The position numbers and the translations under genes are program-made. This document shows positions 1 through 64,000 of a stretch of DNA of 64,000 bases, piece after piece. How positions within the stretch are numbered: the stretch's first letter is position 1; each line of letters opens with the position of its first letter. The notes beneath the pieces were generated by a model. That model did not search any database. It saw only the letters and a program-made list of their open reading frames with translations, and was not told the origin of the DNA. Source of the DNA: Mustelus asterias (taxonomy: Eukaryota); assembly GCF_964213995.1 (NCBI RefSeq), contig NC_135808.1, positions 50,158,001 to 50,222,000 of the forward strand, in the 5' to 3' direction.

Positions 1-399
1 TGAGGGGGGATCTTATGGAGACTTATAAGATAATGCGGGGGCTGGACAGGGTGGAGGCGGAGAGATTCTTTCCACTTAGTAAGGAAGTTAAAACTAGAGG
101 ACACAGCCTCAAAATAAAGGGGGGTCGGTTTAAGACAGAGTTGAGGAGGAACTTCTTCTCCCAGAGGGTGGTGAATCTCTGGAATTCTCTGCCCACTGAG
201 GTGGTGGAGGCTACCTCACTGAATATGTTTAAGGCGCGGATGGATGGATTCCTGATCGGTAAGGGAATTAAGGGTTATGGGGATCAGGCGGGTAAGTGGT
301 ACTGATCCACGTCAGATCAGCCATGATCTTATTGAATGGCGGGGCAGGCTCGAGGGGCTAGATGGCCTACTCCTGCTCCTATTTCTTATGTTCTTATGT
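1..399 (+). mobile_element. CR1-type LINE 3' end (young copy) with (TTCTTATG)n tail
   Basis: ORF 15..305 YKIMRG...TRGHSLKI...FFSQRVVNLWNSLP is a CR1 ORF2 C-terminus; nearly identical to 2436..2833. Confidence 0.9.
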
Positions 400-1150
400 T
401 CTTATTCCCGATGAAAAATTGTACTGCCACTACAGTGGCCAGAATACTAGCTGAGGAAGCTATCCCAAGATGGGAGGTGCCTTTGCAAATAGACTCCGAT
501 CAAGGCACGCACTTTACGGGGAAGGTTGTAAAAACCACATGTCAACTGATGGGGATAAGACAGATATTTCACATACCCTACCACCCTCAAAGCTCGGGGA
601 TGGTGGAACGTATGAATAGGACACTTACGATCTCCTAGGCAAAGGCCATGCAGGAATCAGGAAAGAGATGGACAGAAGTATTACCCGCCATATTAATGGA
701 ACTCAGAGCCACCACAAATCGGACCACTGGGCTGATACCATATGAGCTAATGACCGGAAGGGCTATGCAACTGCCCGAGTCCATCATTACCGGGGGGACA
801 GATGGAGGCCCATTACGGGACAAGATTAGACGATATGTATTAGAATTAAGCTCCCAATTAAAAGATATGCGGAAAAAAGTACGGGACAAACAAATAGCGG
901 TAGATGAGTACAATGAACTCGAACAGACCCCGGAGATACCCCCGGCAGGCAGCAAGGTTACGGTAAAAACCTTACCCGAAAAACCTGGATTCGCCCCCGA
1001 AGGGAAAAGCCCCTATGAGGTTATCATTAGTGGAGACACCTGTGCCTGTATAGATATGCAAGGCAGAGGCGTCTGGAAACACTGGACCCAGTTGAAAGAA
1101 TACACTGGCACCAATCGGAAAACATGTAATGGACAACAAAACAGTTAAGA
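400..1150 (+). mobile_element. Endogenous retrovirus pol remnant (integrase core and C-terminus)
   Basis: IDSDQGTHFTG, HIPYHPQSSGMVERMNRTL, PYELMTGR and WKHWTQLK motifs; frame broken near 638. Confidence 0.85.
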
Positions 1151-1579
1151 GGGGAGTAAAGGGTTAAACACCAGCAGGCTGAGAGTTTCTCTCTCTCTTG
1201 ACAAGGGAAAGAGAGAGAGAGAGCGAGAGGGGTGAAAGTGTGCGATCGAGAGCCACATGTGGTGGAAGAGGGTATCGCAGATCAATGTTTAATAAACTAT
1301 TCTCCCCAGTTGAAATTTTACAGGCGTGCATTACATTACAGCTGAAGAGTTGTAAGGAGAGCTAACCATTTAAGAGAAATAATTAATTATGCGCTCATCT
1401 TGAGCTTAAACCGGAGAGTCTGTAAGAAAGTATAAACGTCTTAATAAGTAGAGATATTTAAAAAGTGACAAAAATAAATGGATTGTTTGGATCAGGCTTT
1501 TGTTATAAAATGTACTCTTGATAGAATTGACAATGAAAAGATAAATGGAAAGAATTATTCCTGCGTATTTGAAGTGATG

Positions 1580-2833
1580 AAGTTTATGAAGATGTGACTA
1601 GGGCGGTTGATGGAGGAGAACCGGTGGATGCAGTGTTTCTGGATTTCCAAAAGGCGTTTGATAAGGTGCCCCATAAAAGGCTGCTGAAGAAGATTAGGGC
1701 ACACGGAGTTGGGGGTAGTGTGTTAAAGTGGATTGGGGACTGGCTATCCGACAGGAAGCAAAGAGTCGGAATAAATGGGTGTTTTTCCGGTTGGAGGAAG
1801 GTAACTAGTTGCGTGCCGCAGGGATCGGTACTCGGGGCCGCAACTATTTACCATTTATATAGATGATCTGGAGGAGGGGACGGAGTGTAGGGTAACGAAG
1901 TTTGCAGACGACACAAAGATAAGTGGAAAAGTGAATCGTGTGGAGGACGGAGAAGATCTGCAGAGAGATTTGGACAGGCTGAGTGAGTGGGCGAGGATAT
2001 GGCAAATGGAGTATAACGTTGAGAAATGCGAGGTTATACACTTTGGAGGAAATAATAACAAATGGGATTACTATCTCAATGGAAACAAATTAAAACATGC
2101 TACCGTGCAAAGGGACCTGGGGGTCCTTGTGCATGAGACGCAAAAGCCCAGTCTGCAGGTACAACAGGTGATCAAGAAGGCAAATGGGATGTTGGCCTAT
2201 ATCGCGAGGGGGATAGAATATAAAAGCAGGGATGTCTTGATGCACCTGTACAGGGCATTGGTGAGGCCGCAGCTGGAATACTGTGTGCAGTATTGATCCC
2301 CTTATATGAGGAAGGATATATTGGCATTGGAGGGAGTGCAGAGAAGGTTCACCAGGTTGATACCGGAGATGAGGGGTTTGGATTATGAGGAGAGGCTGAG
2401 GAGATTGGGTTTGTACTCGTTGGAGTTTAGAAGGATGAGGGGGGATCTTATGGAGACTTATAAGATAATGCGGGGGCTGGATAGGGTGGAGGCGGAGAGA
2501 TTCTTTCCACTTAGTAAGGAAGTTAAAACTAGAGGACACAGCCTCAAAATAAAGGGGGGTCGGTTTAAGACAGAGTTGAGGAGGAACTTCTTCTCCCAGA
2601 GGGTGGTGAATCTCTGGAATTCTCTGCCCACTGAGGTGGTGGAGGCTACCTCGCTGAATATGTTTAAAGCGCGGATGGATGGATTCCTGATCGGTAAGGG
2701 AATTAAGGGTTATGGGGATCAGGCGGGTAAGTGGTACTGATCCACGTCAGATCAGCCATGATCTTATTGAATGGCGGGGCAGGCTCGAGGGGCTAGATGG
2801 CCTACTCCTGCTCCTATTTCTAATGTTCTTATG
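1580..2833 (+). mobile_element. 5'-truncated CR1 LINE (RT and C-terminus), frameshifted
   Basis: DFQKAFDKVPH, VPQGSVLG, FADDTK, LVRPQLEYC; premature TGA at 2294..2296. Confidence 0.9.
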
Positions 2834-4599
2834 ATGCTTATTCACTTGTTTATGTTCAGCTGAGTGAACTTAGCCCTCCGGCTCTCTGCTGAAATGAGCA
2901 GAGAACTAATCCATCCTTTCCGCCACAGGAAATTCGTGTTATAAGACTTGCAGTAATCTTAAGATATAGAGTCAAAACCTAAGAGAGAAGGGAGTTGCAG
3001 AAGGTAGAATGGGAGCGTGTGTGTGTAATGCTGGGAATCATTATACGGCCATAATGCATTCTAATTAAAATGTGTTACATGGATCAACCATGAAACTGTA
3101 TTAAATGCCAGACAGGCTAAAAGGGAGTGCCCGCCTATAATACCAAATTGGCAAATCCATATAATTGAGATAAGAAAATGCTGGGAAAGTGTTTGTTACA
3201 AACTGTTCGAAATTAAAGTGATAAGATTTCTTGAATTTACTTCTGTTTTGAGTTGAATTACAGTTTGGCAAACAGCAGAATAAAAGTGACTGTTAATCAA
3301 CGTTCAGTTTTCTTCACTGTTTTATTTTCATCCCAGTTTAAGATGTTAAGTCTGAATAAATGTTGGAAGCTTCCATGTGTATCTGTGTGTTTAACAACGT
3401 GATTGCGTGAATGTTTTGTTGGTGTTCGCTTGAATGTTTTAATGTTGAGAAAGGAGTTAAACCTTGGAAGGACCATGTGCTCTTTCCTTGTCTTGAAGTT
3501 GAAATTATAAGAGTGTAGTTGAGAAGTTAAAAGAAAGGTAATTTTGTGAAAACAAAGAAAAGCAGGAACAGAAGAATAAGATGAATATACTGTCTCTGAG
3601 TCAGTTTAAAGTGTATCAAATCAGTGAAATGAATCGTAGTTCTGATTACCCCAAGTTACAGCAGGAGATTAACCTCAGTTGTTAATACAAATAAAGATGT
3701 TGCCCTTGAGTATTTTTAAACACCATGAATTGTTGGAACTTGTGTTACCAGTTAGTTATTTTTAAATAACATGATAATAATATGAAATTTGTGATGTTCT
3801 GATAACATGCAAAAAATGACATAATTTAAACCATCTCACATTGATGATAGTTCTGTAAAATTAGATACTGCCGTTGGAATTGCGTGTGCCATCTATTGTT
3901 CAAGGTTTTCCAGATGTAAAAACACTGCAAAGCTTAAAACCTAGCCAGCTAGGAATCAAACCAAAACATTTCTAATCAAGTAACAATTGTTATTGTTATA
4001 TGTATTGTGCTTGTTATTGTTCTAAAATGCAGGGATTCCGATCTGGAGCAGCTTAAAAATAAAAACGACTTAAATTAAGAGGGTTTGGATATACCCGAGA
4101 GAATCAAATCCTGGAGAGCCTTAACCAATTTTATATGTTGATATATATTGTGTATTGATACAACATAATTCTGTGGAAGAAAAGGCTATTTATTCCAAAC
4201 ATTTAACCATTCTTTGCCATAATTTGTAATAATTTGCACAATTAACATTAACATGAGAGGAAGTGAAACCGGATTACAAGGGAAAGAGAGAGAGAGAGAG
4301 AAAGAGTTGGTGACTGGCCTTACAACCAGACTCAAAAATCTTGCAGCATTCGACTGGACACAACAGATAGCTCATTCGGTTATCTGTGTTTTTAAAGAGC
4401 TGTGTCTGGCTCAGTGACCACGTAACACTGTTGTTTACCTCATGAGATAATCTGTCTATAGAGGGATCATTTCTGCTCAAACAAATGATCATATTAGATA
4501 TAATGTAAGATACATCATACAAAGATCGGAGCTGTATAGTATATGATTTTAAGTACACTAAGCTCTCTATGCAAGGGGGGTATGTAGTTAAATGTATAA

Positions 4600-5060
4600 T
4601 GCACTGGCTTTTGTGGCCAAAGGTATTGCCCACCATACTAATGAGATTAAGGGTTGCCACAAACCAAACAACCGGATTAACCCCTTATGAGCTAATGACA
4701 GGACAGGCGATGCAATTACTAGAAAGCACCATAACAGGTGGGACTGATGTAGGTCCACTAAAAGATAAAATCAGGAGATATGTTTTGGAACTAAGCACCC
4801 AACTAAAAGGGATGCGTAAATTGGTAAAAGACAATTAGGAGATAAGAGACACAGAGAGAGAGCTTGAAATGCTCCCTGACATCCCAACAGCGGGACGTCC
4901 GAGTGAAAACAGTACCTGACAAATCAGGGTTTGTACTAAAATGGGATGGGCCGTATGAAGTTATAATTAGTGAAGATACCTGTGCCTGCATAGACATAAG
5001 GGGGAAAGGTCATTAAACTCAGTTGAAAGAATATGCTGAAACTAATTGGGAAATTATGTG
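4600..5060 (+). mobile_element. Second ERV integrase C-terminal remnant
   Basis: WPKVLPTILMRLRVATNQTTGLTPYELMTG...GPLKDKIRRYVLELS, clear paralog of 648..1148. Confidence 0.85.
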
Positions 5061-5194
5061 ATATCCTCCCATTGCAGGAATGTACAGACAATAACCAACC
5101 TCCAAGCAAGCTGAACTGGTGCGCGGTGCTTCGCGCGGGCGGTAGCCTTTGGACCGTTGTATAACGGTCGCGCGGGTTATTAGTAAGTGATAAG

Positions 5195-5470
5195 ATGTTT
5201 TTCATGTTACTTCTCACGACCCTGGCCCTGTTAGCTATAGTGGGAAAGTATAGATGGAATTATGAGAATTTGGGGATGGGACACAGTGAACATCTCTGTG
5301 ACGATGACTCTGTCTATTGTATGAACACCTTTGTGTATATGTCTTATCTCTATGCATCACAATCGAATTTGAGCAAGTGCTGGGTCTGTTCACACATTCC
5401 CACGCACGGAGGAAAGGGAGGAATTCCTTTATTCCCTATCCCTTTATCAGCTCCAGATACACAATATCGG
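5195..5470 (+). pseudogene. ERV env (SU) N-terminal fragment
   Basis: Hydrophobic N-terminus then N-x-S-x-CWVC (CxxC motif of gamma/epsilon-type Env SU), directly after the pol end. Confidence 0.7.
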
Positions 5471-6224
5471 GACCTCTCAGGCCAGTTCTGACGTTATCAG
5501 TAAAAACAGAACTGTTATACATTTTCTTAATCTGATTCTCCGCCTTACATTAGTTTAAAATTAATTTCATTTAATGTCCATATGTTAACATAAATTATTG
5601 CCAAATGCCTCAGCTAACCACTTAGTACTTTCCAGCATGATGGTTTCTCATTCGTCCATTACAACCGGACATTACTCACTTGTTGGCTAAAGCTATTTCC
5701 CTGTTGCCTGGATGCGGTAGATGCTACCGTAAGGGTCAAAGTGGAGGTTCCTACCAGCTCACTGCCAAGCTGAATAGACATGTGTTGCTGCATCCAGGGT
5801 CATGTCTATTCTATGTCTGGGCTGTGAATTGATTTAAACATTATGTTGCACAATGTGTTCCCTCATCGGGATCTCCCAGATATGAGTTTGCAAACTAATG
5901 GGTTCCCAGGCCTTTGGCTCGAAACATTTTACCTTTCCCACCATGCCTTTCAGTACCTTGCATTGGCCAAAGTGTACAATCACAGTAAAATACTTGAAAT
6001 ACATTTAGAATATCAACTTCTATGTCTTAAAATCATAGTTGTTTTAATTCTCTTACTGCGCTCACATGTGGGTAAGTTATCATTTAACTCCTTACTGTTC
6101 GCTCTGCCAGTGCTTGTACTCTCTAAAAATGAAGTGAAATGTAAAATAATCCCTTTCATCTCCCCATGGGGCTTGGTCTCAGATTGTTCTTGTGAAGCAC
6201 GTGAATACAAGTTGTATTATATTG

Positions 6225-6870
6225 GCAGTTGTGTGTGTGGTGTGTGTGTGATGCCTCCCATGTTTGATGAGCTGGGAATTGTGTGTGTGTGTGTGTGTTT
6301 TCGTGTGTGTGTGTTTTCGTGTGTGTGTGTTTTCGTGTGTGTGTGTTTTCGTGTGTGTGTGTGTTTTCGTGTGTGTGTTTTCGTGTGTGTGTGTGTTTTC
6401 GTGTGTGTGTGTGTTTTCGTGTGTGTGTGTGCGTCTGGGTGTGTGTGTGTTTTCGTGTGTCTGGGTGTGTGTGTGTGTTTTCGTGTGTGTGTGTGTGTTT
6501 TCGTGTGTGTGTGTGTTTTCGTGTGTGTGTGTTTTCGTGTGTGTGTGTGTGTGTTTTCGTGTGTGTGTGTGTTTTCGTGTGTGTGTGTGTTTTCGTGCGT
6601 GTGTGTGTGTGTGTGTGTGTGCGTCTGGGTGTGTGTGTGTTTTCGTGTGTCTGGGTGTGTGTGTGTGTTTTCGTGTGTGTGTGTGTTTTGTGTGTGTGTG
6701 TACGTCTGTGGGTGTGTGTGTGCGTGTGTGTTTTCGTGTGTGTGTGTGTTCGTATGTGAGTGTGTGTGTGATGCCACTGTTGTTGATGAGCTGGGAGTTG
6801 TGTGTGTTTGTGATGCCTCCTACGATCGATGAGCTAGGAATTGTGTGTGTGTGTGATGCCTCCTGTGATT
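6225..6870. repeat. Compound (GT)n/GTTTTC microsatellite
   Basis: GT runs punctuated by TTTTC; source of the spurious CV/HT ORFs. Confidence 0.95.
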
Positions 6871-7279
6871 GATGAGGCAAATGCTTTAGGGGGTAAGGGG
6901 GGGTAAGATGGCACGGGGGTGGGTGAGGGTTCGGATGCATTGTGGCTTTGGGTGAGTTTGAGATTGGGGGATATTGTGAAGGGCAGGTCAGGTCACGGGG
7001 TGGTTGGTGTTTTGGTGCTGCCAATCGGTCAGGTGGGTATTCAGGAAGGTGAGGGGATCAGACAGGGGACATGTTTCAGTTTTACACTGACCACGGTGTT
7101 GGAACTGCTCTGAATCGTTCTAACTTTTCCTGGGTAACTATTCTGGGCAGTAAGTCAGAAACATCTGAATTCTCCAGATTTCAGTCCGAGATTCAGAGAG
7201 TTCCAGACTCAGGGGAATTCCCCATATAGATCCGGGATACGACCATCCGGAGATTGGAAGTTCTGGGTCAGGAGCTCAG

Positions 7280-10040
7280 ACCAACCAAAGATGAGATAAA
7301 GAGGTGGACAATGAGAGTTTGAAAGGATCAAAGTGAGTTGGAGAGGTGGAGGGGGTTATGGAGGGAATTCCAGAGCTTGGAACCCAGGCAGCTGAAGGCT
7401 TGGCCACCAATGGTGGAGACATTGGGCCTGATTTTACCATTTTCATTCCAAGTGCTGAATCTGGGCGCAATTCAGATCCGACTGAGAAATCTGCTTTCAG
7501 GCGCCCCCCATACACACCCAGCTTGATTAAAAAAACCGCGGGTCCCATTCGCGGTGTGTGCGGGGCTTAGCGCGCCCGAAACGATCGGAGCTCTGAACTG
7601 CGCATGCGCAGTTGGAAACAAATGTGAAAAAGTGTGCCCAAGTCAGATCGCTCCCGGACCGCAGAAAGCGGAGAAAGTGGCTCGGGAGCGAAAAGCGGGA
7701 GCGTTGGCCCCCACAGACATCACTGTCCCCCTTATCAACCCCCCCCCGCTACCCAGACCGATCGTGACTCCTGCCCCCTTCCCCCCCCCCCACCGATCAC
7801 CCGCAGAGTGGCAGCAGACTCCCCTGCCCCCCTCCCCCACCAGAGATCCATCTGCGCCCCCCCCTGACCAGTGCCCCCCCCTGACCAGTGAGCGATCGGG
7901 CCTCCCCCCCCCCCTCTTCACCAGAGACACATCTTACCCGCCTCCCTCCTCCCCCCCCATCTCAGCGAATGATCGGGCCTCACTCCCCCCACCCAGAGGA
8001 ACATCTGACCCGCCTCCTCCTCCCTCCCCACCAGACAATGATCAGCCCTCCCCGCCCTCCCCACCACCAGACAACGATCGGGCCTCCCTCCACCCCCTCC
8101 CCATCTCCCCACCAGAGATACATCTGACCCGCCTCCTCCTCCTTCCACCCCCCCTCCCCCCCGCCAAACCAGACAACGATCGGGCCTCCCTCCCCCCCAC
8201 CCCGCCCCCCACTCCCCACCAGAGATACATCTGACCCATGTCCTCCTCCTGCGCCCCCTCCCCACCCCCCACCCCCAACCAGACAACGATCTGGCCTCAC
8301 TCCCCTCCCCCCACCCCCCCAACCAGAGAATGTTCTGACCTGCCTCCCTCCTCCCCCCCACCACCGATCTGAGTCAGGGAGCCGCTGGAAGCTCTGAACT
8401 CGCTCTTCAGCAGCTGGAGCGCCCGATTCAGACTTTTATTCAGCATGTCCGTTTCGGCGCGATTCCGGGTCGGCGAACGTGGCGGTAAAGGGGGAAATGC
8501 TGATAAAGGTGGGCGGGCAGTTCATTAATTCAATTAAAATACATGCAAATACATTTAAATCACCGTTGCGCTCATTTTGGGTGCGAAGCGGATTGCCACC
8601 ATTCCCGGGTTTCGGTAAAGTAGCCATCTGCGCGGGCGCGGGCGTGGATCGCGTTAATGGCCTCACACCCGACTTTACCACGTTTTCCCACCCAAAAACG
8701 GGCGCGACGCATTGGTAAAATAGGGCCCATTATGATCAGGAATGTACAAGAGGCCAGGATTAGAGGAACACAGATATCTCGAAGGGTTGTGGGGCTGGAG
8801 GAGATTCCAGAGAGAGGGAGGGAGTGAGGACATGGAGGGATTTGAAAACAAGGATGAGAAGTTTAAAATCAAGACATTGCTTGATCAGGAGTCAGTGTAG
8901 GCCAGTGAGCACAGGGGGTGATAGGGGAACGGGACTTGGTGTGAGTTCAGACTGGGACAGCAGAGTTTGGGATGAGCTGATGTGTGCGGAGGGTGGAATG
9001 TGGGAGAACGGCAAGGAGTGTATTGGGATAGTCACGTCTAGAGGAACAAAGGCTTTTTCAGCAGCAGATGGACCGAGAACAGCAGGTCGCTCTCATGGAC
9101 AAGATGAGCTCAGAGAAGCCATGAGGGGGGATTGGAGAGAAACTAGAGAAAGATGTGAGTTCAGGGCTCGGGCGGGGGAGGTAGAATTAGAGGATGTTTG
9201 TCCAGATGGTGAGAGGAAGGAAGGGACGTGGCAGAGGCAGCTGATTGGATTGTCTCAATCTTAGTCACAAAGACCTCGGTGAGATCCTCACACTTGTTGC
9301 TGGAGGTGAGGGGGGAGGGGACAGGGGAGAGGGGTTTAAGAAGTTGGTCTGCAGTTGGGTAAAGAAGGCGGAGCTTATCTTCTCATTCCAGGATGATCCT
9401 GGAATAGTCAGCAGTTTTAGCAGATGAGAGTAGGAGCCGGAAGTGTTTGAAGTGCTCCAGCCAGATCAGCCAGTGGATGGATGAACCAGTTGTCCACCAG
9501 ATCCTTTCAAGTCTGTGTCCCTGGGATGAAGTGAGTGGAGATGAGGCCGGAGCAGGGGGAACGGCCGGGGGGAGAGGGAATCATGGTTTTATTGGGGATT
9601 AGGATATCAAAGGTGGGGGTGAGGGGGAGCCAATCAGTCGCTGCAGAAATGTTGTGGTGATCGGAGGGCCAGAGACTCGATAGTTGGGATTTGGAAAGTG
9701 CGGTTGTAATTGAATGGACACAGCTGGAAGAGTTGGGTGAGGAGAAACAAAGGGGTTGCCTCCCCACAGAGCTGGTCTGAGAATCAACTGGCTTCTGGTA
9801 AAATGAAATTGAAGATAGATGGGAATTGGAAAGTGCGGTTGTAAGTGGATTGGGGAATAGGTTTTTGCAGGGATGGATACAGAAGGGGGTAGGGTTGGGG
9901 GTGTGGAAGGAGGATGTGGCTGGGGAGTGATACAAGGAAGTGATCAGAGATGGTCTTATCTCTGATTGAAACTCTGGGAGCAGTGAGACCACGTGAGATG
10001 GTTAAGGTCAAGGGGGAGGTGGTGAATATGGGGTGGAGAA
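7280..10040 (-). mobile_element. Degenerate L2-type LINE fragments (interrupted by a MITE)
   Basis: L2-like 3' sequence continuous across the MITE; endonuclease end LTISRGL...ISDHFLV at 9784..10011. Confidence 0.6.
7424..8728. mobile_element. Non-autonomous TIR DNA transposon (PIF/Harbinger-superfamily-like MITE)
   Basis: Imperfect TIRs GGGCCTGATTTTACCA / TGGTAAAATAGGGCCC; 3-bp TSD ATT (7421..7423, 8729..8731); C-rich internal tandem repeats. Confidence 0.75.
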
Positions 10041-10385
10041 TTGTGATTGTGATGGTTTAATCCCAGCAACTTTCAGTTTCTTTTCTGTTTTCAATCTTGT
10101 CACTCAAGAGATTCCAGATCAAACTGATAATTTTCAAATGAATGATCATTGGCTTTGAATCCAATCTTCTGCAGATGTGTCATTGATTGACAGACCAAGC
10201 AGCCAATCAGGACAATCACTTGGTGAAATGCAGCCAATCAGCTGATGGGGAGGTGGGACGTTTCCAAAGCACTCACCAGACAGAAACGGAATATTCTTAA
10301 TGTTTATTACCTTTTACACATTGACATTGACAGAAAAAACAGCCCAGCCAGAGGAAGCTGGAGAAATTCACAGGGAGAATGGAGG

Positions 10386-10391
10386 TTTATT
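10386..10391 (-). terminator. Polyadenylation signal AATAAA, cluster 1
   Basis: TTTATT ~430 bp past the C stop; conserved in cluster 2. Confidence 0.6.
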
Positions 10392-10823
10392 AAAACACTT
10401 GTGGAGATTTTCTCAATAACATGAGAATCCTGTCCCTTTAAACAGTGACTAAAGCTTCAATTGTAACTGCAGGGTGAGCAGGAAGGAGGTCTGGTTTACT
10501 GAAGCAGACACTTCACAGGGTCACATTATTATTGTACAGCTGACACTCTTCAGCATCTTCCAGAGGTTGTACTTGTTATCACGAGTCTGCACTGTCCCCA
10601 TCAAACTCTCCCAGGACAGTAACACCACAGGGTTAAATACAAAGTAAAGCTCCCTCTACACTATACCAATAACGTGCTTTAACCCCTGACCCTCAGAAGT
10701 GTCTCAGACCCAGTCCCGAGGAGGAAGAGAGTTGTAATTCAATGCTGATAATGACCTTTGCCCTCCCAGCTCACCCCTGTTCTATTCCAAGTTGTGCCTC
10801 CTCTGTGGACTGTCTCTAACACT

Positions 10824-11152
10824 CTAGGCACATTCTGATCTACTGACGCTCTTGCTGAGGGGCGAGGAGAGGCTGACGTGGGTGAGGGCACAGGAGAAGC
10901 GGGCGTTGGACTCCCAGTCGGAGCCAGAGAGGGTCAGCAGGCTGCTGACGCTGTAGGTGTTGTCTGAAGCTCGCAGGTAGTTGCTGGTCTGAACCCCGTT
11001 GGAAATGGCTGCACCATCCTTCTTCCACTTCACCTCCACCTCATCGGGATAGAAGTGATTGGCAAGGCACACCAGGGTGGCAGTGCCCTTGTTCTTGACC
11101 TCCTCCGGGGAGGGGGGCAACAGGGTCAGCGTGGGTTGTGAATTCTCACGGG
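10824..11152 (-). CDS. IGKC: Ig kappa constant exon, cluster 1
   Basis: Pyrimidine tract + AG acceptor (11153..11154); RENSQPTLTLLPPSPEEVKNKGTATLVCLANHFYP...FSCALTH...SRSECA*; C1-set domain with penultimate Cys. Confidence 0.95.
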
Positions 11153-11199
11153 CTGAAAGAGAAGAGAAGGAATTTTAATCACTGCCATTTTCAGGCTTT

Positions 11200-12060
11200 C
11201 AACTTCCCGAATATTGACTGGGATCAAATCAGTGTCAATGTTTCGATGTTGCAGAATTCTGAAAATCCATTCCGGGGGAAATTTTTTAACCAGCACGGAA
11301 CAATCCCAACAAGCGAAGGGGCAGTTTTGGGCAGTTTTATAGAATGAATCTCGGCATGTGGAAGGTGTATCAGTGGGAGAGCATTTGGGTAATAGTGATC
11401 ATAATACAGTTAGATTTAGAGTAGTTACGGAAAAGGGGAAAGATCGATCAAGAGTAAACGTTTTAAATTGGGAAAAGGCCAATTTCACGAAACTGGGATT
11501 TGCCAAAATGGAGAGGAAACAGCGACTTGAAGGTAAATCAGTGTCAGAGCAGTGGGAGGATATTCGAGCTGGAGATGGAGTTCAGAACAAATATGTTCAC
11601 ACAAAGCAATAGCGTGGGACATTGCAAGGAGGATAACTAAGGAATGAATAGGGCAGGTCAGAGAGCAACAAGGTAACTTGTGTGTGGAGGGAGAAGACAC
11701 GGTGATGGTTCTTCATGAATAATTTACATCAGATATCACAAATGAGAGGGATAAAGCTAACATTGTAGTTCAGGAGGAGAGGGATTGTGAAATAATCAAT
11801 GGGATAATGATAGTGTGGGAGGAGATATTAATGTGCTTATCATCTTTGAAAGTGGAAAAATTCCCAGGCCCGGGTGAAATGTATCCCAGGATGCGAAGGG
11901 AAGCATGGGAAGAAAAAGCAGAGACTCTGACCATTATTTTCCAATCCTCTCTGGCTACAGGTGTGGTGTGGGAGGACTGGAGGACGGATAATGCTGTTTA
12001 AAATTACAGGCTGATGGGATTCAAGGGAAAGTGGCACGTTCGATTTCAAATTAGTTCAGT
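11200..12060 (+). mobile_element. Degenerate CR1 fragments in the J-C intron (shared with ~58050..58920)
   Basis: HLGNSDHN and PGPGEMYPR motifs. Confidence 0.7.
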
Positions 12061-12544
12061 GTCTGGGGGTAAAGGTTTGATTTGAAGCTGGTTAAATCAT
12101 TTTGCATATATAAAGAAAGTTACAACAAATTCAGCACTGAAATGGTTAATAATGAGAGTATTTAAAGACACAGTGTCCCTTTAAGAGACTGTTAACCAGT
12201 CAGGAAGCTGGAACTATTGTTCAGTCTGTCTGGGGGATACAGGTTGAGCATCAACAAACCTCAGATCACACACAGATCAGGAGAACTTTATCCCAGAACA
12301 TTGCAGCAGACTTGGATCAACACACTTCACACAGCATTCTGATTGGCTGTCAGTGTAGAAGCTTCCAGATTTCATTTCAAACCTTACCCCCAGCACTTGG
12401 CTGAGGTCAAGGGTGAGGTTAGAATTAGTCTCAGTGTCCAGGGGTCAGACAGGGTCACTGCTCCGAATGACCCCATGACCTCTGGAGGGTGTGAGTGTGT
12501 GGATAATGAGTGAGGGTTAGGATCAGGAATCTCCAACCTCAAAG

Positions 12545-12850
12545 ACAGAATTACATTTCTATAGCACCTGTCACCACCTCAGAATGTCCCAAAGTGTTTT
12601 ACAGCTCATTGTGCACAGCAAGATCCCAGGGAGCAGAGTGAGAATGAACAGATAAGCAGATTTGTAGTGATGTTGATTGAGGGATAAATATTGACCAGTA
12701 CATCGGGGTGAACTCCCCTGCTCTTCTTCCAAGGGTACCATGGAATCTTTCACACCCCCTGAGAGGACAGATATCAGTTTGTCTCATCTGAAAGACGGCA
12801 CCTCTGACAGTGCAGCACTCGCTCAATACTGCACTGGATCTCAGCCTGGA
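12545..12850 (-). mobile_element. DeuSINE-like element (Deu-domain)
   Basis: Minus strand TGCTGCACTGTCAGAGGTGCCGTCTTTCAGATGAGAC...AAAGATTCCATGG resembles the Deu-domain as I recall it. Confidence 0.55.
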
Positions 12851-13259
12851 TGATGTGGGATTTGAGGTATCAGTCTGTTTCTGTGGATTCTCTGCTGCTT
12901 TCAGTTCAATGAAGAGTGCAGGAGGACATGCCAGGAGCAACAGCAGACATACTGAAAAATGAGGAATGAGGCCACTTGGGGAGGGTGGAGCTGTTCCCCA
13001 GCCAGAGAGAGTGTCTTCAGGAGAGAGATGGAGAGCAGATTATGGGAAGCCTATAGTCTAGAGGGGGGACATTTAACCAGTCGCTGACAGGTGCTGAGCC
13101 CTTTCCCCATGAGGATTTTGGAAGTGGATGCGGAAAGTGGGAGGTGAACTAGAGAAATGTCTTTGTTGCTGCTGAAACTCTTGCTATCTGCTCAGTCACA
13201 TCTAATAAACACACAGACAAATCAGACAAACATCAGTCTGTTTCTGTGGATTCTCTGCT

Positions 13260-15150
13260 GCTTTCAGTTCAATGAAGAGTGCAGGAGGACACGGCAGGAG
13301 CAACAGCAGACATACTGAAAAATGAGGTGTTAACCTGGTGAAGCTACAACACAGGACTCTGTGTGTCAAACAGCAGAAGCAGCAAGTGATAGACAGAGCT
13401 AAACCATCCCACAACCAATGGATCAGATCTAAGCTCTGCAGTCCTGCCACATCCAGCCGTGAATGGTGGGGGAAAATTAAACAACTCACTGGAGGAGGAG
13501 GCTCCACAAATATCCCCATCCTCAATGACGGAGGAACCCAGAACATCAGTGCAAAAGATAAGGCTGAAGCACTTGCAGCAATCTTCAGCCAGAAGTGCCA
13601 CGTGGATGATCCATCTCGACCTCCTCTGGAGGTCCTGAAGACGTGTGCTCCAGAACTTCCCGCGTCCCTAGCCAAGCTGTTCCAGTACATCTACAACACT
13701 GGCATCAACCCAACATTGTGATAAATTACCCGGTTATGAAATGTGCACAAAAACCAGGACAAATCCAATCCGCACAATAACCGCCCCATCAGTCTACTCT
13801 CGATCATCAGCAATGTGATCTGAACATATCCAGAGCGATTACCAAGCAGCACTTACTCAGCAATAATCTGCTCACTGACACTCAGTTTGGGTTCCGCCAG
13901 GGTCACTCAGCTCCTGACCTCATTACAGCCTTGGTTCAAACATGGACAAAAGAGCTGAACTCCAGAGGTGAGGTGAGAGTGACTGCCCTTGACATCAAGG
14001 CAGCATTTGACCGAGTGTGGCATCAAGGATCCCTCGCAAAACTGGAGCCCATGGGAATCAGGGGAAAACTCTCCGCTCTTTGGAGTTATACCCAGCACAA
14101 TGGAAGATGGTTGTTGTTTGGGGTTTTATACTCTACAATCTATATTAATGAGCTGGATGAAGGGAATGAGAGGAATGTCACTAAACGTGCTGATGATAAA
14201 ATGAAAAGTAGAAATACAAGTTGTGAGGAGGATGCAGAGTCTGAAAAGGGATAGAGATAGGTTCAGTGAGTGGGAAAACATTGACAGATGGAGTATAATG
14301 TGGGAAAATGTGAGGTTGTCCACTTTGGCAGGAGGATAGAGCAGAATACTAGTAAACTGGAGAGATTCTATCGAGTGATCTGGATGTCTTTCCATCCAGG
14401 AACAGCAATAAATTAGGAAGACAAATGGAATGTTGCTCTTCATTGCAATGAGGATGAGTATAAAAGTAGGGATGTTTTGCTGCAGCTGTACAGCACCTTG
14501 AGAAAATCACACCTGGAATATTGTGGACACTTTTGGTCTCCATACTTAAGGAAGGATATAGTAGCATTGGAAAGAGTTCAGAGATGGTTCACGAGGCTTA
14601 TTCCACTGAGTAATGGATTGTCTTATGAGGAAAGCTTGAGCAGGTTGGGCCGATACTCATTGGAGTAGAACTTATTCCACCACCTCAGCACCAACTTCAC
14701 CAGGGCAATTGGGGATGGGTGATAAATGCTGGTCTGCATAGAATCACAGAAAATAGGAACAGGAGGAGGCCATTCGGCCCTTTGAGCCTGCTCCACTATT
14801 CATCATGATCATTTCTGATCATCCAATCAGTAGCCAGATCCTGTCTTCCCCCGCAAATCCTTTGATCCCATTCACCCCAAGAGTTAAATCTAACTCCTTC
14901 TTGAAAACGTACAATATTTTGGCCTCAACTGCTTTCTGTGATAGTGAATTCCACAGGTTTACGCCTCTCTGGGTGAAGGAATTTCTCCTCACCTCAGTCC
15001 TAAAAGGTTTACCCCATATTCTCAGACTGTGACCCCTCAAACTGGACGCTCCCAGCACTGGGAACATGCTTCCTGTATCTACCCTGTCTAGTCCTGTTGG
15101 AATTCTATTGATTTTTATGCGATCCCCCCTCATTCTTCTGAACTGCAGTG
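13260..15150. mobile_element. Mosaic of LINE fragments (DIKAAFDRVWH-type CR1-clade LINE and CR1)
   Basis: ORFs 13338, 13931, 14477 (+) and 14819 (-); homologous to ~55400..57500. Confidence 0.75.
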
Positions 15151-15455
15151 GGGGCAGCACGGTGGCACAGTGGTTAGCACTGCTGCCTCACAGTGCCAGG
15201 GGGCTAGGTTCGATTCCCGGCTTGGGTCACTGTCTGTGTGGAGTTTGCACATTCTCCCCATGTCTGTGTGGGTTTCCTCCAGGTGTTAAGGTTTCCTCCC
15301 ACAGTCCAAAAGGTGTGCAGGTTAGGTGAATTGGCCAAGCTAAAGTCTCCCTCAGTATCCCCGAACAGGCGCCAGAATGTGGCCACATGGGGATTTTCAC
15401 AGTGACTTCATTGCAGTGTAAATGTAAGCCTATTTGTGACTAATAAATAAACTTT
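15150..15455 (+). mobile_element. tRNA-derived V-SINE (HE1-like)
   Basis: A box GTGGCACAGTGG, B box GGTTCGATTCCC, V-domain GTGTGGAGTTTGCACATTCTCCCC. Confidence 0.85.
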
Positions 15456-18111
15456 AAAAAAAATATAATCTTAACCAACACAATCTCTCCTCCTACATCA
15501 ATCCCACTATCGCAGAAATCATTCCAGTAAACCTTTGCTGCACTCCCTCTGTCGCAAAAACATCCTTCCTCAGATAAGGAGAGTAAAACTGTACACATTA
15601 TTCCCAGTGTGGCCTCACCAAGGCCCTGTATTACTGCAGAAAGACAGAATTACGAGGGACAGAGATAGGGTAGATATGAGGAAACTTTTCCCCTTAATCA
15701 CAGAGGCAGCAGATTTTGAGGGACTTGAGGGAAATCTTTTCACCCAGAGGGTGCTGGGAATCTGGATCTCACTGCCTGAAAGGGTGGTGGAGGTGGGAAC
15801 CCTCACAACATTTAAGAAGCATTTAGATGAGCGCTTGAAATTCCAAAGCAAACAAGGCAACGGACCAAATGCTGGAAAATGGGATTGGAATAGATAGGTG
15901 CTTGGTGGCCGGCACAGACATGGACAATAGAATCCCTGAAGTGCAGGCGGAGTCCATTCGGCCCATCGAGTCTGCATCGACTCTTACCCCATAACCCCAT
16001 GTATTTACCTCACTAATCCCCCTCACCTGTTAGAATTTTATAGGTCTCCATGAGTTGCCTCCTTATTCCTCTGAACTCCGGTGAATATAAGTCTTAACCA
16101 ACTCAATGTCTCCTCATTCATCAGTCCCATTATAACAGGAATCAGTTTGGGATACCTGCTCTGCACTCCCTCTGGAGCAAATATATCCTTCCTGAGATAG
16201 GGAGACCAAAACTGCGCACAATATTCCCAGTGCGGCCTCACCAAGGCCCTGTATAACTGCAGCAGGTCAGAATTATGAAGACATAGAGCAGATACGAAGA
16301 AACTTTTCCCCTTTTAGCAGCAGATTCAATAACCAGGGAGCATAGATTTAATCTCAGAAGCAGAAGATTTTGAGGGATTGGAGGAAAAACCTTTTCACTC
16401 AGAGGGTATTGGGAATCTGGAACTCACTGCCTGAAAGGGTGGGAGACACAGGAACCCTCACAACATTTAAGAAGTATTTAGATGAGCATTTGAAATTCCA
16501 AAGCATACAAGGCAACGGACCAAGTGCTGGAAAATGGGATTAGAATAGTTGGGTGCTTGAATGCCGGCAGAGACTGGATGGGCTGAAGAGCCTCTTTCTG
16601 TGATGTAAAACTCTTTGACACTCTGACTGAGCCAAGATGGCCGAGAATGTAAAGTGACCAGCTTCTGGAAAATTCCGATGTGGATTATATTTGACTGACC
16701 AGTCCCAAGACTAGTTGGAATGTCACACCTGAAGGGTGTCAGGGACTTCTTCAAACAGGAAATAGAAATGGAGATAGAAAAAATGCCGAAGACTGAAGTT
16801 TAATCTGCTGTGGTTACGGAAACAATGGAGACTTATTGTCACATCTCAGCAGACATCCAAAACCCATCTCCTGTTGAGTTATACCTCAGAATGTGGAAAT
16901 AGTCTGAGTTCAAAGTAAACTGACTCGAGGGTGAAAGACATGTTTGTTTGTTACCTTTCAGGAAACAACAGGGAAATGAGTTAAAAATCCAACTGCACAC
17001 CTGAGCTGTGTGTACTGGTGCGGGTGTGACAGAATGTGAGTTGAGACATTCCTCCGGATGGTCCAGTTTCCTCCCACAGTCCAAAGATCTGCAGGTTAGA
17101 TGGATTGGCCATGCTAAATTACCCCTAGTGTGTCCTTTAGGTGGATTAGCAATGGTAAATGCGCAGGGTTACAGGGATAGGGTGGGGAGCCTGGGGAAGA
17201 AGCTCTTTCAGAGAGTTGGTACAGATTCGATGGACTGAATCGCCTCCTTCTGCACTGTAGAGATTCAATGGCTAATAAAGGATTACGTGGACTGTGTAAG
17301 GTTTCCACGGGTGAAGGGATCCATTTTAAATGAACCTTGTTGTGACCAATCGAGGGCGGGGTTGAATAAGTCAGGGATCCAGCTGATTACTCCTCACCCA
17401 GGAGCAAAACAAAATTGGGATCCAGTTCAGGAAGTTAACAAATGAGGGACCTTGTCTGAGGACTGGTCACAACATGTACACAGCAAGATCCCACACACAG
17501 CAATGAGAACAATCAGCATTTTCAGTGATGTTGGATCCGGGATAAATATTGGACTGAACTCGTCCCAAAGAGAAAGTAACTGAGAGTCTCCCCAAAAGCC
17601 TGGAACACTGAAGCCACTGGATTGTGAGCCCTGCTGTAGCTGTTTGTCATCAGAACTTTAGCAAGAGATAAGCAGGGAGTGGAGAGAGCAGAGTGAAAGC
17701 TGGGGGAGGTGGCACCTCGGTGTCTCACTGTGCTGGTGCTGTGATCAGTTATATCAGAGAGTGTGACAGGGAGTCCGACTTCACATCAAACTCTGCCTGT
17801 GTGTGTCACACTGAGACTGACAGGAGTCTAGAGAGTGATTTCACTCCATGCTGCAGGAATGTGAGCACAGTCTGCAAACGTCCAGATCTCCTCCACACGG
17901 TGGGTAAAAGCTGCTTACTTATATCTTGCTGCTTAAAGGGGGGAATGGAAGGAAAGAAATACAGCTGGGCTCCCTGTTCCACACAATGTTCTTCAATCAA
18001 CCATTTCATTGACTGCAGCTCCCTCACCAACACCTTCAACTATTCAGCATTTGTGTTTGAGAAAGTTTCAGCATTGAAAGGGTTAATAACGGAGGATTGG
18101 GCTTTACTTAC

Positions 18112-18146
18112 TCAGTCTGAGTTTGGTTCCTTTACCGAACGTAAGG
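18112..18146 (-). CDS. IGKJ: Ig kappa J segment, cluster 1 (LTFGKGTKLRL)
   Basis: FGxG motif, GTAAGT donor (18106..18111), adjacent 23-RSS. Confidence 0.95.
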
Positions 18147-18185
18147 CACACTGACAGCTTCCAGTGCAGGAGCTGTACAAAAACC
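18147..18185 (-). promoter_or_regulatory. J 23-RSS, cluster 1
   Basis: CACACTG + 23 bp + ACAAAAACC as read on the plus strand. Confidence 0.95.
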
Positions 18186-18219
18186 TCTGCTCTCTGCCTC
18201 ACTCACTCACTCACTCATC

Positions 18220-18519
18220 NNNNNNNNNNNNNNNNNNNNNNNNNNNNNNNNNNNNNNNNNNNNNNNNNNNNNNNNNNNNNNNNNNNNNNNNNNNNNNNNN
18301 NNNNNNNNNNNNNNNNNNNNNNNNNNNNNNNNNNNNNNNNNNNNNNNNNNNNNNNNNNNNNNNNNNNNNNNNNNNNNNNNNNNNNNNNNNNNNNNNNNNN
18401 NNNNNNNNNNNNNNNNNNNNNNNNNNNNNNNNNNNNNNNNNNNNNNNNNNNNNNNNNNNNNNNNNNNNNNNNNNNNNNNNNNNNNNNNNNNNNNNNNNNN
18501 NNNNNNNNNNNNNNNNNNN
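18220..18519. other. Assembly gap (300 N) next to (TCAC)n
   Basis: Run of N. Confidence 0.99.
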
Positions 18520-18696
18520 GTTTTGTCGGGAGAGTTGAGAATTCTAATTTGAGATGATGAATCTTTCAGCTGCTCTTCATATGTGGACATGGAGAGTAAG
18601 AGGGAAACTCGAGGCCTTCAGCGAGCGGTGGACACCACAGGGACTGGAGTGTGTAGTGGACAGTGCAAATAATTTGTCCAGTTTCCTTTCTTGTCT

Positions 18697-19243
18697 TTAT
18701 TATATATTATATAAAACTGTGGGATGTGTCAGTACAGGAGGTGGGACTGTGTGTCCATTATTATATATTATATAAAACTGTGGGATGTGTCAGTACAGGA
18801 GGTGGGACTGTGTGTCCATTATTATATATTATATAAAACTGTGGGATGTGTCAGTACAGGAGGTGGGACTGTGTGTCCATTATTATATATTATATAAAAC
18901 TGTGGGATGTGTCAGTACAGGAGGTGGGACTGTGTGTCCATTATTATATATTATATAAAACTGTGGGATGTGTCAGTACAGGAGGTGGGACTGTGTGTCC
19001 ATTATTATATATTATATAAAACTGTGGGATGTGTCAGTACAGGAGGTGGGACTGTGTGTCCATTATTATATATTATATAAAACTGTGGGATGTGTCAGTA
19101 CAGGAGGTGGGACTGTGTGTCCATTATTATATATTATATAAAACTGTGGGATGTGTCAGTACAGGAGGTGGGACTGTGTGTCCATTATTATATATTATAT
19201 TAAACTGTGGGATGTGTCAGTACAGGAGGTGGTGCTGTGTGTG
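18697..19243 (-). repeat. 61-bp minisatellite, ~9 copies, between V and J RSS
   Basis: Sense unit ACACACAGTCCCACCTCCTGTACTGACACATCCCACAGTTTTATATAATATATAATAATGG. Confidence 0.95.
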
Positions 19244-19247
19244 TTGG

Positions 19248-19275
19248 GGTTTTTGTAAGGCTCTGTATCACTGTG
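19248..19275 (-). promoter_or_regulatory. V 12-RSS, cluster 1 (perfect consensus)
   Basis: GGTTTTTGT-12bp-CACTGTG on the plus strand. Confidence 0.97.
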
Positions 19276-19574
19276 TAGAGGGTAGCTGCTATATTGCTGA
19301 CAGTAATAATCAGCGACATCCTCATTCTGTACATTGCTGATTGTCAGGGTGAATCTTGTCCCAGATCCACTGCCGGTGAATCGGTCGGATATTCCTGTGA
19401 ATCGAGTTGCTGCATTATAGATCAGCAGAGCCGGTTTCTGTCCTTCTCGCTGTTGGTACCAACTCACGTAACTGCTAACAGATTGACTGGCCGTACAGGT
19501 GATGGTGGCGGTCTGGCCCAGGCTCACTGACAGCACCGGGGGAGACTGGGTCATGATGATGTCTCCACTGATAC
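19276..19574 (-). CDS. IGKV: Ig kappa V exon, cluster 1
   Basis: [38 protein letters not shown]...[14 protein letters not shown]; AG acceptor, open frame, 12-RSS. Confidence 0.96.
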
Positions 19575-19760
19575 CTGAGGGGTAATAGAGAAACAGAGTG
19601 AAGTAAGAACTGTCACAGAAAGACGCTGTACAATGAGATATTGTTGGAGACACTGACTGTTCCTCTCCTTTCAGCATTTTCCCTTCAATCACAAGTCAGG
19701 AGAATTGGATTGAAATGGAGAGCAGGAAAATATTCAAGGTGGAAGGAGAGAGATTTGTAC

Positions 19761-19809
19761 CTGCGATGCAGAATGCCAGAGGCCAGAGCAGCTGGATGGC
19801 TGAAATCAT
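19761..19809 (-). CDS. IGKV: Ig kappa leader exon, cluster 1 (MISAIQLLWPLAFCIA)
   Basis: 49-nt exon, phase-1 GT donor, 186-bp intron. Confidence 0.92.
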
Positions 19810-19869
19810 GGTGTGTGGTCGTGTCCCTGTGCCTGGTTACTGATAAACTCTCCCTTCACTGGGCTCTGC

Positions 19870-19965
19870 TTTATAAAGCTGCAGCCTGTCAGAGTCTCAC
19901 TGCCTGTTCCTCAGTTTGTAAATGGTCTGACCCAGAGAAACCACGTCAGCACCTTTCACTTCCTC
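19870..19965 (-). promoter_or_regulatory. V promoter, cluster 1: TATA, TGACGT, EICE
   Basis: TTTATAAA 19870..19877, ACGTCA 19943..19948, TTTCACTTCC 19954..19963. Confidence 0.7.
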
Positions 19966-20160
19966 TTCTTCTCTCTCCCTCCCTCAGTCTCTGTCTCTCT
20001 CACTCTCTCTGTATCTGTCCATCAGTCTCTGCCCCTCTCTGTCTGTCTCCCTGTCATTCTCTCCTTGCCTTGCACCATTTCTGCTATCTCTCTTTCCCTA
20101 CCGCTCTTTCCGTCTCTCTTCGTCTCTCTCTCTCTTTCTCGGTTGTCCCTCTGTCTATTC
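19966..20160. repeat. CT-rich low-complexity tract upstream of the promoter
   Basis: Polypyrimidine; GA-rich counterpart at ~47645..47960. Confidence 0.85.
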
Positions 20161-20169
20161 ATTTCCCCA

Positions 20170-21110
20170 GAAGAGGCACCACCCTCCTGGTATCCACTCT
20201 GTCAGTCCCCTCAGAATCTGATATGTTTCAATAAGATCACCTCCCATTCTTCGAAACTCCAATGGGTTCAGGCCCAGCCTGTCCAACTTTTCTTCACAAG
20301 ATAACCCCTCACCCCATGAATGTGTCGAGTGAATCTTCTCTGAACTGCTTCCAACACAATGATATCCTTTTTCAAATAAGGAGACCAAAACTGTACACAG
20401 TATTCCAGATGTAGACTCACCGAGACTCTGTACAGCTGCAGTAAAACTTCCCTATTTTTATATTCCATTCTCCTTGCAATAAACACCAACATTCCATTTG
20501 TCTTCCTAATCACTTGCTGTAGCTGCAGACTAACTTGTTGTGGTTCATGTCCCAGGACAGCCAGATCCCTCTGTAGCACCGAGTTGTGCAATCTCTCTCC
20601 ATTTCAATAGTTTACTGCTGTTCTATTCTTCCTGCCAAAGTGGACACCTTCACATTTACCCAGGATATACTCCAACTGTTTAGCCACTCACTTCTCCTGT
20701 CCCTATCCCTTTGCAGACTCTCTACCCCCTCTTTATAACTTACTTTCCCACCTATCTTAGTGTCATTGGGACATCAGCTCCATTCACTCCCTTCATCCAA
20801 GTCATTGATATGGATTGTGAATAGTTGTGGTCCCAGCACTGATTGTTCCAGAATTCCACTCATTACAGCTTCCCAACCCCAAAACAATCATTTATCCCCT
20901 CCCTCTTGTTTCTGTTAGTTAGCTAACCAATCCTCTATCAATGCTAATATATTGCCCACACACCATGACCTCGTATCTTGTGTGGTAACATTTGATGTGG
21001 TCATATATTAAATACCTTTTGGAATTCTGTGTACATCACATCTACAAGTTCCTCTTTATCCACTTTGTGACTTCCTCAAAGGTGGACAATCACACATTTA
21101 GCATAAAGAA
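20170..21110 (-). mobile_element. Degenerate CR1 (shared with ~46820..47645)
   Basis: ORF 20268..20591 HLEYCVQFWSP. Confidence 0.8.
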
Positions 21111-21119
21111 ACTGCTCCT

Positions 21120-21410
21120 CGGGTGGTACAGTGGTCAGCACTGCTGCCTCATAGCGCCGGGGACCCGGTTTCAATTCCCAGCTTGTGTCACTGTCTGTGT
21201 GGAGTTTGCACCTTCTCCCTGTGTCTGCGTGGGATTCCTCTGGATGCTCCGGTTTCCTGTCACAGACGAAGGATGTACAGGTTAGGTGAATTCGCCATGC
21301 CAACTTCTCCCTCAGTGTACCTGAACAGTCGCTGGAGTTTGGTGACTCGGGAATTTTCACAGTAACTTCATTGCAGTGTGAACGTAAGCCTACTTGTGAC
21401 TAATAAATAA
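21120..21410 (+). mobile_element. V-SINE
   Basis: A/B boxes, V-domain, AATAAA tail. Confidence 0.8.
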
Positions 21411-21448
21411 ACTTTGCTTTTACTTTACATCCACCATGGTGTCCATGT

Positions 21449-21823
21449 CCCACTGGAGCCTCCAATAGGGACCAGTAAACATGGGCCTCCATCCCACTGG
21501 AGCCTCCAGTAGGGACCAGTAAACATGGGCCTCCTTCCCACTGGAGCCTCCAATAGGGACCAGTAAACATGGGCCTTCTTCCCACTGGAGCCTCCAATAG
21601 GGACCAGTAAACATGGGCCTCCTTCCCACTGGAGCCTCCAGTGGGGACCAGCAAACATGGGCCTCCATCCCACTGGAGCATCCAATAGGGACCAGTAAAC
21701 ATGGGCCTTCTTCCCACTGGAGCCTCCAGTAGGGACCAGTAAACATGGGCCTCCATCCCACTGGAGCCTCCAGTAGGGACCAGTAAACATGGGCCTCCTT
21801 CCCACTGGAGCCTCCAGTAGGGA
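21449..21823. repeat. 44-bp minisatellite, ~8.5 copies (resumes at ~22708..22748)
   Basis: Unit CCCACTGGAGCCTCCAGTAGGGACCAGTAAACATGGGCCTCCTT. Confidence 0.92.
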
Positions 21824-22707
21824 TCATAGAGGTTTACAGCATGGAAACAGGCCCTGCGGCCCAACTTGTCCATGCCGCCCTTTTTGTTTTACAACCCCTA
21901 AACGAATCCCAATTGCTGCATTTGGCCCATATCCCTCTATACCCATCGTACCCATGTAACTATCTAAATGCTTTTTAAAAGATAAAATTGTACCCGCCTC
22001 TACTACTACCTCTGGCAGCTTGTTCCAGACACTCATCACCCTCTGTGTGAAAAAATTGCCCCTCTGGACACTTTTGTACCTCTCCCCTCTCACCTTAAAT
22101 CTATGCCCTCTAGTTTTAGATTCCCCTACCTTTGGGAAAAGATTTTGACTATCTACCTTGTCTATGCCCCTCATTATTTTATAGACCTCTATAAGGTCAC
22201 CCCTCAGCCTCCTACGCTCCAGAGAAAAAAGTCCCAGACTATTCAGCTTCTCCTTATAACTCAATCCATCAAGTCCCGGTAGCATCCTCATAAATCTTCC
22301 CTGCACTCTTTCTAGTTTAATAATATCCTTTCTATAATAGGGTGACCAGAATTGCACACAGTATTCCAAGTGTGGCCTTACCAATGTCTTGTACAACTTC
22401 AACAAGACGTCCCAACTCCTGTATTCAATGTTCTGACCGATGAAACCAAGCATGCTGAATGCCTTCTTCACCACTCTGTCCACCTGTGACTCCACTTTCA
22501 AGGAGTTATGAACATGTACCCCTAGATCTCTTTGTTCTGTAACTCTCCCCAACGCCCTACCATTAACTGAGTAAGTCCTGCCCTGGTTCAATCTACCAAA
22601 ATGCTTCACCTCGCATTTGTCTAAATTAAACTCCATCTGCCATTCGTCAGCCCACTGGCCCAATTGACCAAGATCCCGCTGCAATTGGAGATAACCTTCC
22701 TCACTGT
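21824..22707 (-). mobile_element. CR1 3' portion inserted into the 44-bp minisatellite
   Basis: Long open frame with LQRDL...LVRPHLEYCVQFWSP...FFTQRV. Confidence 0.9.
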
Positions 22708-24469
22708 CAGTAAACATGGGCTTCCTTCCCACTGGAGCCTCAAGTAGCTGAGCTTCAAACTCCACATCCTCTCCATCACGTAAGCCACTTATTTCCATCT
22801 CCACAACGTTGTCCGTCTCTACACTACACCAGTCCCGTGAGCACAGTAACCTTAGCCCATTTGTCCCACCCCCTAACTCCAATATTCCAATATCCTCTTC
22901 CGGCTCCCTTCATCCATGCTCCATAAACTCCAACATGTCCCAAATGCAGTGGGTCCGGACCCTGTCTCACACAAAGTGTCGTTCCAACACTACCCCTGAC
23001 CTCACTGACCTATGACCCCTGACCTCACTGCCCTTCAATTCTCTCCATGGCCTCACTCCTCCCTACCTCTGCGTCCTGCTGCAGACTCACATTCCCTCCC
23101 TCGCCTTCCATCTGCTGACTCTGTTCTCCTGCCCATCGCTGCTTCCTTCATCCCACCACTGACGGCAGAGTCTTCAGACGCTCAGGCCTTGCTCTCTGAC
23201 CTCCCTCCCTTAATCCCTCCCCTCTCCAAGTCTCTCCCTCCATCAAACTCCATCGTTTCACCCAAGCCTTCGATCTCTCTTCCTAATGTGCCCCGTGCCC
23301 TCCCCCATTCCTCTTACTGCTGCTCTTTGAAACATCTTTGAATGTTTCATACATTAAGGTGCTATATAAATTCAGGTTTTATGTGGATTTTGGTTGGGGA
23401 CATAATTGCACACGGTATTGAAGGCTTCTGCAGTCAAATATCCTGCTGACAGGATCCAGATTTCAACACACAGAATGAGACATTGCATAAAGTAGGAATT
23501 ATTCAAAATGTATTCATTGACGGGGTGTGGGTGTCACTGGTTATACCAGCATTTATTGCCCATCCCTAATTGCCCTTGAGAAGGTGGTGATAAGCTGCCT
23601 TCTTGAACTCAGTCCATGAGGTGTACATACACCCACAGTGCTGTTAGGGAGGGAGTTCCAGGATTTTGACCCAGCGACAGTGAAGAAACGGTGATGTATT
23701 TCCAAGTCAGAATGGCGTGTGGCTTGGAGGGAAACCTCTTGGTGGTGTTGATCTGCTGCTTTTGTCTTTCCAGATGGCAGTGCTCATGTGTTTGGAAGGT
23801 GCTGCCTCTGGAACCTTGGTGAATTTATGCAGGGTACCTTATAGATGCTACACATTACTGCCACTGTTTGACAGTGGTGGAGGGATTTAACATTTGCGAA
23901 TGTGATGCTAATCAAGCGGGGCTACTTTGTCCTGGATGGTGTTGAGCTTCTTGAGTGTTGCTGGGAGCTCTACTCATCCAGACAAGTGGAGAGTATTCCA
24001 TCACACTCCGGACTTGTGCCTTGTAGATGGTGGACAGGCTTTGGAGAGTCAGGATGTGAGTTACTCACCGCAGGATTCCTATCCACTGACCTGCTCTTGT
24101 AGCCACAGTATTTATAGGCTGGTCCAGTTGAGTTTCTGGTCAATCATATCCAACAGGATTTTACAGTGGGGGATTCAGTAATGGTAATGACATTGAATGT
24201 CAAGGGGAGATGTTAAAATTCTCTCTTGTTGGAGATGGTGGTTCCGTGGCACTTGTGTGGCACGAATGTTCCTGCTTCAATATCTGAGGAGTTGTGAATG
24301 GTGCTGAGCATTGTGCAATCATCAGTGAACATCCCCACTTCTGAAGGTTATTAATGAAGCAGCTGAAGATGGTTGTGTCTCAGACACTACCCTGAGGAAC
24401 TCCTGCAGTGATGTCCCAAGGCAATCTCAGATAGAAATCCGCTAACCACAACCATTTTCTCATCATATT

Positions 24470-24725
24470 GGGTGGCGCAGCGCCAGGGACCCGGGTTTGA
24501 TTCCTCTTGGGTCACCGTCTGTATGGAATCTGCATGTTCTCCCTGTGTCTGTGTGGGTTTCCTCCGGGAGCTCCGGTTTCCTCCAACAGTCCAAAGGACG
24601 TGCTGGTTTAGGTGCATGCTAAATTCTCCCTCGGTGTACCCGAACAGGCGCCGCCAAGTGTGGCAACTACAGGATTTTCACAGTAACTTCATTGCAGTGT
24701 TAATGTAAGCCTATTTGTGACACTA
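24470..24725 (+). mobile_element. V-SINE
   Basis: V-domain consensus. Confidence 0.75.
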
Positions 24726-25296
24726 ATACTGACACTTAAACTTTAAAATCCAATAACCACAACCATCTTCCTTTGTGCTGGGTGTGACTCCAGCCAGTGG
24801 AGAGTTTACCCCTGATTCCCATTGGCTCCAGTTTTGCGAGGGCTCCTTGATGCCACACTCGGTCAAATGCTGCCTTGGTGTCAAGGGCAGTCACTCTCAC
24901 CTCACCTCTGGGGTTCAGCTCTTTTGTCCATGTTTGAACCAAGGCTGTAATGAGGTCAGGAGCTGAGTGACCCTGGCGGAACCCAAACTGAACATCAGTG
25001 AGCAGGTTGTTGCTAGTAAGTGCCGCTTGATAGAACTGTCGACAAATTAAATCACTTTACTGATGATTGAGAGTAGCCTGATGGGGCGGTAAGTGGCCAG
25101 AATAGATTTGTCCTGTTTTTTGGTATACAGGACATACCTGGGCAATTTTCCACATTGCCGGGTAGATGCCAGTGTTGTAGCTGTACTGGAACAGCTTGGC
25201 TCAGGGCGCGGCAAGTTCTGGAGCACACGTCTTCACGACTATTGCTGGAATATTGTCAGGATCCAGAGTTTTTGCAGTATCCATTTGTAAATGTAT

Positions 25297-26410
25297 CAAA
25301 GAACAAGAACAAAGAACAAAGAACAGTACAGCACAGGAAACAGGCCCTTCGGCCCTCCAAGCCTGTGCTGCTCCTTGGTCCAACTAGACCAATCGTTTGT
25401 ATCCCTCCATTCCCAGGCTGCTCATGTGACTATCCAGGTAAGTCTTAAACGATGTCAGCGTGCCTGCCTCCACCACCCTACTTGGCAGCGCATTCCAGGC
25501 CCCCACCACCCTCTGTGTAAAAAACATCCCTCTGATGTCTGAGTTATACTTCGCCCCTCTCAGCTTGAGCCCGTGACCCCTCGTGATCGTCACCTCCGAC
25601 CTGGGAAAAAGCTTCCCACTGTTCACCCTATCTATACCCTTCATAATCTTGTATACCTCTATTAGATCTCCCCTCATTCTCCGTCTTTCCAAGGAGAACA
25701 ACCTCAGTCTACCCAATCTCTCCTCATAGCTAAGACCCTCCATACCAGGCAACATCCTGGTAAACCTTCTCTGCACTCTCTCCAATGCCTCCACGTCCTT
25801 CTGGTAGTGCGGCAACCAGAACTGGACGCAGTACTCCAAATGTGGCCTAACCAGCGTTCTATACAGCTGCATCATCAGACTCCAGCTTTTATACTCTATA
25901 CCCCGTCCTATAAAGGCAAGCATACCATATGCCTTCTTCACCACCTTCTCCACCTGTGTTGCCACCTTCAAGGATTTGTGGACTTGCACACCTAGGTCCC
26001 TCTGTGTTTCTATACTCCTGATGACTCTGCCATTTATTATATAACTCCTCCCTACATTATTTCTTCCAAAATGCATCACTTCGCATTTATCCGGATTAAA
26101 CTCCATCTGCCACCTCTCCGCCCAATTTTCCAGCCTATCTATATCCTGCTGTATTGCCCGACAATGCTCTTCGCTATCCGCAATTCCAGCCATCTTCGTG
26201 TCATCCGCAAACTTGCTGATTACACCAGTTACACCTTCTTCCAAATCATTTATATATATCACAAATAGCAGAGGTCCCAGTACAGAGCCCTGCGGAACAC
26301 CACTGGTCACAGACCTCCAGCCGGGAAAAGACCCTTCGACCACTACCCTCTGTCTCCTATGGCCTAGCCAGTTCTCCACCCATCTAGCCACTTCTCCTTG
26401 TATCCCATGC
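25297..26410 (-). mobile_element. Young CR1 insertion with uninterrupted ORF2 3' half
   Basis: 354-aa ORF with SGVPQGSVLGP and KFADDTK; absent from arm 2. Confidence 0.9.
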
Positions 26411-26713
26411 CTTATCTTTTGCACTGATGTGCTGGATTCCTCCATCACTGAGAATGGGGATATTTATGAAGCCTCCTCCTCCAGTGAGTTGTTTAATTAA
26501 TGGTGTCCACCAACATTCACGGCAGCGCTTTGCCCTGATCCATTGGTTGTGGGATGGTTTAGTTCTATCACGTGCTGCTTCTACTGTTTGACACACAGTC
26601 CTGTGTTGAAGCTTCACCAGGTTAACACCTCATTTTACAATTTATCTGCTGTTGCTCCTGGCATGCCCTCCTGCACTCTTCATTGAATCAGGGTTGATTC
26701 CCTGGCTTGGTGG

Positions 26714-27242
26714 TAGGGAGGCCAGATGTCCGGCTTTAGGCCGGACAGTCCGGCTTTTGAGCACTCTGTCCTCCATCCGGCGCCACCTCGAGCCGGACGC
26801 TAATTTGTCCTCCTTTTTTGGGTCACAATGCCCGGGTACTGATTGATGACAGCACCGGGCCAATAGGAAGAGGAGTGGGACTGCCAATTGGATCGAATGA
26901 GGGAAGGTGGAGCTGTGCGTCGATTTAAGCCTGCGCAGTGCGAGTCATGGGGAGGCAGATCAGGGTTTATCTCTTGTATTGACAAACGGTAAGAGGAAAA
27001 TGGCGGAGATCAGGGAGCGATAAATCTGGAGGATGATGAAGAAGGCTTTATAAGCATGTTGTACAAGTCCAAACCCCGAAAAAGAGTTTCCCGATGTCAT
27101 GTTTGCACCGAGCCAGGCCACAGCTCCAATGTTCAGCTCCGCATTAACGGCCGCCATCTTAATTGGATGCGATATGCAGCAGTGCGCATGCGCGGCTGCC
27201 ATCTTTGTCCTCCTTTTTGGAAATTTGGAAATGGCCACCCTA
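26714..27242. mobile_element. hAT-type MITE (529 bp)
   Basis: Ends TAGGGAGGCCA / TGGCCACCCTA; perfect 8-bp TSD CTTGGTGG. Confidence 0.85.
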
Positions 27243-27545
27243 CTTGGTGGTAATGGTAGAGTGGGGGATATGCCGGGCCATGAGGTTACAGATTGTGGTT
27301 GAGTACAATTCTGCTGCTGCTGATGGCCCACAGTGCCTCATGGATGCCCAGTTTTGAGTTGCTAGATCTGTTTGAAATCTATCCCATTTAGCACGGTGGC
27401 AGTGCCACACAACACGATGGAGGGTACCCTCAATGTGAAGATGGGATTTTATCTCCACAAGGACTGTGCAGTGGTCACTCCTACCGATACTGTCATGGAC
27501 AGATGCATCTGCGGCAGGCAGGTTGGTGAAGATGAGGTCAAGTAT

Positions 27546-28248
27546 GTACAAGTATAGATACATAATTCCCTAAAAGTGGTGTCACAGGTAGATAGGGTCG
27601 TAAAGAGTGCTTTTGGTACATTGGCCTTTATAAATCAAAGTATTGAGTATGAGAGTTGGAATGTTATGGTGAGGTTGTATAAGACATTGGTGAGGCCGAA
27701 TTTAGAGTATTGTGTGTAGTTTTGGTCACCTAATTACAGGAAGGATATTAATAAGGTTGAAAGAGTGCAGAGAAGGTTTACAAGGATGTTGCCGGGACTT
27801 GAGAAACTGAGTTACAGAGAAAGGTTGAATAGGTTCGGACTTTGTTCCCTGGAGCGTAGAAGAATGAGGGGAGATTTGATCGAGGTGTATAAAATTATGA
27901 TGGGTATAGATAGAGTGAATGCAAGCAGGCTTTTTCCACTGAGGCTAGGGGAGAAAAAAACTCGAGGACATGGGTTAAGGGTGAAGGGGGAAAAGTTTAA
28001 AGGGAATATTAGGGGGGGGCGTCTTCACACAGAGAGTGGTGGGAGTGTGGAATGAGCTGCCACATGAAGTGGTGAATGCGGACTCACTTTTAACATTTAA
28101 GAAAAACTTGGACAGGTGCATGGATGAGAGGGGTGTGGAGGGATATGGTCCAGGTGCAGGTCAGTGGGACTAGGCAGAAAAATGGTTTGGCACAGCCAAG
28201 AAGGGCCAAAAGGCCTGTTTCTGTGCTGTAATGTTCTATGGCTCTATG
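27546..28248 (+). mobile_element. CR1 3' fragment (arm 1 only)
   Basis: RRFTRMLPG...TRGHGLRV; (TCTATG) tail. Confidence 0.85.
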
Positions 28249-29697
28249 TTTCTCCCTCTTGTTGGTTCCCTCCCCACCTGCCGCAGTCCCAGTCTAGCAG
28301 CGATGTCCTTTAGGACCCGGCCAGCTCGGTGTGTGGTGGTGCTACCGAGTAACTCTTGGTGATGGACATTGAAGTCCCCACCCAGAGTACATTCTGTGCC
28401 CGAGCCACCCTCAGTGCTTCATCCAAGTGCTGTTCAACATGGAGGAGAACTGATTCATCAGCTGAGGGTGGACGGTATGTGGTAACCAGGGGAGGTTTCC
28501 TTGTCCATGTTTGACATGTTACCGAGAGACTACATGGAGTCTGGAATGTTGTTGAGGATTCCCAGGATAACTCCCTCCTGACTGTATCCCACTGTGCCTT
28601 CTGTGCTGGGAGATTGGAGGTAGTGGACACGGTTCACCATTTTCTCCCGTCTCAGTAACAAACATCCAGCTGCTCTGAGCTCCTTCTTTCACTTCCTCTG
28701 TTGGTTACGTTTCAATCTTCCGATCTGGCAGTCTTTGCAGTTATTTTTGACATTGGGGATTTGTGCTGTGGTCTGAATCTCTAACAATAACTGTCCAATC
28801 AGTGAAAAGAACAGCAGCTCAGAGCAGTCAGGACTGAGGAGCCAGGCTCACTGGGAAACACATTGGGAAGATCAAAGCCATTGGTCTTCAGCTCCCGATA
28901 CAAACTCCATCCCTCCCCCTGAGCACTGTCTGCTGCTCAACCAGACTCTCTACAACATTGGCCTCATCTTTGACGCCGATCTGACCCTCCAAATCCTCCA
29001 CATCACAAAGATTACTCTGCTCTCTCTTTCTTAGATCCAAAGTGGATGTTTTCACATTCTCCACATTGAACTCTATCTTCCATTGTCTTCAGACCCCATC
29101 ACAAACTCTGTTCCCTCAACACTGATTCCATCCCTTCCCCATTGGAGTGTCTGACACTGAACCACACACTCCACAGCCATGGTGTCCTATTTGACCCTGA
29201 GATGAGTTTCCCACCACATCATCCACTCCATCACTAAGACCACCTAGTTCCACCTCAGTAACATCTCCCGAGTACCCCCTGCCTCACATCATCCTCTGCT
29301 GAAAATCTCATCTGTGTCTTTGTTACCTCTGAACGTTACTATTCCAATGCTGTCCTGTCCGACCTCACACCCACCACCCTCCGTTATCATCAGCTCACCC
29401 AGAACTCTGCTGCCCGGATCTGAACTCACACCAAATCCCGTTCACCCGTCACCCCCTGTGTTCACTGACCTACACTGACCCCCGGTCCAGCCATGCCCCG
29501 ATTTTAACATAAACATCCTGCCTCTCAAATCCCTCCCTATCCTGCACCCTCCCTATCTCTGTAACCTCCTCTAAGCTGCCTAACTTAGTGTGCTCAGTAA
29601 TCTTGGATATGTGTCTCTCTATTGCTTCATCCAAGTCATTGACAAATATAGTGAAAAGCTGAGGCTTCAGCACAGACCCCTGGGGACATCACTATTC

Positions 29698-30810
29698 TTA
29701 GAACATAGAACAGTACAGCACAGAACAGGCCCTTCGGCCCACGATGTTGTGCCGAGCTTTGTCTGAAACCCAGATCAAGCTATTTCCTCCCTATCATCCC
29801 GAAGTACTCCATGTGCCTATCCAATAGCTTCTTAAATGTTCCTAAAGTTTCTGACTCCACTATCCCTGTAGGCAGTCCATTCCACACCCCAACCACTCTG
29901 AGTAAAAAACCTACCTCGGACATCCTTCCTATATCTCCCACCATGAACCCTATAGTTATGCCCCCTAGTTACCGTTCCATTCACCCGAGGAAATAGTCTT
30001 TGAACGTTCACTCTATCTATCCCCCTCATCATCTTATAAACCTCATCAAGGCTCCTCTCAACCTCCTCCGCTCCAAAGAGAAAAGCCCAAGTTCCCTCAA
30101 CCTTTCCTCATAAGACCTACCCTCCAAACCAGGCAGCATCCTGGTAAATCTCCTTTGCACTCTTTCCAGTGTCTCCACAACCTTCTTGTAGTGAGGTGAC
30201 CAGAACTGCACACAATATTCCAAATGTGGTCTCACCAAGGTCCTGTACAGTTGCATCATAACCCCACGGCTCTTAAACTCAAACCCCCTGTTAATGAACG
30301 CCAACACACTATAGGCCTTCTTCACGGCTCTATCCACTTGAGTGGCAACCTTCAGAGATCTATGGATATGAACCCCAAGATCTCTCTGTTCCTCCACATT
30401 CTTCAGAACCCTACCTTTGACCCTGTAATCCACATTTAAATTAGTCCTACCAAAATGAATCACCTCGCATTTGTCTGGTTAAACGCCATTTGCCATTTTT
30501 CAGCCCAGCTCTGCATCCTATCTATGTCTCTTTGCAGCCTACAACAGCCCTCCACCTCATCCACTACTCCACCAATCATGGTGTCATCAGCAAATTTACT
30601 GATCCACCCTTCAGCCCCATCCTCCAAGTCATTTATAAAAATGACAAATAGCAGAGGACCCAGCACTGATCCCTGTGGCACTCCGCTGGTAACCGGTTTC
30701 CAGTCTGCAAATTTTCCATCCACCACCACCCTCTGTCTTCTATGAGATGGCCAGTTACTTCGCCAATCGGCAAAACTTCCCTCTATCCCACACATCCTTA
30801 CTTTCTTCAT
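29698..30810 (-). mobile_element. CR1 LINE fragment
   Basis: SGVPQGSVLGP, KFADDT, LVRPHLEYC. Confidence 0.88.
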
Positions 30811-32039
30811 AATTATGTGCTATTATGCACTATTATGATGTGGAGATGCTGTCCAACGCCGGCATCTCCACATCATGACATCACTATTCACAGCTTGCTG
30901 ATTGGAATACACACACATTATCCCTACTCTCTGTCTCCTATCTCCGAACCAATTCCTTATCCATGGCAAAAGCTTTCCTCAAATTCTATGCACTTCCGTT
31001 TTTATTCACAACCTCCAGAGACATTCCTTTATCGAACACATTAGTGGCTCATTAACAAATGTAAGCGGCTGAGTTGAACATGTCTGACTCTCTTGAAATC
31101 AGTGTTGACTCTCTCTGATCAGTTCATGTTTCTCACTCGTTCTGTCTCTCATAAAACATTCCAGTCATTTTCCCACAACACACATTAAACTGAGCTGTTA
31201 GTTGTGAATGACTCTCGTAAAACAGCTAGTACAGACATGAGGGGCTGAATGGCCTCCTCCTGTGTTATAGACCTATCTGGCTCCTTGACTGAAACATCTG
31301 GATTGGAACAGGAGGTGGACTGGAGGTTAAACAATGAGTTGAAGGTAGACGGAGTGTTATTAGTGGGTCATGTCCAATGTACAGTGTGTCCATCACTTTC
31401 TCCAAAAGATGGGGGCAAATTTCCTGAAAAACAATGTGCCGTTGAGGAGGGAAAATGGGAGATTTTCCTGCCGTTTTCTGGGCGTACTCAGTCAGTTGAA
31501 TTTCCGGCACTCGGTGCTTCACAAAATCCGCCAGGGATTTACACCAGTGGGCGGGGCCTAATCCCACCCGTGGGGCTGGCATCCTCCCACATCCCTGCCT
31601 CACGATGGCTTCCCCAACCTAATTCCCCCTTCCCCCGATCACCATCCCCGACACTCCCACCCCCACCCCCCATTCCCCAGCCTCCCAATGGCTGGCCCAA
31701 CACCCCACTCCCTGATTGCCAGCCTCCCAATGGCTTCCTCAACTGGAAGGTTCCTGCTGAACTCAGCAACAATTCTGGTCCCCCCCTCCCCACACCAGCT
31801 TCTAAACAAACATCAGCGATGGAATTGGGGAGAAGCGCAGAAAGAAACTTTAGTAAAAGTCAAACCAGCTTCACAATCATCATCATTGCTCGTGCACTTT
31901 GACCCGAGCAAACCATTCGGAATCACTTTTGATGCCTCCTCATACTTTGCAGGGGGATGGGACACACTGTAGATGTACAGTTGGGAGCGAGGTTCAGTCA
32001 GATATAAAAGGAAAACTCAGTCAGTCCAGCAGCAGAGAA

Positions 32040-33950
32040 GATTTGGGCATGATAAGGCACATGGGAGGATTGGAAGGCTAAACTGCATCTATTTTAATAC
32101 AAGGAGCCTGTCTGGTCAGGCAGATGAACTTAGAGAGTTGGTCAGCACGTGGAAATATGAGATTGTTACAATCACTGAGACATGGTTGAAAGAAGGGCAG
32201 GACGGGCAACTCGACATTCCAGGGTATAGAAGTTTCAGGCGTGATTGAGGGAGATGTAAGAGAGGATGTAAGAGATTAAAGAGACTGCAATAATGAGGAA
32301 CGATGTATTGGAACGCTCTTCAAATGAGGCCATATGGGTGGAGCTGAGAAATATAAAGGGCGATCACTGTACTGGGATTATTCTACAGGCCTCCCAACAC
32401 TCAGAGGGAGATAGAGGAACAGATATGTAGGCAAATCACAGAGTGAGGTGTGAGAGGAATAGGTCTGTGGTAGTCGGGGATTTCAACCTCACCAATATTA
32501 ACTAGAATCACCTTAGTGTGAAAGGGGTGTCACGGTGGCAGAGTGGTTAGCGCTGCTGCCTCACCGCGGCAGGGATCCAGGGTCAATTCCAGCATCGGGT
32601 GCCTGTGTGGAGTTTGCATGTTCTCCCCGTGTCTGAGTGGGTTTCCTCCGGGTGCTCTGGTTTCCTCCCACAGTCTAACGATGTGCAGGTTAGATTGATT
32701 GGCCATGCTAAATTGCTCCTTAGCGTCAGAGGGACTAACAGGGTAAATACATGGGGTCACGGGGACAGGGCCTGGGTGGGATTGTTGTTGGCGCAGGCTC
32801 GATGGGCTGAATGGCCTAGTTCTGCACTGTAGGGATTCTATGATTCTATGATTAGACAGGATGGAATTTGTAAAGTGATTCCAGGAGAGCTCTTTGCGTC
32901 AGTACGTCGACAATCCGACTCGGGATGAGCCAGTGCTCGATCTAATCCTCGGGAATGAAGCCGGGCAAGTTGTTGAAGTGTCAGTGGGGATGGGGAAGGT
33001 GGGCAGAGCAATGAAAGATGGAATTTAGTCCTGATACTTGTGAGGTGATGCATTTTGGGAGATTTAATAAGGGTAGGATATACACAATGAACAGTAGGTA
33101 CCGAGGGAGTATTGAGGAAAAAAGGGACCTTGGTGCAAAGTCCATAGATCCCTGAAGGTGGCAGCACAGGGCGATAGTGTGGTGAAGAAGGCAATTGGAA
33201 TGCTTGCCTTCATTAGTCCGGGGGCTTCGAACATGGCAGGAGGGAGGTCTTGGTACAACTTTATAAAACATTGGTTAGGCCACAGATGGAATATTGTGCG
33301 CAGTTCTGGTCACCACACTATCGGAAGGATGTGATTGCACTGGTGAGGGTGCAGAGGAGAATCACCGGGATGTTGCCTGGGATGGAAAGTCTCAGCTTTG
33401 AGGAGAGACTGGATAGGCTGGATTTGTTTTCCCTGGAGCAGAGGAGGCTGAGAGGGGATCTGATAGAGGTTTACAAAATTATGAGAGGTGTTGATAGGGT
33501 AGATCGTAAGAGACTTTTCCCCATGGCACAGGTGTCTAAGAGCAGAGGGCATAGGTTTAAGGTGAGAAGGAAGTGGTTTAGAGGAGATCTGAGAAAGAAT
33601 TTTTCATGATGTGGAGATGCCGGCGTTGGACTGGGGTAAACACAGTAAGAGTTTTAACAACACCAGGTTAAAGCCATTTGCGACCAAATAAACCTGTTGC
33701 ACTTTAACCTGGTGTTGTTAAAACTCTGAAAGAATTTTTCACCCAGAGGGTGGTGGAAATATGGAATGCGCTGCCTGAGAGGGTGGTGGAGGCAGGAACT
33801 CTCGCTACATTTAAGAAGCATCTGGACAAGCACTTCAATCACCAAGGCAGAGTAACTATGGACCAAGTGCTGGTAAATGGGATTAGTATAGATTGGTATT
33901 GGATGGTCAGCATAGACATGGTGGGCCGAAGGGCCTGTTTCTGTGCTGTG
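32040..33950 (+). mobile_element. Internally deleted CR1 (EN start and 3' end) carrying a V-SINE (~32530..32850)
   Basis: YFNTRSL...ITETWL endonuclease motif; LVRPQMEYC. Confidence 0.8.
33605..33727. mobile_element. Penelope-like terminal fold-back insertion
   Basis: Internal inverted repeat; TSD GAAAGAATTTTT on both sides. Confidence 0.65.
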
Positions 33951-34704
33951 TAACTCTTTGATGCTATATGGAGTTGGAGCAGTTCTATCCCATAGAATGG
34001 CAGATGGGACGGAGAGGCTAAATTCATTTGCTTTGAGGACTTTGTCAGACGTTGAGAAAATGTACTCACAAATCGACAAAGAAAGCCGAGCAGTTATCTA
34101 CACAGTGAGGAATTTCACCAATACGTCTATGGGCGGCATTTCACCATCGTGTCAGACCGTAAGCCATTGTTGGGGCTTTTCCGGGAGGATAAGCCAGTGC
34201 CACCTATTGTCTCTGCCAGGGGCAGAGATGGGCATTGCTACTGGCAATAAACAGCTAAACCTTCCAGCAGAGGCCGGGAACAAGATCGCAAATGCGGATA
34301 CATTGAGCCGCCTGCCGCTACCACAGACCATACCGTCACCGCCTGTTCCACAGGAGATAGTATTGGCTCTGCATTATTTGGTCACCCTGCCTGTCTCAGC
34401 AGCCCACACTCAGACGTGGACAGATAGGGAGCCGGTGTTAGCAAAGGGCAAGAAAATGGTACTGACCGGGTGGCACTTGGACAAGGCAGAGCAAATGAAG
34501 CTGTATTTACATTGCAGGGACCAGATACCCTGCGAAGATGGGGTGCTATTGTGGGGGGTCTCTGTCAGCGTCCACCCCCTGGGCAATGGCCACTGCTCCA
34601 AGAGTCACCTGGCCAGAGCAGAATGAAAGTGTTGGCCAGAAGTTATGTCTGGTGGCCTGGCATTGACAGAGACATTGAACAAACGGTTGGGCAGTGTGAG
34701 AGAG

Positions 34705-35240
34705 TTGTCCGACTCAGCAAGCGTTACCTCCACCAGCTTTTACAGATGCACCATAGAAAGCATTCTTTCTGGTTGTATCACAGCTTGGTATGGCTCCTGC
34801 TCTGCCCAAGACCGCAAGGAACTACAAAAGGTCGTGAATGTAGCCCAATCCATCACGCAAACCAGCCTCCCATCCATTGATTCTGCCGACACTTCCTGCT
34901 GCCTCGGCAAAGCAGTCAGCATAATTAAGGACCCCACGTACCCTGGACATTCTCTCTTCCACCTTCTTCCGTCGGGAAAAAGATACAAAAGTCTGAGGTC
35001 ACGTACCAACCGACTCAAGAACATCTTCTTCCTTGCTGCTGTCAGACTTATGAATGGACTTACCTTGCATTAAGTTGATCTTTCTCTACACCCTAGCTGT
35101 GACTAACACTACATTCTGCACTCTCTCGTTTCCTTCTCTATGAACGGTATGTTTTGTCTGTATAGCGCGCAAGAAACAATACTTTTCACTGTATGTTAAT
35201 ACATGTGGCAATAATAAATCAAATCAAATCAAATCAAATC
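34705..35240 (+). mobile_element. Rex1/Babar-type LINE 3' end
   Basis: FYRCTIESILSGCITAWYG...LLPSGKRY...RTNRLKN; (AAATC)n tail. Confidence 0.85.
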
Positions 35241-36353
35241 ATCAGCAGACATGCTCCCTTGGGATTGTCCGGGCTGTCCGTGGTCACGGCTTCGTGCAGA
35301 TTTGGCTGGACATTTTCTGGGCAGATGTTCCTGATGTTAGTCGATGCCCATTCCAAGTGGCTGGACGATCAGCTCATGAGGCCCATCACAGCTCCATTTA
35401 CCATCGATAAACTGAGGCAGATCTTTGTGATCCATGGTCTTCCTGAAGCGTTGCTATCAGACAGCGGAGCAGCATTCACGCTGATGAATTTCAGACTTTG
35501 GTCAAGTTTAATGACATTTGTCCTGTCAGGTCAGCCCCCGACCATCTTGCCTCGAATGGGTTGGTGGAGCGAGCCATGCTGACGTTCACCGCTTCATGTG
35601 AAGCAGGTTCAAATGGCCGTTCCATTGTGATTGGGCAGTTATTTGCTGTCCTATAACACTACACCTCACGCCATCACTGGGGTCATGCCGAGGTCACACC
35701 TGCAGAGTTGTTAATGGGTCGGTGCCTGTGTACCTGTTTAGATTTAATGTTCCCAAATTTGTCGGGGAGGGTGGAGGCTCGGCAAGCCTCTCAGAAAGAA
35801 TATTGTGACTCTCAGAAAGGGGACGGATTGTTTAATGATGGCGATCTCATGTTGAGAGGGAATTTGGGTGGCGGACCCACCTGGGTACCAGGCAGAGTTG
35901 TGGAGAAGACGGGACCAGTCTCATATTTGGGGGAGACACAGGGCCGTTGAGTTAAGGAGCATGTTGGCCACCTACGCAAGAAAGTAGAGCCAGTTCCAGG
36001 AGCTGAGCAATTGGACCCTGTATCCAGTTTGTGTGTACCAGCCTCTGAACAAGACAGCTCCATGTCCATGGTGAGGCCAAGGCAGCCTCTGGCTTGGGTG
36101 GGTGAGTCAGAGGAAGGGGCTGTCCAGGGCCTAGCTCCAGAGGTGGTTAGCACGTCCACCCCATCAGTGGATCCCGTGTCGATGGCTGCTGAAGAGCCCC
36201 TGACAGAGTTGCAGCGTTCCGCAAGGTTCCGGAAATCTCTGGACCAGCTGACATTATGAACTGTCTTTCCCTGGTGTCCCTTCTGTAATATTGTTGTTTC
36301 TCTGCCTATGTGTTAACTGTTTTACTTTGTGTTTTATCATAGGGAGTCCAAGA

Positions 36354-36630
36354 TGTTGTGGGGCAAGGAGTGTGTGAGCCTGGCCCCTTTAAGGGGCAAT
36401 CCTTCACGGGCCACATGACCAAGCTGGAGCCAATGGAGTGTGAAGATGTGATATTGGGCCAATCGGGAGTGAGGGTGATCATTCCTGGGGCTGGAGGCTT
36501 CAGTTGGAGTCAGGATGTTGTTGGGAGTAGACCTGTATCGTTGTGCTGTTAAACCCTTCATTGTAAATAGTTCTCATCAATAAAGCCTTTAGTTAGTTAT
36601 TTCCAAATCGAGTCTCCTCCAGTTATTACA
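36354..36630 (+). mobile_element. Probable 3' LTR of the Gypsy element
   Basis: TG...CA ends, internal AATAAA, follows the integrase. Confidence 0.55.
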
Positions 36631-37554
36631 ATGAGCATCTGCACCACTTTGGATAGCAACAGCTCTCTGATAACAGCAAATACACAGACTAACTATTAAA
36701 CTGTAACAGTTTCACCAGCTGCTGTCACCCTCCCTACTTCCCTCCATTTATTCTGCATTCTCACCATCTCCCCTCGATTTCTCGCTGAATCCTCCAGTTT
36801 CCTAGTCTTTCCTGTGGCCAGGTTCACCTGCCCCCTTCCCCTTGGGATTGTTCGATTGCTTTGTTCCATCAACTTTCTGGTTGTGGTCAGGGTTCTCTCC
36901 ACCGCTCCCCGAGACATTCGGTCTGGGGCAGCGTCGATGTTTAACATCCTGTCCCACCTTGGACTGAATACATAACCAGTGAGGGTCCGACCCACACGAT
37001 GAGAGTTTGTCACCGTAAAGGAGTCAGGGATCTGTAGCAGAAAGTGTGATTAATGTCAGTCTCTAATCCTGCGGATAGGAATCTCATCCTGTCCATGGAA
37101 GCCTTTCACTGAAAGGTTAAATCTCTGTTAACTGATCCTGTACTGAATAAACTGTCAATTCTCTGTCACTGCTAATTTGTGTTGGATTGTTTTTAATCTT
37201 TCAATCAATTGTATTTTGTCATTTCTGTTGCTGTGGCGATAGCCTCTTGGTCAGGTTGTTGTTGTAAATGAGAATTGGTTCTCAACTGACTCACCTGGTT
37301 AAATAAAGATTCAGTAAAATAAATGTCTGAGATAAAAGCAAAATACTGCGTCTGCTGAAATCTGAAACAAATCCCGGGCGTTCCGGTTCCCGCTGAACCA
37401 TTACCTTATCCCTCACTCTGGCATCTCCTGGGTAGTCGCTCCCCCTCAAGACTCTAGACTTGAAACGTTGACTCTGCTCTCTCTCCACAGATGCTGTCAG
37501 ACCTGCTGAGATTTTCCAGCATTTTCTGTGTTTGTGTGTGAACTTAATGACTCG

Positions 37555-37880
37555 GGAGACACAATGGCTCAGGGGTTAGCACTGCTGCCTCACAGCGCCA
37601 GGGACCTGGGTTCAATTCCGGCCTGGTGTGACTGTGTGGAGTTTGCACATTCTCCCGGTGTCTGTGTGGGTTTCCTCCGGGTGCTCCAGTATCCTCCAAC
37701 ACTCCAAAGGTTAGATTGGTTGGCCAAGCTAAATTGACCATGAGTGTCCCAAGATGTGTAGGTTAGAGGGATTAGCAGGGTGAATAAATGGGGTTGCGGG
37801 GATAGGGGCTGGGGAGGATTGTTGTCGGTGCAGATTAGCTGGGTCGATTGGCCTCCTTCTGCACTGTCGGGGTTCTATGA
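37555..37880 (+). mobile_element. V-SINE
   Basis: A/B boxes, V-domain, CR1-like tail. Confidence 0.8.
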
Positions 37881-38299
37881 GGTAGAAAGCAATCCCCTGT
37901 GAGAATGCAGCAGTGTGTAGGGGAGGTTTGGACTGTCTTGAAAGCCCCTTCAAGAGGTTTCTATCCCTCTGCCCCTGATATGTTCCGTCATTATCTTCCT
38001 GTGATAAACTGATCAGAAATGTGATTGTGTTTCTCCCAGCTCCTGTCATGGGCTGTGTAACTACTAATTCCTGTCAGTTTTCCTGTACATTGATAATATG
38101 GAATTTCTCCACAGTTTGATATGTGTGTGGAGGCACCGTACTAAATCTTATATCTTCAATATCTGTCCTAACATTATCTATCAATTCCTGAGACAACATG
38201 TCCCATCCCCTCCCTTCAGACTGTGAGTCAGTCATATTAATGAGTTGGAAGCCCTCTGGTCTACTGTCCCCCTGAAGTTGTATGTCTGTCATTGGATTC

Positions 38300-38800
38300 A
38301 CTTCCTGCTCTGTCACTCACACTCCTCCTGACTCTTTTCTTACCCAGGGGGCACAAGTGTGGTCACTTTTCTGTAGCCCCATCAGCCAATAAGGTCAGGA
38401 CGAGGCTGGTCAAATTGTCGCTCACCTCCAGGCTCCCTATTGGAACATCCTGGTACTTGCCATCGTTGGAGGGTAAATCCCGGGCATTCCGGTGCTCCCT
38501 TAACCATGACCTTATCCCTCACTCTGGCATGACCTGGGGGAGTCGCTCCCCCTCATTTCATTCTGCTCCTCCTGCTGCTGTGTGAGCTCAGACCTCAATT
38601 CCTGAAGCTGTCTACACAACTCTACAATGTAGCTTTTTCTCCTCTCTTTCAATGGCCCAGTATCTTCACTTCCAGTGAGGTTCCCAGCTCTACCTGTCAT
38701 CATGGTGTTAATCCTGTGTTCCTACTTTGTGTAGCTGATTAATACACTCACTAATACACCCACCCATCCTTTGTCCAGCTCTCCCTTTACCTGAACCCAA
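38300..38800 (-). mobile_element. Highly decayed ERV integrase C-terminus
   Basis: MMTGRA...TGPLKERRKSYIVELCRQL resembles LMTGRA...GPLRDKIRRYVLELSSQL at 648..1148. Confidence 0.6.
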
Positions 38801-39619
38801 CTTGTGGTCAGTTGTTGGGAAAAATTATTTTTCCAGACCCTTCAATTGTCTCAAACACAGATTCCTTCTCATTTCTTGTTTTTTATTCCTTCTGGCCACG
38901 ATTCTCTTCAAGTCAGTTTCTCTATTGCCTCGATCGTTTAAAAAACTGTTTTCTTACTCTTTCGGCCATATTAACCATTTCATGTCAAAGGCGGTGTGAG
39001 GGGGGGGAGGTCTCTCACTCTGGACCTTTGCTTATCTCCCCCTGTCTGGTTCCAATGTCACAGCTGATGGCCAGATTATTAAATTCAGGTCTCTTCAGTA
39101 GTTTGTATGTTGTGTCCTTTTTCCCGCACTCCATCTCTGACCCTGAATCATTTGCTCAGAACCTTTTACACAGACAATAGTTAGCAACTGATCTGGTTCA
39201 GTTTGTCTGGAGGGACTTTCCAGTCCAATAAAGTGTTTTCATGTAAGGAGCGGTGAGAGTTCCTTTCAGAGTCTCACTGAGGTTCAGAACCGGACTCTGG
39301 CCGTAACAGGAATGAGCGACTGGAACAAGTATTGTGTTAAAACAACCATTTTATTGAATAATGATAAAAAGAATATATAAGAAAGATAATGTGTATGAAA
39401 AGGAAGAAAGATAACTTTATTGAAAGGAGAAAGCACTCTGTATATATCTGAAGAATAGAAGACAGTCGGATGTTTGTTTAAACACAAACGATAACCCCAA
39501 TTTGCTCTGTTCCATGACAGCTCCCCCAGAATTGGTACACGTTACCCTCCCCTGGGTACACACATGCCCAAGTTGCTGAGTAACCTCAATGGGTGAACAC
39601 TACAGTCAGTCACTTAAGG

Positions 39620-39920
39620 GGCGATACGGTGGCACAGTGATTAGCACTGATGCCTCACAGGGCCAGGGAACCGGGTTCGATTCTCATCTTGGGTCACAGT
39701 CTGTGCTGAGTCTGCATGTTCTCCCCGTGTCTGTGTGGGTTTCCTCCGGGTGCTCCGGTTTCCTCCCACTGTCTGCAAGACGTGCTGGTTAGGAGTATTG
39801 GCCATGCTAAATTCTCCCTCAGTGTACCCAAACAGGCATCAGAGTGTGGCAACGAGGTGATTTTCACAGTAACTTCATTGCAGCGTTAATGTAAGACTAA
39901 TTGTTGCATTAATAGATAAA
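39620..39920 (+). mobile_element. V-SINE
   Basis: A/B boxes, V-domain. Confidence 0.8.
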
Positions 39921-40289
39921 ATTTTGTTTAAACGTTTCTGTTTCTAACCCTTCCTCCTGTTGTCCCTGGGTGACTATTCCACCTTGGCTGCAGCACTCAG
40001 TCTCTGAAACAATGTCTCTTTAACCTGGATTTCTGGCTCCATTCCAGTCTTGTGAAGACTGTGACACTGTCTGTCCCAAAACAAATCTCAGTTCTTCCCA
40101 CAGGGACCTCAATGTGAAGCAGACTTTGTAATATTCAGCTTGTTGATGGAGCTCTTGATGATGTCTTCACATCTGTCATCAATCAGCTGTTATGTCCATC
40201 AATTAAACGTCATCTTCTGATGCTTCAGGTGAGCACTCCAGATAAGATTCCTCAGCGACTTGGTCTGTAGACCAAGGCTCACAGAATGC

Positions 40290-40407
40290 ATCAGGTGATG
40301 AAGGAGCAGCGCTCCAAAAGCTCGTGCTACCAAATAAACCTGTTGGACATTAATCTGGTGTTGTGAGACTACTTACTGTGCCTACCCCAGTCCAACACCG
40401 GCAACAC
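40290..40407 (+). mobile_element. Penelope-like terminal fragment with disrupted hammerhead-like motif
   Basis: TSD CACAGAATGC; TGATGA-A-GGAGCagcGCTCC-AAAAGC; sequence shared with the 33605 element. Confidence 0.6.
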
Positions 40408-40789
40408 CACAGAATGCGGTAGAACAGTACCTGTAATAAACAAGAAACAACTTATTTTAATATTCTAGCTTGAGAAAGTGGAGAAACAAAAGATTGAGTC
40501 TGAACAGCAGTTGTGTGGCCAGTCCAGAGAGAAAACACGATCTGGAAAAACAGCTCACCCCTGATTCTTCTTCTGAATGAATCAGAGCACAATCACAGCT
40601 GGGTTAAGATCAGTGTGGATCAGGTGAGAAAATACAAACTGAGTTCAAATATTAAAACTCAAAGCAGAGCAGAAATAAAATGTAAAATACAAAATTGTAA
40701 AAGTTAGTGGCAGCAGCAGGCCTCAGGCCGAGACTCAGAATATTTTTGAATTAGAAATCAGGCCTATTTGACTTTTTTTCATTCATTCA

Positions 40790-41620
40790 TGGGACATGGC
40801 ATTGCTGGCTGGCCAGCAGTTATTGCCCATCCCTAGTTGCCCTTGAGAAGGTGGTGCTGAGCTGCTTTCTTGAATCACTGCAGCCCACGGGCTGTGGGTT
40901 GACCCACAATGCCACTAGGGAGGGAATTCCAGGATTTTAACCCAGCAACTGTGAAGGAACGGTGATATATTTCCAAGTCAGGTCAGTGAGTGCCTTGGAG
41001 ATTAACTTGCAGGTGGCGGTGTTCCCATGTATCTGCTGCCCTTGTCCTTCTAGATGGAAGTGGTCGTGGGCTTGGAAGGTGCTGTCTAAGGATTTTTGGT
41101 GAATTACTGCAGTGCATCTTGTAGATAGTACACACTGCTGCTACCGAGTGTCGGTGCTGAAGGGATTGAATGTTTGTAGATGTGGTGCCAATCAAGTGGG
41201 CTGCTTTGTCCGGGATTGTCAAGCTTCTTGATTGTTGTTGGAGCTGCACCCACCCAGGCAAGTGGGGAGTGTTCCATCACACTCCTGACTTGTAGATGGT
41301 GAATAGGCTTTGGGGAGTCAGGAGATGAGTTACTCACCGCAGTATTCCTTGCCTCTGACCTTCTCCTGCAGCCACTGTGTTTCTGTGGTGAGTCCAGTTG
41401 AGTTTCTGGTCAATGGTGACCCCAAGGATGTTGACAGTGGGGGATTCAGTGATGGTAACACCATTGAATGTCAAAGGGCATTAGAGTGTCTCTTATTGGT
41501 GATGGTCATTGCCTGGCATTTGTGTGGCGTGAATGTTACTTGCCACTTGTCAGCCCTTATGATGGAGGGAAGTTCATTGATGAAGCAGCTGAAGATTGTT
41601 GGGCCGAGGACACGACTCTG
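40790..41620 (-). mobile_element. 3' part of CR1-clade LINE (same family as 23505..28600)
   Basis: QVRSVMEHSPLAW, AVCTIYKMH, LGPTIFSCFIN. Confidence 0.75.
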
Positions 41621-44600
41621 AGGAAGTCCAGACATTAACATGTTTTGTGTCTTTATCACCTTCCCCTCTGTTAAGAATTGGGGAAAATGAAAATAAACAA
41701 ATGACATTGGGAAAAAAGAAAATGAAACAGGGAGATGTCTGAAGAGATGTTGAGATGTGAATTGGCATCTCAGTGAGAAAAGCAAGTGTTTACTGAGGTA
41801 ACTGAGGAAAGCAATGGGGTTTAGAAAAGATAACTTCAAAGTGGAGGGATAAGGAAATCGACACGGAAATGCCCAAAGCCGATTCCACAGGGTGGGTAAC
41901 ATCAAAGGGAAAGAATGATATATCCATAGCAAAGTGACTGGGGGAAAGGGGAGACAGACACAGACACAGCTAACATCAGCACACACTCAGCTGCAGAAAC
42001 AGTCTCCTGAAAAGAAGCAGCAGGTTTCACCTTCACTGAAACTGAAGACAGTTTTCCCGAACGCTGACACATAACCTGTGTGTGGTAATTATTCACTGGA
42101 TTTAGCTCACAGAGTTACATAATATTGGATTTTTTTTGGAACAAAGGGACATCTCAGTGTTCAGGAAACGTAGGTGATTGAAAACAAAGGGGTAGCTTCA
42201 TGTAATTCCCGGGGGAAGAGTCTGGTCTTTGTGGTGTGGAGGATTTGGGGGAGATCAGATTGGGTCAAAGATGAGGCCAATGTTGTAGAGAGTCTGGTTG
42301 AGCAGCAGACAGTGCTCAGGGGGAGGGATGGAGTTTGTATCGGGAGCTGAAGACCAATGGCTTTGATCTTCCCAATGTGTTTCCCAGTGAGCCTGGCTCC
42401 TCAGTCCTGACTGCTCTGAGCTGCTGTTCTTTTCACTGATTGGACAGTTATTGTTAGAGATTCAGACCACAGCACAAATCCCCAGTGTCAAAAATAACTG
42501 CAAAGACTGTCAGATCGGAAGATTGAAACGTAACCAACAGAGGAAGTGAAAGAAGGAGCTCAGAGCAGCTGGATGTTTGTTACTGAGACGGGAGAAAATG
42601 GTGAACCGTGTCCACTACCTCCAATCTTCCAGCACAGAAGGCACAGTGGGATACAGTCAGGAGGGAGTTATCCTGGGAATCCTCAACAACATTCCAGACT
42701 CCATGTAGTCTCTCGGTACCATGTCAAACACGGACAAGGAAACCTCCTCTGGTTACCACATACCATCCCCCCCTCAGCTGATGAATCAGTTCTCCTCCAT
42801 GTTGAACAGCACTTGGATGAAGCACTGAGGGTGGCAAGGACACTCTGGGTGGGGATTTCAATGTCCAAATGTTACTCGGTAGCACCACCACACACCGAGC
42901 TGGCCGGGTCCTAAAGGACATAGCTGCTAGACTGGGACTGCGGCAGGTGGTGAGGGAACCAACAAGAGGGAGAAACATACTCGACCTCATCCTCACCAAC
43001 CTGCCTGCCGCAGATGCATCTGTCCATGACAGTATCGGTAGGAGTGACCACCGCACAGTCCTTGTGGAGATAAAATCCCATCTTCACATTGAGGATACCC
43101 TCCATCGTGTTGTGTGGCACTGCCACCGTGCTAAATGGGATCGATTTCAAACTGATCGAGCAACTCAAAACTGGCATCCATGAGGCACTGTGGGCCATCA
43201 GCAGCAGCAGAATTGTACTCAACCACAATCTGTAACCTCATGGCCCGGCATATCCCCCACTCTACCATTACCACCCAGCCTGGGGATCAACCCTGGTTCA
43301 ATGAAGAGCGCAGGAGGACATGGCAGGAGCAACAGCAAATAAACTGAAAAATGAGGTGTTAACCTGGTGAAGCTACAACACAGGACTGTGTGTCAAACAG
43401 CAGAAGCAGCAAGTGACAGACAGAGCTAAACCATCCCACAAACAATGGATCAGATCTAAGCTCTGCAGTCCTGCCACATCCAGCCGTGAATGGTGGTGGA
43501 CAATTAAACAACTCACTGGAGGAGGAGGCAACACAAATATCCCCATCCTCAATGAGGGAGGAGGCAATCACATCAGTGCAAAATATATGGCTGATACATT
43601 TACAACTGGATACTGGAACGTATCTGCGTCCTGACAATAATCCAGCAATAGTCCTGAAGACTTGTGATCCAGAACTTGCCACGCCCCTCGCCAAGTTGTT
43701 CCAGTACAGCTACAACACTGGCATTTATCCGGCAATGTGGACAATTGCCCAGATATGTCCTGTGTACCAAAAAACAGGACAAATCTATTCTGGCCTCTTA
43801 CCGCCCCATCAATCTACTCTCAATCATCAGTGAAGTGATTTAATTTGTTGACAGTGCTATCGAGCCGCACTTACTCAGCAATAACCTGCTCACTCAGTTT
43901 GGGTTCTGCCAAACTGGGTCACTCAGCTCATTACACCCTTGGTTCAAACATGGACAAAAGAGCTGAATTCCAGAGGCAAGGTGAGAGCGACAGTCCTTGA
44001 CATCAAAGCTGCATTTGAGCGAGTGTGGCTAGTTGGAGTCATCCCCAGCACAAAGGAAGATGGTTGTGGTTATAGGATTTCAATCAGAGATTGCCGTGGG
44101 ACATCACTGCAGGAGTTCCTCCTAAGCCCAATCATCTTCAGCTGCTTCGTCAATGACCTTCCCTCCATCATAAGGTCAGAAGTGGGAATGTTCACCAATG
44201 ATTGCACAATGTTCAGCACCCCTCACCATTCACATCTTCTCCAGTACTGAAGAGGTCTATGTCCAAATGCAGCAAGACTTGGACAATATCCAGGTTTGGG
44301 CTGACAACTGGCAAGTAACAATAAGACCACGGAAGTGCCAAGCAATGACCATCTCCAACTAGAGAGAATTTTAACATCTCCCCTTGACATTCAATGGTAT
44401 TACCTCACTAAATCTCCCACTTTAAACATTTTGTGGTTACGATTGACTAGAAACTTAACTGGGCTAGCCATATAAATACTGTGATACAACAATAGGTCAG
44501 TGGTTAGGAATACTGTGAAGAGTAACTCACCTCCTGACTTCCCAGAGCCTGTCCACCATCTACAATGCACAAGTCAGTTATGTGATGGAATACTCTCCAC

Positions 44601-44700
44601 TTGCCTGGAACTCTCCAAGAACTCTCAAGAAGCTTGACATCATCCAGAACAAAGGAGCTCTGCTTGATTGGCACCCCTTCCACAAACATTCCACCACCTT

Positions 44701-45372
44701 AGAAAATCATAGAAACCCTATGGGGCGGCACGGTAGCACAGTGGTTAGCACTGCTGCTTCACAGCTCCAGGGTCCCGGGTTCGATTCCCGGCTCGGGTCA
44801 CTGTCTGTGTGGAGTTTGCACATTCTCCTCGTGTCTGCGTGGGTTTCCTCCGGGTGCTCCGGTTTCCTCCCACAATCCAAAGATGTGCAGGTTAGGTTGA
44901 TTGGCCAGGTTAAAAATTGCCCCTTAGAGTCCTGGGATGTGTAGATTAGCGGGTAAATATGTGGGGGTAGAGCCTGGGTGGGATTGTGGTCGGTGCAGAC
45001 TCGATGGGCCGAATGGCCTCCTTCTGCACTGTAGGGTTTCTATGATGATTCTACAGTACAGAAAGAGGCCATTCGGCCCATCAAGTCTGCACCGACCACA
45101 ATCCCACCCAGGCCATACCCCTATATCCCTACATATTTTACCCACTAATCCCTCTAACCTACGCATCTCAGGACCCTAAGGGGCAATTTTTAGCATGGCC
45201 AATCAACCTAACCTGCACATCTTTGGACTGTGGGAGGAAACCGGAGCACCTGGAGGAAACCCACGCAGACACGAGGAGAATGTGCAAACTCCACACAGAC
45301 AGTGACCCAAGCCGGGAATCGAACCCAGGTCCCTGGAGCTGTGAAGCAGCAATGCTAACCACTGTGCTACCG
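44701..45372. mobile_element. Tail-to-tail inverted pair of V-SINEs
   Basis: Plus copy ~44721..45050 and minus copy ~45054..45372, near-complementary. Confidence 0.9.
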
Positions 45373-46514
45373 CGCTACCCCTTCAAACATTGGCAGCCGT
45401 GTGTACCATCTACAAGATGCCCTGCATGAATTCACCAAGTTTCCTGAGGCAGCACCTTCTAAACCACTGACCAGTTCATCTGGAAAGGCAAAAGCAGCAG
45501 ATCCCTGGGAACACCACCACCTGGAGATTCCCCTCCAAGTCACTCAACATCCTGATTTGGAAATATATCACCGTTCCTTCGCTGTTGCTGGGTAAAAATC
45601 CAGCTAACCAGCATTTCTTTGGGCTGTGGAAGGAAACCGGAGCACCCGGAGGAAACCCATGCAAATACGGGGAGAAACGTGCAAACTCCACCCAGACAGT
45701 GACCCAAGCCGGAAATCGAACACAGGTCCCTGGCGCTGTGAGGCAGCAGTGCTAACCTCTCTAACAGCACTGAGGGTGTACCTACACCACATGGTCTACA
45801 GCGGTTCAAGAAGGCAGCTCACCACCACTTCCTCAAGGACAATTAAGAAATGGTAATAAATGCTGGCATCGCCAGTGACACGCACACCCCATAAACGAAT
45901 AAACTTTTAAAAATTCCCACATTACTCGATGCCCCATTGTGTGTGTTGAAGTCTGGATCCTGTCAGCAGGATATTTGACTGCAGGAACCTTCACCACTGG
46001 GTCCAATTCCGGCCCCACCTGAAATTCACACAGAATCTGAATTTATATAGCACCTTATTGTACAACACAGCCCAAGATTTTTCTTAGAGCAGCAGTAAGA
46101 GGAATGGGGGAGGGGCTGGGGGAACTTTAGGAAGAGAGATCAAGGCTTGAGTGAAAGAATGGAGTTTGATGGGGAGAGAGACATGGAAAGGGGGAGGGAT
46201 TAAGGGTGGGAGGTCAGAGAGCAGGGCCTGGGCGTCTGAAGGCTCTGCTGTCAGTGGTGGGATGAAGGAAGCAGCGATGGGCCGGGGAGCAGAGCCAGCA
46301 GATGGAAAGTGAAGGAGGGAATGTGAGTTTGCAGCAGGACGCAGAGGTAGGGAGGAGTGAGGTCATGGAGGGAATTGCAGGGCAGTGAGGTCAAGGGTGA
46401 CAGGTCAATGAGGTCAGGAGGATTGTTGGAACGACACTTGGTGTGACACCAATGTTTACTGGTCCCTATTGGAGGGTCTTTATTTATTTATTTTATAGAT
46501 TAAAGTTTAGTGTT

Positions 46515-46810
46515 GGGCAGCACAATGGCACAGTGGTTAGCACTGCTGCCTCACAGCGCCAGAGACCCGAGTTCGACTCCTGGCTTGGGTCACTGTCTGT
46601 GCAGAATCTGCACGCTCTCCCTGTGTCTGCATGGGTTTCTTCCGGGTGCTCTGGTTTCTTCCCATAGCCCAAAGAAATGCTGGTTAGCTGGATTGGCCAT
46701 GCTAAATTCTACCTCTGTGTACCCAAACAGGTGCTGCAGTGTGGTGACGAGGGGATTTTCACAGTAACTTCATTGCAGTGTTAATGCAAGCCTACTTGTA
46801 ACTAATAAAG
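46515..46810 (+). mobile_element. V-SINE
   Basis: A/B boxes, V-domain. Confidence 0.8.
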
Positions 46811-47962
46811 AAACAAACTTTAAAAACATCAAATGTTACAGCACAAGATACAAGCTCATGATGTGTGGGTAACATATTAGTACTGATAGAGGATTGGTTA
46901 GCTAACATAAACCAGAGAGAGGAGATAAATGATTGTTTTGGGGTTGGGAAGCTGTAATTAGTGGAATTCTGGAACAATCAGTGCTGGGACCACAACTATT
47001 CACAATCCATATCAATGACTTGGATGAAGGGAGTGAATGGAGCTGATGTCCCAATGACACTAAGATAGGTGGGAAAGTAAGTTATCAAGAGGAGATAGAG
47101 AGTCTGCAAAGGGATAGGGACAGGGGAAGTGAATGGCTAAACATCTGGAGTATATCCTGGGTAAATGTGAAGGTGTCCACTTTGGCAGGAAGAATAGAAC
47201 AGCAGTAAACTATTGAAATGGAGAGAGATTGCACAACTCGGTGCTACAGAGGGATCTGGCTGTCCTGGGACATGAATCACAACAAGTTAGTCTGCAGCTA
47301 CAGCAAGTGATTAGGAAGACAAATGGAATGTTGGTGTTTCTTACAAGGAGAATGGAATATAAAAATAGGGAAGTTTTACTGCAGCTGTACAGGGTCTCGG
47401 TGAGACCACATCTGGAATACTGTGTACAGTTTTGGTCTCCTTATTTGGAAAAGGATATCATTGTGTTAGAAGCAGTTCAGAGAAGATTCACTCGACACAT
47501 TCCTGGGGTGAAGGGTTACCTTCTGAAGAAAAGTTGGACAGGCTGGGCCTGAACCCATTGGAGTTTAGAAGAATGAGAGGTGATCTTATTGAAACATATC
47601 AGATTGTGAGGGGACTGACAGAGTGGATACCAGGAGGATGGTGCCTCAGACAGAGTGACAAGAGGGAGAGAAAGTGAGAGAGAAACAGAGACAGAAAGAG
47701 AGGGAGAGAGAGAGAGAGAGCAGACATGGAGCATGGAAAAGAGAGAAAGACAGGGAGACAGACAGAGGGAGAGAGTGAGGGGCAAACATTGAGGGATAGA
47801 TATGGAGAGAACGAGCAGACTGAGACTGAGGGACAAATATCGAGAGACAGAGAGACATAGTGACTGAGAGAGACAGAAACTGAGTCAGTGAGAGGGCAGA
47901 GACTGAGGGGCAGATATCAAGAGAGTGAGGGAGACAGAGACTGAGAGAGGGAGAGAGAAGAA

Positions 47963-48058
47963 GAGGAAGTGAAAGGTGCTGACGTGGTTTCTCTGGGTCA
48001 GACCATTTACAAACTGAGGAACAGGCAGTGAGACTCTGACAGGCTGCAGCTTTATAAA
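47963..48058 (+). promoter_or_regulatory. V promoter, cluster 2: EICE, TGACGT, TATA
   Basis: GAGGAAGTGAAA 47963..47974, TGACGT 47980..47985, TTTATAAA 48051..48058. Confidence 0.7.
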
Positions 48059-48118
48059 GCAGAGCCCAGTGAAGGGAGAGTTTATCAGTAACCAGGCACA
48101 GGGACACGACCACACACC

Positions 48119-48167
48119 ATGATTTCAGCCATCCAGCTGCTCTGGCCTCTGGCATTCTGCATCGCAG
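48119..48167 (+). CDS. IGKV: Ig kappa leader exon, cluster 2 (MISAIQLLWPLAFCIA)
   Basis: ACCATG start; G|GTACAA donor. Confidence 0.92.
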
Positions 48168-48353
48168 GTACAAATCTCTCTCCTTCCACCTTGAATATTT
48201 TCCTGCTCTCCATTTCAATCCAATTCTCCTGACTTGTGATTGAAGGGAAAATGCTGAAAGGAGAGGAACAGTCAGTGTCTCCAACAATATCTCATTGTAC
48301 AGCGTCTTTCTGTGACAGTTCTTACTTCACTCTGTTTCTCTATTACCCCTCAG

Positions 48354-48651
48354 GTATCAGTGGAGACATCATCATGACCCAGTCTCCCCCGGTGCTGTCA
48401 GTGAGCCTGGGCCAGACCGCCACCATCACCTGTACAGCCAGTCAAGGCATTAGCAATGATTGTGACTGGTTTCAACAGCGAGAAGGACAGAAACCGGCTC
48501 TGCTGATCTATGATGCATCAAATCGATTCACAGGAATATCCAACCGATTCAGTGGGAGTCAATCTGGGACAAGATTCACCCTGACAATCAGCAATGTACA
48601 GAATGAGGATGTCGCTGATTATTATTGCATCCAACGTAATAGCTACCCCTA
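48354..48651 (+). CDS. IGKV: Ig kappa V exon, cluster 2
   Basis: DIIMTQSP...[18 protein letters not shown]...[14 protein letters not shown]; CAG acceptor, open frame. Confidence 0.96.
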
Positions 48652-48679
48652 CACAGTGATACAGAGCCTTACAAAAACC
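48652..48679 (+). promoter_or_regulatory. V 12-RSS, cluster 2 (perfect consensus)
   Basis: CACAGTG-ATACAGAGCCTT-ACAAAAACC. Confidence 0.97.
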
Positions 48680-48684
48680 CCAAC

Positions 48685-51600
48685 ACACACAGCACCACCT
48701 CCTGTACTGACACATCGCACAGTTTTATATAATATATAATAATGGACACACAATCCCACCTCCTGTACTGACACATCCCACAGTTTTATATAATATATAA
48801 TAATGGACACACAGTCCCACCTCCTGTACTGACACATCTCACAGTTTTATATAATATATAATAATGGACACACAGCACCACTTCCTGTACTGACACATCC
48901 CACAGTTTTATATAATATATAATAATGGACACACAGTCCCACCTCCTGTACTGACAGATCCCACAGTTTTATATAATATATAATAATGGACACACAGTCC
49001 CACCTCCTGTACTGACACATCCCACAGTTTTATATAATATATAATAATGGACACACAGCACCACCTCCTGTACTGACACATCCCACAGTTTTATATAATA
49101 TATAATAATGGACACACAGTCCCACCTCCTGTACTGACACATCCCACAGTTTTATATAATATATAATAATGGACACACAGTCCCACCTCCTGTACTGACA
49201 CATTCCACAGTTTTATATAATATATAATAATGGACACACAGTCCCACCTCCTGTACTGACACATCCCACAGTTTTATATAATATATAATAATGGACACAC
49301 AGTCCCACCTCCTGTACTGACACATCCCACAGTTTTATATAATATATAATAATGGACACACAGTCCCACCTCCTGTACTGACACATCCCACAGTTTTATA
49401 TAATATATAATAATGGACACACAGTCCCACCTCCTGTACTGACACATCCCACAGTTTTATATAATATATAATAATGGACACACAGTCCCACCTCCTGTAC
49501 TGACACATCCCACAGTTTTATATAATATATAATAATGGACACACAGTCCCACCTCCTGTACTGACACATCCCACAGTTTTATATAATATATAATAATGGA
49601 CACACAGTCCCACCTCCTGGACTGACACATCCCACTGTTTTATATAACATATAATCATGGACACACAGCACCACCTCCTGTACTGACACATCCCACAGTT
49701 TTATATAATATATAATAATGGACACACAGTCCCACCTCCTGTACTGACACATCCCACATTTTTATATAATATATAATAATGGACACACAGTCCCACCTCC
49801 TGTACTGACACATCCCACAGTTTTATATAATATATAATAATGGACACACAGCCCCACCTCCTGTACTGACACATTCCACAGTTTTATATCATATATAATA
49901 ATGGACACACAGTCCCACCTCCTGTACTGACACATCCCACAGTTTTATATAATATATAATAATGGACACACAGTCCCACCTCCTGTACTGACACATCCCA
50001 CAGTTTTATATAATATATAATAATGGACACACAGTCCCACCTCCTGTACTGACACATCCCACAGTTTTATATAATATATAATAATGGACACACAGTCCCA
50101 CCTCCTGTACTGACACATCCCACAGTTTTATATAATATATAATAATGGACACACAGTCCCACCTCCTGTACTGACACATCCCACAGTTTTATATAATATA
50201 TAATAATGGACACACAGTCCCACCTCCTGTACTGACACATCCCACAGTTTTATATAATATATAATAATGGACACACAGTCCCACCTCCTGTACTGACACA
50301 TCCCACAGTTTTATATAATATATAATAATGGACACACAGCACCACCTCCTGTACTGACACATCCCACAGTTTTATATAACATATAATCATGGACACACAG
50401 TCCCACCTCCTGTACTGACACATCCCACAGTTTTATATAATATATAATAATGGACACACAGTCCCACCTCCTGTACTGACACATCCCACAGTTTTATATA
50501 ATATATAATAATGAACACACAGTCCCACCTCCTGTACTGACACATCCCACAGTTTTATATAATATATAATAATGGACACACAGCACCTCCTCCTGTACTG
50601 ACACATCCCACAGTTTTATATAATATATAATAATGGACACACAGTCCCACCTCCTGTACTGACACATCCCACAGTTTTATATAATATATAATAATGAACA
50701 CACAGTCCCACCTCCTGTACTGACACATCCCACAGTTTTATATAATATATAATAATGGACACACAGTCCCACCTCCTGTACTGACACATCCCACAGTTTT
50801 ATATAATATATAATAATGGACACACAGCCCCACCTCCTGTACTGACACATTCCACAGTTTTATATCATATATAATAATGGACACACAGTCCCACCTCCTG
50901 TACTGACACATCCCACAGTTTTATATAATATATAATAATGGACACACAGTCCCACCTCCTGTACTGACACATCCCACAGTTTTATATAATATATAATAAT
51001 GGACACACAGTCCCACCTCCTGTACTGACACATCCCACAGTTTTATATAATATATAATAATGGACACACAGTCCCACCTCCTGTACTGACACATCCCACA
51101 GTTTTATATAATATATAATAATGGACACACAGTCCCACCTCCTGTACTGACACATCCCACAGTTTTATATAATATATAATAATGGACACACAGTCCCACC
51201 TCCTGTACTGACACATCCCACAGTTTTATATAATATATAATAATGGACACACAGTCCCACCTCCTGTACTGACACATCCCACAGTTTTATATAATATATA
51301 ATAATGGACACACAGCACCACCTCCTGTACTGACACATCCCACAGTTTTATATAACATATAATCATGGACACACAGTCCCACCTCCTGTACTGACACATC
51401 CCACAGTTTTATATAATATATAATAATGGACACACAGCACCACCTCCTGTACTGACACATCCCACAGTTTTATATAATATATAATAATGGACACACAGTC
51501 CCACCTCCTGTACTGACACATCCCACAGTTTTATATAATATATAATAATGGACACACAGCACCTCCTCCTGTACTGACACATCCCACAGTTTTATATAAT

Positions 51601-52280
51601 ATATAATAATGGACACACAGTCCCACCTCCTGTACTGACACATCCCACAGTTTTATATAATATATAATAATGAACACACAGTCCCACCTCCTGTACTGAC
51701 ACATCCCACAGTTTTATATAATATATAATAATGGACACACAGCACCTCCTCCTGTACTGACACATCCCACAGTTTTATATCATATATAATAATGGACACA
51801 CAGTCCCACCTCCTGTACTGACACATCCCACAGTTTTATATAATATATAATAATGGACACACAGCACCACCTCCTGTACTGACACATCCCACAGTTTTAT
51901 ATAATATATAATAATGGACACACAGTCCCACCTCCTGTACTGACACATCCCACAGTTTTATATAATATATAATAATGGACACACAGCACCACCTCCTGTA
52001 CTGACACATCCCACAGTTTTATATCATATATAATAATGGACACACAGTCCCACCTCCTGTACTGACACATCCCACAGTTTTATATAATATATAATAATGG
52101 ACACACAGTCCCACCTCCTGTACTGACACATCCCACAGTTTTATATAATATATAATAATGGACACACAGTCCCACCTCCTGTACTGACACATCCCACAGT
52201 TTTATATAATATATAATAATGGACACACAGTCCCACCTCCTGTACTGACACATCCCACAGTTTTATTTAATATATAATAA
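48685..52280 (+). repeat. 61-bp minisatellite, ~59 copies, between V and J RSS
   Basis: Period 61; variants GTCCC/GCACC, ATC/ATA, TGG/TGA. Confidence 0.97.
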
Positions 52281-52457
52281 AGACAAGAAAGGAAACTGGA
52301 CAAATTATTTGCACTGTCCACTACACACTCCAGTCCCTGTGGTGTCCACCGCTCGCTGAAGGCCTCGAGTTTCCCTCTTACTCTCCATGTCCACATATGA
52401 AGAGCAGCTGAAAGATTTATCATCTCAAATTAGAATTCTCAACTCTCCCGACAAAAC

Positions 52458-52587
52458 NNNNNNNNNNNNNNNNNNNNNNNNNNNNNNNNNNNNNNNNNNN
52501 NNNNNNNNNNNNNNNNNNNNNNNNNNNNNNNNNNNNNNNNNNNNNNNNNNNNNNNNNNNNNNNNNNNNNNNNNNNNNNNNNNNNNNN
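52458..52587. other. Assembly gap (130 N) next to (GTGA)n
   Basis: Run of N. Confidence 0.99.
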
Positions 52588-52609
52588 AGTGAGTGAGGCA
52601 GAGAGCAGA

Positions 52610-52648
52610 GGTTTTTGTACAGCTCCTGCACTAGAAGCTGTCAGTGTG
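52610..52648 (+). promoter_or_regulatory. J 23-RSS, cluster 2
   Basis: GGTTTTTGT-23bp-CAGTGTG. Confidence 0.95.
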
Positions 52649-52683
52649 CCTTACGTTCGGTAAAGGAACCAAACTCAGACTGA
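52649..52683 (+). CDS. IGKJ: Ig kappa J segment, cluster 2 (LTFGKGTKLRL)
   Basis: FGKG motif; A|GTAAGT donor; identical to J1. Confidence 0.95.
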
Positions 52684-53529
52684 GTAAGTAAAGCCCAATC
52701 CTCCGTTATTAACCCTTTCAATGCTGAAACTTTCTCAAACACAAATGCTGAATAGTTGAAGGTGTTGGTGAGGAAGCTGCAGTCAATGAAATGGTTGATT
52801 GAAGAACATTGTGTGGAACAGGGAGCCCAGCTGTATTTCTTTCCTTCCATTCCCCCCTTTAAGCAGCAAGATATAAGTAAGCAGCTTTTACCCACCGTGT
52901 GGAGGAGATCTGGACGTTTGCAGACTGTGCTCACATTCCTGCAGCATGGAGTGAAATCACTCTCTAGACTCCTGTCAGTCTCAGTGTGACACACACAGGC
53001 AGAGTTTGATGTGAAGTCGGACTCCCTGTCACACTCTCTGATATAACTGATCACAGCACCAGCACAGTGAGACACCGAGGTGCCACCTCCCCCAGCTTTC
53101 ACTCTGCTCTCTCCACTCCCTGCTTATCTCTTGCTAAAGTTCTGATGACAAACAGCTACAGCAGGGCCCACAATCCAGTGGCTTCAGTGTTCCAGGCTTT
53201 TGGGGAGACTCTCAGTTACTTTCTCTCTGGGACGAGTTCAGTCCAATATTTATCCCGGATCCAATATCACTGAAAATGCTGATTGTTCTCATTGCTGTGT
53301 GTGGGATCTTGCTGCGTACATGTTGTGACCAGTCCTCAGACAAGGTCCCTCATTTGTTAACGTCCTGAACTGGATCCCAATTTTGTTTTGCTCCTGGGTG
53401 AGGAGTAATCAGCTGGATCCCTGACTTTATTCAACCCCGCCCTCGATTGGTCACAACAAGGTTCATTTAAAATGGATCCCTTCACCCGTGGAAACCTTAC
53501 ACAGTCCACGTAGTCCTTTATTAGCCATT

Positions 53530-53860
53530 GAATCTCTACAGTGCAGAAGGAGGCTATTCAGTCCATCGAATCTGTCCCAACTCTCTGAAAGAGCTTCTTA
53601 CCCAGGCTCCCCACCCTCTCCCTGTAACCCTGCGCATTTACCATTGCTAATCCACCTAAAGAACACACTCGGGGCATTTTAGCACGGCCAATCCATCTAA
53701 CCTGTATTGAATTTTGGGAGGAAACTGGAGCGCTCGGAGGAAACCCACACAGACATCAGGTTAACATGCAAACTCTGCACAGGCAGTGACCCGAGGCCTG
53801 AATTGAACCCAGGTCCCTGGCTGTGAGGCGGCCGTGCTAATCACTGTGTCAACATGCCGC
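53530..53860 (-). mobile_element. V-SINE
   Basis: Reverse-complement V-domain and A/B boxes. Confidence 0.75.
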
Positions 53861-53984
53861 CCCTCTTTTAATTTTTTAGAAGGAGTTATTTTAACCAGGT
53901 TTTCTTGAATAAGTTTATTAGTTACTAAATACCTGAGAAAATAATAAACATGTGAAACGCACACACTCTCGCACTGACTAGAAA

Positions 53985-54450
53985 TGAAAAGTATGAGGAG
54001 AGGTTGACTAGGTTAGGATTGTTTTCGCTGGAGTTCAGACGAATGAGGGGGTATCTCATAGAGACTTATAAAATTCTAACGGGATGAGACAGGATAGATA
54101 CAGGAAGGATGTTCCCGATGTTGGAGAGTCCAGAACCAGTTGCAGTCTGAGGATTCAGGCTAGACCATTTAGGATGGAGGTGAGGAGACATTTCTTCACC
54201 CAAAAAGTGGTGAGCCTGTGGAATTCATGACCACAGGAAGCAGTTGATGCCAAAACATTGAATGAATTCAGGAGGCAGCTGGATATAGCACTTGGGGCAA
54301 ATGGGATCAAAGGTTATGGGGAAAAAGCAGGATTAGGCTATTGAGTTGGATGATCAGCCAAGATCGTAATGAATAGTGGAGCAGGCTCAAAGGGCCAAAT
54401 GGCCTCCTCCTGCTCCTATCTTCTATGTTTCTGTGTCTATGTTTCTACGT
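53985..54450 (+). mobile_element. CR1 3' end
   Basis: YEERL...FFTQKVV-like translation; (TCTATGT) tail. Confidence 0.8.
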
Positions 54451-56714
54451 CTTCATAATTCTGTCTTGCTGCAGTTATACAGGGCCTTGGTGAGGCCACA
54501 CTGGGAATATTGTGCACAGTTTTGTTCTCCTTATCCCTGAGGAAGGATGTTATTGCTTTACATGGAGTGCAGACCAGGTTTACCAGACTGATTCCTGCGA
54601 TAGTGGGACTGACCTATGAGGAGAGATTGAATTAGTTAAAGTTTATATTCACTGGAGTTCAGAAGAATGAGGGGGGAACTCAGAGAAACCTATAAAGCTC
54701 TAACAGGTGAGGGGGATTAGTGAGGTAAATACATGGGGTTATGGGGTAAGAGTCGATGCAGACTCGATGGACCGAATGGCCTCCGCCTGCACTTTAGGGA
54801 TTCTATTGTCCATGTCTGTGCCGGCCACCAAGCACCTATCTATTCCAATCCCATTTTCCAGCACTTGGTCCGTTGCCTTGTTTGCTTTGGAATTTATCTA
54901 AATGCATCTTAAATGGTGAGGGTTCCCACCTCCACCACCCTTTCAGGCCGTGAGATCCAGATTCCCAACACCCTCTGGGTGAAAAGATTTCCCTCAAGAC
55001 TCTCAAAATGTGCTGCCTCTATAATGAAGGGAAATGGTTCCTCGTATCTGTCTTGCTGCAGTTATAGTAAGATGTCGATATGCGCGATCTCCTTGGAGAT
55101 TCTCTCCACTTGGAGCCGCAGTTTGCGGTGTCGATGGTAGCCATGATATGGAGATGCCGGCGTTGGACTGGGGTGTCCAATGCCGGCATCTCCACATCAT
55201 TGCTGCAGTTATCCAGGGCCTTGGTGAGGCCACACTGGGAATATTGTTTGCAGTTTTGGTCTCCTTATCTGAGGAAGGATGTTTTTGCAACAGAGGGAGC
55301 ACAGCAAAGGTTTACCAGACTGATTCCTGGGATAATGGACTGATATAGGAGGAGAGATTGTTTTGGTTAAGATCATATTTGCTGCAGTTCAGAAGGATGA
55401 GGGGAATCACATAGAAACCTATAAAATTGTAACAGGACTAGACATGGTAGTTGCAGGAAGGATGTTCCCAATGGTGGGACTGTCCGTGGTGGGTTCCGTG
55501 GTGGGTTCCAGGGGTCACAGTCTGAGGATACGGAGTAAACCTTTTAGGACTGAGGTGAGGAGAAATTCCTTCACCCAGAGAGGGGTAAACCTGTGGAATT
55601 CACTACCACAGAAAGCAGTTGAGGCCAAAATATTGTATGTTTTCAAGAAGGAGTTAGATTTAGCTCTTGGGGTGAATGGGATTAAAGGATTTAGAGGTAA
55701 AGCAGGATCTGGATACTGATTGGATAATCAGCCATGATCATGATGAATAGTGGGGCAGGCGTGAAGGGCTGAGTGGCCTCCTCCATCTCCTATTTTCTGT
55801 GATTCTATGCAGACCAGCATTTTTTACCCATCCCAAATTGTCCCGGTGAAGATGGTGCTGAGGTGGTGGAATAAGTTCTACTCCAATGAGTATCGGCCCA
55901 ACCTGCTCAAGCTTTCCTCATAAGACAATCCATTACTCAGTGGAATCAGCCTCATGAACCTTCTCTGAACTCTTTCCAATGCTACTATATCCTTACTTGG
56001 GAATGGAGACCAAAAGTGTCCACAATATTCCAGGTGTGATCTTCCCAACGTGCTGTACAGCTGGAGTAAGACATCCCTACTTCTATACTCATCCTCACTG
56101 GAATGAAGAACAACATTCCTAATTTCTTGCTGTTCCTGGGTGCAAAGACACACAGATCACTCGATAGAATCTCTCCAGTTTACTAGTATTCTGCTCTATC
56201 CTCTTGCCAAAGTGGACAACCTCACACTTTCCCACATTATACTCCATCAGTCAATGTTTTCCCACTCACTGAACCTATCTCTATCCCTTTTCAGACTCTG
56301 TATTCACCTCACAACTTGCTTTCCTACTAATCATTTTATCATCAGCAAATTTAGCGACAATCCTCTCATTCCCTTCATCCAGCTCATTAATATAGATTGT
56401 AGAGTTAAACCCCAAACAACAACCATCTTCCTATGTGCTGGGTATGACTCCAGCCAGCGGAGAGTTTCCCCCTGAATCCCGCTGACTCCAGTTTTGCTTG
56501 GACTCCTTGATGCCACACTTGGTCAAATCCTGCCTTGATGTCAAGGGCAGTCACTCTCACCTCACCTCTGGAGTTCAGCTCTTTTGTCCATGTTTGAACC
56601 AAGGCTGTAATGAGGTTGGGAGCTGAGTGACCCTGGTGGAACCCAGACTCAGGGTCAATGGGCAGGTTATTGCAGAGAAAGTGCTGTTCGTTATCGCTGC
56701 AGATATATTCAGAT

Positions 56715-57195
56715 CACAAAGAACAAAGAACAATACAGCACAGGAACAGGCCCTTCGGCCCTCCAAGCCCGCGCCGCTCCCTGGTCCAAACTAGACCATT
56801 CTTTTGTATCCCTCCATTCCCACTCCATTCATGTGGCTATCTAGATAAGTCTTAAACGTTCCCAGTGTGTCCGCCTCCACCACCTTGCCCGGCAGCACAT
56901 TCCAGGCCCCCACCACCCTCTGTGTAAAATATGTCCTTCTGATATCCGTGTTAAATCTCCCCCCCCCTCTGCTCACCTTGAACCTATGACCCCTCGTGAA
57001 CGTCACCACCGATCTGGGAAAAAACTTCCCCCGTTCACCCTATCTGTGCCTTTCATAATTTTATACACCTCTATTAGGTCACCCCTCATCCTCCATCTTT
57101 CCAGTGAGAACAACCCCAGTTTACCCAATCTCTCCTCATAACTAAACCCTTCCATACCAGGCAACATCCTGGTAACCCTCCTCTGCACTCTCTCT
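56715..57195 (-). mobile_element. CR1 3' fragment (arm 2 only)
   Basis: LERVQRR...FTQRVVGAWN. Confidence 0.85.
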
Positions 57196-58970
57196 AATGA
57201 TGTGGACAATTCATAACCAGGCAATTTTCCACATTGCCAAGTTGATGCCAGTGTTGTACCTGCACTGGTACCTTTGTGATCTGGATTTGGCAGGACTGCA
57301 GAGCTTTGATCTGATCCATTGTTTGTGGGATGGTTTAGCTCTGTCTGTCACTTGCTGCTTCTGCTGTTTGGCACACAGTCCAGTGTTGTAGCTTCACCAG
57401 GTTAACACCTCATTTTTCAGTATGTCTGCTGTTGCTCCTGCCATGTCCTCCTGCACTCTTCATTGAACTGAAAGCAGCAGAGAATCCACAGAAATGGAAT
57501 GATGCTTCAAATCCCACTCCTGAGACGGTCATGGCAGATGCTATAGAAATGTAATTCTGTCTTTGAGCTTGGGGATTCCTGATCCTTGCCCATTGTCCAC
57601 ACACTCGCAGCCTCCAGGGTTCATGGGGGCATTCGGAACAGTGACCTTTACTGATCCCTGGACACTGGGACTAATTCTAGCCTCACCCTTAAACTCAGCC
57701 CAGTGCTGTGCGGTAAGGTTTGAAATGAAATTTAGAAGCTTCTACACTGACAGCCAATCAGAATGCTGTGTGAACTGTGTTGATCCAAGTCTGCTGCAAT
57801 GTTCTGGGATAAAGTTCTCCTGATCTGTGTGTGATCTGAGGTTTGTTGAAGCTCAACCTGTTTCCCCCAGACAGACTGAACAATAATTCCAGCTTCCTGA
57901 CTGGTTAACAGTCTCTTAAAGGGACACTGTGTCTTTAAATACTCTCACTATTAACCATTTCAGTGCTGAATTTGTAGTCACCTTCATTACAAATGTTTTA
58001 GTCACATTGCAAAATGATTCAACCAGCTTCAAATCAAACCTTTACCCCAGACACTGAACTACTTTGAAATCCAACTTGTCACTTTCCCTCGGACCCCATC
58101 AGCTTTTAATTTTAAACAATGGTACAGCATTATCCGTCCTCCAGTCCTCCCACACCACACCTGTAGCCAGAGAGGATTGGGAAATAATGGTCAGAGTCTC
58201 TGCTTTTTCTTCCCTTGCTTCCCTTCGCATCCTGGGATACATTTCACCCGGGCCTGGGAATTTTTCCACTTTCAAAGATGATAAACACATTAATACCTCC
58301 TCTCTCACTATCATTATCCAATTAATTATTTCACAATCTCTCTCCTCCTGAACTACAATGTCAGCTTTGTCCCTCTCATTTGTGATATCTAATGTAAATT
58401 GTTCGTTCAGAACCATCTCTGTGCCTTCCCCCTCTGCACACAAGTTACCTTGTTGCTCTCTAACCTGCCCTATTCATTCCTTAGTTATCCTCTTTGCAAT
58501 GTCCCACGCTATTGCTTTGTTTGAATGTATTTGTTCTGAACTCTATCTCCAGCTCGAATATCCTCCCACTGCTCTGACACTGATTTACCTTCAAGTCGCT
58601 GTTTCCGGTTCATTTTGCCAAATTCCAGTTGAGTGAAATTGGCCTTTTCCTAATTTAAAACTTTTACACTTGATCGATCTTTCCTCTTTTCCATAACTAC
58701 TCTAAATCGTTAACTTTATGATGATCATTATTACCCAAATGTTCCCCCACTCATACACCTTCCAGCTACCCAGATTTGTTCTCTAAAATTACCCCAAACT
58801 GCCCCTTCTCTTGTTGGGATTGTTCCGTCCTGGTTAAAACAGTTCCCTGGAATAGATTGTCGGAATTGTGCAATGTTGAAACATTGACACTGATTTGATC
58901 CCAGTTTATATTCGGGAAGTTGAAAACCCTGAAAATGACAGTGATTAAAATTCCTTCTCTTCTCTTTCAG

Positions 58971-59299
58971 CCCGTGAGAATTCACAACCCACGCTGACCC
59001 TGCTGCCCCCCTCCCCGGAGGAGGTCAAGACCAAGGGCACTGCCACCCTGGTGTGCCTTGCCGATCACTTCTATCCCGATGAGGTGGAGGTGAAGTGGAA
59101 GAAGGACGGTGCAGCCATTTCCAACGGGATTCAGACCAGCAACTACCTGCGAGCTTCAGACAACACCTACAGCGTCAGCAGCCTGCTGACCCTCTCTGGC
59201 TCCGACTGGGAGTCCAACGCCCGCTTCTCCTGTGCCCTCACCCACGTGAGCCTCTCCTCGCCCCTCAGCAAGAGCGTCAGGAGATCAGAATGTGCCTAG
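58971..59299 (+). CDS. IGKC: Ig kappa constant exon, cluster 2
   Basis: TCTCTTTCAG acceptor; RENSQPTLTLLPPSPEEVKTKGTATLVCLADHFYP...RRSECA*; in phase with the J donor. Confidence 0.95.
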
Positions 59300-59783
59300 A
59301 GTGTTAGAGACAGTCCACAGAGGAGACACAACTTGGAATAGAACAGGGGTGAGCTGGGAGGGCAAAGGTCATTGTCAGCACTGAGTTACAACTCTCTTCC
59401 TTCTCGGGACTGGGCCTCAGTCACTTCTGAGGGTCAGGGATTAAAGCACATTATTGGGGCAGTGTAGAGGGAGCTTTACTCTGTATCTAACCCCATGCTG
59501 TACCTGGCTTGGGACTGTTTGATAGGGACTGTGTAGAGGGAGTTTTACTCTGTTCCTGTCCAAGGACTGTTTGATGGGGACAGTGCAGACTCGTGATAAC
59601 AAGTATAACCTCTGGAAGATGCTGAAGAGTGTCAGCTGTACAATAATAATGTGACCCTGTGAAGTGTCTGCTTCAGTAAACCAGACCTCCTTCCTGCTCA
59701 CCCTGCAGTTACAATTGAAGCTTTAGTCACTGTTTAAAGGGACAGGATTCTCATGTTATTGAGAAAATCTCCACAAGTGTTTT

Positions 59784-59789
59784 AATAAA
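59784..59789 (+). terminator. Polyadenylation signal AATAAA, cluster 2 (second at 59867..59872)
   Basis: Conserved in both clusters. Confidence 0.6.
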
Positions 59790-61059
59790 CCTCCATTCTC
59801 CCTGTGAATTTCTCCAGCTTCCTCTGGCTGGGCTGTTTTTTCTGTCAATGTCAATGTGTAAAAGGTAATAAACGTTAAGAATATTCAGTTTCTGTCTGGT
59901 GAGTGCTTTGGAAATGTCCCACCTCCCCATCAGCTAATTGGCTGCATTTCACCAAGTGATTGTCCTGATTGGCTGCTGGGCCTGTCAATCAATGACACCA
60001 GCAGAAGATTGGATTCAAAGCCAATGATCATTCATTTGAAAATGATCAGTTTGATCTGGAATCTCTTGAGTGACAAGATGGAAAACAGAAAAGAAACTAA
60101 AAGTTGCTGGGATTAAACCATCACAATCACAATTCTCCACCCCATATTCACCACCTCCCTCTTGACCTTAACCATCTCACGTGGTCTCACTGCTCCCATA
60201 GTTTCAATCAGAGATCAGACCATCTCTGATCACTTCCTTGTACCACTCCCCAGCCACATCCTCCTTCCACACCCCCAACCCTACCCCCTTCTGTATCCAT
60301 CCCTGCAAAAACCTATTCCCCAATTCACTTACAACCGCACTTTCCATTTCCCATCTATCTTAAATTTCATTTTACCAGAAGCCAGTTGATTCTCAGACCA
60401 GCTGAGCAGAGAGACAACCCCTTTGTTTCTCCACACCCAACTCTTCCAGCTGTGTCCATTGATCATTGAGCCAATGATCATCACTTGTCTTTATCAATCT
60501 AATTGGATGAACAATATAAATATCAAAGGATGCAATTGCTGGCGCATTGATAAGGGCTGAGTTGGTGAAAATGCCAGTTTGGAAACAGGGAGGGATGGGA
60601 GCACAGTAATCATGTTACAGGACTGTTAATACTGAGGGTTTTTCTGGGAGGTATGGGTTCAAATCCCATTATGGCACTGGGAGGAATTTGAATTCTTTCC
60701 ATTTCAGGATACTGGTGTTGGACAAGGCAATATGCTGTGGTCCTCAAACTGTTGAGAAAGGGTAACATCTTCAGCCCGCTTTCTTTAAAGAGAACACATT
60801 TAAATGAACCAAAACCATCATAAATCCTGCATTGACACAAAGCAAAACATGTCTTTTTCCTTTATAACATCCCAACATAATTAGTAATTTCTAGGAACAG
60901 GCATGTTTATCTGTAAAGCAGTTTGATAATTAGTGACTTGTGTTAAGTCTTTGTATCTTGGAGATCTCCCTTCTCTTGAACATTGTGTTTCTGTGAACGA
61001 AATCTATTCTTGGCCTTTTTCAGCTGCATTATCTTGGAGAGGACATTATCCCACAGAGA

Positions 61060-63117
61060 TCACAGAGTGCTTTTCACAACTCTTTTACTCTTCTTGGATT
61101 CTCAAACCAAAGGGTAACATTTAGTATGCTTTCCCACTAAGAATCTGATGAACCCTGCGCTGCTCAAAAACCGACCCAGAAGATTGGCATGTGAAGCATC
61201 ACTAAATCTTACATAGAAACATGGAAACTAGGAGGAGGAGGGGGCCACTCGGCCCTTCGAGCCTGCTCCACCATTCGTTATGATCATGGCTGATCATCCA
61301 ACTCAACAGCCTTCCCGTGTATCCTTTGATCCTTTGATTCCCTCCAACTCAAATGCTTTATCTAACTGAACAAAGAACAATACAGCACAGGAACAGGCCC
61401 TTCAGCCCACCAAGCCTGCGCCGATCACATTGTCCTATCGAGACCAAGCCCCTGTATCCCTCTATACCCAACCTGTTCATGTTTCTATCTAGGAAAGTCT
61501 TAAATATCGCTAACGTAACTGCCTTAACCATCTCACTTGGCAGTGCATTCCAGGCCACCACCACCCTCTGTGTAAAAATACTTCCCCTGCACATCTCTTC
61601 TGAACCTTTCCCCCCTGACCCTGAACTTGTGCCCCTTGTAATTGTCATTTCTACCCTGGGAAAAAGCTTCCAACTCTTCACCTTATCTATGCCCCTCATT
61701 ATTGTATAAACTTCTATCAGGTCCCCCTCAACCTCCATCTTTCCTGGGAGAACAGTCCCAGTTTATTCAATCTCTCCTCAAAGCTAATGCCCTCCATACC
61801 AGGCAACATACTGGTAAACCTTGTCTGTCCTCCCTCGAAAGCCACCATGAACTTCCAGTAGTGTGGCAACCAGAATTGAACAGAGTATTCCCAATGTGAC
61901 CTAACCAACGTTTTCTATAACTGGAACATAATTTGCCAACTTTTATCCTCGATGCCCCAGCCGATGAAGGCAAGCACGTCATATACTTTCTTCATCAGCT
62001 TTTCCACCTGTGCTGCCACTTTTAAGGATCTGTGTACCTGTACTCCCAGATCTCTCTGTGTGTCTCTGCTCCTGATGGTTCTGCCATTTATTTTATAGCT
62101 CCCACCTGAATTGCATCTACCAAAATGCATCATCTTGCATTTGGCTGGATTAAATTCTACCTGTCAATTCTCCACCCAATTTTCCAGCCTATCTGTGTCC
62201 TGCTGTATTCTCTGACAATCTTCATCGCTATCCGCAACTCCAGCAATCTTAATATCATCTGCAAACTTGTTAATCAGACCAACTATATTTTCTTCCAAGT
62301 CACTTGTATATATTACAAACAATAGAATCCCAGCACTAATCCCTGTTCAAGACCACCAGTTACAGACTGCTTCTTGAAAGCATGCAACGTTTTGGCCTCA
62401 ACTGCTTTCTGTGGTAGCAAATTCCACAGGCTGAGCAGGCTCTGGGTGAAGAAATTTCTCCTCATCTCTGTCCTAAACGCTCCATCCTTAATCCACAGAC
62501 TATAAGCCCTGGTTCTAGACACCATCGGGTATATCCTTCCTGCATCTTACCAATCTCATATCATCTGGTTCACCCAGGGCTGGGAACTTGAGTGTGCATT
62601 TCTCCAACTTTAGTTCCTTCAATGTTTTGTTTGCTCTCAGAGCTTCCCCTCTCTCCTGCCATGCTTCATCATGTACTCTGCTCCAACACCTCACAACTGG
62701 CATCAGGTCTGGTCTGAGTACACAACCAGGTCAACTGTCCAATTAAACTTCTCCAAGGATCCGTTTCTTCCTTGGACACTGGATCCTCTTTTTGTGAGGA
62801 TCTGACCCGATTTATTGGATGGGATTAACATTTCCCAAATGATTGTCGGTTCAATGTCACACCTGACTTCTTTTGCTTCATGTTTTAACCGATGTGTTTA
62901 AAAGCTCCTGAAGCCTGGCTTCCAACCTGGAATTCCTTCTTGATTTCATTGATCATCCATTGATCAAATTCAACAAAACCTCCCCACAGAAAATCACCCA
63001 CATTGATGATAAAGATTCCTGCTGCTCTCTCCTTGTGACACCAATAGAACATCGCAGAGTCAGCTTTCATCTGGAAACAACCCATTTTCAACAGGGCCGA
63101 CCTCAGAGAGAAATACC
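61060..63117 (-). mobile_element. Ty1/Copia RT-RNase H remnant split by CR1 insertions
   Basis: WYFSL...DSAMFYW...NVGDFLWGG...FKHIG; RSLIGQLTWLCTQTRPD; MRLV|RFSDASHANL...KRVVKSTL. Confidence 0.8.
61213..62543. mobile_element. Nested CR1 insertions inside the Copia remnant
   Basis: 7-bp TSD ATCTTAC (61206..61212, 62544..62550); CR1 ORF fragments on the minus strand. Confidence 0.8.
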
Positions 63118-63945
63118 AAGAACAAAGAAATTACATCACAGGACCAGGCCCTTCGGCCCTCCAAGCCCGCACCGACCATGCCGCCCGACTTAACTAAAAC
63201 CCCTCCCCTTCCGGGGATCATATCCCTCTATTCCCATCGCATTCATGTACTTGTCAAGACGCCCCTTAAAAGTCACTACCGTATCCGCTTCCACTACCTC
63301 CCCCGGCAACGGGTTCCAGGCACCCACTACTCTCTGTGTAATAAATCTGCCTCGTACATCTCCTTTAAACCTTGCCCCTCGCACTTTAAACCTATGCCCC
63401 CTAGTAATTTACTCTTTTACCCTGGGAAAAACCTTCTGAATATCAACTCTGTCCATGCCCCTCATAATCTTGTAGACTTCTATCAGGTCTCCCCTCAACC
63501 TCCGTCGCTCCAGTGAGAGCAAACCAAGTTTCTCCAACCTCTCCTCATAGCTAATACCCTCCATATCAGGCAACATCCTGGTAAATCTTTTCTGTACCCT
63601 CTCCAAAGCCTCCACATCCTTCTGGTAGTGTGGTAACCAGATTTGAACACGAAATTCCAAGTGCAGCCTAACTAAGGTTCTATAAAGCTGCAATATGACT
63701 TGCCAATTTTTAAACTCAGTATCCCGGCCGATGAAGGCAAGCATGCCGTATGCCTTCTTGATTACCTTCTCCACCTGCATTGCCACTTTCCGTGACCTGT
63801 GTACCTGTACACCCAGATCCCTTTGCCTATCAATACTCTTAAGGGTTCTGCCATTTACTGTATATTTCCTGCCTGTATTAGACCTTCCAAAATGCATTAC
63901 CTCACATTTGTCCGGATTAAACTCCAACTGCCATCTCATATTCAT
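63118..63945 (-). mobile_element. CR1 3' portion
   Basis: FNPDKCEVMHFG...LERVQKRFTRMLP. Confidence 0.88.
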
Positions 63946-64000
63946 AATGCGGACAACACAAAGGTTGGTGGATTTGCGGATAGTTCATAATCCCCTATTC

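What the first reader, a model, noticed from the sequence alone, without database searches (positions are those of the whole stretch)
10824..59299. Two intact kappa miniclusters head-to-head: geometry allows inter-cluster V-J joining by inversion
Seen: C1-J1-V1 (minus) and V2-J2-C2 (plus) with divergent promoters ~28 kb apart, all RSS and splice sites intact, and V1 ~33 kb from J2. Established: 12/23 joining works by deletion or inversion, and shark clusters are generally described as rearranging only within a cluster. Inference: V1-J2 joining would invert 19276..52648 and leave V2 with its 12-RSS facing the unused J1, so a second V2-J1 join could follow (and vice versa). The pair could act as a 2V x 2J-C flip unit and might share central enhancers. 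The J segments are identical, so the outcome would be V/C shuffling and a second rearrangement attempt rather than J diversity.
Basis: partly seen in the sequence, partly recalled or inferred. Interest (0 to 1): 0.8.

Follow-up and report, generated by a model that had tools for sequence, protein, structure and literature searches.

The report
Alternating shark kappa clusters, retained signal-joint
Two shark antibody light-chain genes that face away from each other are one unit of a 22-gene alternating array, and one gene in that array carries a scar showing that the antibody recombinase probably joined two different gene copies, which shark genes are said not to do.

Summary
The anatomy is as described: two intact shark Ig kappa V-J-C clusters head-to-head, with V1 33.4 kb from J2. 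The pair is not special and probably not a misassembly. It is the first ~75-kb unit of a ~0.92-Mb array of 22 C-kappa exons, the first 16 strictly alternating in strand.

I found no evidence that the V1-J2 inversion happens. None of 15 spacers is flipped, and no informative reads were available. An inversion would change at most four C residues and would not remove the first join.

Outside the window, cluster 7 holds a precise 12/23 signal joint between V and J, the only match to that pattern in the genome. Its V side is a near-copy of cluster 11 (1 difference in 1,463 nt); its J side is another paralogue (144 private changes in 7 kb). This best fits a germline RAG join between same-strand clusters, not an inversion. 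It resembles the zero-length-D intermediate proposed by Lewis and Wu (2000).

Each cluster also carries its own conserved upstream PU.1/IRF-like element, which argues against shared central enhancers.

The parts
10824..11152 (-). C-kappa exon of cluster 1 (KNK, ANH, GVQ, VSRS type; protein identical to C9 of the array)
18112..18146 (-). J1 (FGKGTKLRL), GTAAGT donor; identical in 21 of 21 J segments of the array
18147..18185 (+). 23-RSS of J1 (heptamer CACACTG, consensus nonamer)
18697..19242 (.). 61-bp tandem repeat in the V1-J1 interval, 9 copies; V-RSS to J distance 1,129 nt
19248..19275 (-). 12-RSS of V1, perfect consensus heptamer and nonamer
19276..19574 (-). V1 exon, open frame, CDR3 start CQQYSSYPL; identical to V9
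19761..19809 (-). Leader exon of V1, followed by a 186-nt intron
19866..19965 (-). V1 promoter: TATA-like motif at 19877 and PU.1/IRF (EICE)-like motif at 19965
   Evidence: motif consensus recalled
28245..29011 (-). Upstream element of cluster 1: LINE-like part plus a ~400-nt locus-specific core with an EICE-like motif (28698) and E-boxes; candidate enhancer
   Evidence: function inferred from motifs only
42226..42979 (+). Inverted copy of the same upstream element belonging to cluster 2 (EICE-like motif at 42540)
47963..48062 (+). V2 promoter: EICE-like motif at 47963, TATA-like motif at 48051
48119..48167 (+). Leader exon of V2
48354..48651 (+). V2 exon, open frame, extra Cys in CDR1 (NDCDW), CDR3 start CIQRNSYP; unique among the 18 V exons
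48652..48679 (+). 12-RSS of V2, perfect consensus
48685..52280 (.). 61-bp tandem repeat in the V2-J2 interval, 59 copies; V-RSS to J distance 3,997 nt, the longest of 18
52610..52648 (-). 23-RSS of J2; spacer variant CTAGAAG found in 1 of 21 J-RSS
52649..52683 (+). J2, identical to J1
58971..59299 (+). C-kappa exon of cluster 2 (KTK, ADH, GIQ, VRRS); sequence unique among 22

Best explanation
The pair is one unit of a shark Ig kappa array, built by an inverted duplication of one V-J-C minicluster and then tandem amplification of the ~75-kb two-cluster unit (inferred). Each cluster is a self-contained gene with its own promoter and candidate enhancer, and normally joins its V to its own J, 0.6-4 kb away, by deletion. 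The RSSs carry no cluster specificity, so the restriction rests on distance and on which cluster is open, and it can leak. The array records one probable leak: in cluster 7, RAG paired the J-23RSS of a cluster-11-like copy with the V-12RSS of a different same-strand copy, in a germ cell or early embryo. The coding joint left, either on an excised circle of one or more units or on the reciprocal chromatid. The signal joint stayed, giving V-12RSS...23RSS|12RSS...23RSS-J-C. Inversional V1-J2 or V2-J1 joining is allowed by the same chemistry but is probably an occasional by-product, not a flip mechanism. Shown: anatomy, array, signal joint, paralogue switch, unflipped spacers. Inferred: germline timing, the one-step inter-cluster route, enhancer function, rarity of somatic inversion.
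For: Array of 22 C, 21 J and 18 V exons on one contig, strands alternating over the first 16 clusters. Own V-J distance 628-3,997 nt against at least 28.4 kb to any other J. Precise 12/23 heptamer fusion at C8:50402777/8, 1 match in 3.68 Gb and 0 for the reversed control. The interval before the joint is identical to that of cluster 11 (628 of 628 nt). V side over 15 kb: 19 changes private to c7, 10 to c11, 30 to c13. J side over 7 kb: 144, 10 and 15, the first at J+66. Both flanks align in plus orientation to minus-strand clusters, and 15 of 15 spacers are unflipped. Upstream element in 21 of 21 leader-bearing clusters plus 2 orphan copies, EICE-like motif in 23 of 23. Germline RAG joining of shark kappa genes is published (PMC2193156, passages). 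Pseudo-normal deletional joins are robust at mouse Igk with strong RSSs (PMC13190342 section 8).
Against: The reciprocal coding joint is not in the assembly: 18 of 18 V exons keep their RSS. The signal joint was not confirmed in independent reads (inconclusive). Two other clusters (c12, c16) switch nearest paralogue near V/J without a signal joint, so a within-cluster event followed by unequal crossover is possible. Nurse and horn shark IgH data show within-cluster joining only, with 1 possible exception in 97 (PMC2435157; PMC2191167 abstract). I have no expression data, so the rarity of somatic inversion is assumed, not measured.
Confidence: 0.66

Rival explanations
1. One reading: head-to-head pairs act as 2V x 2J-C flip units. 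B cells join V1-J2 by inversion at a meaningful rate and then V2-J1.
For: Compatible, strong and nearly identical RSSs. Distances of 28-36 kb are shorter than the 81-kb inter-cluster inversion reported in zebrafish (PMC3014032, passages). V2 has the smallest partner-to-own distance ratio in the array, 30.5 against 4.0 kb. Three plus-strand clusters (c4, c10, c12) lack V and 12-RSS but keep intact 23RSS-J-C opposite an intact V 31-32 kb away.
Against: No flipped spacer among 15, and the one recorded event is same-strand. J is identical and C differs by at most 4 residues, so the product is nearly the same antibody, and inversion does not remove the first join. Mixed orientation also occurs at the C13 light-chain locus, where the 1 cluster I checked has V and J already fused and no RSS, so mixed orientation needs no recombinational purpose.
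Confidence: 0.14
2. The cluster-7 joint arose within one cluster (sister-chromatid trans join or reinsertion of an excised circle), and a later unequal crossover just behind the joint swapped in another paralogue's interval, J and C. It would then show germline RAG activity but not inter-cluster pairing.
For: The V-J interval holds a shared 61-bp repeat that could promote crossover. Clusters c12 and c16 change nearest paralogue near V/J without a joint.
Against: The second interval differs from the first from its first repeat unit onward, so the crossover would have to fall within about 100 nt of the joint, and within the short time allowed by 1 difference in 1,463 nt to c11. The sister pairs c1/c9, c4/c10, c8/c14 and c11/c13 stay sisters on both sides of the interval.
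Confidence: 0.14
3. The cluster-7 joint is not germline. The assembler followed a long read from a lymphocyte with a somatic inter-cluster deletion and dropped the intervening unit.
For: The block nearly identical to c11 is 15-19 kb, about one long read. No contig of four public runs bridges the joint.
Against: The block has 19 private changes in 15 kb and continues collinearly with the c13-c14-c15 region for about 70 kb. No extra kappa V, J or C lies on other contigs. The four runs are contigs, which drop rare variants, and may be of other species. If true, it would itself show somatic inter-cluster joining.
Confidence: 0.05
4. The inverted layout in the window is a misassembly of tandem clusters.
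For: The array is highly repetitive, and no raw long reads could be laid across the 28-kb spacer.
Against: The same head-to-head spacer recurs 8 times and the tail-to-tail spacer 7 times, each with its own differences. The 91 fetched stretches contain no N gap. Plus- and minus-type clusters mostly form separate lineages in their flanks.
Confidence: 0.01

Closest known systems
Shark Ig kappa (nurse shark NS4, horn shark type III) V-J-C miniclusters
   Same: One V, one J and one C per cluster; 12-RSS on V and 23-RSS on J; 186-nt leader intron as in PMC2193156; C exon 81-91% identical to proteins named kappa light chain in several sharks.
   Different: Here the linkage is resolved: 22 C exons in 0.92 Mb, with C-to-C spacing of 26-48 kb over most of the array and alternating strands. 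The texts I read describe shark IgH clusters as at least 120 kb apart and shark IgL segments as one polarity. There is no germline-joined kappa gene here, but there is a retained signal joint.
Zebrafish IgL inter-cluster inversional V-J joining (Zimmerman et al. 2008, PMC3014032)
   Same: Neighbouring clusters put a V opposite to another cluster's J with compatible RSSs, at under 81 kb.
   Different: In zebrafish V is often inverted within its own cluster, and cDNAs show the leapfrog. Here every V has a same-polarity J within 4 kb, and no inverted product is shown.
Germline RAG rearrangement in sharks (Lee et al. 2000, PMC2193156; Lewis and Wu 2000, PMC2193153)
   Same: RSS-precise change in a germline Ig cluster, recent by sequence divergence.
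   Different: The published cases are coding joints (pre-joined VJ) and one hybrid joint. Lewis and Wu list inter-cluster signal joints (their Fig. 2B ii, a route to new D segments) as proposed but not among the events supported by shark evidence. Cluster 7 has that layout with zero inserted bases.
Pseudo-normal deletional Vk-Jk joining at mouse Igk (PMC13190342)
   Same: Outward-facing strong RSSs joined by diffusion; by my recall of the term, the signal joint stays on the chromosome.
   Different: Somatic and engineered in mouse, within one locus; here apparently germline, between duplicated clusters.

Membership tests
Shark Ig kappa (NS4/type III) minicluster | Single V, J and C in one polarity, V with 12-RSS and J with 23-RSS | tested here: met
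   Both window clusters
Shark Ig kappa (NS4/type III) minicluster | C domain closest to shark kappa | tested here: met
   81-91% identity to hits named kappa light chain in sharks; 84% to the nurse shark chain P0011. No tree was built.
Shark Ig kappa (NS4/type III) minicluster | 186-nt leader intron; J ending in A before the donor | tested here: met
   against PMC2193156 passages
Shark Ig kappa (NS4/type III) minicluster | Octamer in the V promoter | tested here: inconclusive
   No exact octamer near either promoter; a two-mismatch variant in 19 of 21 promoters and a related variant in 2
Shark Ig kappa (NS4/type III) minicluster | Expressed as rearranged VJ-C mRNA | not testable with these tools
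   Only contigs were offered, and no confirmed RNA run of this species
Zebrafish-type inter-cluster inversional joining | V opposite to a J of another cluster, with compatible RSS, within reach | tested here: met
   33.4 and 30.5 kb in the window; 28-36 kb in the first eight units
Zebrafish-type inter-cluster inversional joining | V inverted relative to the J of its own cluster | tested here: not met
   18 of 18 V exons have the polarity of their own J
Zebrafish-type inter-cluster inversional joining | Rearranged products that pair V and C of different clusters | not testable with these tools
   No phased reads available; no germline inversion among 15 spacers
RAG signal joint (cluster 7, outside the window) | Exact heptamer-to-heptamer fusion of a 12-RSS and a 23-RSS | tested here: met
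   C8:50402777/8
RAG signal joint (cluster 7, outside the window) | The two RSSs come from different cluster copies | tested here: met
   V side 1 difference in 1,463 nt from c11; J side 144 private changes in 7 kb. A two-step origin is not excluded.
RAG signal joint (cluster 7, outside the window) | Present in germline DNA, not only in the assembly | tested here: inconclusive
   No listed contig of 4 runs bridges it; contigs cannot show absence
Lewis and Wu de novo D intermediate | Inter-cluster signal joint lying between V-RSS and RSS-J | tested here: met
   PMC2193153 figure legend
Lewis and Wu de novo D intermediate | Junctional insertion between the heptamers (the new D coding bases) | tested here: not met
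   Zero inserted bases
Lewis and Wu de novo D intermediate | Used as a two-step V-(D)-J substrate in B cells | not testable with these tools
   Needs junction sequencing of cluster-7 rearrangements

The most novel reading that the evidence does not exclude
This shark's kappa array is not strictly within-cluster. RAG reaches neighbouring clusters in B cells at a measurable rate: by inversion into partner or V-less J-C clusters (c4, c10, c12), and by same-strand deletion over ~73-78 kb, which would delete an intervening rearranged cluster and give sharks a form of light-chain editing. Cluster 7 is a germline-fixed product of such joining and acts as a nascent V-(zero-length D)-J gene with two sites of junctional processing, the intermediate proposed for the origin of D segments.
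Probability: 0.27. Interest if true: 0.87.

Novelty: new variant of a known kind. Interest (0 to 1): 0.66.

Why it matters
Strictly within-cluster joining is the standard account of shark Ig genes, and it has been explained by long distances and one polarity. Neither holds in this kappa array. The resolved map makes the question directly testable: three V-less J-C clusters mean that any VJ transcript with their C must be inter-cluster, once PCR chimeras and alleles are excluded. The retained signal joint at a paralogue switch would be genomic evidence for an inter-cluster germline RAG event, the proposed first step towards new D segments and towards merging clusters. I did not find such a case in the searches named in the full report.

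Tried and rejected
Reads: 4 of the 23 listed runs (X1, X3, X4, X5; all contigs, from 2 studies) were laid on the signal-joint stretch. No listed piece bridges the joint; in each run a contig continues from the 23-RSS into J, and 74 pieces were not shown. Contigs drop rare variants and the organisms may be relatives, so this gives no verdict.

Inversion of the head-to-head pair 7/8 or tail-to-tail pair 6/7 as the source of the joint: rejected, because both flanks are minus-type and the spacers are unflipped.

Simple reinsertion of an excised circle: disfavoured, because it would leave V and J-C from the same cluster.

CTCF-like consensus scan (motif recalled): 0 exact and 13 one-mismatch sites in 974 kb, not consistent between units, so no insulator claim.

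Rfam scan of window 26000-46000: 0 matches. Exact look-up of C2: not in the collection. The repeat-unit count caught only part of the units and is not used. Earlier-findings look-ups returned nothing. No relative genomes are offered, so conservation of the alternating layout in other sharks was not tested.
Full report
**1. Observation.** The window holds two complete immunoglobulin light-chain miniclusters as an inverted duplication. Cluster 1 is on the minus strand: leader 19809-19761, V 19574-19276, 12-RSS from 19275, 23-RSS 18147-18185, J 18146-18112, C 11152-10824. Cluster 2 is on the plus strand: leader from 48119, V 48354-48651, 12-RSS from 48652, 23-RSS 52610-52648, J 52649-52683, C 58971-59299. 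Frames are open and splice sites canonical. The masked stretches of the window touch no exon, RSS or splice site. The C exon is 81-91% identical to proteins named kappa light chain in several sharks, and the 186-nt leader intron matches nurse shark NS4 (PMC2193156, passages).

**2. The pair is one unit of an array.** The window is G000:C8:50158001-50222000. A search with C2 gave 22 matches at 96-100% identity, all on C8 between 50.169 and 51.087 Mb, among 150 of 713 candidates scored. In order their strands are minus, plus eight times over, then +, +, -, +, -, +. There are 21 J segments, all with identical coding sequence, 21 leaders, and 18 V exons, all with open frames and an identical perfect 12-RSS. 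Clusters 4, 10 and 12 have lost the V exon and 12-RSS but keep promoter, leader, 23RSS-J and C. Cluster 20 is a C without V or J. No V-J joined kappa gene is present. I laid 91 neighbouring stretches beside the window (974 kb); they contain no N. All 8 head-to-head and 7 tail-to-tail spacers among the first 16 clusters align mainly in the same direction as a reference spacer, with copy-specific differences. A misassembly is therefore unlikely. The alternation most simply reflects tandem amplification of one inverted pair, so it is not independent evidence of selection for the geometry.

**3. What the geometry allows.** Own V-RSS to J distances are 628-3,997 nt. The nearest foreign J is 28-36 kb away (inversion, head-to-head), then 38-46 kb (inversion, tail-to-tail), then 73-80 kb (same strand) in the regular part of the array. 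But V2 can as well reach J3 or J4, so the pair is not closed. J is identical and C1 and C2 differ by four residues, so V1-J2-C2 is almost the same chain as V1-J1-C1. A second V2-J1 join would not remove the first. Only same-strand joins delete an intervening cluster and could edit (inference). Mixed orientation is also seen at the light-chain locus on C13, where the one cluster I checked has V and J fused and no RSS.

**4. A retained signal joint.** At C8:50402777/8, between V7 and J7 on the minus strand, a 23-RSS and a 12-RSS are fused heptamer to heptamer with no base lost or added. The pattern matches once in 3.68 Gb, with 0 control matches; the pattern is tight, so joints with other heptamers would be missed. 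The order is V7-12RSS-interval b-23RSS|12RSS-interval a-23RSS-J7-C7. Interval b is identical to the interval of cluster 11 (628 nt), and V7 with promoter and interval differs from c11 at 1 of 1,463 positions. Over 15 kb on the V side the private substitutions are c7 19, c11 10, c13 30. Over 7 kb on the J side they are 144, 10 and 15, the first at 66 nt after the J start. Interval a has its own repeat variants from its first unit onward. Kilobase painting shows the switch at the joint.

It fails: neighbours 6 and 8 are unjoined, V7's upstream 15 kb and C7's flanks are of the minus-strand type in plus orientation, and both spacers are unflipped. The simplest route is one RAG event between same-strand copies: a J-23RSS of a c11-like cluster with the V-12RSS of another cluster, either in cis with loss of one or more ~75-kb units on a circle, or in trans between chromatids. 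The rival is a within-cluster event followed by unequal crossover. Such switches do occur near V/J without a joint (c12, c16 of 21 clusters), but here it would have to fall within about 100 nt of the joint and very recently. A somatic read captured by the assembler is unlikely, because the block is a distinct copy, collinear for about 70 kb with the c13-c15 region, and no spare kappa unit lies on another contig. Independent reads did not settle it.

**5. Enhancers.** Instead of one central element, the spacer holds two inverted copies of a ~770-nt element, at 28245-29011 and 42226-42979. It occurs 4.5-12 kb upstream of 21 of 21 leaders in cluster orientation, plus 2 orphan copies. Its 400-nt core has 23 strong matches in the genome, all in this array, and 12 weak partial ones elsewhere. 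The core has 46-50 invariant columns per 50 from 28645 to 28944, against 23-38 in parts of the LINE-like portion. An EICE-like motif is present in 23 of 23 copies, with 2-3 E-boxes each. Of 49 such motifs in 974 kb, 44 lie in this element or at -154 of the promoters. The motif consensus is recalled and the enhancer role is inferred. It favours cluster autonomy, though the two copies are only 13.8 kb apart and could act together.

**6. The proposed test needs repair.** V1 is identical to V9 (0 of 837 nt). C1 and C9 are identical as protein and differ at one listed base. C11, C13 and C18 are identical, as are C4 and C10. V2, C2 and the J2 spacer variant are unique in this assembly. The V-less clusters give a cleaner test.

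**7. Literature.** I read passages (term search) of PMC3014032, PMC12227049, PMC2193153, PMC2193156, PMC2435157, PMC5192425 and PMC13320880; the abstract and section 8 of PMC13190342; one abstract passage of PMC2191167; and a term search of two supplements of PMC12227049, whose rows shown concern other loci. These describe shark joining as within-cluster (1 possible exception in 97 IgH rearrangements), explain this by distance and shared polarity, report inter-cluster inversion in zebrafish up to 81 kb, and document germline coding joints and one hybrid joint in sharks. Lewis and Wu propose inter-cluster signal joints with insertions as a source of D segments and do not count that event among those supported by shark evidence. 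Nine searches listed no paper reporting an alternating shark kappa array or a germline signal joint. The library lacks most subscription papers, including the 2017 nurse shark light-chain exclusion paper (recalled, not held), and I did not open the supplements of PMC13320880, which may bear on locus layout.

**8. Verdict.** Observation confirmed; interpretation partly supported. The window's flip unit is unproven and probably of little functional weight. The array-wide layout and the cluster-7 signal joint are the more surprising results. They indicate, with moderate confidence, that RAG has crossed between shark clusters, and they make the within-cluster rule directly testable. Interest 0.66; new variant of a known kind.

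Noticed in passing
L093:8477-8478 (G000:C8:50402777/8), cluster 7: Precise 12/23 signal joint between V7 and J7 at a switch of paralogue; the main result outside the window.
   Followed up: yes
G000:C8:50282258-50283376, 50507935-50509053, 50582665-50584031 (clusters 4, 10, 12): A shared deletion from the leader intron into the first 61-bp repeat removes the V exon and 12-RSS. Promoter, leader, 23RSS-J and C remain, so these could give sterile transcripts or accept foreign V segments.
   Followed up: partly
G000:C8:50977574-50977897 (cluster 20): Open C-kappa exon with no V, leader or J found nearby.
   Followed up: partly
window 28245-29011 and 42226-42979: One conserved locus-specific element per cluster with an EICE-like motif and E-boxes, next to a LINE fragment; two orphan copies at C8:50.768 and 50.831 Mb.
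   Followed up: partly
window 48354-48651 (V2) and V16: Extra cysteine in CDR1 (NDCDW). V6 and V21 have an extra cysteine in the germline part of CDR3.
   Followed up: no
window 18697-19242 and 48685-52280: The 61-bp tandem repeat sets the V-J distance, from 628 to 3,997 nt across the array, and might tune rearrangement frequency.
   Followed up: partly
window, V promoters and V-J intervals: No exact octamer in the V promoters (two-mismatch variant), but a one-mismatch octamer-like motif lies in the V-J interval of most clusters.
   Followed up: no
G000:C8:50.73-50.87 Mb (clusters 16-18): The alternation breaks here. Clusters 17 and 18 are plus-strand but have minus-type upstream flanks, so an inversion occurred without a signal joint. 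Cluster 16 is a chimera switching within the V exon.
   Followed up: partly
L094 (G000:C13:60.05-61.42 Mb): A second light-chain locus with about 30 C-like matches in runs of mixed orientation; the one cluster checked has V and J fused in the germline (lambda-like by recall).
   Followed up: partly
G000:C8:50877.5-50890.6 kb and 51042-51071.5 kb: A 4.4-kb tandem duplication at 99.97% identity (very recent or an assembly duplication) and a ~29-kb satellite-like array between clusters 21 and 22.
   Followed up: no
window 336-1148, 4509-5491, 33916-36259: Short ORF fragments that look like LTR-element integrase or envelope remnants by eye; many LINE reverse-transcriptase fragments throughout the window.
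   Followed up: no
G000:C8:51007521-51008460 (V21): The leader intron carries a ~400-nt repeat insertion; the V frame is still open.
   Followed up: no

Follow-up and report, generated by a model that had tools for sequence, protein, structure and literature searches.

A 61-bp minisatellite with weak RSS-like unit junctions in the kappa light-chain clusters of Mustelus asterias, and a probable germline signal joint between two clusters

Minisatellite VNTRs in which variant repeats are interspersed are well known, and the array described here resembles them in its head-to-tail 61-bp units (~97% alike), its mixture of variants and its rapid change in length. It differs from them in occupying 21 paralogous places in one locus and in being lost somatically on V-J joining. 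The closest described immunoglobulin system is nurse shark NS4 (kappa, type III), which, in the available text of its description, shares with the clusters studied here the cluster layout, the classical recombination signal sequences (RSSs) and a reported leader intron length of 186 bp (PMC2193156). That text does not contain the word “repeat”, and its V-J intervals, ~500 bp in length and 502-524 bp in the main group, contrast with 628-3997 bp here. The non-repeat part of our intervals is comparable at ~445 bp, and an interval with a single unit would also be ~445 bp; the nurse shark intervals therefore leave little room for a long array, which counts in favor of neutrality (PMC2193156). Cryptic RSSs known to be cut by RAG (PMC12711392, PMC9723617) are like the array in having a CAC start and a competent heptamer, as well as a non-canonical nonamer near predicted functional ones and an AT-rich context (PMC12711392). 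The array differs from them in being tandem, in offering a 23-spacer only, with no 12/23 partner at J, and in having lost this spacing in a relative. Finally, germline products of RAG in cartilaginous fish include joined VJ and VDJ genes and one hybrid joint (PMC2193153, as far as the available text goes); these are site-specific events at exact RSS borders in cluster-type loci, as is the joint we describe in cluster L035. In L035, however, two clusters are linked, and it is the signal joint that was retained and not the coding joint.

The window analyzed here is a 64,000-nucleotide stretch of M. asterias DNA. The features of its cluster 2, and the corresponding array of its cluster 1, are as follows.

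48119..48167, plus strand: leader exon of kappa-type cluster 2; leader and V spliced together give an open frame
48354..48651, plus strand: V exon with an open frame, whose translation has antibody light-chain V domains as its top PDB matches
48652..48679, plus strand: V 12-RSS, heptamer and nonamer both consensus
48685..52280, plus strand: 61-bp VNTR of 59 units, with a weak 23-spacer RSS-like site across every unit junction
48718..48756, plus strand: best single cryptic 23-RSS of the window array, with nonamer ACACAATCC (7/9)
52610..52648, minus strand: J 23-RSS, convergent with the V RSS, with heptamer CACACTG ending at 52648 and a consensus nonamer
52649..52683, plus strand: J segment, open, LTFGKGTKLRL
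58970..59299, plus strand: C exon with an open frame, present on the contig in 22 copies of 96-100% identity
18697..19242, minus strand: VNTR of cluster 1, 9 units of the identical array type, with the V 12-RSS from 19275 and the J 23-RSS heptamer at 18147

The leader intron of cluster 2 is 186 bp long. We class the cluster as Ig kappa (NS4, type III) from its V 12-RSS, J 23-RSS, light-chain V and leader intron, because this intron matches that of NS4 in length and the V matches light chains; the label also draws on framework-1 likeness. A search of the C exon against PDB named no isotype. Extra cysteines are seen in the V genes at window positions 48354-48651 and in L044 (CDR1 “NDCDW”), and L034 and L048 each have one in CDR3.

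TRF assigned the window array a period of 61, 59.0 copies and 97% matches, and 35 of the 59 units equal the consensus. As in other VNTRs, the units run head to tail with variant repeats among them, and copy number varies from 4 to 59 among paralogues. Several features that had been read from the sequence alone were confirmed. The array starts beside the V nonamer, 5 bp after it; it contains the proposed ~118 heptamer-like words (CACAGTC 44, CACAGCA 12, CACAGTT 57 and 5 rarer variants, making 118); these words stand in one orientation, with 303 CAC on the plus strand and 0 on the minus strand; and CACAGTT is followed after 23 bp by ACACAGTCC at 43 of 59 sites. CAC occupies heptamer positions 1-3 in all 59 sites, and the array ends ~330 bp before the convergent J 23-RSS. 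We rejected the one-strand polarity of CAC as a signal, as GTG is absent in 60% of shuffles and at least five CAC occur in 6.7%.

How closely does the unit resemble an RSS? Ten CAC/spacer registers were scored, and CACAGTT-23-ACACAGTCC alone stands out. With thresholds that were chosen after the unit had been seen, a match of 6/7 plus 6/9 arises in 125 of 20,000 dinucleotide shuffles and in 43 of 8,598 real 61-mers of the locus made tandem (~0.5-0.6%), so that the likeness is above chance and counts against a neutral passenger. The consensus heptamer, found in 8 units of other clusters, counts in the same direction. The SARP-seq assay reportedly uses a consensus nonamer and mammalian RAG. In the available part of its table, the heptamer+2 word of the array site, CACAGTTTT, has a mean of 0.066%, where the natural J word has 0.097% and the V word 1.14%; CACAGTCCC and CACAGCACC have 0.012% and 0.005%, and two further array words are absent from the table (PMC9723617). 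Judged by these values, the array heptamer and the natural J heptamer would be of similar competence, which also counts against neutrality.

ACACAGTCC is not among the listed rows of the top 1000 of 262,144 predicted nonamers, a table that comprises only the top 0.4%, so that absence from it is no proof of lack of function, and four of the six one-step neighbors of ACACAGTCC that were looked up are present in it (PMC12711392). ACACAATCC is row 408 of the same table and occurs once in all arrays, as a private variant. In position 4, ACACAGTCC departs from the non-canonical functional motif NNNRWRWCT given in the available text (PMC12711392), and its position 9 is the canonical C. The same source links nucleosome repulsion to the use of cryptic RSSs (PMC12711392), and the AT-rich spacer of the array site may repel nucleosomes, a point against neutrality. 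Past the final unit, where no junction follows, the word in the nonamer position matches at 4/9 or 5/9 in each of the 22 arrays. Since the 23-spacer look-alike thus exists across junctions only, it is likely a by-product of duplication. The unit junction is therefore a plausible weak cryptic 23-RSS, which speaks for the sequence-only reading of the unit as RSS-like.

These spacings restrict the partners with which an array site could be joined. Under the 12/23 rule, a 23-site cannot pair with a 23-RSS. A joint between an array 23-site and the J 23-RSS is therefore barred, and the partner would be the V 12-RSS. Joining of the array to J had been suggested, and this is not supported, as the nonamer-like words at spacer 12 from the five CAC words of the unit reach 3/9 at most, and 0 of 5 of them are among the listed top-1000 rows (PMC12711392). 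Because the V 12-RSS and the array site share the same orientation, their recombination would produce an inversion that leaves V without an RSS and kills the cluster.

A genome search found 22 nearly identical C exons between 50.17 and 51.09 Mb of C8, and the locus holds 18 V exons and 21 clusters with a J. The array census, in which the whole genome was probed with the 24-base core of the unit at no more than 1 mismatch, found the array in all 21 J-bearing clusters. All 299 matches in the genome lie inside these clusters and a control pattern gave 0, so that the unit is confined to kappa V-J intervals; because it is kappa-only, the finding that the sequence-only reading had named as damaging to its view, a satellite common at non-Ig loci, is not what the genome contains. 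No inverted unit was found within any of the 21 clusters; this and the restriction to the kappa locus count for neutrality. The arrays contain 9, 59, 4, 9.8, 32, 5, 4+16, 20, 8, 9.8, 4, 13.8, 4, 15, 4, 4, 9, 21, 12, 19 and 21 units, the entry 4+16 being L035, and adjoin the V nonamer in all 18 V-bearing clusters. The minimum of 4 units per cluster in this assembly counts against a neutral passenger. All 18 V genes keep their RSS, and no germline-joined kappa VJ was found among them.

Array length changes between clusters whose flanks have barely diverged. Cluster 1 of the window (W1) and L037 have 9 and 8 units with 3 flank differences in 3,900, L036 and L042 have 20 and 15 units with 24 in 3,900, and L032 and L040 have 9.8 and 13.8 units with 20 in 3,900, each of which counts for neutrality; copy number is equal in two near-identical pairs, L032/L038 and L039/L041. 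A GA-rich repeat without RSS likeness varies in the same interval, spanning 111-475 bp in 11 of 19 non-window clusters measured, and this also counts for neutrality. So do eight unjoined intervals of other isotypes, which we take to be three IgM-like, two IgNAR-like, two sigma-like and one other light chain, and which contain a two-copy 26-bp repeat at most and no array; the sample also included one partial IgH locus that is uninformative for the array. As a separate observation, a minus-strand 12-RSS-like site (7/7, 7/9) stands ~440 bp upstream of the V RSS in L169 and L170, upstream of both sigma-like V exons.

Three kappa clusters have an unusual structure. In L032, L038 and L040 (position ~1040-1120), the V and its 12-RSS are absent, so that the leader intron runs directly into an array unit; J and C are intact, and the fusion was one event, duplicated later. 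We considered and rejected a RAG origin of this fusion, as its intron side has no RSS word and the junction shows 1-2 bp of microhomology. The array side does begin at a CAC, but this word is present five times in every unit.

RSS-like satellites are not restricted to the kappa locus. A 37-bp satellite at L159-L161 (G000:C6:115021925-115042149, C6:115.02-115.04 Mb) has ~479 plus 14 copies, or ~490 units, and contains 408 sites with at least 6/7 and at least 7/9 matches at spacer 23, a near-consensus 23-RSS. Its heptamer+2 word is row 6 of the SARP-seq table (PMC9723617), and its nonamer is row 31 of the top 1000 predicted nonamers (PMC12711392), as given in the available parts of these sources. 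A motif scan across 50 kb there detected neither V nor J. RSS-like satellites can therefore arise without Ig genes, which counts for neutrality of the kappa array. The 37-bp satellite is itself a candidate RAG off-target hotspot, being by sequence far more RSS-like than the kappa array. A CA-rich satellite, L177 (G000:C31:30000-39999), is rich in RSS-like words spaced by 12 and 22 bp, and no Ig gene was seen in it. Genome pattern searches for genuine RSSs returned mostly chance and satellite matches.

From these sequence comparisons we infer that the array is a neutral VNTR passenger, a new, locus-private VNTR of a familiar type, and we put the probability of this reading at roughly 65%. In an ancestor shared by several related sharks, one 61-bp stretch beside the V RSS would have been duplicated in tandem; the unit would then have spread with duplication of whole clusters, and arrays would now grow and shrink by slippage or unequal exchange. 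When V joins J, the array would leave on the excision circle. On rare occasions an array site may be cut together with the V 12-RSS, a leak that is likely too small for selection.

An improbable alternative is that the array is a decoy tuned by copy number, in which the unit junctions act as weak 23-RSSs that compete with J for the V 12-RSS; inversional joins would kill the cluster, so that long arrays would lower the productive rate and aid light-chain exclusion. The above-chance RSS match, the competent heptamer, a nonamer one step from predicted functional ones and the restriction of the array to kappa are what such a decoy would lead one to expect, and the 58 junctions, though each is weak, could have a summed effect. 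The competing J, however, has a consensus nonamer, whereas ACACAGTCC is not among the listed top-1000 rows (PMC12711392), and the variants show no mark of constraint: in 245 interior 61-bp units from 20 of the 21 clusters (end, merged and odd-length units dropped), the 7 heptamer positions carry 5 distinct variant alleles, the 9 nonamer positions carry 7 and the remaining 45 positions carry 26, with no depletion in heptamer or nonamer, a result based on 38 alleles and hence of little power. The array is present in all three organisms compared (A, B and D), which counts against neutrality, and contigs of organisms A and B keep the 61-bp unit. Organism D, a related species for which we had 63 raw reads, ~4% of one run, shows a 2-bp loss per unit in 6 of 6, 7 of 7 and 7 of 9 reads, which produces a 21-bp spacer, and 3 of its reads skip 183 bp, leaving one unit; the 23-bp spacer is thus not kept across relatives. 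A conserved decoy or exclusion role for the array is not supported, given this shortened spacer and one-unit form, the undepleted variants, a copy number of 4-59 and the lack of an array in the eight intervals sampled from other isotypes with multiple clusters. Joints into the array were not seen in the shallow DNA-type contig sets or in ~4% of one other-species raw run, where missing joints, whether into the array or across the signal joint described below, prove nothing. Array contigs have a depth ~10-fold that of the flanks in X2, a depth that does not give copy number, and RNA-type runs contained 0.05-0.24 of the words.

Two further explanations seem to us quite improbable. The array could be a chromatin or distance element, in which AT-rich, nucleosome-poor units or the V-J distance itself (0.63-4.0 kb) alter access to the V RSS without being cut. 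A TA-rich run makes up nearly half of the unit, and the array lies next to the V nonamer in every V-bearing cluster, and nucleosome repulsion matters for RSS use (PMC12711392, available text); yet copy number ranges over 15-fold, the other sampled isotypes lack the array, and nurse shark intervals measure only ~500 bp (PMC2193156, available text). Alternatively, the unit could be a decayed duplicate of the V end and its 12-RSS that inherited its RSS likeness, an origin that would be compatible with neutrality. The distance from the V heptamer to the first CACAGTT, 66 bp, is nearly one period, and a 5/9 nonamer-like word stands at spacer 11. Local alignment of the unit to 15 V-end plus RSS sequences nevertheless remained at shuffle level (P 0.13-0.99), as did the RSS alone (P 0.76), and an alignment to the J RSS on one strand (P 0.025) was lost after 18 tests, so that the suggested origin from a duplicated V end and RSS is not borne out. 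As a neutral VNTR the array would add only modestly to shark Ig anatomy, but it gives cluster-specific markers and a natural series of 4-59 weak 23-RSS sites, at V-J distances of 0.6-4 kb, for studies of cluster usage and light-chain exclusion.

Cluster L035 of the locus contains two intervals placed in tandem.

C8:50394400-50404399, minus strand: cluster L035, ~180 kb beyond the window
L035:8340-8417 (G000:C8:50402778/50402777), minus strand: signal joint, a blunt 23/12 heptamer-to-heptamer fusion

The order of elements in L035 is V-12RSS, 628 bp with 4 units, 23RSS|12RSS, 1425 bp with 16 units, and 23RSS-J. The joint consists of one 12-RSS and one 23-RSS, both unmutated, whose heptamers are fused without a base lost or added, one base fitting either side, and the structure is single-copy. 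It is the only match in the genome to a 23/12 joint pattern, which misses joints with insertions or variant nonamers. We compared flank ancestry among six minus-strand clusters and found that it switches at the joint, with low divergence from the sister cluster upstream and high divergence downstream. In the upstream 16 kb, L035 differs from L039 at 30 of 16,000 positions (0.2%) and from L041 at 51 of 15,999, whereas over 16 kb past J the count against L039 rises to 437 of 15,691 (2.8%); L039 and L041, compared downstream as a control, differ at 29 of 15,999. The first unit past the joint is already unlike that of L039, and no close match to the J intron of L035 is found among the other 20, the nearest differing at 13 of 1,299 and 91 of 2,252.

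We consider this structure quite probably a germline inter-cluster signal joint made by RAG, a zero-length proto-D that would testify to recent long-range RAG activity in germ cells. RAG would have brought together two clusters of the same orientation, the upstream one contributing its J 23-RSS and the downstream one its V 12-RSS; the coding joint and intervening DNA would leave on a circle, and the signal joint would stay on the chromosome. Exchange between chromatids would yield an identical V-12/23|12/23-J product. Between V and J, the joint presents an RSS on both sides, 12/23-compatible with both, and L035 could conceivably be assembled by two successive joins, each with its own end processing, a D-like use that we hold to be doubtful. 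Because there are zero coding bases between its heptamers, we do not class the joint as a D segment.

It is unlikely that the joint is instead a somatic lymphocyte product that entered the assembly, or that trans-V(D)J recombination put a signal circle back at this place. The unmutated RSSs and the single-copy structure count for this view, and circle reinsertion is documented in mammals (PMC1820826, available text). The joint is bridged by 0 of 4 organism-A contig sets (33 contigs) and no such joint was seen in the 4 runs compared at the sister cluster L039; these contig sets, however, are shallow (14-47 summed over ~20 clusters) and have rare variants dropped, and organism A may belong to another species. 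An assembler would seldom follow one read against many. Had a circle been reinserted, the sequence past J should revert to that of the sister, but over 30 kb downstream of J no 2-kb bin falls below ~1% (lowest 21 of 2,000, L035 versus L039), and the border between RSS and J is unprocessed; we therefore disfavor reinsertion. Germline joining itself has precedent in this genome, as germline-joined genes were found in 5 of the 6 C13 light-chain clusters that were sampled. Somatic joining between clusters is rare in nurse shark IgH, where joining takes place within clusters with 1 possible exception in 97 (PMC2435157, available text).

If the L035 joint is germline, as we favor, the within-cluster-only rule of somatic IgH joining would not bind germ cells. 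Lewis and Wu (2000) derived D segments from inter-cluster signal joints with junctional insertions, a route (Fig. 2B ii) that the available text presents as postulated, with shark evidence for classes i and iii only (PMC2193153); the L035 joint would be the predicted intermediate of this route. A natural signal joint makes the proto-D route testable, through recutting by RAG and through D-like two-step junctions in transcripts. The L035 joint is a variant of known germline RAG products. In the literature searched, chiefly papers from outside the subscription journals in which much shark Ig work appears and without genome-paper supplements, we found no report of the 61-bp array or of a signal joint in the germline of any shark light-chain locus.

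Other irregularities of the kappa locus concern single clusters or their arrangement. An orphan C exon, L051 (G000:C8:50977568-50977894), has no V or J within 50 kb around it, and the leader intron of one cluster contains an insertion of a ~400-bp repeat (L048:150-560). At G000:C8:50.17-50.74 Mb, the clusters strictly alternate in orientation, in minus-plus pairs, and whole pairs have been recently duplicated; this alternation would permit inversional joining between clusters.
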